Assembly (NCBI RefSeq): GCF_963676685.1 | Contig: NC_092347.1 | Coordinates: forward strand, 98,828,001 to 98,892,000 | DNA: 64,000 bases | Reading direction: 5' to 3' | From: Mytilus edulis | Lineage: Eukaryota | In this document: positions 1 to 64,000 of the stretch, piece after piece | Layout: every line of letters begins with the position of its first letter | How positions within the stretch are numbered: position 1 is the first letter of the stretch | Program-made: the position numbers and the translations under genes | Notes under the pieces: model-generated | Databases searched by the model: none | Told to the model about the DNA's origin: nothing | The model's input: only the letters and a program-made list of their open reading frames with translations

Positions 1-490
1 ATACAAATGATAAAACGATTGAAATTTTTTTGATGGACTATCATGTCTCTTCCCGAAGGTATCATCAGCTCATTAGGTCAGTACTATTCTAGTCAGTGCT
101 TTAGATCTGAAATCTACATCCAACCCTTCTTAAATTGTCCAAATATCAATTAAAAAGTTATTACCAAATTAAAGTTTCAAACTCTCTCAGGTAACTTGAC
201 CTCAGATGAATTTGGCTTTTATATTTATGCCCATTGATTGATCATATCTTATATATTAGAAAAATTACAATAGCAAACATGTCGAACTCTAAGGTAAGTT
301 CAAAACGAAATTATTTTATCAAATGGCAAAATTCATCTGTTTCGTCTTTCATCATGTATAGGAGCATGAAGTTTGTTTGTTTGGTCGAAGACCCGGGTCC
401 CAAACCTGAACATCATGTATAACAATTGGACAAATCATACCAGTAATCTATCTTTCTCCTGCAAGGCTTTCCCCTGCTTAGTCATAAATA

Positions 491-1312
491 TACTGAGCCA
501 AAAAAGTTTAGCAACAAAATTATGAAATTTTATTTTATTACAAAATCATAACAACATATAATTTTAATAATAAAAAACTGGAATTATTACATGTCAGTAG
601 CAACATGGCTGTTTATCACTCACATTCATTAGGATTTTCTTTGTATGGAGCGCGGGAGGGTCAAAATGCGGAAATGAATATACTGTTATTCAAAATCAAT
701 TTCTCAGCCATGCTCTTAGTGCACCAATGAAGGATTGGCAGGCACACCAGCAGCTGCCCTTAGTCAAAGCACTACTTTTGTGGCCGGAAAAAACTTGTCA
801 CGTGTTGATGAAAAGCGAAGGTAGCGCTCCTCCTTTGGCGATAGTTTTTTTGGTCTACGGGATATCGACCTATCCTGTGCAGTTGCAATTTGTCGATATC
901 TGTTTGTTAGTCTCTAAACTGTTGCCGTATGCATATTAAATCGATCCAAGATGTCAGCAACACTCATTCCGACATCAACCATTCCAAGACCTGTCTGACG
1001 GTCATTTTCGGGGAGCCCTGGTTGACGCCCCATGCAATTTTTTCAAAGGTGTATGTGTTTTTCCTATCAATGGCATGTTTCTGAACGTCAGTGAAAAAGA
1101 AATTTTTACTATCGTTTTAAAAGTACAGGTACAGAAGGTAAAACGTCAATTACACGTGCAAAGCTGAAATGGCGCGAAATCAATCACCAGGAAAAAAGTA
1201 CGTCTGTTTTAAATTACAGGATTATATCAATGATGTTTGAATATTTTTTTTTCCAGAAACAACAAAAAAAGAAATTAAAATAAAAGTGTTGCTAAACTTT
1301 TTTGGCTCAGTA
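491..1312 (-). mobile_element. Tc1/mariner deletion derivative (non-autonomous)
   Basis: Perfect 26-bp TIRs TACTGAGCCAAAAAAGTTTAGCAACA (491-516 and 1287-1312), with TA on both flanks. The minus strand from the ATG at 1033 reads MGRQPGLPENDRQTGLGMVDVGMSVADILDRFNMHTATV*RLTNRYRQ...DRSISRRPKKLSPKEERYLR, a stop-interrupted Tc1 paired-like HTH N-terminus. No DDE domain is present. Confidence 0.88.
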
Positions 1313-1628
1313 TATTTGTTGATGTTTAGATTTTAATGAATGGAATAAACACGGCTGCTGTAAATGACTTTACTATAGTCAAAACTGATGTCTTTTCATC
1401 CATTTGCTGCATAAATACAATAAACTAAACATGGGACAATGAAGCAATTTTCATTACTTTTCATGGCAATTGTAATGCTTTTCTAAGATTTTAAATATTA
1501 CAGTTTGAAGCACTGAAAGAATATAAGTGTTTCCTTCAAAATCAGAGTCTTGTACATGTATTAATACACAAGTATGACCAAAGTTAAACACCTCCCCTTC
1601 CGACTGATAGTTGTGGGCATAAAAGTAA

Positions 1629-1864
1629 AGGGACGACATCAAAAGTTTAATGTAGGATAAAAAAAAAAAAACTTAATTCACATAGTTTGTTCACTGACCC
1701 TTCCCCTCCCCCTCTTAACTTAATTTGGGAAAATTGATTAACCGATATGGATATATGTAAAATCGATGTCAAATTAACAAAACTTGCAGCAACTTTTATC
1801 CCCCCGCCCCCAAACTATTTGAATTAAGTTTTTCATCTTACATTGATCTTTTGATTTCATCCCT
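1629..1864. mobile_element. MITE with ~45-bp imperfect TIRs
   Basis: Left end AGGGACGACATCAAAAGTTTAATGTAGGATAAAA...ACTTAATTCA; reverse complement of right end AGGGATGAAATCAAAAGATCAATGTAAGATGAAAAACTTAATTCA. The TSD is not clean. Confidence 0.7.
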
Positions 1865-2499
1865 AAGTTAATCACTGTTTTCTCTCATTGACTATGGTCA
1901 ATCCCAAAATGTTACAAGACAAAATGATTCTTTGTAAAAAGATGCTATTATAGATGACGTTCTTCTTTGCAGATCAACAAAAAATTTTTTTTGTGTTTTA
2001 CAGAAATGACAAGATGAACACATATAACGGCCATTTCCGTAAAAACGAGTTCGGAGACATACCAATTTTATTAGCTCATTATAATGCAAATAGTTAGTAA
2101 TTCCGTAAGTTCACAGTTTTTTTTACAAAAACGGTGGACCCGGAAAAGGGATATTTTTTGCTTTTTGTTGCCATGGCAACGGGTTTTTTTTTTTAACCCA
2201 AAAATAAAAAAATCTTGTTTTTTGGATTATTTTTATGATATTTTTAATAAAAATTTATTATTAATGAATGGACCACAATTATTTATACATGTTTTATTTA
2301 GTTTTATTTTCTTTTAGTCACTCGCATACATTATTATTTCAGAAAAATTCAAATACAATTTCCCCTAAAAATCGTTAAAAATCGGAATGTTGAGCTTTTC
2401 AAGACGCTTTTGAGACGGGCGATGTTCGATTTTTCATCATTAAATGATTTGGTACTCCTCCCTGAACAAAATGATGTATCATATTGGTATAATATCACT

Positions 2500-4680
2500 A
2501 AGAAAAAAATGCAGGTTCATGCAAACCTTACCTTAAGTAATGCTATACAATTTTCCTTTTCTGATGTACTGAATGTACCTGCTAACATCAGTGATCGCGA
2601 TGCCTCTGTTATTTTTTTACAAAGTCCAAAGTCCGAAACTAAGTCGTTTAAACGGGAAATATGGTTATATGAAAAAAAACCAGATGTTGATAATTTTTCA
2701 AATATGTTGAATGCAATTGAATGGAAGGAACTCTTTTCCAATGTTGAGGAAGTCGACGAAATGGTCACTATATTCACTGAAAAAAATCCTCAGCATTGCA
2801 AGAAAGAGCATTCCAACCAAAATAGTAACTATACGTGTCAATGACAAACACTGCTTTAACAGTAATATCAGAAAAGCAATTTGAATAAGGGAAAGATTAC
2901 GAAAAAAATCAATTAAATCTAAAAAAGAAACGGATAGTAATAAATATAAGAAACAGAGGAATAAAGTTAATAATATGAAAAGAGAAGCGAAAGAAAAATT
3001 TGAGAAAAACTTGGAAAATATAATTCTAAATAACGCTTCAGATTCTAAGACTTGTTGGAAAATTATGAAAATGCTGATTAAGCCAAATAGAGGATCTAAT
3101 AACATACCCCCATTAAAAAATAGTCTTAATGATCATCGTTTCGAGGAGTTCGCCGATAGAGACGACGAGAAATGCGACATTCTAATTCAGTGTTTTTGTT
3201 TCATTTCATCGCTAGCAGATGTTGATGCTCAATTATCCGATTTCGACAAAACAACTAACAATTTATTGAATGATATAGTGATTAGTACTAGTGAAATTGT
3301 TGACATCATAAAAACTATAAATCCTAAAAAAGCGTCAGGCCCGGATGTCATTAGTCGTAAGATGTTTAAAATATGTCCCGAAAAATTGCAATTCCATTAT
3401 GTATTATACTTAATAAATCCTTGCAGCAGTGCAAATATCCTTAGCCTTATTTAAAAAGGGGGATAGTTCATTACCTTCCAATTATAGACCTATATCACTC
3501 ATTAGTTGCATAGGCAAAGTCATGGAACGTATTGAATATAAACATGTTTACAACCACTTACAAAGATTTGAATTAATTTATGAGTATCAATCGGGTTTTC
3601 TTCCTAAATATTCAACGGTTCACCAACTGTTAGAAATATATAATTGCATATTGAACTCACTTGAAAAGAAAGAGATAAGTTGTTTTGTTTTTTTGCGATT
3701 TTTCCAGAGCCTTTGATAAAGTTTGGCATGATGGTTTATTACATAAAATGAAGGCTTATGGTATAAATGGAAATCTGTTAAAATGGTTTATAAGCTACTT
3801 AAATGATAGAAAACAAAGAATGGTTATCAAGCAATCTTCTTCAAAACTTTGCAGTATTTCAGCTGAAGTTCCGCAAGGGTCGGTCCTTGGACCGTTACTT
3901 TTTATAATATATATTAATGATATTGCAGAAAGACTTATTTCTCTGTGCAGACTCTTTGCAGATGACACATCGTTCAGCTGTGCGGATCGTGATGCTTTTA
4001 AGATAGAAACTGTAATAAACCATGATCTTGAAAAGCTGAACGAATGGTCCAAAAATGGCTAATGTCTTTTAATCCAGACAAAACAGAAATTATGTTATTT
4101 TCTAATGTTGAAACCCCCAAAATGAACTTTATATTCAATGATAAAAATATACCTATTACAAATATTCATAAACATTTAGGGGTTACATTTAGCAATGATG
4201 CTAAATGGAATGCCCACGTTGATAATATTATCTTAAGCACGTCTAAACATATAAATATGCTAAGGAAACTGAAATATAAACTGAGCAGAAAAAAATAAAA
4301 AAACTCTATTTAGTTTTTATAAGACCTTTATTTGAGTATGCAAGTGAAGTTTGGGATAATATTGGGGTAGGTTATGTCAATAAACTGGAGCAATTACAGC
4401 TCCAAGTTGCTAGGATAGTTACGGGGTTACCTATATTCACAAACTCAAGGGTTATTTATGAAGAACGTGGATGGGAAACATAAGCTGAAAGAAGAGAGAG
4501 AAGAAAAATCCAAATGTTTTATAATATTGAGAATAATAATGTTCCAGAATATTTGTCAAATTTAATTCGCCCAAAAATACAAAGTATGACGGTCTATCCT
4601 CTACGCAATGGAAATGACATCATTATTCCATTCTGCAAACGAGCATTAACCAATGATTCTTTTATTCCATCAACCATACG
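2500..4680 (+). pseudogene. Degenerate non-LTR retrotransposon (CR1/L2-group-like) ORF2: end of the endonuclease domain, linker, RT and C-terminus, with frameshifts
   Basis: Successive ORF pieces carry KASGPD, NYRPISL, QSGF, DFSRAFDKVWH, VPQGSVLGPLLF, LFADDT, HKHLGV and SFIPSTIR. There are several frameshifts and stops, and the 3' end is cut off at about 4680. Confidence 0.92.
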
Positions 4681-4849
4681 TCTTATTTTTCGTTTTTTAA
4701 AATTATCTTTTTTTTTTTTTTTGTGTTTCTGTTTTCTTAAAATATTCATTTATTTATTTATATTTTTTTTTCTTTCTGTATTATTATTATTTTGTTTTTT
4801 CTTCAATTTTCCGTCTTTTGATCCATATTTATATATATATATATATATA

Positions 4850-5569
4850 CTAGAACACACCCGTGATATCGCGGGTCCGTGACTGAATTAAAGTATATAA
4901 CTATGCGTAAGCCTTATTTTAGTATTGGTATTGTCATCTGATAAAGTCGTGCAGATTATAAGATACACAGTTTTCTCTGCTTTCAAATCTTTCTGTTTGA
5001 ACCCGTCGACCTGGAACTTTTCAATTATTGGTAATATTCAGGTCCTGGAATTGAGTATTTTTTAATCAACAACATTGTCCAATAAAGTTCAAATCTTTGA
5101 TTCGCTGTTTTGCGTCATGCCCGCTAACAAATTGAAAACTGTACCTATACGCCTTAGTCCAAATCTTTAGTATTCGTATTGTTATCTTAGAAAGTTTTAC
5201 TAATTAAAAAACTACAATAGGGAACAATTTGACAATGATTGAATTTAGTTGTGTCGACTTAGTGATTATGACCCTTGATATAGTAAAATCAAATACACCA
5301 TTTGGTGGTGCGCCTGTTAGATGCGGAACGTACAGATAAGGTAATGGGTAACAGGTGAATATACTTTTGGTATCGGTACCGGATTCGACCCTGAACTTGT
5401 TAATTATTGGCAATATTAATTATGTGGAAAACAAAAGGGTCTGGAGTGGTGTAATTTTTAATCTACACAATTGTCCTATATTAGCTATATATAAAGTTGA
5501 ATTCTTTGATATGTCGTTTTTACCTGATGCCGGCTGATAAATTGGACCTCGTAATTTTAGTATTATAGA
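4850..5569 (-). mobile_element. Non-autonomous Helitron
   Basis: The minus strand starts TCTATAATACTAAAA (5569) and ends CTAG (4850), with a GC hairpin ACCCGTGATATCGCGGGT (4859-4876) near the 3' end. It is inserted between A and T in a (TA)n run with no TSD, and is absent from the paralogous site at ~26290-26320. Confidence 0.9.
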
Positions 5570-5980
5570 TATATATACTTAAAGGAGAAGGAAACCCAAA
5601 TTTTTTTTTTAGCTCAGTTGAAAGAATTATTGTTAATAATAAGGTTTACTGTTTAAAGTTATTCAAAATTATGCTCAGAAATGTCAAACCCGTTAGTTTA
5701 AATATAAAAATTTTAAATTTCCCGCCAATTACTGGAGATCGACATTTTGAGGAGCTCTTCTGTATTGGAGAGTACAGAAGTTGAAATTTGCCACGTCATC
5801 CCTACTGTTCCGGTCTTCTTCTTCTCTTCTTCTTCCAGTTAAGCGGCCGCAATCAACTGTCTGATTATTCTGCCACTGTGTGTTGCGCATGAAAGTCCAA
5901 AGAAAATTTAATATATTTACATTTTGTGAAAGTTAAAATCCTATATACAGGTGCTCATTAAAAACAAATGTTTAGGTCTA

Positions 5981-6780
5981 TTTTGTTAGCCGAGCCTTGA
6001 AGCATTCAAGACTCGGAGCGGTGGTAGTTGAAAGTGGTAAGGCATTCCATTCCCGTATAGATTTTGGATAGAATGACATTTTCCTTATATCTGTTCTGCA
6101 AAGAGGAACCTGGAAACATCCAGTCCTAGTTGTTCTTGATGCTCGGCTTGTTGGAATGAGCCTAGATGTTGCATCTATATTAACTAGGCAGTTAGTAATT
6201 TTGTACATCATGCACATCCTTGTTGTTGTTCTTCTCTCTTCTAGTTGTTGCCACTCGAGTTGTTTTATCATGGCATCTACTGATGATGTGTTACGGTATT
6301 TGTTGGTAACATACCTAGCCCCTCTGCGTTGTACCATCTCAATTTTTTTCTTGTTGTTTTGTTGATGGGGGTCCCAGACTGCGCTTGCATATTCTAGTGT
6401 TGGTCTGACTAATGACTTGTATGCATTTTCTTTTAGTTGTTTGTTACTGATGTTAAGATTTCTTTTTAAGAACCCAATAGTTTTATTTGCTTTTTGGCAG
6501 ATGTTATGTACATGGGTACTCCAATTTAAATCTGAGCTGATTGTAACTCCAAGATATTTTGCGTCTGATACTCTTTCCAGTACATGGCCATGAAGGATAT
6601 AATCATTTGTGATTGGCTTTCTTTTCTTGCTGATGGTCATGACATTGCATTTGTCTGCGTTGAACTTCATGAGCCATCGTTGTTCCCAGTCTGATAATTT
6701 GTTCAGATCCTCCTGCAGTGTTGTGGTATCTGCATCTGATGTTATTGTAAGATAAATGATTGTGTCGTCAGCAAACAACC
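5981..6780 (-). mobile_element. 5'-truncated LINE RT/C-terminal fragment inserted antisense inside the Kolobok element
   Basis: Open frame RLFADDT...KYLGVTI...YKSLVRPTLEYASAVWDP...SFYPKSIREWNALP...FKARL. It is flanked by the direct repeat GGTCTA (5975-5980 and 6781-6786). Confidence 0.9.
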
Positions 6781-6835
6781 GGTCTAACCAGAAGCAACCA
6801 TATTCATCAAACTTTTCTTTCAACAATACGATATT

Positions 6836-9800
6836 ATGCCGTCTTGTCAAGCTATCAATTGTGTAAATGAAAGAGGAAAGTGTGGGAAGAGCTTTTTTGA
6901 AATACCAGATCCGTTAAAATCTAGCGAGAAACGTAAACTCTGCAAACTTTGGATAGATCATTTGCGCAATGATAAACTGAAAATCGAAACTTTTGTGTGG
7001 AGTAAAGGCAGAGTTGTTTGTGAGGAACATTTTGAACAAGATTGTTTTGAAAGGAATCTGATGGCTGAATCCCTGGGGTTTAAATCTGGAAGACTCACAC
7101 TGAAGCCTGGAGCAGTTCCAACCTTAGTAAAACCTGGCCCTGGTGTAGCTGATCGTCAAAAGGAAAGGACTTCTACCAAAATATTTCAGGAGAAGAGACG
7201 GAAGGCACAGGTAATTATGAGAATTTACTTGTTTTTCTGTCAGTCTTGTTTCTTCACATGCTTATGGTCCTACAGATAAAATATAGCATTATAGGGGAAA
7301 GACTATAGTGCACACAGGACACATGAACACATATGTGGAGGATACAAAAAAGGGGGAGGCTGAGTACTGAATTTCTACACTCGGGATGTTGTACTTTAGG
7401 GGATATTTGTAAGCATATCACATAACTTTGTAACTGTACATATATATATATACACCAATTATGAATTATTTTTTATGACCCAATGATGTCACCTGAAAGT
7501 TAAAGAGGGGCGAAAGATACCAAAGGGACATTCAAACTCATAAGTAAAAATAAACTGACAAAGCCATGCCTAAAAAGGAAACAGACAAAGAGTACACTAA
7601 ACACAACATAGAATGAATAATTCATAATTCATAATTCATAAACGAATCCCACCAAAAAGTGGGGGTGATCTCGTGAAAGGGCAGGGGCGGATCCAGCCAT
7701 TTTAAAAAGAGGGTTCCTAACCCCAGACAAAGGGGCGGTTCCAACTATATGTCCCCATTCAAATGCATTGATCATCCTGAAAAAAGGGGGGTTCCAACCC
7801 CCGGACCCCCCCCCCTGGATCCGCCATCGAAGTTCACACTTAAAATTTTCATAAAATCCTGTGTCACACACAACACATTATTTTGCGTCTCTTTCAGGGG
7901 CGGATGCAGGAATTTTCGAAAGGGGGGTGCTAACCCAGGGCAAAGGGGTGGTGCGCACCCCCGGAACCCCCCCCCCCTGGATCCGCCACTGTCTTTGACG
8001 GACGGAGTGGAGCGGTTATAGACCTGCTTTCCCCGTTGGTGACACAGTTACAAAGATTTCTTAACCCTCTTGCTGCCACACGGACATATGTGTCCATCAC
8101 TGATAGCTTGCCACCCGATCACATATGTCCTTTTCAATGACAAAATCACTGGTTTTAATTTTTATGATTACAAAGCTGTTTCTGAAATAAACTTCCTCAT
8201 AAATGATATAAAGTAAAATTTGAATATGTAATGTAGCAATTTCTTAATTTGTGTACTTTTTTAAAACAAATCAAATTGTCTGAATTGTAATTTTAAAGAC
8301 GTCACATTATGCATTTTGAATTTTGAAAATGAAACAAAATACTGTGAACGTCCTAAACTACATGTATTGTGGCGTACGTAACGTTGTTTGAAATTTGAAT
8401 CTGGCAAAAAGAGGGTTAAACACAGAAAAATGTGATGCTGACTATATGTTTACATTCTTTGTTTATTTATGATTCGGTTAAAACTAGCTACAGGTTTCAC
8501 TGTAAAATGCAGTAAACACAACATGTTTTGGGGCTCACAATATCTACTCAATGCTATGTGAAGCATTGAAACACATTGTAAATCAGGTACAATGTATCTT
8601 GGTGAAAAAAAATAATTTGTGAAATACATGTGATGCATCTAATTAGCTTTTATTGATTTCTATCATGTTTTGTATGTTAAAAAAAGTTGTTTCATGTAAA
8701 AAATGTACTGTACATAAAGTCGTAAGTGTACACTGCATGAAGTGTTAAGTACAGGAACACTTTTTCTTTATTTTTGTAAAAAAAAAAAGCTTTTTGATTA
8801 TTTCAGCTCAGAAGTAGTGTAACTGCCTTTGTAAACACCAAGGAAAAAAGTTCCAACAAAAGGACATTGTCAGAAAGTACAGACAGTAAAGCAACAAAAC
8901 CAAAGAAGTTCAAAAGTTCAACTGCAGTTCATCCTCAACAGTCAGATGATATTTCATTTGAGGTAATTTGTGTATATTTTATTAATATTTTCATCGCGGC
9001 CTACTTATCGTCCAACTGGGGTTAGTATAGTCTGTTGAGTTTACTCGACTGACAATCGAACCCCTCGAGTTTTACCTTTTGAACCTACCCGAGTTAATTC
9101 GACATCAACCCTGGGTTGTGGTACAGTGGCGGATCCAGGGGGGGTTCCGGAGGTGCGCACCCCCCCTTTATTTTTGTCGATCAATGCATTTGTATCGGGA
9201 CATATGTTTTGCACCCCCCTTTGCCCTGGGTTAGCACCCCCCCCCCCCTTTCGAAAATTCCTGCATCCGCCCCTGTGGTAGGATTAGTAGAGTTTCAAAA
9301 GGGTGTCAAAAATAAAAATAAAGAAGATTATGCTACAATGACAGACTTTGTATTTAAATGCAGCATAAAAAACGGTTAGTAAAAGAAATTTATTTTTCAA
9401 CTGTATTTTGTCATTTATAGACATTTTTCATGTGTAAAGACTGTCAGTAATGACTTTGTTTAATAATATAAAAAAAACTAAATTTGGTTACTTCGTTTAG
9501 TTTTCTAAGAATGAAATGAAAATTTATTACGAAATGTCATATATACGACAACTAATGCAGTAATGGATAGGCTTTTCGTGAATTTATTACTACCGTACAT
9601 GAAATATGTTGCTAATTTAAATTAAACGCTTGATAAAAATCGAAAATCTACAGACCGGTTCACTGAGTTTCTGTGAAATTTAATGCAGGAACAATTTAAG
9701 AAGGGTAAATTCTAATTAGTTCCTGAGTTATGTTATAATTATATATGTACATAGTCGTTAATACAACGAAAATTATTATTTAGCGTCCATTTTTAGAGTT

Positions 9801-12800
9801 AACTCGATGAAAGTTTTCACTTCGATTCGGTAGAGGTACGCACATGCGCATTAACACTTTGCTACCTGAGTTGGGCGAATCAAAGTAGGCCCTGGACATC
9901 TAAATATATCAACCAAGAGCTCCTGTACATGTCTCCCTTCATGATAAAGGAGATTTATGTTCACAAACTGATTTCAATAATTGTAGAGTCACCTATATGA
10001 CTAAATAATTAAAATATAATATCGACTCAAAAACAACAGTATTTTTTGTGAGAGGAGGTTAATGAATTATCATAACTTCTTGTGGTAACATGAACATGTA
10101 GTCATATACATTTGTACTTGTATATATTTTCTGGGTCAAATATCATTTCTTTTAATCATGTTATATGGCATATATTTAATCATATATGACAGTATACATG
10201 TAACAGCAATGGTATTCTGTCTTGTCTCACAATGATTATGATTTGGGCCTATAATTGCTATAAGTACTGATAAATAAAAAAGACAATAAAATATTTGCTA
10301 CATTTATATGAGTAACATTGCATTATATGTAACTCTGTGAATTATGCCTTTGATACAACAAATCACAAACAGCAATTAATTCAAACCATTCAAATAGCCT
10401 AAGATTGTAGGGTAATATAGGTTTATAATATATATTAAATTTAAGGGTAAGGTAGCTTTAGTGATTAAATGTATCTACTGTAACTTCTTACAATGAAGAT
10501 ACATGTAATATATGACATATACATGTATTTTTTAACAGTTAAAAGTCTTCTTCAGGTAATCATGGCTAAGAAAATTTTAATCAGTACATAGTATAAATTA
10601 ATGTTTCGTGGTCTGCTGAAGCCTGTCTCTGGATGCTGGATTTCTCACGTTGAAGACCCATTGGTGGCATTGAGTTGTTATGTAAATTTTGGTCGGGTTG
10701 TTGTCTCTTTGACACATTCTCTGTTTCCATCCTTTATTCTATGTATGTCAATATTGCAATTTGGCCAAATATTAATATAATATGTATGTTTCCTATTACA
10801 TGCTGAAAATAAATTTTATTTTAAAAAACTTTTTTACATCGTCATAATCTGGGAAAATCCCATTTCCATTATTATCAAGATTCCTACCAGAATTATGCCA
10901 TAAAAAACCTGTAATTTAATCATTATAGTTCAGATTCCATAAAATCCAAGAATTAAAATATGATAAAATATTCAATACATAACTGAAAAACACTGATAAT
11001 TTACTCATGCACTATAGCCATTAGTGAATTCATGTGTTGTTTGGTCCCCCATTGCATATTTTTCTATCTGAATCCTTGCAAGGTTCTCATTTCTGTCAGT
11101 TTTCATATTGACCTCAAACTCATTTCATGGGTCAGTGAACAAGGTGAAGTTTTCTAGGTCAAGTCTATCTCAGATACTATAAGCAATAGGTCTTTTATAT
11201 TTGGCATGTTTGGTGTATGGAATGATTGTAAGGTGTACATGTCCAACTGACATGTGTCATCTGGCCTTGAACTTATTGTCATGGTTCATTGCAATTGGTC
11301 AATGCTTAATTTCTCTGATTTGTACTATTTGTGGTGTATGGAATATTGTATGGTGTGTATGTCTGTCTGGTAGGTGTCAGTTGAACTTTCATGGTTCATT
11401 GGTCAAATTTCAATTTCTTTATGAGGTCTGTTTCTGAGATACTTTTAGCAATAGGTTAACTAAATTTGGTGTATGGAATGATTGTATGGCCTACATATAA
11501 AAAAGAAGATATGGTATGATTGCCAATGAGACAACTCTCCACAAGAGACCAAAATGACACAGAAATTAACAACCATAGGTCACCGTAAAGCCTTCAACCA
11601 TGAGCACAGCTCATACCGCATAGTCAGCTATAAAAGGCCCTGAAATGACAATGTAAAACAATTCAAACAAGAAAACTAACGGCCTTATTTATATAAAAAA
11701 AGGAAAGAAAAACAAATATGTAACACATAAACAAACGACAACCACGTACATGTCTGTCTGAAAGAGTTTATCTCACATTGAACTCGTGTAAAAAGTGTGT
11801 CAACTCTAGTTTTTCTGTAGGGGCATTAAATGTATGCTGATTAAAAAAAATAACATGATTTTATTTTATTTATTGTAGAATGTTCCTGTTCATGCTGAAC
11901 AACATGATAAATTACCTTTATTGACCATACCAGAAATTCTTCCTTGTGGACATCCATGTGAAGTATGCAGAAAAATTAAAGGAGATGAAAATGTATTGGT
12001 TTTTGATCATAGCTACTCAAAATCTAAAGCAGAGGTAGATACGTCTTCAGAAATTCAACATGCCAGTTCTAGTGAAACACCTGCTAAAAAAGACAAACCA
12101 ATCTTCATTTCTTCTACTCCTTTAAAAACTGATTTTCAAAAATGTGCAGTAGAACCAATTTTTACTCCTGTACATATTTTGGATGAGTCTTTTGTAAGTT
12201 TGACACAAGAGGATGATCCAGAAGATGTTGATTACAGTCTAAGTGTTGACCAGGTAGAGTCCGATTCAGACAATTTTGAAAATGACATTTCAACATGCTA
12301 CACCGAAGAGCAGAAGTTAATTAAAGAAAACAAATTTATTGTATTTGAAAGTGCAATTGACACTTTAATCAACAAATTAAAATGCAACATTTGTGAATGT
12401 CCGGTTGATCCAGATGACATTGTTAAAGACTTGTCCAATGGAACTGTAATAACCATCACTGCCAATTGTACCAGTGGACACATAGTTGTAAAATGGAGTT
12501 CACAACCATTCCTTGGCAAGATGCCAGTTGGAAATTTATTAGTTAGTGCTGCAACATTATTCTGTGGTCAAACATACAGCCACATATCACAGTTTGCAGA
12601 ATTTTGTAACTTACAATATATTTCACACACCACCTACAACAAAATTCAAAGACAATATTTAATGCCTGTTGTTCAACACACGTGGTCCTTACTGCAAGAA
12701 GTAGAGTTAAAGAAAATCAAAGAACAAAATCGCCAGATACGGCTAGCAGGTGATGGAAGGTGTGATTCACCAGGTTTTAGTGCAAAGTATTGCACTTATT

Positions 12801-13774
12801 CTCTACTTGATATTGAAACCCAACGCATTATTACATTTGTTGTTGTCAAGGTTACTGAAACTGGGTCATCTTCAAAAATGGAAGTTGAAGGTTTTCGAAG
12901 ATGCATGACTCTTCTGCTTGACATGGGGTTCAGGATTGAGGTGTTAGCTACGGATCGGCATGTTCAGATAAGAAGCATCATGAAGAAGGAATTTCCGGAA
13001 GTGCAACATCAGTTTGATGTTTGGCACTTGTGCAAATCGATTAAAAAAAAGCTAACATTGAAGGCTAAAGGGAAAGGTTGCGAAGATTTAAACCATTGGA
13101 TGAAATCTATTTGTAATCATTTGTGGTGGTGTGCCAGTAATTGTGGTGGAGATAAGGACATTTTGGAAGAAAGCTGGATTTCCATTGTAAATCATACTGT
13201 TGATATACATTCTTTTGAGGGTAAATTCTTCAAGCAATGTGCTCACACACCAATTGAACCTGAAGTGTCTGACACTAAAAAATGGCTTGTAAAAGATTCA
13301 AAAGCCCATAAGGCATTAAAGGAAGTAGTGTTGGACAAGCGTTTGAGAAAGGACATTCGTCAGCTAAATGAATTTTGTCATACAGGAAATTTAGAAGTTT
13401 TTCACAGTCTGTTGCTGAAATATACACCAAAACGCCAGGAATTCGATAATGATCAAATGTGGACACGTACTGCTTTGGCGGTAATTGATCATAATCTTAA
13501 CCAAAATCGTGGTCAAAAGGTCAACAAAGATGGTGAAAAAGCATACAAATTGGTTTGTCCAAAGGCAACTGGGCAATGGGTGGCAAAGCCAGTGTTTAAT
13601 AACAAAAATTATCAGTGGGTATTTGCTATGATCGAAAACGTGTTGGTTCAAAAAGAAACAATGACACTGCCAGTAAAGGAAAGGGCACAGGAAGGAAATA
13701 TTGCTCCTTTGCCTGTTCCCTCAAAATCTGCATTGATTCAGAAACATTTTTCTCGATTTGAAAAATCCAGTTGA
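6836..13774 (+). CDS. Kolobok transposase (THAP zinc finger + DDE + H2CH), 3 exons: 6836-7210, 8807-8962, 11879-13774; 808 aa
   Basis: Exon 1 is a THAP domain (MPSCQAINC...FFEIP...W...VCEEHF...LKPGAVPT). Both GT..AG introns are phase 0 and join the exons in frame with no stops (125+52+631 codons). Exon 3 has LAGDGRCDSPG, LATDRH, QFDVWH, NHTVDIH...CAH and HTGNLEVFHS. Confidence 0.88.
7682..7829 (+). mobile_element. Small GC-rich MITE (CAGGGGCGGATCCAG...CTGGATCCGCC)
   Basis: Terminal inverted GGCGGATCCAG. Related to the elements at 7895 and 9124. The TSD is degraded. Confidence 0.7.
7895..7991 (+). mobile_element. 97-bp MITE with 5-bp TSD TCTTT
   Basis: TCTTT|CAGGGGCGGATGCAGG...CCTGGATCCGCCACTG|TCTTT. 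It is an internal-deletion version of the copy at 9124. Confidence 0.85.
8065..8415. mobile_element. piggyBac-like non-autonomous element
   Basis: TTAA|CCCTCTTGCTGCCA...TGGCAAAAAGAGGG|TTAA; 12 of 14 TIR positions match, with CCC/GGG termini. Confidence 0.78.
8995..9894. mobile_element. Non-autonomous TIR element in transposase intron 2
   Basis: Imperfect ~45-bp inverted ends: GGCCTACTTATCGTCCAACTGGGGTTAG versus reverse complement GGCCTACTTTGATTCGCCCAACTCAGGTAG. The TSD is not clear. Confidence 0.6.
9124..9275 (-). mobile_element. 152-bp MITE with 5-bp TSD TGGTA
   Basis: TGGTA|CAGTGGCGGATCCAGG...CCTGCATCCGCCCCTG|TGGTA. Same family as the copy at 7895, in opposite orientation. Confidence 0.85.
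11070..11800 (+). repeat. Degenerate copy of the 14567-15255 repeat family, with a nested AAAAGAAGATGTGGTATGATTGCC-type repeat (~11498-11746)
   Basis: Shares TTTGGTGTATGGAA and TTTCATGG(G/T)TCA motifs with 14567-15255. The nested piece matches the reverse complement of ~52010-52255. Confidence 0.65.
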
Positions 13775-14566
13775 ATATTTTTCTTGATATAAATATGAAA
13801 CAACCATTTTACTGGGGGTATTTTTTTTGTATCATGCAAGCATCTTTTTTCCCAGCACTGTACATTTGTACAAACATGATAAATTTGTCATTCAGTTCAT
13901 ACATGCAGCATGGTATGAAATCATATAATGTTCTGGTGAGGGTTTTTTTTTTTGGAATGATTGATTTAATTTTTGGTGTTTAATGTCACTTTCAACAATG
14001 AATAATGAATATTTCAGTTTTATTATGAATATAAGGATTAACTTGACCTCGAGTTTCATACCAGAGGGTTTGGTTAAAGTAATTTGATAATAGATATATA
14101 CTGTTCATGTACATGATGTATGTTAATGTGATTACAATGATCATTATATACATGTTTTTCTTTAAAAAAATAAATTTATGCCTTCCCAAATGACATACAT
14201 ACATTTTGTACTTACGAATTTCCATATTTTCTATTTCATTTTGGCTTTATCAAATACTTGCATATAATTTAAGCAGAACATGATTTGCAGTACAGGATGC
14301 AACCCTCTGGCGCACCTTGAAAAGTCGTAAGGTTGTAAGTCCCTGGCGTGGATGTAATATGCTCGTAAACTTGGCCTGCTGCAAATCATATCTTGCATAT
14401 AGTTTGGTTGTTAGGTGAAGGGGGGGGGAGGAGTTTGATTGTATGTATGTTTTTTGGTGAATTATATCATTAGTATATTCAGTTGTTTTCTTCAATCTCT
14501 ACACAGCTTAAAGGATAACTACATTTTGTTTATGTAATGATTATGATGATTGTTTGGTGTACATAG

Positions 14567-15255
14567 TGATCCGGCGGCGGCATTAGCTAACTTCTTAAAA
14601 GCTTTATATTTTAGAAGGCGGAAGACTTCATACTTTGTATATAGATGCCTCATGTTACGAACTTTCTGTCAGTCACATGTCCAATGTCCTTGACCTCATT
14701 TTCATGGTTCAGTGACTACTTGAAAAAAAAGTTAAGATTTTTTGTAATGTTAAATTCTCTCTTATTATAAGTAATAGGATAACTATATTTGGTATGTGCG
14801 TACCTTGCAAGGTCCTCATGCCTGTCAGACAGTTTTCACTGGACCTCGACCTCATCAATGCTCATTTCATGGATCAGTGAACAAGGTTAAGTTTTGGTGG
14901 TCAAGTCCATATTTCAGATACTGTAAGCAGTAGGTCTAGTATATTCGGTGTATGGAAGGACTGTGAGGTGTACATGTCCAACTGGCAGGTGTCATCTGAC
15001 CTTGACCTCATTTTCATGGTTCAGTGGTTATAGTTAAGTTTTTGTGTTTTGGTCTTTTTTTCTAATACTATATGCAATAGGTCAACTATATTTGGTGTAT
15101 GGAAATATTTTATGATCTATATGTCAGTCATGCAGGTTTTATTTGACCTTGACCTCATTGTCATTGCTCAGAGTAATAAAGCTTTATATTTAGGACTCAA
15201 CATAATATCAATGATAAGTAAAGAAGGCGAGACATTTCAGCGTGTGCACTCTTGT
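14567..15255 (+). repeat. Dispersed repeat with internal tandem subunits (TGACCTTGACCTCATTTTCATGG), probably a non-autonomous Helentron-like element
   Basis: About four diverged internal repeats between a GATCCGGCGGCGGC start and an AGCGTGTGCACTCTTGT end. It lies between the two Kolobok genes. The classification is inference. Confidence 0.55.
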
Positions 15256-15515
15256 ATGAATAGAGACATTGGTTTTAGACCACTAAAAGTAAAAAAACAC
15301 CTATGAACTACACCAACAAAAGACTACCACTAAACAACAGGCTCCGGACAGGTGCATATATAAATGCAGTAGTTTTTAATAATTATTCAAAGGCAACAGT
15401 TTATACAAGTTTATATAATTAACAATATATTATTAGCTTCATACAAAACTATCACATTCATGTATAATTTTTGTGTTTCTTTGCAAATCCTTTGTCATTA
15501 TGATTTTAAAACATT

Positions 15516-17049
15516 TCAACAAAACAGTTCTCTCACATCTATAGCAGCTTGAAATCCTGTATAATCATTGTTGTTCTCTGGGAAGGAATCTCTAATGTCT
15601 TTGACAACACAAGAAGGAATTACCACCCTTCTTCCTTTTCCAAGTTTTTCTCCTTTAAGCATCCAACAAATGAATTGTCTGTAAGCAACAAGACGGGATT
15701 GTCTGTAATAAAATATACAAATGAAAATGAAAGCATCAAATATATGATAGATTTTGGAAAAAATGGATTTATCCAAATTTCAACAGAACTGACAATAATG
15801 CATGTAGTTTAATTTATTTCACATGGTCACCAAAGATGAGAAAAGATATATATAGTAACCACTTTACTCCATCTGTCATTCTATCTGTCCAAAAGACATT
15901 GGGCATTAATTATGAAAAAGTCTCCCAACATTGAGCATTTCACGACTAGGCAAACAGCAGTCCTCAAAATAAAACATTGAAAACAAGACTGCAACCAGAA
16001 ACCACTTAACTCGGGGAAAGGCAGGCTGATTCTGCTCAAGAGGTGGTGCTTGATATATGTCTTATATATTAGTACAAATTTGTTGATTTCAGGAAGTCAT
16101 ATTCAAAGAAGAATAGAAAGGGATTGTGGTTATGACATTCAAAAATACATTTTATTAATTTCTGTGTCATTTTGGTCTCTTGTGGAGAGTTGTCTCATGG
16201 CAGTCATACAGCATCTTTTTTATATAGTATCATTCCACTTAAAGACACTCGAAAAATCGGAGCAAATATTATATTTTCTTTTCAATAGAATGAAAGTTAT
16301 GCTGACATTAATAATAGTCACATTCGGTGTATACAGTTCCAAGTTCAGTTGACCCACTCTGACTCATGGTTCCTGTTAAAGTTTGCATTTGTTGGTGAAA
16401 ACTTTGAAAAAAAAAAAAAAAAATAGATTTTTTTGTAATTCACTTTTTTTTTGTCTCATAGTGAGAGAACAATTTCAATTTATAGTAGGCAGTGTTCAAA
16501 CTCATTATTAATCGACGTGTACTTAATGGGAAATGACAATATTAAAATTTTTGAAGGACCACCTCACCCTACACCCCCCCCCCCCCAATATTTTTTAAAA
16601 TAAATTGTCTCTGTGTCTATTATTTGTGCAGACAACCAGATATAAGTTAGTTTGAAAGGAAACCTTTTTATTTAATTCTGGTTAATAAAACTTTTAAAAT
16701 GTCCAAAAATTCACCTGTTGCTCAATTCTTCCGGCGCTCGGCCTTGCTGTCCCTTGTACATCATCATCTGAATGTAAGCCAGTGCTAATACATCGGAATT
16801 TAAAATTAAGGTGTCATAACTATGGTGCATGGTAATGCAGTTGTGGTCTTCCAAGTTCGGTAGCACCAAATCTGATACCCTACAACAAACATTTTCTTCA
16901 AGGGACGGCATTTCCTGACAGTTCCCACACTCGCACCATTCATCCAATGTCTGAACTACAGCTTCAGAAGATGCTAATGCAGCTCTATTTCGATCTTCAA
17001 GTTCTTGAACAGTGAGCTCAGGTTCGAAGTTGTAAGCAACAAGACCCAT
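15516..17049 (-). CDS. KolX-like protein (P2X7 C-terminal ballast/nanor-like Cys-rich domain), 2 exons: 17049-16715 and 15702-15516; 173 aa
   Basis: A phase-2 intron (AACAG|gtga...ttacag|ACAA) joins WCECGNC...ENVCC...CITMH to RLVAYRQFICW...LGKGRRVVIPSCVVKDIRDSFP...YTGF, the motif series of the P2X7 ballast domain. It is convergent with the transposase, as in Kolobok elements. Confidence 0.87.
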
Positions 17050-18913
17050 CTGATTTTGGATATTTCCGCGGTACGTGTGTAAATAGAATTAGTTTTGCAA
17101 AGTTTCAGATGCTGGAACAGGTAAACCGGAACCGTAGGAGTGACGTCAGGGCTAAAACAATAATGGCTGCCTACATGGAGGCGGGAATTTCAAAATTGAT
17201 AATTGTAAAATATTGATTTATTTCATAACGGTACACTTTTTTAACACAAACGTTGTTAAAAATATATTTATATAATAATTTTCTATTAATTTATCCAAAT
17301 TTTTTTTTTTGGTTTCCTTCTCCTTTAATAAATATACCATTCTATACATGCATGCTCATACATATATTTTTGTATTATATTGCTATAAATGTTAAAGAAG
17401 ACTTCATAAATCTGTTTGACTTGTGTCTTATCCAATTTGTACTTAAACAAATGAAATATGTTCAAACTAAAACCGCTCATGTGTCAGAAATCAAGACTAC
17501 GATACACTGTTTTTTCTCACTTTTTGTGCGCTGCAGATTAAATCCAAATAGGACATGTCAACAATAACATTATCATATGAAACATACAATTCAATGGTTT
17601 GCATCGTTATGTTTTTGTTGGTTTGTTGTTTTGTACATATTGAGAAAAGACACATTTAGCTTCGGAGCCGTATTAACAGGCCTAGGGGATAAAATCTAAT
17701 ATTGGTTCTTCGGAGCCGTATTAACAGGCCTAGAGGGAGCCGTATTAACAGGCCTAGGGGATCAAATCTAATATTGGTTCTAAATAGATAAAAGATTAAT
17801 TCAGTGAAAAAAAACGGTATTCATTTAGAGAAACTTTTATGACCTAGGATGAAGTTTCTCGTTCAAATATTTTGACTTGATGTTTTAACAACTCTATTAT
17901 TAATGTATTTTTTTTCCATTGTTCGTTGTATTTATCGACGTTTGTTTCTAACATGATGTTTTGTAATCATAACTAACTAATATATTTGTTTTAAATGACT
18001 CACTGAAAAAGAGCGTTATGAACTCATGAGACTAAATTCAACATAAATTAAATTAAAAACATACATCCATTAGGAAAAAGCAACATATCTAGATCATGTG
18101 TCATTTCTTAAATGTGTTATTTTTGCAAATTTTTAACTAAGAGGGTTAAGGGGAATGACTGAGTTTTACTTCAGATTAGTTCAACAAACATCGAGTCTTG
18201 TGTAGACGAAACGCGCGTCTAGCGTAAATACAAAATTTAACTCTGGTATCTATGAGTTTATCTATATATTTATATTTATCTCAAGTTTAAAAAAAAAAGA
18301 TCTTCTATTTCGAGTAAAACCTTTCGAATCGAACATCAACTGTCGAAACAATCAAAACAATCCTAGCAAACTCTCATTTTATATTAAAATAGCATTTTCT
18401 CTCTAAAACACAATAATACAACTTATGTTTTAACAGTTATTGATTTATATTTGTTGTATACCAATCATGTTATTCTTTTCAATTATCTTACTTTCGTTAA
18501 TACAATTATTTCTAAGAAACACAAATGAATAAAATTACAAAAAAGAGAAATTTATCCTCTACAAAAATGCCTTTATTAATATATTTATTTGATGATGGGT
18601 TTTCTGAAATATAAAATGAATAATTCCACACAACGTGCATGGATCTAAATCGTTTATTTAAGAATTCAAAAAATCTCTGTAAAGTGAAATGTTTTGGCTT
18701 TAATTTTTAGGTAACTTTGGATTAAGATCATCATTTATTTACGCAAATTTTATGTTTTGTCCGTTATTGTTTTAGGCAGACCTAGATAAGCTTTCAGGAA
18801 CAACCAAAAAAACAATAAAAAAGCAATTTAGTAGGTTAGAATTAAATCTGAGGGAATTTAAGGCGATTGGTTTAAAGCATATTAACAAAATATCGTTAAA
18901 AAGTGCAAAAATT

Positions 18914-19137
18914 TGTCAGTCTATGACTTTCAATCATTATCATTATGAAAAATTATGAAAAATTATTATTTTTTATAAAAAATATTTTGATAAATTGTTC
19001 GTTATAAAAATTCATAATTAATTTTGATTGATTTGTGATATTAGTATAATTCATCATATTTTATTATGAAACGAGAACTATATAAGGCCTCAATAACCAA
19101 GCATTCAACACATCACTGTACCATCGTATCAAAGCAA
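18914..19137 (+). promoter_or_regulatory. Promoter and non-coding exon 1 of Gly/Tyr-rich gene 1
   Basis: TGTCAGTCTATGACTTTCAA (18914), TGATTGAT (~19025), TATATAA (19079), and a ~30-nt exon ending CAAAGCAA|GTAAGT (19137/19138). The same layout precedes all four genes. Confidence 0.8.
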
Positions 19138-19628
19138 GTAAGTGTCTTTAGTCTATCATTAACTGTATTGTCTGTAACGCTGTTGAACTGTGCATCTCAA
19201 TCAAGTATTTTATTTTCTATCGATTGTTTAAACTTTGATATTTGTTGTTCTTTACTTCTTCACGATACTATTGTTTTTTTTTAATTTTTTGTCCATTCGT
19301 TTGATGTGTTTTATCATTTGATTTTGCCATTTGATTAGGGACTTTCCATTTTCCATTTTCCGCGGAGTTTAGTATGTTTGTGATTTTCTTTATTCGTTAC
19401 CTTTTTTATAAAGTATTTCTGGTCGCTTAATGATGCACAAGATATCGACAAGAAAAGTATGCAACCGTCAGTAATATGAACAACTTTTTGTCATTGAAAT
19501 TTTATTCGGTCAGGCAACTATGTCAACTCTTTTATTAATAGTGAGACAATCATAATTTGTCCCACTTGTCACCTCGTGTATTAAGGATTGTGTACCCTTG
19601 TGTTGATTCAATGCTAAACATATGGAAA

Positions 19629-19965
19629 TTTTATAGAAAGTCCACAGCATTTATCCTTGTACTCTTATATTTGGCAATTTCATGACTGATAGATTTTTGC
19701 TTGCAGTGCTAACATTGATTTCCTTAAAACGAGTTTATTAATGTAGCTATTGGTAATTTTATAACAAAAATCTCTGTATTAAAGGCTGTGGATTTTCTAT
19801 AAAAATATTGGTTTGTTTTATAGAAAAACCACAGCATTTATCCTTGTACTCTCATATTTGGCAATTTCATGACTGATAGATATAAGATTTTTGCTTGCAG
19901 TGCAAGCATTGATTTCCTTAAAACGAGTTTATTAAGGTAGCTATTGGTTATAAAAATATTGGTTT
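19629..19965. repeat. ~125-bp direct duplication with a short inverted segment between the copies (intron 1 of gene 1)
   Basis: TTTTATAGAAA(G/A)(T/A)CCACAGCATTTATCC...GTAGCTATTGGT occurs at ~19629 and ~19816, with the inverted GCTGTGGATTTTCTATAAAA at ~19785. Confidence 0.75.
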
Positions 19966-21933
19966 ATTTGCCACAAAGTACTCTTTTTCTATCAAATGCA
20001 ATGAAGCAATATATAATAATGCTTTGCATCAAGTTTCCCCTTGGTATATGTACAAATTGGCCTATCTCTATTATTCATTACATCTGTAGTTTTGATAAAA
20101 TTGAAGTTAAATTCGTTAAAAAATGGCTGCAGAAGGGGCCATAAACCTTAAAGACTTTAAACTGTCGTACGAAGAAATAGTAGAAAAATACAAGTTCGGT
20201 TGTAATCCCCATTTTTTTTTCTAATTAGAATTAAATGCATAACAGTGTGGTCGACAGTAAAACGTTTGTAGGTTGTAACTTGTTTGTCAACGACTATGAT
20301 TTTATGCTCACCCAGTCTGTCAGAGGCCCTCCAGTGGGGATTGAAATATTCACTTGTTACACATTCCGATACAAAGCTTGAAAGGAATTTGTTTTAAATA
20401 TTTATTATAATCATCACATACAACCGTGTCATTTATAAGAATAATAATGTTCAGAGATGATATTATTTAATAATAATAAAAAAATAGGTTTATCCATTGT
20501 AAAAAAAAATATTAAGTTGATGGGGTTAATTCACAAAATATCTCATTGATTAAGAGCACAACTACTTCTACGGTGTGATCATTTAAGAATGGCCTACTAT
20601 TTATTCAATGCGTATACATGTGGGTTTTGTTTGTGAAGAGTTCTGGATAATTAAAAAATCATTTGATTTCTTTGTTTAATACCATAAAACGATTCATTCT
20701 TTCAGATATTTGTCACTTTGCCTTATCTTCAAGTCCAACACAATTTCTCACGTTTCTTACAAAACTTATATTCTTGTGATGTATTCTTTTGTTGGAAAAA
20801 AAATGTATTGATATAGATAGATATAGGAAGATGTGGTATGAGTGCCAATGAGACAACTCTCCTCCCAAGTAATAATTCATAAAAGTAAATCATTATAGGT
20901 CAAGGTACGACCTGCAACACGGAGCCTTGGCTCACACCGAACAGCAAGTTATAGAGGGCCCCAAAACTACTAGTGTAAAACCATTCAAACGGGAAAACCA
21001 ACGAGAAACGAAAAACACATATGAGCTACATAAACAGACGACATCATGCATTGTAACTTTTAAAGCCAATTAAGTAAAAAAAGATAATCTGAAAGAACGT
21101 GCGATATCATATTAGGAAAATACATGGTCAAACCATAACAAAAAATCAAGTAAAGAATTTTAAGTATTCAACCTTTATAGCTTGCTGTTCGGTGTCAGCC
21201 AAGACTCCGTGTTGAAGGCCATTTTTATTTATTTTCAAATTACAAAGGTTATTCCTGATTAGTATTTTTAATTATTTTATTTAGGCGTTTAGAACCTTTG
21301 GTGACCTCACAGTTTAAATTTCTATGATAAGTACGTCGTGAACAGTGGGCATTACAGACGAACGTTCACCTAATTTCCCCCAGTCAATGAATGGCCATAG
21401 CTACACTGTTATGAATTTCATTCTATAAGAAAATTGTATCTGAGGAATTATATACAAATGATCTGCCTAACAGCGACTTCTGTACTTGTACTGTAATAAC
21501 GTAGAAAGCGGAAACTATCTGGTGGCGCATATCTTTAGTCTTACCAAATAAGATAGAAGAGATTTTTTTTAAAGAAAAAGAAGTACAGCAATGACTCATC
21601 CCTCTGCGGTCTTTTTTGTACATTAAATTAAAACCAGGTTCTACCAAACATGTTTTTCTTAAAATGCCCTTAACGAAGGCAGGAATATGGCAGAATTTGT
21701 CAAATTGTCTGTTTCTACGTGTATTGGCGTTTGTATTTTGTTGCAGTTCAGTGTTTCTGTAGTTCCGTTGTTTACAATTTGTTTTTGTGTTTTAATTTGT
21801 AACTTTTGATGAAGGTGGTATACCTCTGTTGCCTTTATTGACCAACAATAGCCAAACTGAATTTCCGGCTATTGCATTCGAGATTCTCTTATTAAGTACT
21901 CTGTAACTAAGAACATTTTTTTTCTATTGCAGA

Positions 21934-22985
21934 ATGCAACTCTTAGTCGGAATTCTCCTGGTTATCTGTAGCGCAGTCAGCGCATCCTATAAAGGAGGAT
22001 ATGGTGGATACGGAGGTGGATACGGAGGATACGGAGGTGGATTCGGTGGAGGATTCGGCGGAGGATTCGGTGGTGGATACGGAAGAGGAATCGGAGGTGG
22101 ATATGGAGGATATGGATTCGGTGGCGGATACGGAGGATACGGTGGCGGATACGGTGGTGGATACGGAGGCGGATATGGAAGAGGAAAAGTTGTTATCGTT
22201 AAAGGCGGTTATGGTGGCGGTTATGGGGGTTATGGTGGTGGATTAGGAGGTGGATATGGTGGTTTCGGAGGTATTGGAGGAGGATATGGTGGTTATGGTG
22301 GTTATGGAGGTGGTTATGGTGGTTATGGTGGTTACGGACGTGGATTCGGTGGATTTGGAGGTTTTGGTGGTGGATATGGTGGAGGATATGGTGGATACGG
22401 ATACGGAAAGGGAAAAGGTAAGATAATTTCTGCAGAAAATATTATTTTGTCTATTATTTTATGACATGATGTTGATAGCTATTCAAGTACAAGATACATG
22501 ATGTTGATAGCTATTCAAGTACAAGACAGACATAACTCAGAACTTACAGAACTTTGAAAAACTAATTTCAGTTAAACCTCAATAAGAATTACTTGTAATA
22601 TCCATTTGTTATTGATTATATGCTAATTTGTTATTGTTTTCACACAATTCCGTATTGTTGTTTTTAAATAGGTACGTGAAATATTACTTCACCAATCTGT
22701 AATAGACTATTTTCATGTTACCGACTTTTGACTCCTGAGTTATTATTTTTTGACCGGTTACCTTCTCCAATGTTGGACATTATGGAACTCACTTATTGTT
22801 TATTTTCGTAAACAATACCCATTAAAATGTGTATTTACCATGTTTACCGATCATAAAAAAAATAAATACTGCTGAGGCAATAAATAAACTTAAATAAAAC
22901 AACAATCCGAAAAACAAAAAGATATCTTTGTAAAGCGAAAGTTATGCTATGATAACATTATGTTCTTTATTTTGCAGGATATTAA
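21934..22985 (+). CDS. Secreted Gly/Tyr-rich structural protein, copy 1 (coding exons 21934-22417 and 22978-22985; 163 aa ending GKGKGY)
   Basis: Acceptor ttgcag|A-ATG, signal peptide MQLLVGILLVICSAVSA, GGY/GGF repeats, central GKVVIVKG, donor AAAG|gtaag, last exon ttgcag|GA TAT TAA. Confidence 0.9.
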
Positions 22986-23169
22986 ACACAGAATCTAACC
23001 CAGAACGGACAACGAATGCTTTTCTTTTTTACATTTCTGATATAAAATATAATCGTTGCATTTAATTTGTGTTGTTTTACCTTCTTTCATAAATCTACAG
23101 TCCCTTTATAGACTTAACCTCATAGAATCAAATCGACTAAACTGTGTGAGAAAGCAAGTCAACCTCGAA

Positions 23170-23430
23170 AAGATCATCTTAATATTTAGAGTTCTCGATG
23201 CTACACATTGCTATTCCCTATACTGGATTAAAAGATCATCTTAATATTTAGAGTTCTCAACGCTTCACATTGCTATTCCCTATAATCGATTGAAAGACCA
23301 TCTTAATATTTAGAGTTTTCAACGCTTCACATTGCTATTCCCTATAATCGATTGAATGATCATCTAAATATTTAGAGTTCACAAGTTAATCTCAACGCTT
23401 TACATTGCTATTCCCTATACTCGTTTGAAG
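23170..23430 (+). repeat. 62-bp minisatellite B, 4 copies, downstream of gene 1
   Basis: Unit AAGATCATCTTAATATTTAGAGTTCTCAACGCTTCACATTGCTATTCCCTATAATCGATTGA at 23170, 23232, 23294 and 23356. Confidence 0.9.
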
Positions 23431-26400
23431 GATCGACTAAGTCGACTCATTACAGGGAGTTTTTCTACAGAAATAGAAAACTTATATACAAGTTCCATGT
23501 TTGATGTCCCGAAACACTATGTTGTGTCTTCTGTACTATCATTTGTCTGTTTGTCGCCATGGCGTTGTCAGTTTATCTATGAGTTTGACTCTCCCTCTGG
23601 TATCTTATGTCCCTCCTTTATAACTATTGAAATATCCCTCTGATTCCCACAACAAATGCACGGAACATGTTATCTTCAAAATAAACTTTCAGTACTTATG
23701 CATGCCGCCAATTCGTGTTACGCTGTGGTTAAATTTGTATACTCGATTTTCAATTTTGCTTTTGTCCTATGACTCTATGCAATTCTTTTCTTCGTTGACA
23801 TATTTGTTTGCTTATATAGTGATTTAGGTAACAATAAAATGTTGACTGATGTACCCCTATTTTTGACGTTTTAACGTAATTCTACTGTTTTGTATGTTCT
23901 CACATTGCTTCAAAAATAATAAAATTTGATGCTACTGTAATACTAGTGAGAGGTTCAGCTAGCTTTTCTACGATGTTTAATCACAGTGTTTTATCACGTC
24001 TTAGATTGTGATTAACCATTTACGTCTGGTCTTTTAAGTAGTTTGTAGTTGTAATTTTATTGTTTTATTTTTTATTTGTTAATAAAAGAAATAATTAATA
24101 ATCAGCCAGTCCATTTTTTAAATTTTAGTTTAATGCAACTATATGTACACTATTTATTTGTTTTACAGTTCGATTTAGAGAAAATACCGACATACATGTA
24201 GCTTGATAAAACAACTAATTATCAAATTACAAACACAAATCTATATTAATATTCTTGTTATTGTAATATAATACTTCAAATGACACAGTTACAAATCTGA
24301 TCTTGAACAGTATAAATTTCAGTCGGAAACCCGGTTGAAATAGAACAAAAGAATCGAAGCTCTTTGTTAGAGCAGGCGATAAATGCTTACTGTAATGTTT
24401 ACCATTGTGACAAAAAAAATTTAAAAATAAATAGAAACAAACAAAATTACAATTTTCTTCTCAATTGCGAAGTGTTTTATTTTAAAAACACCATTTGCAT
24501 AAGTTTTCAATTTATCTAGTACATAGTTAAGCAAAACAATTAGATATCAAGTCGACGACATGGGTATCTTTCAAGTTGGATGTAGAAAATGCGTAACCTC
24601 CGATTTTTTTTATAAAAATGTACCACGGACGAAAAACATATCAATCTATTAGTTCAGTAATTTTCGTGTCTGCCCTTCCATTTTGTGACTTAAGAAAAAA
24701 TTTCAACAAATGGGTAACAACTGTATCGAAAAGAGAGAATCGAGTGCACCTTTTTATGTAAGGGCGTGTTTGAGTAGAATATTTTGTCTTGATATCGTAC
24801 AAAGCAAGAATATTTCATACATCGTTTCGCTTCAGATTCTATCATTTTTATATATCAAAGCTACAGGTTGACTTTATAACATAAAAAAACACAGTACTAA
24901 AAGATGAAATATATGGGTCAAATGAAATACCTATCTAATGAATCACAAAATAAGAGTAGGTGTGTTCGAATAGCTTTTTTTTTTACTGAAAGTACTTGAC
25001 GACAGTCTTTCAAGTTGGATGATGAAAATGCATATCTTCGAAAAATTATAATTTTTTGTGTGTGATAACCAGGGTTTATAGTCTTCAACCACTAAAACAA
25101 TCTAGTCTGCCCTTCCACGAAATATTTAATTAGAATTTTTTTAAATGTTGATGAATTTTCGAAAATTCCACCTAACAACAGATCAGACAATAGTTTTAAG
25201 TTGAATCAATGCAGATAAGATCATTAACTGATTCTCATTAGCTAGTTGATACATTTGTCTTTTTAAATACAACTGACATATCAGGACCGTAATGGTGCAA
25301 TGTGGATAAATTTATCGGTTTCCAAGAGCAAAATTGGCAGCGCGTCATCCCTACAATGGCTTCCATTTCTACGATTGTGAAAATGAACTGGCGTAATGGG
25401 GAGATAATTTTGATGAAGTAGAATCCTGACTAATTTGTTTTTAGAAATTTACCTGTGATGTCTTTTTTGTGACGATGACCAAGTCGTGTGAAAGACGTTT
25501 TGTGATCCTGTTTTGTTTGCTGTCCTATGTTGTTTTACGTGTTCGTTTTTATTCTGTGGTTAGCATGTCGAAATTTACCATTGTATTGTTTATTTGTGTA
25601 TTTCTCTGTACTGAAAGTTCTTGAATTAATTTTCACTGTATTCCTGTCACGTAATAGTGTTATCTAAGTGTTGTTAATATAATTGCTCTAATAGCACGAG
25701 TTTTGTTACCGATTTGAATTTTCATAAGAGTTTGGTAAATAAGTGGTTTTTAGAGGTCAGATAAAGGACGCCTCCGGGTGCGAGAATTTCTCGCTACATT
25801 GAAGAACTGTTGGTGACCTTCTGCTGCTGTCTTTTCTACGGTCGGGTTGTTGTCTCGTCGACAACATTCCCCATTTCCATTTTCAATTTTATTTAATTTT
25901 TTTTAAATGTATATTATATTCAGACATACAAAATAAAATGTTTGAAAGTCTGCGCTGGCTTCCAAATGATTGTAAAATTAACATAGAACTACTAACCTTG
26001 GGTAGTTGTCTTCTTTCTCCAGAGCAAAACCAAACCATTTTCAAAAATGTCTTAAAAGTTAGGAAAGATTTGAAATTGTCTAGATAGCAATGCATGATCG
26101 CATACACATCATGATCTAAGTAAAATTCTTCCCCCTTTTTTTGTCCTTTTTATTTTTCGTTTTTTTAAATTTGTATTTTATTTTTTTGTGTTTCTGTTTT
26201 CTAAATATTCATTTATTTATTTATATATTTTTTTCTTTCTGTATTATTATTTTTTTCTTTTTTCTTCATTTTCTGTCTTTTGATTCATATTTATATATAT
26301 ATATATATATATACTAAATAGATATACCATTCTATACATGCATGCTCATACATTAATTTTTGAATTATATTGCTATAAATGTTAAATAGAGAAGACTTCA

Positions 26401-26637
26401 TAAGTCTGTTTGACTTGTGTCTTATCCAATTTGTACTTAAACAAATAAAATATGTTTAACTAAAACCGCTCATGTGTCAGAAATCAAGACTACGATACAC
26501 GTCAGCTCTTTTTTCTCACTTTTTGTGCGCTGCAGATTAAATCCAAATAGGACATGTCAACAATAACATTTTAATATGAAACATACAATTCAATGGTTTG
26601 TATCGTTATGTTTTTGTTGGTTTGTTGTTTTGTACAT

Positions 26638-28001
26638 ATTGAGGGAAGACACATTTAGCTTCGGAGCCGTATTGACAGGCCTAGGGGATCAAATCAAATA
26701 TTGAGGGAAGACACATTTTGCTTCGGAGCCGTATTAACAGGCCTAGGGGATCAAATCAAATATTGAGGGAAGACACATTTAGCTTCGGAGCCGTATTGAC
26801 AGGCCTAGGGGATCAAATCAAATATTGAGGGAAGACACATTTAGCTTTGGAGCCGTATTGACAGGCCTAGGGGATCAAATCAAATATTGAGGGAAGACAC
26901 ATTTAGCTTCGGAGCCGTATTAACAGGCCTAGGGGATCAAATCAAATATTGAGGGAAGACACATTTAGCTTCGGAGCCGTATTGACAGGCCTAGGGGATC
27001 AAATCAAATATTGAGGGAAGACACATTTAGCTTCGGAGCCGTATTGACAGGCCTAGGGGATCAAATCAAATATTGAGGGAAGACACATTTAGCTTCGGAG
27101 CCGTATTGACAGGCCTAGGGGATCAAATCAAATATTGAGGGAAGACACATTTAGCTTCGGAGCCGTATTAACAGGCCTAGGGGATCAAATCAAATATTGA
27201 GGGAAGACACATTTAGCTTCGGAGCCGTATTGACAGGCCTAGGGGATCAAATCAAAAATTGAGGGAAGACACATTTAGCTTCGGAGCCGTATTAACAGGC
27301 CTAGGGGATCAAATCAAATATTGAGGGAAGACACATTTAGCTTCGGAGCCGTATTGACAGGCCTAGGGGATCAAATCTAATATTGAGGGAAGACACATTT
27401 AGCTTCGGAACCGTATTGACAGGCCTAGGGGATCAAATCAAATATTGAGGGAAGACACATTTAGCTTCGGAGCCGTATTGACAGGCCTAGGGGATCAAAT
27501 CAAATATTGAGGGAAGACACATTTAGCTTCGGAGCCGTATTGACAGGCCTACGGGATCAAAACTTATATTGAGGGAAGACACATTTAGCTTCGGAGCCGT
27601 ATTGACAGGTCTAGGGGATCAAATCTAATATTGAGGGAAGACACATTTAGCTTCGGAGCCGTATTGACAGGCCTAGGGGATCAAATCAAATATTGAGGGA
27701 AGACACATTTAGCTTCGGAGCCGTATTGACAGGCCTAGGGGATCAAATCTAATATTGAGGGAAGACACATTTAGCTTCGGAGCCGTATTGACAGGCCTAG
27801 GGGATCAAATCTAATATTGAGGGAAGACACATTTAGCTTCGGAGCCGTATTAACAGGCCTAGGGGATCAAATCTAATATTGAGGGAAGACACATTTTGCT
27901 TCGGAACCGTATTAACAGGCCTAGGGGATCAAATCTAATATTGAGGGAAGACACATTTTGCTTCGGAACCGTATTAACAGGCCTAGGGGATCAAATCTGA
28001 T
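26638..28001 (+). repeat. 62-bp minisatellite A, 22 near-identical head-to-tail copies
   Basis: Unit ATTGAGGGAAGACACATTTAGCTTCGGAGCCGTATT(G/A)ACAGGCCTAGGGGATCAAATC(A/T)AAT. First and last unit starts differ by exactly 21x62 bp. There are no spacers. Confidence 0.97.
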
Positions 28002-28515
28002 ATTGGTTCTAAATAGATAAAAGATTAAATCAGTGAAAAAAACGGCATTCACTTAGAGAAACTTTTATGACCTAGGATGAAGTTTCTCGTTCAAATATTT
28101 TGACTTGATGTTTTAACAACTCTATTCTTAATGTATTTTTTTCTCATCAAAGATCGAGTTAACTGAAAAGTCTCTGAAAGTGGAATGAAACGAGGAATAT
28201 AGTCTGAATAAATATACATTTATTGACAAAAAAGTTTTTGTATTCTAGTAGATCAGAAAGAATCCGTTTGCAAAGGATATAGTGCAAGGATAAATTTTTC
28301 CATTGTTTGTTGTATTTAACGACGTTTGTTTCTAACATGACGTTTTGTAATCATAATCAACTAATATATTTGTTTTATATGACTCACCGAAGAAGAGCGT
28401 TATAAACTCATGAGACTAAATTCACCCCAAATTAAATTAAAAACATACATCAATTTGGAAAAAGCAACATAGCTAGGCTATCAAGATCATGTGTCATTTC
28501 TTAAATGTGTTATTT

Positions 28516-28963
28516 AATTTATTCGTTCATTGTTTAATCAGACGTTTTTTGGTTGAGTTAAGTCTGCCAATTGATATTTTATCGTATGTTTTTCTTTGTT
28601 GTGATGTTATGCTATTGTTTCAGAAAAAGGGAGAAGGTTTGGATCCATTAAAACGTTTAATCCCGCTGCAAATGTTTGCACCTGTCCTAAGTCAGGAATC
28701 TGATGTACAGTAGTTGTCGTTTGTTTATGTAATATATACGTGTTTCTCGTTTCTCGTTTTGTTTATATAGATTAGACCGTTGGTTTTCCCGTTTGAATGG
28801 TTTTACACTAGTAATTTTGGGGCCCTTTATAGCTTGTTGTTCGGTGTGAGCCAAGGCTCCGTGTTGAAGGCCGTACTTTAACCTATAATGGTTTACTTTT
28901 TAAATTGTTATTTGTATGGAGAGTTGTCTCAATGACACTCACACCACATCTTCCTATATCTAT
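28516..28963 (-). mobile_element. Non-autonomous dispersed element (Helentron/HINE-like) inserted in a T-run
   Basis: Absent from the paralogous site AATGTGTTATTTTTGCAAAT (~18111-18130). Related copies lie at ~20812-21220 and ~43984-44165. The classification is inference. Confidence 0.72.
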
Positions 28964-29144
28964 TTTTGCAAATTTTTAACTAAGAGGGTTAAGGGGAATG
29001 ATTGAGTTTTACTTCAGATTAGTTCAACAAACATCATCTATTAAAGTACTAGTTGTGAGTTAATTACTCCTACTATTATCTGATTATCACTAAATAAAAT
29101 ATTAGTAAACATTATGATTTCTTAAAAAAAATAATCGTTAATAT

Positions 29145-29186
29145 CATCACTGATGAGTCTTGTGTAGACGAAACGAGCGTCTGGCG
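29145..29186 (+). ncRNA. Minimal type I hammerhead ribozyme motif (intact core, weak stem I)
   Basis: catca CTGATGA GTCT-tgtgt-AGAC GAAA C-gagc-G TC tggcg: CUGAUGA and GAAA core boxes, 4-bp stem II, minimal stem III and a GUC cleavage triplet (29179-29181). Confidence 0.72.
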
Positions 29187-29885
29187 TAAATACAAAATTT
29201 AACTCTGGTATCTATGATGAGTTTATTAATATATTTATATTTATATCAAGTTTACAAAAAAAGATCTTTTATTTCGAGTAAAACCTTTCGAATCGAACAT
29301 CAACTGTCAAAACAATCAAAACAATCCTAGCAATTATCATAAACTCTCATTTTATATATTAAATAGCATTTTCTCTCTAAAAAACCAATAAAACAACTTG
29401 TTTTTAACAGTTTTTGATTTATATTTGTTGTATACCAATTATGTTATTCTTTTCAATTATCTTCCTTTCGTGAATACAATTATTTCTAAGTAACACAAAG
29501 GAATAAAATTACAAAAAAGAGAAATTTATCCTCTTCAAAAATTCCTTTATAAATATATTTATTTTGTGCTGGGTTTTCTAAAATATAAAATAAATAATTT
29601 CACACAACGGGCATAGATCTAACTCGTTCATTTAAGATTCAAAAATGCTCTGTAAAGTGAAATGTTTTGGCTTTAATTCTTAGGTAACTTTGGATTAAGA
29701 TCATTATTTATTTATTGAAATTTTATTATTTGTCCGTTATTGTTTAAGGCAGACCTGATAAGCTTTCAGGAACAACCAAATAAACAATAAAAAAGTAATT
29801 TTGTAGGTTAGAATTAAATCTGAGGGAATTTAAGGCGATAGTTTTAAAGCATATTAACAAACTATAGTTAAAAAGTGCAAAAATT

Positions 29886-30110
29886 TGTCAGTCTATGACT
29901 TTCAATCATTTATCATTATGAAAAATTATGAAAAATTATTATTTTTCATAAAAAATATTTTGATAAATTGTTCGTTATAAAAATTCATAATAAATTATGA
30001 TTGATATGTGATATTAGTATAATTCATCACATTTTATGATCAAACGAGCACTATATAAGGCCTAAACAACCAAGCATTCAACACATCACTGTACCATCGT
30101 ATCAAAGCAA
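29886..30110 (+). promoter_or_regulatory. Promoter and non-coding exon 1 of gene 2
   Basis: TGTCAGTCTATGACTTTCAA at 29886, TATATAA at 30052, donor CAA|GTAAGT at 30110/30111. Confidence 0.8.
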
Positions 30111-30819
30111 GTAAGTGTCTTTAGTCTATCATTAACTGTATTGTCTGTAACGCTGTTGAACTGTGGACTCAATCAAGTATTTTATTTTCGTACAAAAATG
30201 GCTACAGAAGGGGTCATAAACCTTAAAGACTTTAAACTGTCGTACGAAGAAATAGTAGAAAAATACAAGTTCGGTTGTAATCACCATTTTTCTTTCTAAT
30301 TATAAGAAAATTGTATCTGAGGAATTATATACAAATGATTTGCATAACAGCGACTTCTGTACTTGAACTGTAATAACGTAGAAAGGGGAAACTATTTGGT
30401 GGCGCATATCTTTAGTCTTACCAAATAAGATATAAGAGATTTTATTTTTTTTAAAGAAAAAGAAGTACAGCTATGACTCATCCCTTTGCTGTCTTTTTTG
30501 TGCATTAAAATAAAACCAGGTTCTACCAAACATGTTTTTCTTAAAATGCCCTGAACGAAGGCAGGAATATGGCAGAATTTGTCAAATAGTCTGTTTTTAT
30601 GTGTATTGGCGTTTGTATTTTGTTGCAGTTCAGTGTTTCTGTAGTTCCGTTGTTTACAATTTGTTAATGATGTGTTTTAATTTGTAACTTTTGATGAAGG
30701 TGGTATACCTCTGTTGCCTTTATTGAACAACAATACCCAAACTGAATTTCCGGCTATTGCATTCGAGATTCTCTTATTAAGTACTCTGTAACTAAGAACA
30801 TTTTTTTTTCTATTGCAGA

Positions 30820-31872
30820 ATGCAACTCTTAGTCGGAATTCTCCTGGTTATCTGTAGCGCAGTCAGCGCATCCTATAAAGGAGGATATGGAGGATACGGA
30901 GGTGGATACGGAGGATACGGAGGTGGATTCGGTGGAGGATTCGGTGGTGGATTCGGAAGAGGATACGGTGGTGGATTCGGAAGAGGATACGGAGGATATG
31001 GAATCGGAGGTGGATACGGAGGATATGGATTCGGTGGTGGATACGGAGGATACGGTGGGGGATACGGTGGTGGATACGGAGGCGGATATGGAAAAGGAAA
31101 AGTTGTTATCGTTAAAGGATATGGCGGTTATGGTGGCGGTTATGGGGGTTATGGTGGTGGATTAGGAGGTGGATATGGTGGTTTCGGAGGTATTGGAGGA
31201 GGATATGGTGGTTATGGTGGTTATGGAGGTGGTTATGGTGGTTACGGAGGTGGATTTGGTGGATTCGGAGGTTATGGTGGTGGATATGGTGGTATTGGAG
31301 GAGGATATGGTGGATACGGATACGGAAAGGGAAAAGGTAAGATAATTTCTGCAGCAAATATTAATTTGACTATTATTTTATGACATGATGTTGATAGCTA
31401 AGTACAAGACAAACATAACTCAGAACTTTTAAAAACTAATTTCAGTTAAACCTCAATAGTTGTAATATCCATTTGTTATTGATTATATGATAATTTGTTA
31501 TTATTTTCACACAATTCTGTATTGTTGTTTTTAAATAGGTACGTGAAATATTACTTCACCAATCTGTAATAGACTATTTTCATTTTACCGACTTTTGACA
31601 CCTGAGTTATTATTTTTTGACCGGTTACCTTCTCCAATGTTGGACATTCTGGTACTCATTTATTGTTTATTTTCGTAAACAAAACCCATTAAAATGTATA
31701 TTTACCATGTTAGCCGATCATAAAAATAATGAATACTGCTGCAGGAAATACAAGTTTTAGGAGGCAATAAGTAAACGTCAATAAAACAACAATCCGAAAA
31801 ACAAAAAGATATCTTTGTAAAACGAAAGTTATGCTATGATAACATTATGTTCTTTATTTTGCAGGATATTAA
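30820..31872 (+). CDS. Secreted Gly/Tyr-rich protein, copy 2 (30820-31336 and 31865-31872; 174 aa)
   Basis: Same signal peptide, repeats, GKGKVVIVKG core and GA TAT TAA last exon as copy 1. Confidence 0.9.
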
Positions 31873-32056
31873 ACACAGAATCTAACCCAGAACGGACAAC
31901 TAATGCTTTTCTTTTTTACATTTCTGATATAAAATATAATCGTTGCATTCAATTTGTGTTGTTTTACCTTCTTTCATAAATCTACAGTCCCTTTATAGAC
32001 TTAACCTCATAGAATCATATCGACTTAACTGCGTGAGAAAGGAAGTCAACCTCGAA

Positions 32057-32366
32057 AAGATCATCTTAATATTAAGAGTTCTCCATGCTACACATTGCTA
32101 TTCCCTATACTAGATTGAAAGATCATCTTAACATTTAGAGTTCTCAACGCTTCACATTGCTATTCCCTATAATCGATTGAAAGACCATCTTAATATTTAG
32201 AGTTCTCAACGCTTCACATTGCTATTCCCTATAATCGATTGAACGATCACCTTAATATTTAGAGTTCTCAACGTTTCACATTGCTATTCCCTATAATCGA
32301 TTAAATGATCATCTAAATATTGAGAGTTCTCAACGCTTCACATTGCTATTCCCTATACTCGATTGA
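32057..32366 (+). repeat. 62-bp minisatellite B, 5 copies, downstream of gene 2
   Basis: Units at 32057, 32119, 32181, 32243 and 32305; paralog of the array at 23170. Confidence 0.9.
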
Positions 32367-34339
32367 AAAAATCGACTGAGTTGACTCATTACAGGGAGAT
32401 TTTTCTACAGAAATAGTCAACTTATATACAAGTTTCATGTTTGATGTCCCGAAAAACTATGTTGTGTCTTCTGTACTATCATTTGTTTGTTTGTTTTTTT
32501 ATTTTTCGCCATGGCGTTGTCAGATTATCTATGAGTTTGACTCTCCCTCTGTCATCTTTGGTCGCTCTTTTTAAACGATTTAAATATCCCTCTGATTCCC
32601 ACAACAAATGCACGGAACATGTTATCTTCAAAATAACCTTTCAGTACTTATGCATGCCGCCAATCGTGTTATGCTGTGGTTAATTTTGTATTCTTGTTTT
32701 TCATTTTTGCTTTTGTCCTATGACTCTATGCAATTCTTTTCTTCGTTGACAAATTTGTTTGTTTTTATAGTGATTAAGGTAACAATAAAATGTTGACTGA
32801 TATACCTAGTGTGAATTCACATTACTATAAGACGTTTCACGGTACTTATCTATCCCAAATTCATGTATTTGCTTTTGATGCTATATTGGTTATTTTCATA
32901 GGATTTAGTCTAATGCTTAGTCCGTTTCTGTGTGTGTGTGTGTGTGTTTGTTACATTTTAATGTTGTGTCGTTGTTCTCCTCTTATATTTAATGCGTTTC
33001 CCTCAGTCTTAGTTTGTTACCCCGATTTTGTTTTTTTTGGCCATGGATTTATGAGTTTTAAACAGCGGTATACTACTGTTGCCTTTATGTACTCATATTT
33101 TTACTAGTGAGAGGTGTAACTAGCTTTTTAACCATGTTTAATTCACAGTGATTTATCACGTCTTAGATTGTGATTTACCAGATACGTCGTATTGTCTTTT
33201 AAGTACCGAACATGACCTGTTTTCGAATTTGACTGTTTAGCTGAATGTGAATTCGCATTGCTATAAAAAGTGTCACGGTATTTGTTATCCAAAAAATTAT
33301 GTATTTATTTATAATGTTGTATTTGTAATTCTGATCGGATATTGATAAATGTCTTATCGTTTGTAGTTGTAATTCTTTTTTTTTAATTTTCTATTTGTTC
33401 ATAAAGAAATGATTAATAATCAACAAGTTCATTTTTAAGATTTTAGTTTAATGCAACTATATATACACTATTTATTTGTTTTACAGTTCGATTTAGAAAA
33501 AATACCGACATAGCTATATAATACATCTAATTATCAAATTACAAACACAAATCTATATTAATATTCTTGTTATTGTAATATAATACACCAAATGAAATAG
33601 TTACAAATCTGATCTTGAGAAGTATCAATTCGTTTTAGAAATTTACCTGTGACGTCTTTTTTTGTGACGATGACCAAGTCGTGCGAAAGAAATTTTGTGA
33701 TTCTGTTTTGTTTGCTGTCCTATGTTGTTTTACATGTTCGTTTTTATTCTGTGGTTAGAATGTTGAAATTTACTCTTGCATTGTTTATTTGTGTATTTCT
33801 CTGTCCTGAATGTTCTTGTATCAATTTCCACTGTATTCCTCTCACGTATTGAGGTGTTCTTAATATCATTATTCTAAAAGTACGAGTTCTTTTTCTATCA
33901 AAACCAGGTCTAACCCACAATTTTCCTTATAATGTCCTGTACCAAGTCCGGAAAATGGCAGTTGTATATTCTAGTTCGTTTTTGTGTGTGTTGCATTGTC
34001 GTTTGTTTTGAGTTTACTTCAGTTTTCCTGTTGTTTCGTCGTTTTCCTTTTAGAGCTGATGTGTTTTCCATGGTTTTAGTTGTAACCCAGATTTGATTTT
34101 GTCTCAATTGATTTATAACTTTCGAACAGCGGTATACTACTGTTGCCTTTATTTCTACATAAGAAAGTATCTCTACCATGTCAGGAATATGCCAGTTGTT
34201 ATTCAGTCGTTTGATTTGTTTGAGATTTTGAATTTGAAATTAGATAATGGTTTCCGATTTGGATTTTCATAAGAGTTTGGTAAATTTTTTTGATGGTTTT
34301 TAAAAAAAAAAAAAAACCATTTCAACAAATAGTTAGTCG

Positions 34340-35000
34340 ATGCTTATTGTTCACCCGTATTTGGCGGCTTGGTTTTTTTACTCTTGTAATGTAATATTCA
34401 TTCGGAACCATCTCAAAGAATAAAAAGAAAAAAAAACTTCCAAAATTTCCTTTTCAGATGTACTGATGATTTTTTGAAACATGGTTGCTTACATCTCTTA
34501 TATCCTAGTAAAGTTGGGATAAGGAATATCGCTGAAGCCAACAGATCTGCTTTATATTTCATCTTTTCCTCGATTATGACGCAAACAGACGACACCAAAC
34601 GAGAAATTATGACAAATAAGATGATTTAAACTTTCCAATTGTCAAATTCCCTTTTATCGGTAGTTACGTATACGTACCATCCGCTCTACCGCATGACCTT
34701 TAATGTTTTGTTTAATACCTTCCGATCATTCATGTTCACAATACTAGTATACTTACTTCATGCTCTACATCTTTGTTCTTGTTTGGCTTTATTAATATTT
34801 GATATGAGCGTCATTGATGAGTCTCGTGTAGACGAAACGCGCGTCTGGCGTACTAAATTATAATCCTGGTACCTTTGATAACTATTCATGAACAAGGATG
34901 TGCTGATTACACACTAACTGCTCCAACAGAGGGTTGGAGAAGAAATTGATACTGTTTGTATCTATGATCGTCATTATTTCTACGATACAATGTTTTCAGA
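34340..35000 (+). pseudogene. Degenerate Penelope-like retroelement RT remnant
   Basis: Pieces translate as NFLFRCTDD, LYPSKVGIRNIAEANRSALYF and NYDK*DDLNFPIVKFPF. These match, in order, the Penelope-like RT motifs FRYIDD, IYPxELEIKDTT..SASYLD and LYDKRDDFNFPIVNFPF (from recollection). Confidence 0.68.
34808..34851 (+). ncRNA. Minimal type I hammerhead ribozyme motif (C3U core variant) in a retrozyme-like fragment (~34760-34885)
   Basis: GCGTCA TTGATGA GTCT-cgtgt-AGAC GAAA C-GCGC-G TC TGGCGT: 6-bp stem I with two G-U pairs, 4-bp stem II, palindromic loop III. Confidence 0.72.
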
Positions 35001-37341
35001 CATCGTTGATAGTATATGGGAATTTTATGCAACTGTCATACTAGTAAATCCAAAGTTTAACCTCCACTTCCTACATAAGGAAATGCCTGTACCAAGTCAG
35101 GAATATGACAGTTGTTATCAATTAGGTTGATCTGATTGAGCTTTTGATTTTACCATTTGATTAGGGTTTTCCGATATTAATTATCCTCGGAATGTGGTAT
35201 TTTGTTATTTTACCTTCTTCTTGTTCCAATTCATGTAAAACAAGATTTTCCGGTTGTAGAGCTTTATATAAAAGAAAAGTCATCTGGTCTGTAACTAACA
35301 TTTTGTGTCACATTCCTGATCAAAATTTAAGACTTTCAAATGAATAGAAGTTAAGCCGTGATAGACTTGTTGAAAAGTAGCTTGTAAGCAGTTTATAGAG
35401 AGAGAAAAATCTTCGTGGGACCAAAACTGTATCATGTATCCTAAAACATCATTTTGTTGATGGGAATAAACTTTATATAAAAAAGGACAGCGAAAACATC
35501 TAAAAGAAAGCTGCCACACTTGCTAATTATGATTTATGATTAAGTGACTGATGCAGATCGCCGTAAGCCTATCGTTTACTTCTAACAAACACGAAATGTG
35601 TATCAGATGCATTTTATGATGATACTGAACTGATGGCTTATTGATTTAAAGCCAATGATCAAATTAGTTTCGAAAAGATAGGAACACTTGCAATAGTACT
35701 TGGTTGAAATTTTGAATATTTTCTTTTGCTCAAAGAAGACCTGTATTGAATATTACGCTGGTAATTGACGTTATCCTACTTCAGTTTATCATTTGTCAAA
35801 CAATGTGAATAATTTATGTTTTTCGCAATAAAAAGAAAAGAACTCAATATTATGACCTTATGCGGGGAAGTTCAAAATTTGTATCAATCATTTTTTTCTC
35901 AATTTTGTTTACATATGAGGCTTGATAGATGTTCCATTCAGAAGGGGTATGTTTCATGTGGTTTTTATGTTTTTTTTTATTGTACTACACTTGTCACACA
36001 TTACTGGTTTTTAGTCGGTATACATGGTGGCTCACTCATAAATATAATCACGTCAAGAGTATGCGTAAACATAAAATTACTTGTATATTAAGAAATGCAA
36101 ATGTTTTGATTGAAAATATAAGGATTACACAAAGGAGTATATGTTATGTATTATCATTAAACACAATTTACATTTCAATATCAAGAATGAACACGAATGC
36201 GGCCAATTTCATTTAATACGGAAACCGTCTTGAATTTAACTAAAATGCTGAAATTGTGAAGATTTCAGTAATTTAGCATGACTTAATGATGCAAGTACTC
36301 GATATATATGCATTGTAATGACAAAAACAGTCCATATTTATGTAGCAGAGTCATTATACCTTCCAAAAAATAACTTAAAGTTTACATTCAAACAATTTTG
36401 TAAAACTGCAATATTTTGGGACCAAAAAGGGGTCTTACTGAACCTACTCCTTTTTCAACAGGTTATTAAAAAAACATTATCACGTATGCTATATGATTTC
36501 TAAGCCTTATGTAGCAGAGAGTAATTCAATCAATGCTACACACAGTAGTTAGAATTAGACTATTTACCGGATTTGTTATCGAATAAGCAACACGACGGGT
36601 GCAACATGTGGAGCAGGATCTGCTTATCGTTCCGGAGCACCCTAGATCACCCCTAGGTTTTGGTGGCGTTCGTGTTGTTTATTCTTTAGTTTTCTATGTT
36701 GTGTCATGTGTACTATTGTTTGTTTGTTTATCCTTTTCGTTTTTAGCCATGGCGTTGTCAGTTTTTTCTCGATCTATGAGTTTGGCTGTCCCTCTGGTAT
36801 CGTTCGTCCTGATTTTAATTGATTTGAATGTCCTAAATTTTACCCAACATTATTAAACGTAAAGATATACCATCAAAACCGTATCTAGACAGCAACTGAT
36901 TACGATAAAGGCATTATTGATAAATATTATATATATAAAATACCGTTTTTTCCTCCACAAATCAGCAAACTTAGATAAAAATAGAAGTATCTACATAATA
37001 TAGTTGCACAAATTTAGATCATACTTATATAAAGAAAATTTGTCAAAGGTTTTAACAAAAGTTTGTATGAGTTTATCTTTTAAAACAAAAAAGTAGATAT
37101 GTCTATCCAAGAATAGGTATGTCATAAAAAGCAAAATTGCTAGTTATCGTCCTAAAGTTTGTCAACATTCATCTCCAAAGTAACCCATGAAGGTATATAT
37201 TTCATCACATATTTGAATTGACTTGTTGAAAATAGCTTGTATGCAATTTTTCAAGAAAATCACAACTGTATCGTGTTCCCTTAAAATGTTTGTTAATTGA
37301 GAGAAATTGTATATAAAATTGGACAGCCCAGAACATGTAAT

Positions 37342-37699
37342 TAGTTATCAAAAGTACCAGGCATATTATTTAATATGCTAGACACGTTTTGTCTGCATAC
37401 GACTCAACAGTCACGCTCAGATGGAAATTGTTAAAAAGTCAAACACATATGAAGTTGAAGAACATTCAAAATATTTAAAAAAGTTGTGCACAATACGGCT
37501 AAGGTAATATATGCCTGGGATAAGAAAATCCTTAGTGTTTCGAATAATTAATTATTTTGCTAATAGTAAATTTATAAAAATGACCATATAATTGATGTTC
37601 AAACCGAAGTAGTAACTACTTGGCTGGTGACACCGTCGGGGAAGAAACGTCCACCAGCAGTGGCATCGACCCAGTGGTGTAAATACTTATCAAAGATAC
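37342..37699 (-). mobile_element. Retrozyme-like monomer (~342 bp) with a decayed hammerhead motif
   Basis: Bounded by the direct repeat TAGTTATCAAAAGTAC/TACTTATCAAAGATAC. The minus strand contains GAGCGTGACTGTTGAGTCGTATGCAGACAAAACGTGTCTAGC, homologous to 34806-34885. Confidence 0.65.
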
Positions 37700-40531
37700 A
37701 CACTAAAAGCTATCAGAATTGCTAACTCATTGTTTAAGTATTGCATATTAATACTATGTGAGTGATGCAGTTGCATATTAATACTATGTGAGTGATGTAG
37801 ATGGATGCGAACCTCGTGTTTATTTCTAGAAAACGTGGCGTGTATATCAGATAAAATTCATATTGCCATTAAACAGTAGGCTCATTGATTCAAATCAAAT
37901 TGTCAAAATAGATTGAGAAAGACAGGAACACTTGCAACGATACTTTGAGACAATCTCCCAATTTCGAATATTTTCTATCTGCCTAAAGAATGACTTATCA
38001 TCAAGACCTATATTGAATATTAATGAAATACTACCTAGTCAATGGGATAACCTTATGCGCTGAAGGTAAATACTACCTAGTCAATGGGATTACCTTATGC
38101 GCTGAAGGTCAAATTTTGTATTATTCATTATTTCATTTTACACTAAATGTTCAATTTAAATGGGTTTTTACTTTGTGGTTTTTCGTGTCATTTTTCGAAT
38201 GTATTACAATAATCACGCATTATTGGTTTCTAGTCGGTTTTTATGGTAGCTCAGTCATAAATGTCAACAAGGTAACAGTGGGTGGTTAATAGAAACAAAT
38301 ATAATAAATGTATATTATGAAATGCACATGAAAACATAATATACAACAGGTTATTTAAGAAATAAACAACGCAAACTATCGATTAATTTGATATTTTTAA
38401 AGTCTTCTCAGTGAATAAATAATAGAATTTCAAATACAGCACACTTATTTATTCCACAGATTTTTTGAAATTACCGTATTTATGCACGACAATCATAATA
38501 AAAATAACAAATAAGTATAAGTCTTGCATGCATTATTTTAAAAATTATCAAGTGTACACATGTTTGAGAGGAAAAACATTGGCACTCACGACACATCTTC
38601 CTATATCTATAAAGCATAATAGTACATGTCCCTCCTGATGGAAAAAATCTGACATTACAAGCAAACTGTTTATAAACAAATAGCATAAATCAATTATCTA
38701 TGTTTGTCAGCTTCAGGAATTCCTGCGCAAAAGATTATTTAAATTTGAAATTTCAAGCAAACTGCTTATAAACAAATATTTTTAATCAAGTATCTATATA
38801 TATGTCAGTTTAAGGAATTTCTGCACAAAAAGATGATCCAAAATGAGGTAGAAGATACAAACTTGGCTAGATTGACAAGCCATGAAAAGATATTTAACAG
38901 TAGCAGAAACGCATCACAGGAAACTAGACTTAACAACCCGAACCCACCGGAAACCAGGGTTGATCACAGGTTATTCGAAACGGAACGGTTTGCAGATTTT
39001 GTTCCACATGTTGCACCTATAGATTTACTCATTTATCGATTTAATATCTATGATAAATCTAATTTGTTGTAAAATATATCTTTGAAAGGCGTGCAAGTCG
39101 ATAAGTATCAACACAACTCAATCCTAGTTGCTGTGGAATCGTCACTGTGTTTGCCTTGTAACCATTGTTTCGTGACATTTTTACTGTGCATGCTTATATG
39201 GATCGTTTATTTGAAGAGCTATGCCACGTTTGATCAACATCAGACTTTATCAATAGTATATGGTTCAATAATCCTTACACAGACTGCATATTGCAACTTC
39301 TTTCAACACTTTCTTTTAGGTTTTTTGTCAAATATCCCTTTTTTGTGTTTTGATTCGAGTATATAAAAAAAAATTACGCAGAAACATGTTTTAATGAAAT
39401 CAAGCTGGGTGTCATTGAAATTGTTTCTCGTAAAGAAGTTTCTTTTTTTTACAGAAATTAAATCTAAATTTTAGCGGCTTGTGAAGTGTCAATAAATTGT
39501 CAAATGTTCTATCATTATTATAATTACCACCGGAGTTCAAATAGCAAGTGTCTTTATTAATTGTAATCTTTAAAGCGTAGTTAGAAATATTTATCATCTA
39601 CAGCAGATAGATATTCACATGCGGTGAATACAGTGTTTCAGGCGCCTCATTCCAATACCTATAAGGAATTTTTCCTAAGATTAATTTTACCCTACAAGTG
39701 ATCATCATTGGAACGTTTATATGTACCAGAAAAACACTATTGGTATACCTAGTTCCACCGTTTTGAAAATGTGAAACAAATTTGTTTATGGTGTGAAACC
39801 TAACATTGTATATTCAGCTTTCTCATCTGGACAATAAATCTTAAGAAGAGTAGAAAAAAATTTGATTACATCTTTTTAACTTTATACTTGTTTTGATCTG
39901 AGCGTTACTGATAAGTATTATGTAGACGAAACGTGCGTCTTCGTAAGCGTATTAAATTATAATCCGGATAAATAATTAAACATTTAAACCGATGTTTGAT
40001 GGGTTCCATGTTGCTTAGACATCATACTTTTTGAAATTATGGGTTCTCGTTACACGTCTACAATTTGCTTATGTTTTTGTATTTTACTTTATTTCCAGTT
40101 TTAATGATTAGCTTCTGTAGATAAGACGCGTCTGGGGTACAATTCCTTTGAAGACAAAAGGTGTTTGTCATTCTCAGAAACTCATCAAATTTTACACCAG
40201 ACGCGCGTTTCATCTACAAAAGACCTATCAGTGACGCTCGAATCAAAAGATTTAAAAGGCCAAATTAAGTACGAAATTTAAGACCATTAAGAAGCAAACA
40301 TTCCGAAAGGTATTTAAAGTAGAGCTAAGGTAGTCTATTCCTTGGGTAAAATTCAAAGTTTTGTTAGCAGTTAATTTATGAGCATTTCATACGACAATTA
40401 ATGTCATCATAGAAGTGAAGTGTAAATTATATACCTTGTATCTTTGATTAATTATGTTTTTTTGTTAATTTTCTGTCAAGTGGTTTGATGACTATTGTTT
40501 ATTTTTAGATAAGTTGAATAATTATCCTTAA

Positions 40532-40804
40532 GGTGGTACCCAACACTTTAACTAAAATTAATTTGGCTCGTTTAATTTTCTTAAAATTTTATCAAAGTAT
40601 TTACTTTGACCCCTTGATAAAAATATAAAAATTTTAAAAATTTTGAACCAACCATTTTATCAGAAAAATTACACTGGTTATATAGCAGTTTGACAAACAC
40701 TCATTTTGATCATTGAGAAACTTAATATCCCTTTAACAACACAACGTAATTAAAACGTTTAGCTGATATTACAGAGTTATCTCCCTGTAGTGTTAGGTAC
40801 CACC
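40532..40804. mobile_element. 273-bp TTAA-targeting MITE (Kolobok-type termini)
   Basis: TTAA|GGTGGTACCCAACACT...AGTGTTAGGTACCACC|TTAA, 15 of 16 TIR positions match. Empty paralogous sites are at ~52920 and ~63748. Confidence 0.88.
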
Positions 40805-41114
40805 TTAATCGACTTATGAGTTTGATATTTGTTCTTTTTAGCCAGTGTAGTGCCATACGATTTAAGACACTTAAAATCCACTAACAAGATGTATACATAT
40901 TGGACATGAGTTGAATTTTTAGGAGATAAGATCAGATTATAGTAACAATATCATTACCTCCGAGTCACGACTTAACCTTCATGAATTATGACATATTAAT
41001 TGTGGAATTTGCATAAAGATTGAATAAAATTTGTGTTTTACAGATGAAACAGAAACCCATTATAATAAATGCTCGAATGTTAAAATAGGTTTAAAACAAA
41101 TCTTTTGTTATCAT

Positions 41115-42519
41115 TAGACCTTTTCAACATCCCTCGACACCTACAGTTGAGAACGACTACGACAGGTAAAATGTGAAGGGTCGTCTCAAAGATAAATAAA
41201 ATTGAGATCATTATTGATTTTATTGCTTTCAATCATCTTTTAGACGTTTAGCTTCTAGCTGTCCTGGTTAAATTTGGAAAACGAAAAGAACAAATCATAT
41301 TTTTTGTAGTTGATATTTAATTAAACAATGATTATGTCGGTTGACAAGGGCGGCACATGTCTGTTAGTTTTGGCCTTGGATGCCTCAATGATGTACTCAA
41401 TACTTTGTATCATTTCAGTTCACCAATTTGGTGTTCCACTTGAATTCTGTATTCACCAAACGAGGGGTCAATTATATTCTTTTCAAAATTCATCAAGGAA
41501 AAACTTTACCTAGAACAAGATATCTTGAAGCGAAGAAGACCGTCGTTGATAAATAAAAAAAAAAAACGTGATATTTTCCTTCGACCTAAAAAATCAATAT
41601 GTAACTATGTAAAAATTGAATATGTTCATCTACTAAGTTGAAGATCGGTGGAAAAACACAAAGTTGGTCGTGTTCACAAGTGTGAAACGGACGGACGGTC
41701 CAGTATTCTTTTTAATTTTTGAAAAAAATCATCAAAGCTTTAACACCAACAAATTAAATCGTAATTGGCATGTGGCAAATATTTGGCGAAAGACTCACAT
41801 AATCACAAAAGTGAAGAGAAAATGGGTTAGGATTCTGAATGATTGGAATATTTGTTTAACCAATTCAATATGAAATGTCGTGCAAATACACACGAAATAA
41901 GAATATATGACAAAGACATATGTATGGTGGACGGATGCGGACGTTTCCCCTTTTCGTGTTTTCCGGGAAATCCAGAAATCGAGAAATTGAGAAATCGGGA
42001 AATCAAGAAATCAAGAAATTGGGAAATCGAGAATTAGGGGAAGCAAAAACGCAAAATTGAGAATTCATTTCGCGTTTTAGCGTTTTCGTGTTTTCTCTTT
42101 CGTGTTTTGGCGTTTTTGCTTTCTTGCTTACTCGATTTCTCGATTTCCCGATCTACTCTAGTTCACAATTTCTCGATTTCCCTATTTCTCGATTTCCCGA
42201 TTTCCCGATTTCTCAATTTCTCGATTTTGCTTTCTCGATTTCTCGAATTCCCAATTTCGCGTTTGCAAAATGAAAGGAGAAGTTACGAAAACGCGAAAAG
42301 GCGAAACAAATGGCCGCATCCGGCCACCATACATATATTTATTTATTTATTTGGTTGATATATATTCTTAAACTATATAGTCAAAACAGTATAAAACCGC
42401 CAATCCAATATGTTACGTAATGATAATCATGATGGTTTTTGTCTTTGAGACGACCCATCCATTTTGCCTGTAAACTGTATGTGTCATTAGTCGGTGTCGA
42501 GAGATGTTAAAAAGGTCTA
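41115..42519. mobile_element. Non-autonomous TIR element with TAG...CTA termini and ~80-bp imperfect TIRs
   Basis: TAGACCTTTTCAACATCCCTCGACACC...GGGTCGTCTCAAAGA is mirrored by TCTTTGAGACGACCC...GGTGTCGAGAGATGTTAAAAAGGTCTA, with AT on both flanks. Confidence 0.75.
41919..42335. mobile_element. Foldback-type element with internal 8-bp repeats, nested in 41115-42519
   Basis: TIR TATGTATGGTGG(A/C)CGGATGCGG. An (AAATCGAG/AAATCGGG)n array on the left is matched by its reverse complement on the right. Confidence 0.8.
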
Positions 42520-43155
42520 ATAAATAATATTTAAATATATGTGGTAATCGAAAAAATTGAAATTCGGCCACCAATAATATTCGTGTTATATAACAATATC
42601 AGTAAGATCGAATTACTCTCCAAACAAAAATATAGGAATTGATATTATATAAAATAATTGTACTTTCAAGTGACAAAAGTGTTAACTGTATTGAAATCGG
42701 ATAATATTATCATTTATGTTTGAAGTATTTATTATACATTGTTTTTATAAATAAATAAAACAAATATAATTATGAAAATCCTTGAAAGTTGACGTGGATA
42801 AGTTAAGATTCTTGTTATTGATGTCTATGTTGATTCTTGTTAATGATGACGATTTATTTCGAACAGTAGTGTACTACTGTTGCCTTTATTTATTGGCCTT
42901 TTAGCTCGCTTCATTTGAATACACATTTGAATTTAAAATTCGTAAGATTTGAGTGTTCTTGCTTAGGGCAAATTCAGACTAACATGTAAGACGTATTAAG
43001 TTAATAAGTACTAAAAGGTAAAATCACAAAAATACTGAACTCCGAGAAAAAAATCAAAACGGAAAGTCCCTAACCAAATGAAAAAATCAAATGACAAACG
43101 ATTGGACAACAACTGTCATGTTCCTGACTTTGTACATTTTGTAGATTCTTTAAGT

Positions 43156-43327
43156 TAACTATATCTTAGGGTAGATTGTTCTAACCATATCTTAGTAAGA
43201 TTGTTTTAACAAAATCTTATGTTAGATTGTTTTAACCATATCTTAGGTTAGATTGTTTAGCTATATCTTAGGTTAGATTGTTTTAACCATATCTTAGGTT
43301 AGATTGTTTAACCATATCTTAGGTTAA
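43156..43327 (+). repeat. 25-26-bp tandem repeat, ~6.5 copies
   Basis: Unit TAACCATATCTTAGGTTAGATTGTTT, directly upstream of the gene-3 promoter block. Confidence 0.85.
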
Positions 43328-43376
43328 ATTTTTATAATCAAAATGCTTACACACAACTTTTTAAAAACGCAAAACG

Positions 43377-43607
43377 TGTCAGTCTATGACTTTCAAAAAT
43401 TTATGATGAAGAATGATTATTTCTCTCATTAAAAAATATCTTGATCAATTGTTTTTTTTAAATAAGAGTCGGTATAAAACTGCGTAAATTCTTTTGATTG
43501 ATTTGTGATGACATGTATACTATATCATATTTTTTTATAAATTCAGCAATATATAAGGCTCCTACAGCGAACATTCAGCACACCACTGGACTATCGTATC
43601 AAAGCAG
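43377..43607 (+). promoter_or_regulatory. Promoter and non-coding exon 1 of gene 3
   Basis: TGTCAGTCTATGACTTTCAA at 43377, TGATTGAT at ~43495, TATATAA at 43550, donor CAG|GTAAGT at 43607/43608. Confidence 0.8.
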
Positions 43608-44471
43608 GTAAGTCTCATTGTTAAATTAACTGCATAGTCTGTAAAGCTAAATGTCTCATCTCAATCTCCACAATTTAACTTTTGTCGATTCTAAAAATAG
43701 CAAAATTATTGCGTTGTCGTTCTGTACATCATATAATTGGTTTTATTGATTCTGTTTACACTAAGTGTTTCCTGGTCGATAAACGATACAAAAGAAATCG
43801 TTATTTACAAACATGCAGCCAGTAAAAAAAGGGAATAACTGTCTCGTGGAAGTTAATTTTGTCCATCTTTTATTGTTGCCAAAAAGCTTGAAATAAACAG
43901 AAATCACCTTGTGGCTATTGTCCTATTGTTAAAGACTATCAAACCGTCTTACTACGAAGTGGTATTAAATCTTAAATGATAAGATAGATATAAGAAGATG
44001 TGGTATGAGAGTCAATGAGACAATTCTCCATGCAATTTACAATTTGTAAATGTAAACCATTCGGTTTGAGCCAAGGGTCCGTGTTAAAGACTTTGTACTT
44101 TTATAAATTGTGATTTGGATGGAGATTTGTCTCATTGGCACTTATACCACATCTTCTTATATCCATTATAGTATGTTTTAAATTACTTACAATACCTTTA
44201 AAATCACAAGTAAATTATTGGACTAAAGTACTTTTCTTTCGAAATACTAAAAACAAATGAGCTGGCAGTTCAGTAGATAAATGTATTGTACTTCAAGCTT
44301 GGCTATTGTGAAAAGTAAATTCTACTTTGCAAATTGAGTTTACCTAACGACGCGGAGCAGGGCTAAGTAAACGGATATTTGCGACAGTAAAATTGAATTT
44401 TACTGAGGCCAAACTTAAAATACAATACAGTCATCTTCATGCTAATGCCACACATTAAAATGAATTCCATA

Positions 44472-44917
44472 TAGAATGAAATTCAAAACAGTGTGGCTGT
44501 GGCCGTTGATTGACACATTAAATTCATCCATTGACTGGGACAATTTAGGTGAACGTTTGTATGTAACGACCACTGCTCACTAAGTACGTTTTAAAGACAT
44601 TTAAACTATGGGGTCACCAAAGGTTCTCAACACCTTAATAAAGTAATTCGAAAAATATTCAGAAATAACACGATGTTTTGATTTATATCAATTATATAAA
44701 TCAAAATATAAAGGTTATTCCTGATTAATTTGTCGAATTATTTTATAATAAAAGGCGTTAAGAAACCTTTGGTGACCCCACAGTTTAAACGTCTATCGTA
44801 GGTATGTCGTGAACAGTGGTCGTTACAGACAAACGTTAACGTAAATTGTCCCAGTCAATGGATGAATTTAATGTGTCAATCAATGGCCACAGCCACACTG
44901 TTTTGAATTTCATTCTA
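44472..44917. mobile_element. Palindromic MITE with ~200-bp TIRs (TAGAATGAAATTC...GAATTTCATTCTA)
   Basis: The arms are near-complementary. A half copy lies at ~21245-21425. Confidence 0.88.
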
Positions 44918-45624
44918 AAATAAATATTTAGGCTTAAAAATACCATTAATGAAAAAGTCTGCAAAACTGTTGCGACATCTTTAGCATCTAAACAATATGA
45001 GGTTAATATATGAATGTCAAACATAAACGCTAAACATATTTATACTTTTCTACGCTTCAGAATGGTTTCAATATTGGCAAAAAAGATGTTGACTCTCAAA
45101 TTGAGCCTTTTTGGTATACTTGTTGAGAAATTACATAACCCCAAAAAATTGTAATTCAAAAAGGTAGCTTTCTTAGTTACGGACCGGTTGAACCTGGATT
45201 CTAATTCTTAAAAATATTTGTCAACGTTCAATGAAAATTATAGTTACAAACGAATTGCATTATAATTTTCAGTTTTCTCTTATCAAATGGATGTATTTCA
45301 AAAGCTTAGAAGGGACAAATTATCTGGCAGCGGATATTTGTTTAGTTTTATATTGACTAATAAATTCACAATGTGAGGTCAAAGATTGAATAATTCACGT
45401 ATACCAAACATTAGAGTAATAACTTATTCCTCTGTCTTTTACAAAAAAAAAGTTATAACCAACAAATAGTATTTATGATCAATTTTACTCTTAAAATTTT
45501 ATGACGAACTATTTATTAACACACGCATATTAGAAAGTTCAACAAACTGAACTTCAGACTTCTGTTTTTGCTGGATTCTCTTATTAAGTACTTCGTAATT
45601 AAGAGACTTTTTGATTATTTCAGA

Positions 45625-47077
45625 ATGCAGCTCTTAGTCGGAATTCTCCTGGTTATTTGTAGCGCAGTCAGCGCATCCTATAAAGGAGGATATGGCAGTT
45701 ACGGAAGTGGATACGGTGGATACGGAGGTGGATTCGGTGGTGGATTCGGAAGAATCGGCGGTGGATACGGAGGATATGGTGGAATCGGAGGTGGATACGG
45801 AGGTTATGGACTAGGAGGTGGATACGGAGGATACGGACTCGGAGGAGGATACGGAGGATATGGTGGAATCGGTGGTGGATACGGAGGATACGGAGGCGGA
45901 TATGGAAAAGGAAAAGTTGTTATTGTAAAAGGTGGTTATGGTGGTGGTTATGGTGGTGGATTTGGTGGATTAGGTGGTTATGGTGGTTATGGATTAGGAG
46001 GTGGATATGGTGGTTTCGGAGGTATTGGAGGAGGGTATGGTGGTTATGGTGGTATTGGAGGCGGTTATGGTGGTTATGGTGGTTATGGAGGTGGATTCGG
46101 TGGATTAGGAGGTTATGGTGGTGGATATGGTGGTATCGGAGGAGGATATGGTGGATACGGATACGGAAAGGGAAAAGGTGAGATAAAGTCTGCTTTAAAT
46201 AATATTTAAACTATTATGTTCTGACCGGATCTTTATTGCCCAACGAATGGTTTACATTGATTTCGCTTATTTTTGTGCTATATGCATATTTCTTGAGCGA
46301 TGTGAGAAAACCATTTCTGATTATTAGTAAACTATCTATTCATAGCAAATCATTTGTCACAGTTTAATTATAACGTTAATTTTTTTTTTCAATTCTGCTG
46401 AATTTTCTATAATGACGTCCTGACAAAAGGCGACCATGCATCATAACGTCATATATCAAGAACACAACTCTGCAAATCTTTAAAACAAGAAGGATAGCAG
46501 TCATTAAAGAAACATATAACAGTACTAAAACTCGTGTATTACGATATTTCTCAACAGTTATCTTTCAACCATATTTTATGATTTTGATCCTTTTTTTCTT
46601 GGAACACTTTAAAGAATTTCATATTCTTATTGCCGCTTTATCTGCACATTTTTGAACAAATCATCTTTTGTGAGAAGAACGTAATATATTTCTCTCTCAT
46701 ACTGTAATAATTGTCAATACAGACATTTTTGATCATATAGAAAGCAAAGCAATAACCTGTACATGTTGTTCGATCTAAACATGGCCCACGATGAACGTCA
46801 CTTGAATTCATTTGGTATATGTTTCCTCTTCAAATAAAATACCAAAACTCATCTTCAAATATGTTCAAATACAGTTATGAATTCTTTTGAACGAAATACT
46901 AGTAAAAGGAGACATGGAATAAACGTTGATAAGACAACAATCCGACAAAACAATAAAACACAAATGCGATAAAGAATAAAAAAATATATATTTGTAAAAT
47001 GCAGATTTACATTACACAAAGTTATAACTTTCACTTTGCTATGATAACATTATATTCTTTGTTTTGCAGGATATTAA
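45625..47077 (+). CDS. Secreted Gly/Tyr-rich protein, copy 3 (45625-46177 and 47070-47077; 186 aa)
   Basis: ttcag|A-ATG, same signal peptide and core, donor AAAG|gtgag, last exon GA TAT TAA. The ORF-track start at 45568 is intronic. Confidence 0.9.
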
Positions 47078-49059
47078 ACACAGAACTTTAACAGAACGGA
47101 CGCATACTCTTTTTTTTTTTTTTTTTTACATTTCTGATATAAAATATAATCGTTGCATTTAATTTGTGTTGTTTTACCTTCTTTCATAAATCTACAGTCC
47201 CTTTATAGAATCAACACTATACACTACTTTTTCTGTTCTCAATTTAAAGATCGACCAGATCGTCTAATTTGATAAAAATTGAAAACGTAGAACTTCGATT
47301 GAGAATGGAAATGGGGAATGTGTCAAAGAGATAACAACCTGACCATATAGCAGACATCATTGTCATGTTTATGGTATTTACTTTGTGAATAGCACGCTGA
47401 TTCCAATAAGAAAATACTCTGAAGATATAGATTGATGACGTGTTGTCACGTGAGTGTCACATGAGTGCATACATATCCAAGTAACATATAAACGACTAGA
47501 AACGAGAATATATTGTCAAATGATTTCAACTATCAAATTGTTTAACTCACATTCCGTAGCAGTTACATCCCTAAACTTCATCGTACACCGTTTACAAATC
47601 GTAGGTTATACCTTAAACTCGTACATGTTCACACTATATAAACAAATAAGGATGTGCTCATTTCACCAAGAAACTCTGCTCCAACAGAATTATAAGAGAT
47701 AAATCGACAAATAACAAGGTTTATTGCAACATATTAGACTATATGTACTAAACAATTTTGATATTATACAAAGGTATTTAATAAAATAAACATGCTATAA
47801 AATAAGGTATATACCCCGCCACATTCTGTATGTATGTGTCTGTCCCAAGTCAAGAGCCTGTAATTCAGTGGTTGTCGTTTATTGATGTGGTTCATATTTG
47901 TTTTTCGTTCATTTTGTTTTACATAAATTAGGCTGTAAGTTTTTTCGTTTAAATTGTTCAACATTAGTCATTTCTGGGCATTTTATAGCTGACTATGCGG
48001 TATTTAGCTTTGCACATTGTTGAAGGCCATACGGTGATCTATAGTTTTAATTTCTGTCATGTGGTCTCTTGTTAAGAATTGTCTCATTGGCAATTGTACC
48101 TCACCTTCTTTTAATTTATAAAGACGATACTGTTGCAAGTCATTAAAAAAGGCACATTTTGACTTTAATATTATTCAGTTGTAGGGTCTATGCATCGAGA
48201 AAAAACACATTTATTCTAAAACCTGTTTTTGGCATGATACTGGTTTTGTTCTTCTCATTTATTTAATGATTTTATGATACTAAACCCTAAATCCCTAACG
48301 GGAGGAATCGTGCTAGATATTCATATGATGAAGACATAATCTTTCAATGAGTTGAATTGAGGTCTGGAGCTGGCATTCTTTGTTAATTTATGTGTCATTG
48401 TCATTTTGTTTAGTTTCTTTTGTTAAATATTCTGTCTTCGGATTCAGATTTTTAAACTGAGTTTTATTGTGCGTATTGATGTGTGTTTGTTTATTCCACA
48501 TTGGTTAGAGGTAAAGAGGAGGGTTAAAATCTCAAAAAACATATTCAATCGAGCCGACTGTCCGAAGTCAGGAGCCTCGGGTCTTCGGAGTAGAATATGA
48601 CGTCCATAATCACTGAACCAGTACATGTTTTCGTTTAGGGGCTAGCTGAAGATCGCCTCCGGGTAAGGGATTTTCTGGCTGTATTGAGGACCCCCTTGAT
48701 GGACTTCGGCTGTTATCCTCTCTTTTGTCAGATTGTTGTCTTTTTTCCACATTCCCCATTTTCATTCTCAATTTTAAGTTATCTAACATAAAAAGAAAAC
48801 AGTAGTACGCTTTATGGTTATCTACTTTGTTATGATTACTTCTAGGTGTACACATTAAAATCCAAACAAAAATATTTAAAATAAATTCAAAAGAAAATTC
48901 AGGAAGATTTATTCATAGAATCCATTTTTTAGTGTCCCTCGGCTTGTCGATTTTTCCAAGATAAATGTTATGAAGCTGGCACTATCTTTAAACTGATCTT
49001 TCTTATATAGATTAAGTTCTTCAATCAAATGTTGGTAACATATCACTTGATACATCCAT

Positions 49060-49280
49060 CCATAACAAATGATCTCAAATTAAAAGATTTCACAGATACA
49101 GTGAAGTGTGCATTATGTTATGAATAGCATCTAGAACTTTGATGATGGGGATCAGTTCAGAACTAAATTTTTCGACAAAAGACATAATTTAAAATTTCTC
49201 ATTTTATTTACAATTCGCAACATTGCAGCAGCAGCAGCAGCAGCGCATGCATGCTTGTCTAATATATTATCCAGTTGATA
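49060..49280 (+). pseudogene. Second Penelope-like RT remnant (a further piece at ~50820-50940)
   Basis: Reads DLKLKDFTDTVKCA...HLEL, RTKFFDKRHNLKF and NIAAA. The 50840 region reads FYGRHQELVD. Confidence 0.55.
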
Positions 49281-51574
49281 AAAACGAAAATACAAACAAT
49301 AGTCTACAAACTACAAAATAGAAAACTAACTACTGAAAATGTTGAACCGACCATTAAGGCGACAGTAATATACCGCTGTTTGAAAGTCATTGAAAGAAAA
49401 CAAATCCGGGTTACAAATTAAAACCAAGGGAAACACATCAACTATAAGAGGAAAACAACAGAAACAACAGAAACACTATAGTGCAAAAAAAAAAAAAAAA
49501 ACAAAAACAACAACCCCAAAACAAACGATAATGTAACACACACAGACATAAACTATAAGATATTAATTAACAGATTGTGATCCACAAGTGGCACTCGGAG
49601 TTTTATCAAAATAAGTGCACTGTCTTAATGATAACATTTATTCGTTGATGTCATATTCAAAGAAAAGAGTACATGATTTTGTTATGAAGAGTTGGAAGGT
49701 ATCAGTCATAAACTTCTTCACAGATATTCTGGTCAATGGACTCCACACGAATTTAACTTCACCACTGGAATTCTTGGTTTAATATACTGGTATGCTTTGG
49801 AGTCTGGAGCAAATCATTTATCAAGGCTAATTGACAAAGAAAAGCGACACCTAGAAGATAGAATGAAATATTTAAGGACAATGAAAAAAGGAGAAAAACG
49901 GAAAATAATTATGTTCCCAATCCAATTCAGTTTATCAAATATGTACGTTCTGCATGATCTGTTATCCTTACTGTGGACATTAAAATAGTGCTTAGCAAGA
50001 GGAGCAAATGATACTAGAGGGACTGTCCAACTCATAGATCGAAAACAAACTGACAACGCCATGGCTAAAAAAATAGAAAGACAAACAGACAAATAATAGT
50101 ACACAGGTCGACACATCATAGAAAACTAAAGACTTAGCAACACGAACCCCCTCAAAAACTGGGGGTAATCTCATGTGTTCCGAAAGAGTAGGCAGATTCA
50201 CAATCGTGAGAAGGGAACTGGATAGCTGTTTGTTGTCGAATCCAACTCGTTTATATATATGTTTCTAGAGACTCAAAGTATTATATGTCATATGCATAAT
50301 GTCTTTTTATCTTTCATATAGCATTAGTTAAATTACAAGTAATTTAAAAAATACTGAACTCCTAGGTAATAAAAAAAAAATAGGAACTATTGTTCTGAGT
50401 TTGTCTGCACAACAGGCATGACTCTCTAAATCTAACATTGCAATGCTAAAATGTGTGCTATATTTTTGGAAAGGAACTTTGTCTAAAATTACTTACAAGT
50501 CTTTAGTTATATGCATGCAATGTGTATTTCTGCCAACATTTTTTTCAAACATTTCTACTGTTTATGTTTAACATGTTTATTTTTTTCCAAGATTTACTAT
50601 AAGCATTTCAAAAGTCTTTATAATCGGAACTTTTTTTGTATACAAGAAACTCATGATTGGCGAAACGTGTTGCTTTCAGTGTTAATTCATTTACATTTTT
50701 GAAATTTAGAAAAAATTGTCACAAAGGTGTAAAACCTTTCTGAAACAAGTTTACTCAGCTCTCTCTTCTGGACAAATATAAATGATAACGAAATCAAGAA
50801 AATATTTGATAAAAAATAGTTGAGAAAAGTTATCCACGTATTTTACGGACGCCATCAAGAGTTGGTTGACTGACCGTAATGGAAAATATCCGTTTCATAG
50901 ATGATATCAGATACGGTCCTTATGTCGTAGCTACAATCCCTTTATCTTTCACGAATGTGACTAACCGGGTGTGTAACAACATGCATGTGTCCAAAACAGG
51001 ATCTGCACAATCTTCCGGAGCACCCGAGACCACACCTGTGGGGTTCGTGTTGTCGAATTTTTTGTGTTTTATGTTGTGTCTTGTGTACTATTGTTTGTAT
51101 GTTTGTCTTTTCTTTTTTGACCATGGCGTTGTCAGTGTATTTTCGATCTAAGAGTTGGATTGTTCTTCTGGTATATTTCGGCCCTCTTTTATGGGACTCG
51201 TGTTGTTCAGCCTTCATACTGCTCGTAAACGTTATATTTTGATTCGGCCTTCAACCTTTTTTTATACAAGCGTTACTGATGAGTACTTGTAGCCCAAACA
51301 CGCGTCTATCGTACTTTTTTACAAAAAGGTACAAGTGAATTAGTATTGATATGCATGTTGTTATAAATAAACTGTTTGTAAACAACTTTATTTAGAAATG
51401 ATCCATGTAAACTTGTCGCTTCTTTAAAAAAACTTATTCTAAAAGGTTACCTATTCAACACTGTAATAAGATCATTGAATATTGTTTTTATTGGAATAAA
51501 TATTGATTTTGTTATCAGTAGATTAAAAGCTAACTTAATTTTACTAGTATGTTATATATATACATATTCAAAGA

Positions 51575-52256
51575 TCTACATTCTGTCGATACCTGTAACT
51601 TGGCATTGCACAAAGTCATGTTTTTCTCTGACTTTTTATGATGTCTTTACACTAAATCCATTGGATGTTGGATGTGTACGGATTGATAGTTTAGTCTTAG
51701 ATGCATGATTTTTTTATAAGTTGTTAGTGGCTTTGAACTAGCTGTCAGATAACTGCGAGTACTCTCAGATCTGTTCATTGTGTCTTTTTTTGTCGGAATG
51801 TATAAGTACCCGGCCACGTCCACTTATATTTTTGTCCATCTGATGAGTTAAGCCTTTTTCAACTGATTTTTATAGTTCGTTCTTATGTTGTACTGTTATA
51901 CCACTGTCCCAGGTTAGGGGGAGGGTTGGGATCCCGCTAACATGTTTAACCCCGCCATATTATTTATGTATGTGCCTGTCCCAAGTCAGGAGCCTGTATA
52001 TTCAGTGGTTGTCGTTTGTTTATGTGTTACATATTTGTTTTTCGTTCATTTTTTTACATAAATGAGACCGTTAGTTTTCTCGTTTGAATTGTTTTACATT
52101 GTCTTATCGGGGCCTTTTATAGCTGACTATGCGGTATGGACTTTGCTCATTGTTGAAAGCCGTACGGTGACCTATAGTTGTTAATGTCTGTGTCAGTTTG
52201 GTCTTTTGTGGATAGTTGTCTCATTGGCAATCATACCACATCTTCTTTTTTATATT
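51575..52256 (-). mobile_element. Long copy of an abundant non-autonomous repeat (Helentron/HINE-like)
   Basis: Its right half matches 11498-11746 (reverse complement) and ~47815-48115. There is no ORF. The classification is inference. Confidence 0.6.
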
Positions 52257-54390
52257 ATGTTTATCGAAACTCTTATGATGTTGTCTCTGAGGAATACTTT
52301 ACCTGAGCTGTATGCTGCAAAATCGTTCGGATTTATGAATCATTATCGCTTATGACCTATGTAACTGATTTTGCCTTTTAAACTATTTGATTGATTGATT
52401 GGTTGCTAAATGTCCAGTGGTAAACATTACATGGATGTTTAGGACGATAACAAACTATCAAGAAATTCAAAAGCTTGGTCCTTAAAAAACAGCCTTATCA
52501 GATAAAGGACAGGGGAATTTGGACTGCCATCTGTAGATGAGTATATGAGGAATAGGGACAAATGTTGCCCCGCAATAGGCTTCAGTTTTGTACCATCGAA
52601 ACACTAAAAGAGTTGTTTCAATGGTTCCTAACGCGCAAAGAACATTGCACTATCTTTACATGACGCATCGGATCAAACATACCCATTTTGACCGGATGTG
52701 ACTGCGTACTTGATCATCCCATACACTCAACCGCCGCCTTACTTTTTACAGATTCAACTTCCGGTCGAAATAAACCAACAGTGACAATACTTCTATTCCC
52801 TATTTACTCTTGTGGTTAGATTGTAAGAATTTTCGTCATTGATTGGCCTTTTGTAGATGAAACGTGGGTCTGTTATACAAAATTATAAATATGGACTATT
52901 GTTTATTTTAATTAGTTTGTCCTAAATCGACTGATGAGTTTTATTGTCGTCTCTAATGAGCCATTATAGTGCCACAAGCATTAAGACGTTAACCCTTCCT
53001 TTATAAGATACATATCAGACATGTGTTGAATTTTGTTGAAATAAAGTTAGTAACTAGATCAATTATCTCCCAACTTAACCTTGATAAATTATGACAAATG
53101 AATTCAGGAATTGGCCTATGCATAAATGTTGAATAAATGTTTGTAAATATGTATACCTGACATTCAAAATTTATGACAGATATTATTATCATTATTATTA
53201 TTATTATTACAAGGCATTTTTATAGCGCATTATATAACGCTACACTTACCCTAAGCGCTTTACCTGTTAAAACAAATATACACAAGTTCATACAAATACG
53301 TAACTACAAATTTAAAATCAGACCAAAATATGTTTAAAAGCATACAACATCAAATCGAATATAAAAAATTAAGACTCTTAAAACTTCATTAACTTGGTTA
53401 AAAATGCCAAAAAAAAAAATAAAAAAATTAATAGGTAAACATTTTAATACTTGTTATCGTGACTAGATATTTCTAAAATGGCTGAATGCTAATACTGTTT
53501 GGTATTTAAAAATACGTTGCTTAAATATATCGGCTTATAAAAAAGATATTATTAAGGAAGAGGGACGACAGATACCAGAGGGACAGTTAAACTCATAGAT
53601 TGAAAATAAACAGACACTGCCATGGCTAAAAATAAAAAGACAAATATACAAATAATAGCACAGAAGACACAACATAAATTATATAGAAACACGTCAACTC
53701 AGAATAAAATGTACAAATATTAAAAATCAACATCAGTCAAATACAATTTGTCAAATATATAATTTACCAATGACCCATTTATGATGCTATTCCTTCTTTT
53801 CGGTATGTCTTTTATATCGATTAAACAACGCTTCTTTCAATTAAGTGCACGCATAGATTTAAAGTAAAGTATGTGTCGTCAATTAAACTTACTCGAAAGT
53901 TCGTGGTAGTTTTAAATGCATGTATCATTAAAAACTGTCTATAATTTTATGAATCTTCACATAATTTATTTCCTTAAAGCCTCCTGAAGTAGATTTTCAT
54001 TATTTTGTATTAACAATCATGTTGGAAAATAGCTAATTTCAAAGTATCCGCTGGTTTCCCTCGTTGTAACCTCGTGAGAATTGATAACGCTTAAACTATC
54101 TTCACCCACACCCATATGTTTATGGTATTGAAAAACAAAATGATTTGTGGCTGTTTTGGAACTTGGTGCCGATTGGTTTGGTGCTTCGCTACTTGATTAA
54201 CAGGTTGATATATTTATTGTTGATATTGACTGCGTGTAAACATCTGATTGGTTTTTTTTGTAAATGTATTAGTGCTTTTTTTTTTCTTATACGCACATTT
54301 GTTTTACGTCTACTAAGAACTCTATGAAATCCTCTGCTCACTTTACCACATATACGGTTATATACCAGCAATATTATTTTTCTCTATAAA

Positions 54391-55107
54391 GGTAGCACAA
54401 TACAAAGATTTTTCATCCCTAATCAGACATCTTTAAACTGATGTAATTCCACTCATCTTTCTTTAAATTTTATAAATGAGGTACCAAAAGAAAGAAGAAG
54501 GATTAATCTTTCAAATTGTGATAATTTCATTATGACATAATTATTACATAATTAATTATTATGTAATTAGTTGCCATATTGTGATGTCCATACTTGAATG
54601 AATTTAGCTTCTTTGTTATTCATAGCATCCCAAAATATTTTATAGATTCTTGCATAACACAGTTTGACCTCCAAAACCGTGTCTCAGATTTTTCCTATTG
54701 TATTTCATTCTCTCATAAATCTTCAATGAAGTTTGCAATATCAATTCATAAGAGACCACTAAATTCAATTGGGTATAACATTTGTTCTATTGATGTTTTT
54801 GGAAATCTGAGACACAGTTTTGGAGGTCAAGCTGTGTTGTACAAGAATCTATATATAAATATTTTGGGATGCTATGAAGAACACAGACGCTAAATTCATT
54901 CAAGTATGGACATCACAGTATAGAAACTAATTACATAATAATTAATTATGTAATAATTATGTCATAATAAAATTATCACAAGTTGAAAGATTAATCTTTC
55001 TTCTTTCGTCTGGTACCTCATTTATAAAATATAAAGAAGGATGAAATGAATTACATCAGTTTAAAGTTGTCTGATTGGGAGTGAAAAAATCTTTGTATTG
55101 TGCTACC
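54391..55107. mobile_element. Foldback MITE with >300-bp TIRs (GGTAGCACAATACAAAGA...TCTTTGTATTGTGCTACC)
   Basis: The arms are complementary almost to the centre. Termini are GG/CC in A/T flanks. Confidence 0.88.
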
Positions 55108-55785
55108 TTTTAGTTTTTTTTATTTTGTTATAACAATGATCTTATTTATATATAACAATTATGTCAGTCTGCAAGAATGAATAAATCCCCGAACAACATA
55201 ATAATAAATATTGTATTAAATCACATAATTCTTTAAAAGTACAAGAAACAAGTTTAAAAAAATGCTTCTACGAGAATGTTTCCAAACTAGCAATGTTCCT
55301 GGTTCTTCTTGACCTATGAAAAAAGTAAAAACACAAAAATACTGAACTCCGAGGAAAATTCAAAAAAGGAAAGTCTCAAATCAAATGGCAAAATCAATAG
55401 TTCAAACACATCAAACGAATGGATAACAACTGTCATATTCCTGACTTGGTACAGGCATTTTCTTATATAGAAAATAGTGGATTGAACCTGGTTTTAAAGC
55501 TAGCTAAACCTCTCACTTCTATGACAGTCGCATGAAGTTTTGGTCTTTATTATTGAGATCTGTTTTGGCCTTATAGTTGGCCTAAATATATACACACCTT
55601 TGACTTCTTAATTCTTATGACTTGAGTGTTATTTGTTAAAACAACTTTTAAAAGACTTCCAAGACACATCCAATTGACAAAACTCCTTTTTGTTTGTAGA
55701 TTTTAACTTTTGTTTAGGAATTTCTGGGTTTTGTGTTAATAATTTTAACCACACTGCTTACAAGCATTTTAAAAAAGGGAAAATT

Positions 55786-56023
55786 TGTCAATCTATGACT
55801 TTCAAAAATTTACGATAATGAAAAATGATAATTTCTCTCATAAAGAAAAATTATGACGATCAATTGTTGATTGTAACTAAATTTCGACACACAGAGGAAT
55901 AAATTACTTTGATTGATTTGTGGTAACATGTATAATACATCATATTTCATTATGAAACGAACAATATATAAGGCTTCTAGAACCAAGCATTCAGCACAAC
56001 ACTGTACCATCGCACAGAATCAA
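55786..56023 (+). promoter_or_regulatory. Promoter and non-coding exon 1 of gene 4
   Basis: TGTCAATCTATGACTTTCAA at 55786, TGATTGAT at ~55909, TATATAA at 55965, donor CAA|GTAAGT at 56023/56024. Confidence 0.8.
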
Positions 56024-58150
56024 GTAAGTTTCTTTAGTCTGTCATTGTAAAAATACAAATGTAACTGTGTAGTCTTTATAACTGACTGTTTTATCTCAAT
56101 TTATAGTATTTAACTTTTTGTCGATCTTTTTAGTTGACAAAATTTTGCCTTTGTCATTTTAGACAATTGTTATTACTTCTACCAGCTTAATAAATTATTT
56201 GTTAATCACTAAACAATGCATCAGAAATTAACAAATAAACCCCTACAGCAGTCGGCTATAAAATGTTCCCTTTTCTAAAAGATGAAAGTTGATATTTAAC
56301 AGGTTATTTCATTTCTAGATAAACTCAATGTATTTCAAATGACCTGCTGTTTCTATGTCCTTTTTGGTCGTTTGTTTGTTTACATCAGTCGGTTCTTGTA
56401 CATCATTTGGTTTAATATTCGCCTTCGAGTGTTTCACCTGAAGACTCTCTTGAAGCACCAAATTTATTGAGTGTTATTTCCATATCTTTCGTGAGTACTT
56501 TAAAATTGCAAAGTAATATTAGTTACACAGTGTGCAATTGTCCTAATACGAGAATTTGTTGACCCGATCAATTCCGTATTAGGACAATTGAACACTGTGT
56601 GACGAATTTATCCTGATTTTGTTATATTACATATTATTATATTCAAATTCAATGTTAGGACAATATCAATAAATATATTTTAGATATTAAATAAAAAAAT
56701 GTGAAAAATAAAAAATATTATGACTTCAAAGCAACTCAATTGTTTTTTGTTTTTTTTTATTAGATAATTCCAATTGACGTAATAGATAAGGGAGATAATT
56801 CCTATTGACGTGATAAAAAATTGTACTGAAATTTATTAGGACAATTTCAGCCAATCAAATTGCGAGAAATTACTCTAAATCAGGATTATATAAATTATCT
56901 ATAGTAGAACAACATGATAAATAGTGTCAACTAGACCGATTTCTGATATTAGTAAAGTAAGATCATAAGGTTTAAAACATTAAAAAATAATTGTTTGACA
57001 AAAATGAACATTTTTAAGGTGAAAATCAGTTTAAAAAAAATTAAAGAGATTTTTGAAGTTTGGAAAATGTGCAGATGAAAACATAACAATTGCCAAAATT
57101 GTATTACACGTGCAATTCAGTTATACAAACTACTTCTAAGTATAAAATTATTCGGTTTACAATTTGTCATGCGCTAAATCCACTAGAGTCTCAAAAACGC
57201 CCAAAAAACAGTGATATTGCTTCTTTCAAGGTTTTATTCTGTGCTGAAAATGCATATATTTCAAATGGTGAAATTTTGTCAAAAAAAATGCACAAGACAC
57301 AAACGTGCAATTAAGTATCATAAGTAGAAATAAAAATTTACAATTCCGTGACAAAAACGAAATGCGACACCAAGAACCACACATATTTTTATGTGATTTT
57401 TCATCATTATGTTAATATTTTGGTTTCAATAACAATAAATTAAGTCTACTAATTATTAAAGGGATTATGGTGACCTATTATTGTCCATAGATTTGTCTTT
57501 TGGTCTTCATGAATAGAGACAAAAAATGTATCTAAATGGTAGTCAAACCATAGTTTTATATATGTTTATTTAAAGCACATACTATTGTTTTGAATGCATA
57601 TTCAATATATCAATTTGATATCGTTGAGTAAATGACTCATCGTTTTGACCTTTACTTTCTGTAGTGAAACAAACAATACGTATCTGTTTTCATTGTTACC
57701 GACACTGGTATTTACTCCTTGAAGTCTGATAAAATTCAATAAATTGAAAGGGGGAATTATCTGATGGGCCATATCACTAGCCTGATGTTTATAATTTAAT
57801 TCACACTATGATATATCATTTTGCCATTTTCCGTTTTGAAATTCCCTCGGAGTTCAGTTGTTTTGTTATTTATGTTTTTTTTTATATAAAAGGGATGTGA
57901 GTTTTGTGTAGAATCATTTTACAGTAATGTAATCACGTTATCAAGCGTCTGTAGCCTTTCTTTACCATAAACATACGATACAATTACTCTTAAGTTATGA
58001 TGAATTAATTCTATATATGAAAATTTTTACTACTGATTGGCAAACGAATGATAGACATTTATACAAACGACACGGTCAAATTTAACTTCAAGGTGTTGTA
58101 TTCGAGTCTTTCTTAACTGTGTAACTAAGAACATTCTCCTCTATTACAGA

Positions 58151-59679
58151 ATGCAGATCTTAGTTGGTATACTCCTGGTTATCTGTAGCGCAGTCAGCGC
58201 ATCCTACAAAGGAGGATATGGCGGTTACGGAGGTGGATACGGAGGATACGGTGGTGGATTCGGTGGAGGTTTCGGAAGAGGATATGGAGGATATGGAATC
58301 GGAGGTGGATACGGGGGGTACGGAATTGGAGGTGGATACGGAGGATATGGAATCGGTGGTGGATATGGAGGATACGGTGGAATCAGAGGTGGATACGGTG
58401 GTGGATACGGAGGCGGATATGGAAAAGGAAAAGTTGTTATCGTTAAAGGATATGGCGGTTATGGTGGCGGTTATGGTGGATTAGGAGGTGGATATGGCGG
58501 TTATGGTGGTTATGGTGGTGGTTACGGTGGTTACGGAGGTGGATTCGGTGGATTAGGAGGTGGATTCAGAGGTGGATTCGGTGGTATTGGAGGAGGATAT
58601 GGTGGTTACGGTGGTGGATACGGATACGGAAAGGGCAAAGGTAAAATATTGTCTGCTTCATATAATAATTTGACTCTTATTTTCTGACTTGTTTTTTAGG
58701 CCAAAATAATGATTGACATTTATATATTCGTTTATTGACAGTAATTTTATCGAGGTACTAGAAATCAAAATTCATTTCTTTATATTGCAAATTAAACGAA
58801 ATTCATTTTCATTAAATTTAAGTTATTTGAAACAAATCAAAACATTTTAACCCAATGGTTTCATCCTATGGGTTTTACTAACTTAATATGGATCCATAGA
58901 AGGTCAGTAGCACACCAAATAACTCATAATTTGCATCGTGTATCAGTTACGGAAGGTTAAACGTGAATCAAATATAACAGACATGTAATAGTCTTTGTTT
59001 ATAAGATTACATATATGATAGTTGCATTTTAGAGTCATATAAAACTTAAATATGTAACTTAACTCCTGTAAAATATATACGATTAATGCATTTTTTACCA
59101 TACACAATTCGCGGTGAGGCTTAGTTTCGGAAACAAATTGTCTCAGTTAGAAAATTAGAAAATGCCTGTACCAAGTCAGGAATATGACAGTTGTTATCCA
59201 TTCGTTTGATGTGTTTGGACTTTTGATTTTGCCTTTTGATTTTGGACTTTCCTTTTTGAATTTTCCTCGGAGTTATATATTTTTGTGTTTTTACTTTTTA
59301 TTAATAGACAATTGTTTTTAAAAGCTGTAAAACTGTGTTCTATTAGTACATTATTGAAATCTCCCATGATGAACAAACAACTTTTCAGTCTAAAACGTAA
59401 CTTTATCTCCAAGACTACAAAATAATGATTTAAAATTTGAAAATAAATTTTGATAATTGAAATTAAAATCTGACGAAAGGTTACCTGCAATTTGCAAGAA
59501 ATGCGCCGACCGTCATTGCGTTAATACACGATAGAATGCAAAATATATTACTTGTTTAAAAATCGGATTAAATAAGCTGAATTTAAAATTTTAATAAGGA
59601 AGAATCAACAAAACAAAATGATAACTTCATAAAGCCAATGTTATGCTATATATTTTAATTTTATTTTGCAGGATATTAA
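58151..59679 (+). CDS. Secreted Gly/Tyr-rich protein, copy 4 (58151-58640 and 59672-59679; 165 aa)
   Basis: ttacag|A-ATG, MQILVGILLVICSAVSA, GKGKVVIVKG, donor AAAG|gtaaa, last exon ttgcag|GA TAT TAA. Confidence 0.9.
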
Positions 59680-62600
59680 ACAAGACTTTCATCCAAGAGG
59701 ACTACAAAGGATATTATTTTTGTACATTTGTGATATAAAATATAATCATGCATTAAATTTGTGTTTTTTTTCTTTCATTAATTTATTATAAAGTCTTAGA
59801 TTGAAATACATTCACTCACGTCGAAATCATGAACATTCGTTGGATTGCATGATATATGTTAATAATGGATAACGTATCGTACCTTTAATGGTATCAAACA
59901 CGACTGTCATTTTTAAACTAACCTTTTGAATACAAAGTCCAAAGTTTTGACAAAATTAAGCATTATCAACCTTAATTTAATTTACTCTGGTTCCCGATAT
60001 CATAATTGTGTCCAGATAGCATTAGGATTATAGCAAAGTCATTGAAGTTTTGTTTGAGAATTAAATACTACTCTTTGTAATCTTATCGAGGTGTTCAAAC
60101 ATAGCCTTAATCACATCCTATTGAAACATGTACATGATCAACTCTTTTATAACCTTTACACTATAAAAAAGCAATCAGTTCTCATAATTTCTTGTTAATA
60201 TAATTTGAACACTTATTCCAGGACACAACTTTCACGATTTTTTAGGAGGCTAATTATTAACAAACAGAAATATTCCTTTCATTTTCCACCATTTTCGACA
60301 TTTGAAAATGCCTGTACCAAGTCAAGAATATGACATTTCTTGTTCAATCGTTTTTGATGTGTTTTGCCATTTGATTAGGGACTTTCCTATTTGAGTTCAG
60401 TATTTTTGTGATTTTACTTTTCAAAATATCATGAATTGAAAACGATGAGCAAAATTATCTAAAACAAAGTTATATCATAAAGTATGCCATCTAACTGATT
60501 AAACTTCCCTGATATAAAGCAAACTTTTAAAAAGGCGACTATCAAAAAGGCCACAAATAAAAAGATGGTGAATGAAGAAGGCGACTAATCAAAAAATGTA
60601 AAAATATCATATCAATGATAAAAATCAACATTTACAAAACTTCATTTTTTCGACTGAGAAAATGTTGAAGTAAGTGGAACACTAAGCATTTTCCCCAGAT
60701 GTAGATTGAGTTAAAAATTGAACTGCATAGTCACTGAAAATCGAATTCAAGGTGAAAATCAAATTTGTGAACTGAAAAGAAATAAAGTAGTATATATATT
60801 GAGGCACCCGAAGCCAACTTTAAAAGACATGTAGAAACATGTGCCATCCTAATCAACAGACAAAAAACATTGTTTAATTTAACTTCTACTTTAAACACAG
60901 TTGTCGTTTTTACAATTGTAATCCCGTGGCCTATAAATGAAATTTCGAAGTCTTTCTTTCAATCTAAACTTACTTTAATTTTGAAACGAACATATTTAAT
61001 TAGTAAACCAAGGAACGGTACACAATAATTATGGAAATACCAGTCACATTGGATAGTTGTCTCATTGGCGTTACTGTATCGATATAATCATATACGATCT
61101 GAAACACTTTTTTCATATCTCACCTGTCTTGGTCTTATCAACTGATGGAGTAAATAGCTGTTGCGAAGATCTCTTAGGGCATTTATACCAGAATAATTTT
61201 TTTATGGATACTTTTTAACAACACATACGCAAGGTTTTTATATGAACCTATATCTCTCATTGATAAATACAAAGAAGTTGGAAGTATCATAATTTCCTTT
61301 TACGGTTTAAAGATTTAATCTTTCAACTTAATAATTAGACAATTTTCGGACTTCATCTATTCAAATGAACTTGGAATAAAAAATGCCACAGATACACTAA
61401 GTGTGCTTTACATTTTGAAGTTGTAAGACGAAAAACAGTCTATAAAACTCTAAAAAGAAAACTAACTACTGAGAAACATGAACCGACTATAAATTAAGGG
61501 TGATCATAAGTAATTTGTAATGGTGAACAGATCACATTTGGAACCCGACGTTTTACTAATATATAGTTACCGTTTTTATAATGAATTGTATTCGTTTTTG
61601 TCAATATATCATTGCAAATTTACTAGGAAAAGCGTCCTATGGAAAATAGAACAAAATGATATTAAAGAAAGATGAAAAACAGGATAAAAAGACAGAAAGT
61701 AATTATGTTCTGTAGTAAAACTCATCCCATGGAAAAAGTAAGGGAATTTCAAATATTTCCTACTTTACATTAATGAAATATATAATGAATCAACGTATAA
61801 AACATATTTTCGAATTCTGTTAGAAAGTGTAAGTTTTGTTTGATTTTTTTTTATCCCAATTGTCGACATTCAAATAGCCGCTGAATAAGCAACCAGGTCG
61901 CTTTATATTTCCGACTTCCTCTCGTTTATCCAAATTCAAAACTGTAAAGTGCATAAAACCTGTCAAAATCAAGCGATCGATTAGCAAAGGACCGTTGGTA
62001 GTGTAGTACAATTTACAAATTGTAAATATTGGTAAAAATTCTGATACTTGTAGTTTTCGGTTTTAAGATCAATTAAAATGAGGTGTGTTTGAGGATTATC
62101 ACAAAAAATTCAAGCATGTTGCTATCAAAAAGCAAAATTACCAAAATACTCCGATGAAAATTAAAAAAAACAAACGGATCGTCTCCAATCAACTGGCAAA
62201 AATCAAATGCACAAACACAGCAAACATCAAATTTAGCAAACGTTTGCCCTTTAAGCCCCTTTAAAAGTCTAAAATATATCTCTCAAAGCATTTTTATTTT
62301 ATTAAATACCGTTTTATTTCTTTTGTGTATAACAAAAACCGAAATCAAAAACATGTGTTATGCATATCAAGTTGTAAGTTTGTCTTTGCAACAGGCATGA
62401 CTCTTTGGAACCACCACCGCAATGATGTGATATATATTTTATTTCCAAAGAGCAACGTTGTAGAAAATTGCTAACAAGTGTATAGTAATATGTACACACT
62501 AAAAATATCTTATGCCATTCATGTAGACTTTCTGTTAACAATCTTATTTAAAAGAAATGTACTGTTTATTTTAAGGTTTTCAAAGGTTTATTGTAAACAT

Positions 62601-62894
62601 AAAGTCTTCATTATCGTAACGTTTTGTATACATAAAAATACGATTGGTGAAACGAGTTTCTTTAGGACTTAGCCCATAAGAATTTCGAAAATTAAGGTAA
62701 ATTGTCAGCAAGATGTGCAACCGGTTACTAACAAGTTTATTCAGTTCTCTCATCTGGATAAATATAGGATAAATTTAAAAAGTTCTTGAGCGTGTTTTGA
62801 TTAGATCCATGTTGCTCAGTCTTTTTCTTCGTTTTGAGTTATACTTCTTTGTCCACGTTGTACTTAAAATCGTCATCTCAGTATGTTTATTATA

Positions 62895-63190
62895 TAATGT
62901 TATTGAGGAGTATTTTGTAGCCGAGAAACGTGTCTAGCGTAAATAATTCCTAGACTAGTATATTTTGTTTAATCAACTGGTCGATAGTACTGATTATAGA
63001 GGTTTCCTATCTGATGGCACCAACAGACCAGTAGTGAAATATCATTGATATGATCATTGTTATATTCTAACCACTTGTACACGACTTAGAATTTCATCCC
63101 TGAGGAAAAACTTACCGTAGTTGTATTCTGCAAAACCTTTCGGAATTGTGGATGCTTAATGCTCATAACATTTGAAATTGATTCTGTTTG
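62895..63190 (+). repeat. Highly decayed retrozyme-like copy
   Basis: ATTGAGGAGTATTTTGTAGCCGAGAAACGTGTCTAGCGTA, followed by ACTGGTCGAT...CACCAACAGACCAGTAGT...AATGCTC, collinear with the reverse complement of 37342-37699. Confidence 0.5.
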
Positions 63191-64000
63191 ATACATTATT
63201 TGATTGCTTGATTGGTTGTTGGTTGCTTAACGTCCAGTGGTAAATATTTTATTCAGGTTAAGGATGATAACAAACTAATACAAAATAAGATAGCTAGGTC
63301 TTGAAAAAAAAGCGTATCGGATTAAGGACTGGATAATTTAGAATGTTACCTGCATATAAATATTATTATTTTGGAAAGGGAAAGACATGTTGCCATGCAA
63401 AAGGTCAGCAACGTCCCCTCAAAAAGTTGTTTCAAAGGTTCCTAACGTGCAAAAAGCATTGTAATCTCTTTTCATCGGGCATCGAAATTAACTACCCCCC
63501 CCCCCCCCCCTAAGTCCGGATGTGAATGCGTTCTTGAACAAATCGCACACACAAACAGACGCCTCACTTTGGCAATGATTTGACTTCTGGAAACCCACAG
63601 TTTAATATTTCTACTCCTCATTTACCCTTGGGGTTAGATTGCGTGACTTATTGCTACTGATTGTCCTTTGTAGACGTGCGTCTTTCATACAATGTACACA
63701 ATTATAAATATGTGATAATGTTTTTTATTTCTTTTTTATTAGTTTGTCCTTTATCGACTTATGAGTTACATTGCCGTCTCTAATGAGCCATTATACATGT
63801 TATAGTGCCACAAGCGTTTAGACGCCAAGAATCCCTGTATAAGATGTATACATATCGGACATTAATTGAATTTTGTCGAAATAAAGTCAGTAACTAGATC
63901 AATTTTCTCAAGATTTAAACTTGATAAATCATGACAAATGAATTGTGAAATCGGCCTATGCACAAAGGTTGAATACAGTTTTGTAAAATATTTATACCTG

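Follow-up and report, generated by a model that had tools for sequence, protein, structure and literature searches.

An apparently young Kolobok0 transposon of Mytilus edulis with inherited repeats and a recent LINE insertion

The hallmarks of Kolobok transposons, as given in the available text of PMC9587614, are a TTAA target-site duplication, 5'-RR/YY-3' termini, a DDD/E transposase with a C/DxxH motif, and a zinc finger between the catalytic residues. In the same text, the lineage that bears the KolX protein is Kol0, and KolX is proposed as the source of the P2X7 ballast domain. In Xenopus, domestication of Kolobok transposases is frequent, and the XKol group has both active and domesticated members whose open reading frames are maintained by selection (PMC6004289, available text).

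The window analysed here, a 64-kb stretch (64,000 nucleotides) of the Mytilus edulis genome, contains a Kolobok0 element of 11.7 kb at positions 5583-17324. It has in common with the Kol0 lineage, whose type element is Kolobok-1_XT, the TTAA, the RR/YY termini, and the DDD/E core with C/DxxH and zinc finger, as well as KolX, a protein of its own that has the P2X7 ballast fold (PMC9587614, available text). With XKol it shares the DDE, THAP (C2CH, AVPTIF box) and H2CH motifs, and its family can be compared to XKol in the selection on its frames. However, the XKol genes are single long open reading frames in the available text of PMC6004289, where the word “intron” does not occur, whereas the mussel gene is spliced and is studied within its whole element. 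Very probably, the locus belongs to a low-copy Kolobok0 family that moved recently by cut-and-paste into TTAA and carries ten inherited cargo repeats, with the window copy likely crippled for transposase by a LINE.

The element and its two genes

The element ends in a terminal inverted repeat (TIR), AGGAGAAGGAAACC, whose 14 bp match perfectly between 5583 and 17324 and whose base 15 is mismatched. A TTAA duplication flanks both ends, and the termini read AG...CT, which is RR/YY as in Kolobok. The window has three TTAA-flanked 14-nt inverted pairs, and only the 5583/17324 pair spans genes. The two genes lie tail to tail, the transposase on the plus strand and KolX on the minus strand, with no internal stops (Table 1). 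An earlier note on this stretch had described a full-length two-gene Kolobok with intact frames, and the perfect TIRs, the TTAA, and proteins of 808 and 173 aa bear this out.

By its sequence features the element is a genuine member of Kolobok0, a kind already known, the placement being made from those features and KolX. It is also apparently young. No terminal direct repeats were found in the element, and a Pfam search of its proteins returned no nuclease or helicase accessory domain, one or the other being a trait of KolobokP/E/D/H. A piggyBac identity was rejected since the element starts with AG and not with YY (CC), and CCCT ends occur only on the nested piece at 8065-8415. Full-length relatives found in this analysis measure 4.1-8.1 kb; the greater size of the window element is explained by the 3.5 kb of nested repeats contained in its two transposase introns, its KolX intron, and the gap between the genes.

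Table 1. Features of the Kolobok0 element, in window coordinates
Feature	Position	Strand
Left TTAA target-site duplication	5579..5582	
Left 14-bp TIR, starts AG (RR)	5583..5596	+
Left subterminal array: TTTAAATTTCCCGCC (5712), ACGTCA (5793), TTCCGG (5808); predicted promoter of the transposase gene, site of transposase binding, or both	5712..5813	+
5'-truncated LINE, reverse transcriptase (RT) C-terminal frame unbroken, window copy only	5817..6778	-
Transposase exon 1, THAP domain (C4, C9, C62, H65, AVPTL)	6836..7210	+
Intron 1 with GT-AG borders, spliced out in contigs of RNA type	7211..8806	+
Dispersed repeat fragment; left junction common to C3a, C6, C14a	7502..7681	
GC-rich MITE 1, common to C3a	7682..7826	
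GC-rich MITE 2, common to C3a	7895..7990	
piggyBac-like remnant, TTAA-CCCT...AGGG-TTAA, common to C3a, covered by run X19	8065..8415	
Transposase exon 2	8807..8962	+
Intron 2 with GT-AG borders, spliced out in contigs of RNA type	8963..11878	+
GC-rich MITE 3; in C3a, empty site in older C8 and C14a	9124..9275	
Dispersed repeat, common to C3a and C3b	10589..10745	
Decayed copy of high-copy repeat with ~150-bp unit (Helentron-like of the earlier note), common to C3a and C3b	11074..11494	
Common dispersed repeat, also in C3a and C3b	11495..11749	
Transposase exon 3: D469, D536, DxxH 557-560, H2CH 616-633, E683	11879..13774	+
DHSY, aa 220-223, HCF-1-binding-motif consensus	12005..12016	+
High-copy repeat between the two genes, about 92% to its family, common to C3a	14563..15255	
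KolX exon 2 including stop	15516..15702	-
KolX intron, GT-AG; contains repeat fragment 16152-16229, common to C3a	15703..16714	-
KolX exon 1, Cys-rich, P2X7-ballast-like	16715..17049	-
Right subterminal array: TTTGAAATTCCCGCC, TGACGTCA, TTCCGG; predicted KolX promoter	17126..17194	-
Right 14-bp TIR	17311..17324	-
Right TTAA target-site duplication	17325..17328	

Joining the three transposase exons across two GT-AG introns yields 808 aa and a stop codon at 13772-13774. Pfam identifies a THAP domain in exon 1 (PF05485, E=1.6e-13) and a Mutator-like transposase in exon 3 (E=1.1e-11). In the alignment, the catalytic residues are D469, D536, and E683; D557xxH560 follows the second D, and a zinc finger of H616, H621, C631, and H633, invariant in all 16 aligned sequences, lies between DxxH and E683. 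Going by other DDE transposases, the THAP domain would bind the element ends, and the D469-D536-E683 core would excise the element and integrate it into TTAA. The fold was predicted with a pLDDT of 80, and among known structures its catalytic region is matched best by the ISCth4 transposase of the IS256/Mutator type (PDB 6xgx; E=2.9e-4, TM ~0.3), which differs in being prokaryotic, only 13% identical, and without a THAP domain or KolX. The nearest named proteins, at 90-94%, are from Mytilus coruscus. Ratios of dN/dS against decayed copies are mixed (0.13-0.63, from few sites).

On the minus strand, joining the two KolX exons gives 173 aa. The P2RX7_C profile (PF20478) matches both exons, with its parts consecutive (59-126, then 144-192), and the P2X7 matches of KolX in the PDB are weak (E=0.027). 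The 16715/15702 junction predicted by the earlier note was not seen in RNA, and the KolX exons have zero cover in the contigs of run X1. The intron position is nonetheless kept: it falls at about the same codon in 7/7 relatives from the mussel's own genome and metagenome contigs, with GT-AG borders clear in five and offset in two. Judging only from its cysteines, which are of the ballast type, and from how constantly it accompanies the transposase, KolX is most likely a zinc-binding accessory or regulator in transposition.

Sister copies, cargo and the LINE

The mussel's own genome was searched for copies with exon 3 and both element ends as queries. Only two complete copies of the subfamily were found in the assembly. 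The complete sister, C3a (C3:87051426-87062381, 10,956 bp), has TTAA at both ends and flanks unlike those of the window copy, and the identity between the two ends exactly at the TTAA on both sides. Identity is about 88-99% for the fragments C3b, C8, C14a, C6, and C11b, which were also found, and about 70% for a second subfamily. Over their whole length, the window copy and C3a differ by 41 substitutions and 24 indels, of which two substitutions and one indel are in coding DNA, leaving it 99.9% identical. Coding DNA is modestly more conserved than noncoding DNA, with clean substitutions at 2 of 2,946 coding and 23 of 7,827 noncoding nucleotides (p=0.018) in a test that left out 16 of the 41 because they lay close to indels or within a single MITE cluster. 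The one indel in coding DNA lies in a T-run, which lacks a base in C3a and gives a 1-nt frameshift in the assembly. This T-run has the in-frame length in all four sequencing runs aligned to C3a, so the frameshift is either an assembly error or private to C3a. Stops, frameshifts, or insertions occur in C3b, C8, and C14a, and of the copies found in the assembly none but the window copy has kept both frames unbroken.

Eleven nested pieces were delimited, amounting to 3,502 nt or 30% of the element. All 11 are outside the coding exons, in agreement with the earlier claim that the insertions avoid coding DNA. Both junctions of ten of them, that is, every piece except the LINE, are present in C3a. 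Within its covered part, C3b has four pieces with both of their junctions and another piece with one. Some of the pieces are far from their families; for example, the piggyBac-like remnant has a best dispersed relative at 74%, and the repeat at 10589-10745 is 81% identical to its genomic family. The intron stretches that hold nested pieces are 97-99% identical between the window copy and C3a, and this is the pattern expected of inherited cargo. The ten old nested repeats are indeed inherited cargo, because C3a has the same ten at another TTAA site. MITE 3 is absent from the older C8 and C14a, which means that the cargo was gained stepwise. The repeat labelled Helentron-like is a high-copy one with 4,917 candidates; the traits given for HINE/Helentron elements in the available text of PMC4067079 are subterminal inverted repeats, a 3' palindrome, and a T-rich target without duplication.

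The earlier proposal that the nested repeats are cargo, to be contradicted by any sister copies that lack them, thus stands for the ten pieces shared with C3a and falls for the LINE, whose site is empty in all four copies that cover it. For an insertion to persist in the lineage that replicates, it would have to be kept out of both frames by splicing or by its place between the genes. Here, real copies show an intron-bearing DNA transposon swelling by inheriting other elements.

The LINE has a different history. It is flanked by a 7-bp duplication, CCGGTCT (5810-5816 and 6779-6785), shares 99% identity with three further LINE copies in the genome, and is a young insertion specific to the window copy rather than cargo. 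It ends about 50 nt upstream of the transposase ATG and brings in 24 ATGs on the transcribed strand, which separate the start codon from the predicted promoter. The LINE likely cuts the transposase gene of this copy off from its predicted promoter. Its location in the untranslated region had been noted before, and it does lie outside coding DNA, but with its upstream ATGs it probably does harm and is not neutral there. Sparing the coding DNA does not by itself make an insertion harmless. The window copy would have received the LINE later, at the predicted start site where contigs begin, and with 24 added upstream ATGs it would mostly rely on transposase from LINE-less sisters for its mobilization.

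Expression and competing explanations

Words from exon 3 are contained to 94-97% in 20 sequencing runs under four organism labels. None of the runs listed with these words is recorded as RNA, which counts neither for nor against expression. Horizontal transfer is unsupported by this, as the four labels may be close relatives. Contigs from three of the runs (X1, X2, and X8), which represent three studies and three organism labels and whose RNA status is only guessed, join 7210 to 8807 and 8962 to 11879 exactly, as the earlier note had predicted. Contigs of X19 cover the transposase introns without a splice joint. The X1 contig omits the LINE site, and at 6812 and 12190, where the window copy has C and T, it has the alleles of C3a; X2, X8, and X19 do not differ from C3a there. 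No transcript of the window copy was seen among the contigs of these four runs. The first 268 nt of the X1 contig match neither the window flank nor the C3a flank, which indicates a third insertion site. In X2 and X8, the main contigs start around window 5809-5813, the place of the LINE insertion, and this may be a weak hint of the transcription start, which contigs cannot show. In three recorded RNA runs (X22-X24, ~6% of each), exon depth is at most 5, which is too shallow to reveal junctions, with no splice joint among the matches listed.

Recent activity of the family, as the earlier note had supposed, is likely given the near-identical C3a at another TTAA site, the third flank in X1, and the spliced contigs. 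These signs come from sequence copies and contigs, and they include neither an observed excision nor an observed new insertion. One could consider instead that all nested pieces, the LINE included, are harmless cargo and that the window copy is itself the active master. After all, it alone in the assembly has both frames unbroken, and its LINE spares the coding DNA. This is most improbable, and as regards the LINE it is largely refuted by the four empty sites, by spliced contigs that skip the LINE and carry C3a-type alleles, and by the 24 ATGs ahead of the start. A segmental duplication or haplotype artefact could also produce near-identical copies, with the intact frames being those of a domesticated host gene pair. 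The stronger conservation of coding DNA and the frequency of Kolobok domestication in Xenopus (PMC6004289, available text) would suit such an explanation, but identity that stops at TTAA on both sides, differing flanks, a third flank in X1, and the decay of other copies by stops and frameshifts make it very unlikely.

The preferred reading remains the low-copy, recently mobile Kolobok0 family with inherited cargo. Titles and abstract openings of the literature in scope, which did not include subscription papers, disclosed no transposition assay for the Kolobok0 group. A complete, spliced, and apparently young element suits tests of transposition and of the role of KolX, and the value of the locus is mostly in this usable, expressed family and in two regulatory leads.

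Subterminal boxes and a candidate HCF-1-binding motif

Both ends carry the same inward-facing array, consisting of TTCCCGCC ~136 nt in, then ACGTCA, then TTCCGG. The right-end pattern occurs ten times genome-wide, always at or beside a known Kolobok end or KolX match, and never in the reversed order. Six full-length metagenome elements, four of which were checked and are 42-43% identical in protein, have at both ends a box of the form [C/T]CGCCAT, located 132-157 nt from the terminus, with TGACGT/ACGTCA further in. At most 0.3% of dinucleotide shuffles pass this two-box test, which was set after seeing those ends. In a tally that kept 58 of 83 candidate ends, own-genome ends included, the pair CCGCC...TGACGTCA is present in 14 of 22 distinct end types; the TGACGT box is in 18 of the 22 and neither box in 4. 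Distant elements retain only CCGCCAT and TGACGTCA. The boxes are presumed here to be YY1, CRE, ETS, and E2F sites. A cell-cycle reading of the end motif (CDE/CHR-E2F) was rejected, its TTTRAA being confined to three subfamilies of the mussel's own genome. No literature on Kolobok with YY1 or HCF was found in the sources covered, which excluded subscription journals, Repbase, and supplements, and the titles and abstracts that matched Kolobok with E2F or subterminal promoter motifs concern other subjects.

Possibly, the CCGCC and TGACGTCA boxes are not host-factor promoter elements but sites where the THAP domain of the transposase binds to pair the ends. The nearly fixed distance from box to terminus (132-155 nt for CCGCC), set against a varying distance to the ATG, points this way. 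On the other hand, the boxes face inward before an ATG at both ends and resemble YY1 and CRE consensus sites, and two contigs start just behind the left array, which is a weak hint. This possibility is a substantial one, though short of probable. The same boxes could serve in both roles.

The second lead is in the transposase itself. In human THAP proteins, including THAP9, an N-terminal THAP domain is followed by D/E-H-x-Y (PMC13631171, PMC10824691), the HCF-1-binding consensus of host THAP proteins (also PMC3668359). At human promoters, HCF-1 co-occurs with YY1, GABP, and THAP11 (PMC3668359), and carriers of the HCF-1-binding motif (HBM), such as THAP5, do not always bind HCF-1 (PMC13631171, PMC10824691), all according to the available texts. 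The mussel transposase has the same layout, but the human proteins are host genes and here the candidate HBM belongs to a mobile Kolobok transposase. Its DHSY sits in a variable linker, about 100 aa before the catalytic core. Among 73 homologues with a linker of at least 100 aa (out of 120 listed), 48 have D/E-H-x-Y, where shuffling predicts 1.3 and six control patterns give at most two each. For example, a Xenopus homologue (P0120, 35%) bears DHTY. A role of DHxY as no more than a zinc ligand for an adjacent CxxC does not hold as a general explanation, since 31 of the 48 have no CxxC within 25 aa. The motif remains a lead because THAP9 already has one and some carriers fail to bind HCF-1.

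Together, DHxY and the twin end motifs suggest twin promoters that may be controlled by the transposase itself. In this tentative proposal, which is short of probable, Kolobok0 transposases would be transcription factors for their own element. DHxY would recruit HCF-1, and the ends would be inward promoters of the housekeeping type, with YY1-type CCGCCATNTT and TGACGTCA ~135-210 nt inside the TIR, the left end driving the transposase and the right end KolX. If true, the THAP and HBM layout of host THAP transcription factors pre-exists, under selection, in a mobile transposase, and the expressed mussel family is a ready test system for self-regulation and KolX function. The HCF-1 motif and the twin end motifs, unreported in the sources covered, are testable leads on expression control.

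The end motif and the HBM are not strictly coupled. Two relatives (L068 and L070) have the end motifs and no DHxY in the 220 aa upstream of the core, and DHxY is within the same exon in only 9 of 26 metagenome frames. The host genome does have an HCF-1 gene, one exon of which is 99% identical to a Mytilus protein.

Transposase linker and relatives

The tripeptide TQT occurs in 26 of the 73 homologue linkers (the variable region before the catalytic core, at least 100 aa long in these members of the listed set P0001-P0120), compared to 5.5 expected, and it resembles the LC8 dynein-light-chain motif. The transposase protein of the window itself contains no TQT.

In the same genome, a more distant Kolobok0 family (loci L035-L051, ~40% identity) has a KolX gene without an intron. 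Several of its copies carry CCGCCATTTTG at position 143 of the left end, and the right end has the TGACGT box only. In three relatives (L129, L130, and L132), the two genes are arranged head to head, with KolX upstream of the THAP gene, instead of tail to tail. Of these, L132 carries a long terminal inverted repeat and none of the end motifs. Two right-end fragments, L023:1406 on C248 and L024:8229 on C14, have identical flanks and likely represent an allelic or duplicated scaffold.

Reads over transposase exon 3

In RNA run X24, the few exon 3 reads (window 12672-13883) are oriented like those on the KolX exons. This orientation hints weakly at KolX read-through, antisense to the transposase.

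Other features of the window

The four paralogous exons encode a Gly/Tyr-rich protein whose start, MQLLVGILLVICSAVSA, is signal-peptide-like, and the cluster likely encodes structural proteins of shell or byssus. The array at 26636 holds 22 copies of its unit at 97%, and related units also occur near 17.7 kb. The TTAA-flanked pairs are possibly small non-autonomous elements.

Features of the window besides the Kolobok element
Feature	Window positions	Strand	Remark
Gly/Tyr-rich exons	21907-22464, 30796-31383, 45520-46209, 58055-58687	+	tandem
62-bp-unit arrays	26636-28005, 23168-23384, 32056-32368, 17664-17781		
Decayed LINE	2302-4882	+	left of the Kolobok element; RT-like fragments across several frames
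TTAA-flanked 14-nt inverted pairs	44522-44867, 54556-54941		two besides the Kolobok element's; ~350-390 bp apart

What the first reader, a model, noticed from the sequence alone, without database searches (positions are those of the whole stretch)
15516..17049. Transposon-borne stand-alone P2X7 'ballast'-like Zn/guanine-nucleotide-binding protein
Seen: two ORFs that look unrelated in the ORF track splice into one protein with WCxCxxC, CC, CITxH, AYRxFxxW, LGxGxRxxIPSCxVxxIRxxFP and YxGF. Known: these motifs are those of the vertebrate P2X7 cytoplasmic ballast (dinuclear Zn site and GDP/GTP pocket) and of Kolobok KolX proteins. I know of no established role for them in transposition. Inference: a guanine-nucleotide-sensing accessory factor could regulate the transposase, giving a compact two-component system.
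Basis: partly seen in the sequence, partly recalled or inferred. Interest (0 to 1): 0.78.

Follow-up and report, generated by a model that had tools for sequence, protein, structure and literature searches.

The report
Mussel Kolobok transposon's KolX ballast gene
This is a small two-exon gene carried inside a Kolobok DNA transposon of a mussel, whose zinc-cysteine protein has the same fold as the tail of the vertebrate P2X7 receptor; that link was published in 2022, so the find is real but ordinary.

Summary
On the minus strand, exon 1 (17049-16715) and exon 2 (15702-15516) each hit Pfam P2RX7_C above its cut-off. They join in phase across a 1012-nt GT..AG intron, and one contig of a public run carries exactly that joint.

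The gene lies inside an 11,742-bp Kolobok element (5583-17324) with TTAA duplications, 14-bp inverted ends, 5'-AG..CT-3' termini and a THAP + DDE transposase on the other strand.

A model of a 97%-identical public mussel protein matches only P2X7 receptors in the PDB (Z 10.7-11.7; next best 2.4).

All seven zinc cysteines are kept, but only 2 of the 5 rat GDP contacts are. "Guanine-nucleotide-binding" is therefore weakly supported, and no regulatory role was tested.

Ballast genes and Kolobok transposases are linked, convergent and co-diverging across several families in this genome, under purifying selection.

Kojima & Bao 2022 (PMC9587614) already state that KolX of Kol0 Kolobok elements has the ballast fold. 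This is a new member of a known kind. The scan noted similar Kolobok-plus-ballast elements elsewhere in this genome.

The parts
5579..5582 (.). Left TTAA target-site duplication
   Evidence: Exact 18-nt match TTAA+AGGAGAAGGAAACC at 5579-5596 (+) and 17311-17328 (-); expected by chance 0.06. Flanks read.
5583..17324 (+). Whole Kolobok (Kol0-type) element, 11,742 bp, termini 5'-AG..CT-3'
   Evidence: Homology with the other genomic copies ends at 17328 in 4 of 4 copies and at about 5576 in the full copy on C3 at 87 Mb. That copy has TTAA on both sides with different flanks.
5583..5596 (+). Left terminal inverted repeat (14 bp perfect)
   Evidence: Alignment of the two ends.
5817..6778 (-). Nested insertion found only in the window copy; it carries a reverse-transcriptase fragment (ORF 5978-6850, -)
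   Evidence: Missing from the C3 87 Mb copy. ORF hits RVT_1, E 3.3e-6, 27.4 bits, below the 29.6-bit cut-off.
6836..7279 (+). THAP zinc-finger ORF, probably the first coding exon of the transposase (exon limits not determined)
   Evidence: PF05485 THAP, E 2.3e-13, 51.1 bits.
11921..13774 (+). DDE transposase core ORF (617 aa)
   Evidence: PF20700 Mutator-like transposase, E 9.8e-12, 44.9 bits. A DVWH (DxxH) motif is read in the translation. Residues 134-560 of this ORF are 100% identical to the C3 87 Mb copy over 427 aa.
15516..15702 (-). KolX exon 2 (61 codons + stop): AYRQF..W helix, LGKGRRVVIPSC, IRDSFP, YTGF
   Evidence: PF20478, E 5.4e-10. Aligns to P2X7 546-593. Joint seen.
15703..16714 (-). 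KolX intron, 1012 nt, GT..AG
   Evidence: Sequence. Contig joint 15702|16715 in run X1. A public M. galloprovincialis protein, P0002, reads ..ELSNR|QSRLVAY.. across the same junction.
16152..16226 (.). High-copy short repeat nested in the intron; not part of the gene
   Evidence: At least 35 genomic matches at 86-93% identity. An inverted partner lies at 11526-11572. RNA depth here is 150-450x against 1-4x on the exons.
16715..17049 (-). KolX exon 1 (111 codons + 2 nt): N-terminal AYNFEP, WCECGNC, VCCR, CITMH
   Evidence: PF20478, E 3.4e-10. Aligns to P2X7 463-529.
17311..17324 (-). Right terminal inverted repeat
17325..17328 (.). Right TTAA target-site duplication

Best explanation
SHOWN. Window 15516-17049 (-) is the two-exon KolX gene of a Kol0-type Kolobok DNA transposon (5583-17324) in a mussel genome. 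I infer the species to be Mytilus edulis. The element has TTAA duplications and 14-bp inverted ends. A THAP + DDE transposase sits on the + strand and KolX lies downstream on the opposite strand, so the two genes converge. KolX is a roughly 173-182-aa soluble protein with the P2X7 cytoplasmic-ballast fold and all seven cysteines of the two-zinc cluster.

INFERRED.
- KolX is an element-encoded accessory factor that the transposon lineage needs. It stays linked to the transposase, diverges in step with it across families, and is under purifying selection.
- It most likely works as a zinc-stabilised helical module that uses a conserved arginine site. That site comprises the equivalents of P2X7 R546 and R578 plus a family-specific third arginine in the LGKxxRxVIPSC motif. 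It would hold a phosphate-bearing ligand or partner: a nucleotide, a nucleic acid or a phosphoprotein.
- It would act together with the transposase, perhaps as an oligomer, as the isolated P2X7 ballast is trimeric.
- Guanine specificity is not implied by the sequence.

I put about 0.9 on the identity and about 0.35 on this mechanism.
For: Identity of the element:
- Each exon hits PF20478 above the cut-off.
- The exact 18-nt end match TTAA+AGGAGAAGGAAACC occurs at both ends, against 0.06 expected by chance.
- 4 of 4 other copies stop at 17328, and the full copy on C3 has TTAA on both sides with different flanks.
- THAP hit, E 2.3e-13. Transposase hit PF20700, E 9.8e-12.
- The Kolobok criteria (TTAA, 5'-RR..YY-3', a C/DxxH transposase, KolX as the second protein of Kol0) come from PMC9587614 section 3.

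Fold:
- AlphaFold2 model of P0002 (M. galloprovincialis; 97% identical over exon 1, identical over exon 2) built on an 86-sequence alignment: pLDDT 87.3, pTM 0.75.
- Foldseek: the 14 best PDB hits are all P2X7 (E 4.7e-5 to 1.3e-3); the next hit has E 1.3.
- VIA-align: Z 10.7-11.7, rmsd 2.7-3.2 A over 112-116 residues; the next hit has Z 2.4.

Conservation in 86 homologues:
- The seven cysteines are kept in 84-86 of 86.
- The R546 equivalent is kept in 86 of 86, the R578 equivalent in 83 of 86, and the extra arginine in 84 of 86.

Linkage and selection:
- 26 of 89 ballast loci in this genome have a related transposase within 10 kb, against about 0.1% expected by chance.
- 6 of 6 fetched linked loci, plus the window, have the convergent layout.
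- KolX exon 2 identity falls with transposase identity: 72/78, 55/43, about 47/about 35 %.
- Exon 1 against a diverged family: codon-position identity 0.73/0.81/0.37; dN 0.28 with synonymous sites saturated.

Expression and oligomer state:
- Low-level strand-specific RNA reads and one spliced contig.
- The soluble P2X7 ballast is trimeric and binds GDP (abstract of PMC9574498).
Against: - No experiment or computation here touches function. No complex with the transposase could be predicted.
- I had no access to the model's coordinates, so I did not show that the three arginines lie together.
- 63 of 89 ballast loci have no transposase match within 10 kb. These may be decayed or non-autonomous elements, domesticated genes, or misses, since the search scores only the best candidates. 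The protein may therefore also have element-independent roles.
- The fold test used a public homologue that carries Y at the first zinc cysteine, not the window's own joined product.
- The spliced form rests on one contig of a run whose RNA nature is a guess. That contig also runs on past the element's end into unlike sequence, so it comes from another copy or is a read-through or assembly product.
- The window copy has lost the usual start codon.
- The transposase's best Pfam match is named 'Mutator-like'. I had no Kolobok reference proteins to compare it with.
Confidence: 0.85

Rival explanations
1. One reading: KolX is a GDP/GTP sensor that couples transposase activity to the cell's guanine-nucleotide state. 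It would use the same pocket as the P2X7 ballast.
For: - The fold is the same as the GDP-binding ballast.
- The two arginines that contact GDP in rat P2X7 (R546, R578) are kept in 86 and 83 of 86 homologues.
- Y550 and W556 equivalents are kept in 85 and 76 of 86.
- Rump et al. modelled a sponge ballast protein and judged that the region may still bind GDP (PMC7016195 sections 11 and 15).
Against: - Three of the five rat contacts are lost in the window protein: H547 to L, R574 to V, K583 to E, the last a charge reversal.
- Family-wide, the R574 column shows no R among the residues counted (V 73, I 6, L 4, T 2, Y 1 of 86). The K583 column is S, E or D in 70 of 86. H547 is H in 16 of 86.
- No binding data exist for any invertebrate or transposon ballast protein in the papers I could search.
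Confidence: 0.2
2. KolX binds no small ligand. It is a zinc-knit protein-protein module that oligomerises and scaffolds the transposase complex or recruits a host factor. The conserved N-terminal PYxFEP peptide would serve as a docking motif.
For: - The strictly conserved features are the zinc cysteines (84-86 of 86) and hydrophobic core positions.
- An N-terminal motif lies outside the ballast-homologous part: P in 81 of 86, and E or D in 73 of 86.
- The isolated P2X7 ballast forms trimers and binds calmodulin (abstract of PMC9574498).
Against: Three surface-type arginines are nearly invariant (86, 84 and 83 of 86). That is more typical of an anion-binding site than of a pure scaffold. No interaction data exist.
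Confidence: 0.25
3. KolX acts on the host rather than on transposition chemistry. For example, it could damp host silencing, or time expression to a cell state. Its spread into host genes (P2X7, Nanor) would reflect a signalling role.
For: - Ballast domains were domesticated at least twice in vertebrates, according to PMC9587614 section 16.
- 63 of 89 ballast loci in this genome have no transposase match nearby.
Against: The convergent linkage with the transposase persists across families that have diverged to 31-38% transposase identity. That fits a factor used by the element itself. There is no direct evidence either way.
Confidence: 0.15
4. The gene is an ordinary host gene that happens to sit beside a transposase, not part of a mobile element.
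For: Public annotation calls the homologues 'P2X purinoceptor 7-like' with no mention of a transposon.
Against: - The gene lies inside the inverted ends and TTAA duplications.
- It is repeated together with the element at 97-99% identity on other chromosomes, in different flanks.
- The same layout recurs in 6 of 6 other linked loci examined.
Confidence: 0.02

Closest known systems
KolX protein of Kol0-lineage Kolobok transposons (type family Kolobok-1_XT; Kojima & Bao 2022, PMC9587614)
   Same: - Second protein of a TTAA-inserting Kolobok element with 5'-RR..YY-3' termini.
- Sequence similarity to P2X7 residues 476-595.
- Seven conserved cysteines.
- No known function.
   Different: - The paper lists the Kol0 lineage in vertebrates, annelids, cnidarians and sponges (section 16); this element is in a bivalve mollusc.
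- I could not compare directly with Repbase KolX sequences or the paper's supplementary alignment (supplements are closed), so membership rests on layout and domain, not on a tree.
Cytoplasmic ballast domain of vertebrate P2X7 (e.g. PDB 6u9v, 8trb, 9e3o)
   Same: - Same fold: Z 10.7-11.7, 27-30% identity over 112-116 residues.
- The same three cysteine clusters.
- R546, Y550, W556, P570, C572, R578, F581, P582, Y588 and G590 equivalents are kept.
   Different: - Stand-alone soluble protein with no channel or membrane part.
- H547, R574 and K583 are replaced.
- There is a 2-residue insertion, and the adjacent position (aligned to rat F566) holds a nearly invariant arginine, LGKxxR, that P2X7 lacks.
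- There is an extra N-terminal PYxFEP motif.
Stand-alone ZCD/ballast proteins of invertebrates and zebrafish Nanor (Rump et al. 2020, PMC7016195; PANTHER PTHR36981 as named there)
   Same: - Short proteins with the domain at the C-terminus.
- All zinc cysteines kept.
- Only R546 and R578 of the GDP contacts kept outside deuterostomes (sections 11 and 15). I find the same pattern.
   Different: - Rump et al. treated them as host genes present in fewer than 10 copies per species. This genome has at least 89 loci, 26 of them next to a Kolobok-type transposase.
[quoted passage not shown]
   Same: - Same superfamily and same host group.
- Same layout: a small accessory gene downstream of the transposase on the opposite strand (PMC9587614 section 9).
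   Different: - The accessory protein is a ballast-fold protein, not a nuclease.
- The ends are short inverted repeats, not long terminal direct repeats.

Membership tests
Kolobok superfamily of DNA transposons | [quoted passage not shown] | tested here: met
   TTAA lies on both sides of the window copy and of the C3 87 Mb copy. Of 4 right ends read, 3 have TTAA and 1 has TAAA. Criterion from PMC9587614 section 3.
Kolobok superfamily of DNA transposons | Termini 5'-RR ... YY-3' (this separates it from piggyBac) | tested here: met
   The element starts AGGAG.. and ends ..CTCCT.
Kolobok superfamily of DNA transposons | [quoted passage not shown] | tested here: inconclusive
   Pfam gives PF20700 'Mutator-like transposase', E 9.8e-12. 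A DVWH motif is visible in the ORF. I did not assign the catalytic residues by alignment, and no Kolobok reference set (Repbase) was on hand.
Kol0 lineage of Kolobok | A second protein, KolX, similar to the P2X7 C-terminus | tested here: met
   Two-exon gene inside the element; PF20478 hit on each exon.
P2RX7_C / cytoplasmic ballast domain (Pfam PF20478) | Profile match above the curated cut-off | tested here: met
   40.6 and 39.9 bits against a 23.5-bit cut-off, each exon searched alone. 86 of 86 aligned homologues also match.
P2RX7_C / cytoplasmic ballast domain (Pfam PF20478) | Three cysteine clusters of the two-zinc site: WCxCxxC; CC..CIT; PSC | tested here: met
   WCECGNC, VCCR...CIT and IPSC give 7 of 7 cysteines. 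Consensus clusters from PMC7016195 section 9. The CC-to-CIT spacer is longer than in P2X7.
P2RX7_C / cytoplasmic ballast domain (Pfam PF20478) | Three-dimensional match to the solved ballast | tested here: met
   Met for P0002, a public protein 97% identical over exon 1 and identical over exon 2: Foldseek E 4.7e-5, VIA Z up to 11.7, and only P2X7 entries score. The window's own joined product was not folded because joining was left out by rule.
P2RX7_C / cytoplasmic ballast domain (Pfam PF20478) | GDP-contact residues of rat P2X7: R546, H547, R574, R578, K583 | tested here: not met
   2 of 5 are kept: R, L, V, R, E. The pattern is the same across 86 homologues. This lowers the claim 'binds GDP like P2X7', not the fold membership.
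P2RX7_C / cytoplasmic ballast domain (Pfam PF20478) | Actual zinc and guanine-nucleotide binding | not testable with these tools
   Needs purified protein.

The most novel reading that the evidence does not exclude
The ancestral transposon form of the ballast fold carries a three-arginine phosphate site of its own: the R546 and R578 equivalents plus the LGKxxR arginine that P2X7 lacks. This site would bind something other than GDP, for instance transposon-end DNA, an RNA or another phosphorylated ligand. That would make KolX an obligatory cofactor of Kolobok transposition. On this reading the GDP pocket of P2X7 is a vertebrate re-tooling of that site.
Probability: 0.25. Interest if true: 0.55.

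Novelty: new member of a known kind. Interest (0 to 1): 0.22.

Why it matters
The P2X7 ballast domain is a drug-target-adjacent module whose function is still unclear. Its likely ancestor is this transposon protein, whose role has not been studied in any paper I could search.

The mussel genome offers several young, divergent Kolobok families in which both reading frames are open and the accessory gene is transcribed. That gives material for asking what a ballast fold does when it is not tied to an ion channel.

The present finding adds no new principle. It re-derives a published link and extends it to a bivalve. It also shows that the guanine-nucleotide part of the analogy is weak.

Tried and rejected
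1. I first took the 47-nt, 98% inverted repeat 11526-11572 / 16152-16198 for possible element ends, which would have cut the gene in two. I rejected this. The arm is a high-copy short repeat with at least 35 other genomic matches, and the true ends are at 5583 and 17324.

2. The bacterial promoter/terminator scan is meaningless for an animal gene and showed no enrichment (12 found against 9.9 expected). I made no use of it.

3. McCarthy et al. 2019 (PMC7053488) is not held. I took the list of GDP contacts from Rump et al. 2020 section 9 instead. The individual zinc ligands in the solved structure were not checked residue by residue.

4. NG86 dS could not be computed because synonymous sites are saturated. 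I report codon-position identities instead. Within the diverged family (L008 against L009) there are too few changes to say anything: exon 1 ratio 1.66 from 8 changes, exon 2 ratio 0.27 from 6 changes.

6. The model's coordinates could not be read, so clustering of the arginines was not tested.

7. I did not search the transposase against the large protein databases, so its Kolobok placement rests on ends, duplications and layout.

8. Supplementary files of PMC9587614 (the KolX alignment, Figure S6, Data S6) are closed. They may already contain mollusc KolX sequences.
Full report
WHAT IS THERE

On the minus strand of the window there are two open frames, 16711-17049 (112 aa) and 15516-15776 (86 aa). 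Searched separately, each hits Pfam PF20478 (P2RX7_C, the intracellular ballast domain of P2X7) well above the 23.5-bit cut-off. The first scores 40.6 bits, E 3.4e-10, on profile positions 60-126. The second scores 39.9 bits, E 5.4e-10, on positions 144-192.

Against PDB sequences the best hits of each exon are P2X7 chains at colinear positions, 463-529 and 546-593. Those E-values are only marginal, 0.014-0.03.

THE SPLICE

Read from the sequence, the donor is AACAG|GTGAAT, with 16715 the last exon base. The acceptor is TTATTACAG|ACAATCC, with 15702 the first exon base. The frames fit with a split codon AG|A. The intron is 1012 nt.

Exon 1 holds 111 codons plus 2 nt, and exon 2 holds 1 nt plus 61 codons and the stop.

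In read laying, one 885-letter contig of run X1 carries the joint 15702|16715, 'skips 1012', ends CT..AC on the + strand. There are caveats:
- X1 is only guessed to be RNA.
- The same run also has an unspliced contig across the acceptor.
- The spliced contig continues past the element's end into unlike sequence. It therefore comes from another copy, or is a read-through or assembly product.

Raw RNA-seq runs X21 and X22 (about 6% of each run read) cover both exons at 1-4x. The first mate lies on the + strand only, which in most stranded libraries means a minus-strand RNA. No junction read reached the listing threshold. Run X24 gave nothing on the exons.

A public M. galloprovincialis protein (P0002, 182 aa, named 'P2X purinoceptor 7-like') reads ..ELSNR|QSRLVAY.. 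across the same junction.

All searches of the window's product were made exon by exon, and the joined step is left out.

THE ELEMENT

The gene region recurs at 99% and 97% identity on another chromosome, plus two partial copies. Local BLAST of the window against those copies shows that 4 of 4 stop at window 17328. The full copy also stops at about 5576.

The 18-mer TTAA+AGGAGAAGGAAACC occurs exactly twice in the window, at 5579-5596 (+) and 17311-17328 (-), against 0.06 expected by chance. The ends align as 14-bp perfect inverted repeats.

The full copy on C3 has TTAA on both sides in different flanking DNA. Of four right ends read, three are followed by TTAA and one by TAAA.

The element is therefore 5583-17324 (11,742 bp), with termini 5'-AG..CT-3'. 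Those are the Kolobok hallmarks given in PMC9587614 section 3: TTAA duplications and 5'-RR..YY-3'.

On the + strand it carries:
- a THAP ORF (6836-7279; PF05485, E 2.3e-13);
- a 617-aa transposase ORF (11921-13774; PF20700 'Mutator-like transposase', E 9.8e-12), with a DVWH motif.

I had no Kolobok reference transposases, so that one criterion stays inconclusive.

The window copy carries a private 962-bp insertion with a reverse-transcriptase fragment. It also carries a private 10-bp deletion that removes the usual KolX start codon, which is present in 3 of 3 other copies.

The 47-nt inverted repeat that put one arm in the KolX intron is a high-copy short repeat, not an element end.

THE ORGANISM

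P0003, named Mytilus edulis by its source, sits on a contig of 107,021,180 bases. That is the length of contig C3 of this genome. I infer that the window comes from M. edulis.

THE FOLD

I searched 1.84 billion representative proteins with P0002. There were 1353 clusters at E up to 0.001 and 316 at E up to 1e-10, mostly proteins of 165-230 aa.

From the 150 listed I chose 85 long matches and aligned them with P0002, giving 86 rows. All 86 hit PF20478.

AlphaFold2 on this alignment gave pLDDT 87.3 and pTM 0.75.
- Foldseek against the PDB: the 14 best hits are all P2X7 receptors (E 4.7e-5 to 1.3e-3, TM by query 0.46-0.52); the next hit has E 1.3.
- VIA-align on Foldseek's list: Z 10.7-11.7, rmsd 2.7-3.2 A, 112-116 residues, 27-30% identity; model residues 40-175 lie on P2X7 about 423-595; the next best hit has Z 2.4.

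Two caveats apply. The model is of a 97%-identical public homologue, not of the window's own product. That homologue carries Y at the first zinc cysteine, where the window has C.

ZINC SITE AND NUCLEOTIDE POCKET

The three cysteine clusters defined by Rump et al. (PMC7016195 section 9) are all present, 7 of 7 cysteines. Across the 86 homologues these columns hold C in 84-86 rows.

The rat GDP contacts named there are R546, H547, R574, R578 and K583. In the alignment the window protein has R, L, V, R and E at those places, so 2 of 5 are kept.

Family-wide:

| Rat P2X7 residue | Count among 86 homologues |
|---|---|
| R546 | R in 86 |
| R578 | R in 83 |
| H547 | H in 16 |
| R574 | V in 73; no R among the residues counted |
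| K583 | S, E or D in 70 |

This agrees with Rump et al., who wrote that outside deuterostomes only R546 and R578 are conserved (sections 11 and 15).

A further arginine, in LGKxxRxVIPSC, is kept in 84 of 86. A 2-residue insertion relative to P2X7 lies just before it, and the arginine itself aligns to rat F566.

An N-terminal PYxFEP motif lies outside the ballast-homologous part: P in 81 of 86.

So a conserved basic site exists, but nothing in the sequence says it is specific for guanine nucleotides.

IS KOLX A LASTING PART OF THE ELEMENT?

In this genome PF20478 gives 108 matched pieces, which I merged into 89 loci. The window's transposase core gives 98 pieces, merged into 64 loci. Both counts are lower bounds, because only the best candidates are scored.

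- 26 of 89 ballast loci have a transposase match within 10 kb, and 25 of 64 the other way round, against about 0.1% expected by chance.
- 63 of 89 ballast loci have none.
- I fetched 6 linked loci from different families.
- All 6, like the window, have the transposase and KolX converging.
- KolX exon 2 identity to the window falls in step with transposase identity: 72% at 71-78%, 55% at 43%, and 44-48% at 31-38%.
- One family has no intron at the window's splice site.
- Between the window's exon 1 and a diverged family, identity is 0.73, 0.81 and 0.37 at codon positions 1, 2 and 3. dN is 0.28 and synonymous sites are saturated. That is purifying selection on the protein.

HOW IT LIKELY WORKS

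Shown:
- a zinc-cysteine ballast-fold protein;
- encoded inside the element from its own end;
- kept by selection;
- co-diverging with the transposase.

Inferred:
- it serves the element's own spread as an accessory factor;
- it most likely acts through the conserved arginine site, binding a phosphate-bearing ligand or partner;
- it is perhaps an oligomer, as the soluble P2X7 ballast is trimeric (abstract of PMC9574498).

COMPARISON WITH WHAT IS KNOWN

Kojima & Bao 2022 (PMC9587614; passages and sections 3, 9, 12 and 16 read) state three things. Kol0 Kolobok elements encode a transposase and KolX. KolX resembles P2X7 residues 476-595, with seven conserved cysteines. The P2X7 tail and Nanor probably derive from KolX. 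They give no function for KolX.

In the held library only that paper joins ballast, P2X7 and transposon, and it is the only biology paper among the 20 listed (of 77 found) for the term KolX; the other listed hits are materials-science papers.

They list the Kol0 lineage in vertebrates, annelids, cnidarians and sponges. A bivalve member is a modest extension. Their supplementary alignments, which I could not open, may already include molluscs.

VERDICT

The element is a new member of a known kind, and interest is low.

Earlier notes of this scan describe the same element on this window, and similar Kolobok-plus-ballast elements elsewhere in this genome. One of those places, on C4 near 5.56 Mb, is among my 26 linked loci and was one of the 6 fetched.

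Noticed in passing
window 16152-16226 and 11526-11572: A short high-copy repeat. It has at least 35 genomic matches at 86-93% identity and occurs here as an inverted pair, one arm in the KolX intron and the other just upstream of the transposase core ORF. RNA-seq depth on it is 150-450x on both strands, against 1-4x on the neighbouring exons, and the reads run on into unlike sequence. It is probably the conserved core of an abundant, transcribed SINE- or MITE-like family.
   Followed up: partly
window 17057-17066: The window copy lacks 10 bp that in 3 of 3 other copies hold the usual KolX start codon (MENG[N/S]IQNQ before MGLV). The frame stays open from the next ATG at 17049.
   Followed up: yes
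window 5817-6778 (ORF 5978-6850, -): A reverse-transcriptase fragment is inserted near the left end of this copy only. It is absent from the 97.6%-identical copy on C3. Its ORF ends 15 nt after the THAP ORF's ATG.
   Followed up: partly
window 7682-7992 and 9123-9275: A cluster of G+C-rich inverted repeats with arms up to 33 nt at 100% (CAGGGGCGGAT..., GGGGGGTGCTAACCC...), about 1.2-1.5 kb apart, inside the presumed transposase intron. It looks like a nested foldback or MITE-type insertion. It is also present in the C3 copy, because the alignment runs through it.
   Followed up: no
L020:3218-3715 (G000:C5:88.518 Mb): In a Kolobok family whose transposase is 43% identical to the window's, the KolX gene is a single exon with no intron at the window's splice site. 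The intron is therefore lineage-specific.
   Followed up: partly
window 17141-17148: A perfect TGACGTCA (CRE-like palindrome) lies about 95 nt upstream of the KolX start, within the 275 bp between the gene and the right end. A first-stage note (s1-842097) covers promoter modules at the element's ends.
   Followed up: no
alignment A2, P0002 residues 14-19: A conserved N-terminal PYxFEP motif in stand-alone ballast proteins (P in 81 of 86; E or D in 73 of 86). It lies outside the part that matches P2X7 or the Pfam profile.
   Followed up: partly
L003 (G000:C3:29.37 Mb): This 5'-truncated copy differs at the end of KolX exon 1, where the peptide match stops at residue 104 of 111. Its right end is followed by TAAA, not TTAA. 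The public annotation (P0003, 167 aa) uses a different splice there.
   Followed up: partly

Follow-up and report, generated by a model that had tools for sequence, protein, structure and literature searches.

Four adjacent genes in a 64-kb stretch of Mytilus edulis DNA, analysed here in full and referred to as the window, encode putatively secreted proteins made mostly of glycine and tyrosine. The locus raises the question of whether these are genuine genes of an already known family and, if so, what material their products might build.

Anatomy of the locus and of the encoded proteins

In a six-frame search of the 64-kb window, the motifs SYKGGY and KVVIVK occur exactly four times each, always on the + strand, within four co-oriented genes of three exons apiece (Table 1). 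A tblastn search with signal region and core as queries and a scan for Gly-rich windows both failed to reveal a fifth copy in the 64 kb. In each gene a TATA box precedes a short non-coding exon 1 that ends at GTAAGT, exon 2 starts one base 5' of the ATG and ends within the last Gly codon, and exon 3 contributes Gly-Tyr-stop. Exon 2 of gene 1 encodes, in this order, the signal peptide, SYK, a first GGY block, the core, a second GGY block and YGYGKGK. A four-way alignment reveals that promoter, splice sites and 3' UTR are common to all four copies; the conserved 3' UTR of gene 1 includes TATAAA at 23041 and a GT-rich block at 23066, with a putative poly(A) site.

Table 1. Features of the four-gene locus, in window coordinates
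Feature	Position	Strand	Basis
Gene 1 conserved promoter block, TATA (19079), non-coding exon 1, donor after 19137	18914..19137	+	Four-way alignment; joint 19137>21933 in run X14
Gene 1 exon 2, ATG 21934	21933..22417	+	Contigs X2, X14
Gene 1 core KVVIVK	22186..22203	+	Motif search; longest non-Gly run, top beta propensity
Gene 1 exon 3, Gly-Tyr-stop (stop 22983-22985) and 3' UTR, end approximate	22978..23075	+	Joint in X1, X2
Gene 2 promoter, TATA (30052), non-coding exon 1	29870..30110	+	Alignment
Gene 2 exon 2, ATG 30820, core 31099-31116, 174-aa precursor	30819..31336	+	Motif search, translation
Gene 2 exon 3 with stop codon 31870-31872 and 3' UTR (approximate end)	31865..31960	+	Alignment
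Gene 3 promoter, TATA (43550), non-coding exon 1	43361..43607	+	Alignment
Gene 3 exon 2, ATG 45625, core 45913-45930, 186-aa precursor	45624..46177	+	Motif search, translation
Gene 3 exon 3 with stop codon 47075-47077 and 3' UTR (approximate end)	47070..47170	+	Alignment
Gene 4 promoter, TATA (55965), non-coding exon 1	55772..56023	+	Alignment
Gene 4 exon 2, ATG 58151, core 58430-58447, 165-aa precursor	58150..58640	+	Motif search, translation
Gene 4 exon 3 with stop codon 59677-59679 and 3' UTR (approximate end)	59672..59765	+	Alignment
Recent tandem duplication with genes 1 and 2 (17327-25702 vs 26317-33888)	17327..33888	+	Flanking blocks 86-92% identical

Both introns of gene 1 are spliced out in contigs of public sequencing runs. 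Among the four runs compared, the joint 19137>21933 (GT..AG) is present in one (X14) and the joint 22415>22976 (cut+2, GT..AG) in two (X1 and X2); the fourth run, which covers all 30 bins, has a depth of 0 at these joints. Exon 2 of gene 1 is covered without gaps by contigs from X2 (21956-22415, one other letter) and X14 (21987-22415, two other letters). The types of these runs are guessed; none of the 20 is on record as RNA or with a tissue label, and contig depths were left out of any expression ranking. The spliced joints come from gene 1, and conserved splice sites underlie the putative models of genes 2-4.

The Gly/Tyr frame is under purifying selection: pN/pS lies at 0.12-0.22 and third codon positions hold most of the differences in all six gene pairs. 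Changes from Gly to Asp or Glu are absent in the four genes, as against at least five independent changes to Arg or Ser (binomial p about 0.03, on an event count made by eye), and the number of repeats is shown to shift by in-frame slippage while the three Lys motifs stay. Given four copies with a common promoter, splice sites and 3' UTR, the concentration of differences at third positions and the joints observed in gene 1, the locus represents a gene family and not a chance arrangement. Genes 1 and 2 cluster together at informative sites in 8 of 8 segments (40 of 42 sites). The identity of this pair to gene 3 reaches 97% in the leader and 90% in the last exon, against 69-76% in the introns, a pattern that is at most suggestive of gene conversion.

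The spliced precursors of genes 1-4 comprise 163, 174, 186 and 165 aa. Cleavage of the 17-residue leader, placed by eye from its hydrophobic core, Val at -3 and Ala at -1, would yield mature chains of 13.1-14.9 kDa (calculated) and pI 9.3-9.5, with 63-64% Gly and 19-20% Tyr; Gly and Tyr together account for five-sixths of each protein. After residue 17 only nine residue types are used (G, Y, F, K, I, L, V, R and S), and Ala, Asn, Gln, Thr, Met and Trp are absent along with Asp, Glu, Cys, Pro and His. Basic residues number only 7-9 per chain, and all four products end in YGYGKGKGY. The core KVVIVK, found in all four genes and preceded by GRGK in gene 1, is the only long non-Gly run in the chain and has its highest beta propensity. 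AlphaFold2 assigns pLDDT <50 to 140 of 161 residues in a model built on 4 sequences, which is consistent with a disordered chain, and a complex prediction for four copies of the core fragment scored 0.02 against a mark of 0.32, a result that counts neither way. An earlier, sequence-only reading of this DNA had described four co-oriented genes with a signal peptide/SYKGGY/core/YGYGKGKGY layout, mature chains devoid of Asp, Glu, Cys, Pro and His, and a repeat number that varies (163-186 aa) around three fixed Lys motifs. The six-frame search and the spliced products bear out the first of these claims, the spliced translations the second and the comparison of the four genes the third.

Relatives within Mytilus

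Pfam returned no family for either of the two family proteins scanned, and a search of the PDB by sequence gave no matches. Among 8000 scored candidates in each case, a word-index protein search with residues 1-42 yielded no match, a near-length search two tick proteins and a search of longer proteins a single match. None of the four read-through frames, taken unspliced, had an exact match on look-up, metagenome DNA patterns found no loci in two scans, and the best feature score in the ESM Atlas (0.81) is a lead only. Blank protein searches do not show absence, since all-repeat targets are easily filtered out. In a literature motif search, KVVIVK, GKGKGY and GKVVIV were not found among the matches listed.

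A full HMMER scan produced three matches, and the only true relative among them is a hypothetical protein of Mytilus galloprovincialis (VDH91888.1; P0003). It shares both GGY blocks and YGKGKVVIVKGY with the window's family (E 2.8e-19), but it is a partial model of 338 aa that fuses the repeat exon to unrelated sequence and has neither signal peptide nor tail. By this match the window is very probably of Mytilus origin. A second relative is isotig 17419, a partial transcript from dissected Mytilus edulis mantle (Freer et al. 2014, PMC3896809, Fig. S7-S8), which the available parts of that paper label shematrin/KRMP-like by similarity, with no gene structure, copy number or function. The 123 residues displayed, without leader or tail, share with the window's genes a (GGGYGGYGI)n block and a core GKGKVV(V/I)VKGY between GGY blocks; in the isotig this core reads GKGKVVVVKGY, with Val where the window's genes have Ile. 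Gene 4 is the nearest copy: the 29 residues after the core are equal by eye, and among the four genes it alone carries GGGYGGYGI (twice) and the 13-residue post-core motif. By their blocks and core, the window's genes and isotig 17419 are members of the same family. In the literature searched this family appeared only as a mislabelled partial transcript, and in the databases only as a single broken model. The sequence-only reading would have yielded its novelty to identity with an already characterised protein, and half of this applies: the family had been published as a partial transcript but not characterised. The locus contributes complete sequences and gene anatomy for this Mytilus Gly/Tyr family.

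Further likenesses are found in the Mytilus proteins labelled 'GYS-rich' (gi|212817227) and 'GRS-rich-2' (gi|212816291) by Gao et al. 2015 (PMC4517812), for which a peptide was detected by mass spectrometry in nacre and fibrous-prism shell extracts. They have a 17-residue leader ending in CSAVSA (9 of 17 residues identical by eye) and the same layout of Gly block, central Val/Tyr-rich non-repeat stretch, GGY block and KGY end, and they are likewise secreted and basic-looking. They differ in a Trp/Arg-rich first block, in a longer core with His and Glu and in composition (Gly 48.6%, Tyr 14.4%), and the shell peptide evidence is theirs, not that of the window's proteins. Homology to the GYS-rich protein, seen by eye only, is putative.

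Candidate roles of the encoded proteins

It is probable that these are disordered matrix proteins of Mytilus that the mantle secretes to form the shell's organic covering or framework (periostracum and/or insoluble shell matrix) and that are hardened by tyrosine oxidation; their location, the formation of DOPA and self-assembly are the parts of this reading that we infer. The bivalve structural role put forward from the sequence gains from the bivalve origin of the window indicated by VDH91888.1, from the expression of the family in mantle (isotig 17419), from the presence of a same-layout Mytilus protein in shell matrix and from the predicted disorder of a chain with KVVIVK as its one long non-Gly run. 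Signal cleavage would release an acid-free, disordered polymer in which an aromatic or aliphatic residue recurs at intervals of 3-4 positions; it would be poorly soluble in seawater and would condense by Tyr/Phe and Tyr-Lys/Arg contacts. Tyrosinase would convert some Tyr to DOPA and then to quinone. The quinone would couple to Lys and Tyr, most readily in the motifs of either end where Lys stands beside Tyr, and this coupling would lock the condensate into a tanned, non-mineralising film. The weakest step of the scheme is the core, where the KVVIVK strand might register neighbouring chains, or bind chitin or a partner. Two mytilid shell proteomes, both sampled from mineral layers, gave no core motif in the five supplement files of one and no family member in four files of the other; the tryptic peptide of the core has only 5 residues.

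Presence in the mantle does not by itself fix this role, since the mantle of Mytilus also contains gonad and haemocytes. The proteins might instead be structural or adhesive components of some other tanned or gelled secretion, such as byssus/foot, gamete coat or mantle mucus; composition cannot tell these materials apart, and motifs of the Lys-Gly-Gly-Tyr type occur in mussel foot proteins. According to the available text of PMC4944945, Gly/Tyr-rich secreted proteins make eggshells and other materials in many animals. In the available part of PMC4581086, reproductive transcripts are abundant in Mytilus mantle, with vitellogenin and mytimycin among the top mantle transcripts; its small supplementary files, expression tables not among them, gave no matches. 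Nonetheless, mantle is the sole tissue on record (isotig 17419) and shell is the source of the Mytilus protein with the same layout, and we regard a destination in another secretion as unlikely.

The sequence-only reading had itself named a different alternative, a Gly-rich antimicrobial role of the acanthoscurrin/ctenidin type; such proteins would be cationic and secreted at the mantle surface or from haemocytes. The chains are indeed cationic and Gly-rich, ctenidins likewise have a 10-residue non-repeat interruption, host-defence genes often lie in tandem multigene clusters, and the two matches of the near-length search are Gly-rich secreted proteins of ticks. The tick proteins, however, are without core and tail. 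The arachnid acanthoscurrins, ctenidins and serrulin are also smaller (3.6-10 kDa for the known peptides, against 13-15 kDa), haemocyte-made and C-terminally amidated, whereas the window's precursors are Tyr-ended, closing in Gly-Tyr-stop without a terminal amide-donor Gly. Moreover, selection on the paralogues is purifying rather than diversifying, and a chain of about 20% Tyr in which just 7-9 residues are basic would better suit an insoluble matrix. Weakened by size, Tyr end and mode of selection, and favoured still by charge and Gly content, an antimicrobial role appears unlikely. The notion that the functional product lies in another frame (Trp/Arg-rich or Asp/Glu-rich), or that the repeats are a non-coding satellite, is refuted and its likelihood negligible: alternative frames are open over 110-165 codons, and the available part of PMC3896809 aligns both with known shell proteins, but in each gene's exon 2 frames +1 and +2 are broken by 2-6 stops and offer no signal peptide, while the differences fall mainly at third positions of the Gly/Tyr frame and the spliced stop lies in that frame.

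Comparison with known glycine- and tyrosine-rich systems

As mantle-secreted matrix proteins, the products of these genes would not be new in kind, for Gly/Tyr-rich secreted repeat proteins are a known, repeatedly evolved class in mollusc mantles. With 63-64% Gly and a leader placed by eye, they also fall within the silk-like structural proteins (signal peptide plus a domain of at least 25% Gly) as defined in the available text of PMC4944945, a compositional class and not a lineage. The sequence-only reading had pointed to shematrins and KRMPs, and this link appears to hold for analogues rather than for a common family. The shematrins of Pinctada share with the window's proteins a signal peptide, a basic Tyr-ended tail and repeats in which GnY (n = 2, 3) precedes a hydrophobic residue; this definition, taken from the available part of PMC3896809, describes the repeat units of the window's genes. 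The tail GKGKGY is none of the five shematrin signatures, and RKKKY, RRKKY, RRRKY and IRRKK, together with PRKKY, are absent from all four genes in any forward frame of exon 2. Word-index and HMMER protein searches, which readily miss low-complexity targets, matched no Pinctada shematrin; the HMMER scan matched, at E 2e-4, an abalone cluster with the automatic name shematrin-like. Shematrins are further marked by expression at the mantle edge and occurrence in the prismatic layer, whereas the Mytilus family is on record from whole mantle.

The KRMPs of Pinctada are similarly basic (pI 9.5-9.8 vs 9.3-9.5) and have a Gly/Tyr-rich region, as do the window's proteins; in KRMP-3 this region binds chitin and is proposed to be quinone-tanned. 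The Lys/Trp-rich basic domain that follows the KRMP signal peptide is absent here, with no Trp or Cys in any mature chain, and in place of a RKYKY/RPKKY/RRKY tail and about 10 kDa the window's proteins have GKGKGY and 13.1-14.9 kDa. The published KRMP 'pseudo-match' of isotig 17419 corresponds to another frame of the same transcript, its Trp-rich reading being frame +2 with stops; the published KRMP-like and MSI31-like acidic matches both arise from wrong reading frames. On the sequences compared, shematrins and KRMPs are best regarded as analogues, not as the window's family.

The periostracum shields mussel shells from dissolution, and its precursor, periostracin, was reportedly purified from Mytilus edulis by Waite et al. 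in 1979. The available text of PMC3821031 describes a basic, water-insoluble protein of 20 kDa with 55% Gly, 10% Tyr and 2.2% DOPA, of undetermined sequence as of 2013, and no report of its sequence was found in the available portions of the literature naming periostracin. The window's proteins resemble it in being basic (pI 9.3-9.5), Gly-dominated, Tyr-rich and of the same genus, and differ in Gly (63-64%), mass (13.1-14.9 kDa) and Tyr (19-20%); the gap in the last two could be narrowed by Tyr oxidation loss and slow gel migration. It is conceivable, if somewhat unlikely, that the window's genes, perhaps with CSAVSA-leader/KGY-tail relatives, encode periostracin, the DOPA-bearing periostracum precursor, whose composition they fit only roughly; the locus supplies exact peptides and probes for this question. 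If they do, the periostracum would be a tanned block polymer, simple enough for recombinant production, in which a beta-branched core of six residues sits between two disordered Gly/Tyr blocks and each end bears Lys-Tyr cross-link motifs.

Structure, splicing and selection in the gene cluster

The sequence-only reading of this AT-rich animal DNA (32.6% GC, with numerous repeats) had described four same-strand genes for acid-free proteins of restricted composition and 163-186 amino acids, and that description proved correct at every point checked. Over the whole window, the leader-proximal motif SYKGGY and the core KVVIVK, which lies between two GGY blocks, occur four times each and on the forward strand only, and there is no fifth gene copy within the 64 kb. 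After predicted splicing, the precursors of genes 1 to 4 comprise 163, 174, 186 and 165 amino acids, and the mature chains contain nine residue types only (63-64% Gly and 19-20% Tyr; pI 9.3-9.5; 13.1-14.9 kDa). All four genes have three exons behind a conserved promoter that includes TATATAAGG. The first exon is short and non-coding, the long second one starts one base 5' of the ATG, and the third supplies Gly-Tyr-stop; intron 1 measures 708-2795 bases, and intron 2, which interrupts the last Gly codon, 528-1031 bases. None of the four last exons contains AATAAA within its initial 140 bases; TATAAA, with a GT-rich block about 25 bases on, is kept in all of them (gene 1: 23041-23073) and is likely to be a variant poly(A) signal.

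The four genes are real, well formed and under selection, and gene 1 is spliced. Four public runs, whose type is a guess and which carry no tissue label, were aligned to gene 1 only: intron 1 is removed at GT..AG in one of the four and intron 2 in two, and the fourth run, which covers both, shows removal of neither. Two contigs align gap-free to exon 2 over 460 and 429 bases, and therefore gene 1 itself is their source. Codon alignments whose scores use only the bases place most differences at third positions in all six gene pairs, with pN/pS of 0.12-0.22 throughout. The other two forward frames of exon 2 (+1 and +2) contain 2-6 stops per gene, and the runs list two indels in the coding sequence, of 3 and 6 bases.

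Codon usage of the repeats, duplication and mobile elements

Codon preference changes at the core, from TAC and GGA in the preceding block to TAT and GGT in the following one; Tyr codons pooled over the genes, which are not independent, stand at 37:19 before the core versus 13:43 after, a contrast significant on its own in three of the four genes. This suggests that the blocks lengthen separately, each by local slippage, with the core as boundary. Gly codons show at least five independent changes to Arg or Ser versus none to Asp or Glu (p about 0.03, counted by eye), and hence the lack of acid residues has probably been selected.

The flanks of genes 1 and 2 are 86-92% identical, and the two genes are a recent tandem pair; non-coding segments of genes 3 and 4 show mostly 69-83% identity to gene 1, and these genes are older. 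The large DNA transposon has a layout that matches the Kolobok superfamily. The sequences flanking it (4683-4849 and 17327) lie almost side by side in the copy that carries gene 2 (26150-26317), and thus the transposon and about 730 extra bases either entered 1.75 kb upstream of the gene 1 TATA box after the duplication or were lost from copy 2.

Transposon and other repeated features, in window positions
Feature	Position	Strand	Remarks
DNA transposon, 11.7 kb	5579-17328		terminal inverted repeats (first 14 bases identical), TTAA on both sides
THAP frame	6788-7279	+	within transposon
Mutator-like transposase frame, 631 aa	11879-13774	+	within transposon
P2RX7_C frame	16711-17088	-	convergent; within transposon
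Reverse-transcriptase (LINE-type) frame	2302-4882	+	broken
Reverse-transcriptase (LINE-type) frame	5978-6913	-	broken; inside transposon
62-base unit, 22 copies	26636-28005		97% match; upstream of gene 2
Different 62-base unit, 3.5 copies	23168-23384		just 3' of gene 1 last exon
Same unit as at 23168-23384, 5 copies	32056-32368		just 3' of gene 2 last exon
Nested GC-rich inverted repeats	7682-9275		perfect over up to 33 bases, spaced 1.1-1.5 kb; MITE-like

Relatives in databases and in print

A full HMMER scan returned three matches, the best of which, VDH91888.1 of Mytilus galloprovincialis, holds the core and both blocks within a wrong gene model; on this match the window very probably belongs to Mytilus. 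The family is present in mantle: isotig 17419, a partial transcript from dissected M. edulis mantle, carries the GGGYGGYGI repeat, a core in which Val replaces Ile and, after the core, the same run as gene 4 (PMC3896809). Because it has core, repeat and post-core run, the family was already seen in 2013-14, labelled shematrin/KRMP-like. Two matches published in the same paper stem from other frames: its Trp-rich KRMP 'pseudo-match' resembles frame +2, and genes 2 and 4 contain, in frame +1, the 14-residue string with which its acidic MSI31 match ends; the acidic MSI31 tail in its Fig. S8 looks frame-shifted likewise (PMC3896809). Translated in frame +1, the GGY repeats of exon 2 become Asp/Glu-rich in all four genes, and in frame +2 they become Trp/Arg-rich. 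MSI31 is a frameshifted shematrin-2.

The Mytilus shell proteins GYS-rich and GRS-rich-2, known from ESTs, resemble the products of genes 1-4 in a leader that ends CSAVSA, a block-core-block layout and a terminal KGY; a peptide of theirs was detected in nacre and fibrous-prism extracts (PMC4517812). Comparison by eye suggests that such proteins form a broader group in Mytilus. Transcript contigs at 22002, 22221 and 22389 run on into other GGY-type sequences of this organism, of which one contains a Val-Val-Ile stretch and another Pro-Trp-Tyr; they point to further related genes outside the window. PMC6641155 lists, without sequence, a shematrin-like transcript that is very abundant in Perna mantle, and among the top mantle-enriched transcripts in Table 5 of PMC4581086 are some labelled keratin type II, hnRNP A3, RNA helicase A and hornerin. 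Members of the present family might be among these transcripts. Labels of this kind are typical false names for Gly/Tyr repeats.

Proposed mode of action and comparison with known proteins

AlphaFold2 places a helix in the leader only and leaves the remainder at pLDDT under 50; beta propensity peaks at KVVIVK, which is also the sole Gly-free run of more than three residues; Tyr or Phe mostly recurs every 3-4 residues, and Lys is confined to three fixed motifs. Hence there are reasonably good grounds to regard the products as acid-free polymers that, once secreted, would stay disordered, condense by aromatic and cation-aromatic contacts and then be fixed by tyrosinase. The deposition site, DOPA, the cross-link sites and any role of the core are conjectural parts of this scheme; DOPA tanning of periostracum is established (PMC3821031, PMC2896379), and KRMP-3 binds chitin through its Gly/Tyr region (PMC4498902). 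With neither Asp nor Glu, the products are not expected to bind calcium, as would suit an uncalcified or framework layer. The core had no match in the available supplements of two mytilid shell proteomes, which counts against a matrix role, but weakly, because trypsin would yield a core peptide of five residues and otherwise mostly long Gly/Tyr stretches. Mantle samples contain gonad and haemocytes (PMC4581086), as would fit deposition in another tanned secretion (byssus, gamete coat or mucus), which we consider unlikely. An antimicrobial role is slightly less likely still: ctenidins offer an architectural parallel, but peptides of that type are smaller, amidated and haemocyte-derived (PMC6784228), and genes 1-4 are conserved, not diversified.

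Shematrins and KRMPs resemble the condensing polymers proposed here in their way of working. By the defining signatures, genes 1-4 belong to neither family: none has a shematrin-type tail, and the Lys/Trp domain and the tail typical of KRMPs are likewise lacking. The available part of PMC3325083 gives no exon structure. By composition the proteins qualify as silk-like structural proteins, a class of many independent origins (PMC4944945). The family is partly in print already; the cluster is of value for its complete sequences, for correcting the family label and for a direct way to test whether the product is periostracin. Periostracin, the precursor protein of mussel periostracum, is basic and water-insoluble (20 kDa, 55% Gly, 10% Tyr, 2.2% DOPA) and lacked a sequence as of 2013 (PMC3821031); none appears in the literature searched, which comes from outside the subscription journals that carry much mussel proteomics. 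That genes 1-4 encode it is conceivable, if rather doubtful: periostracin agrees with their products in genus, charge and Gly dominance, but disagrees in mass and Tyr.
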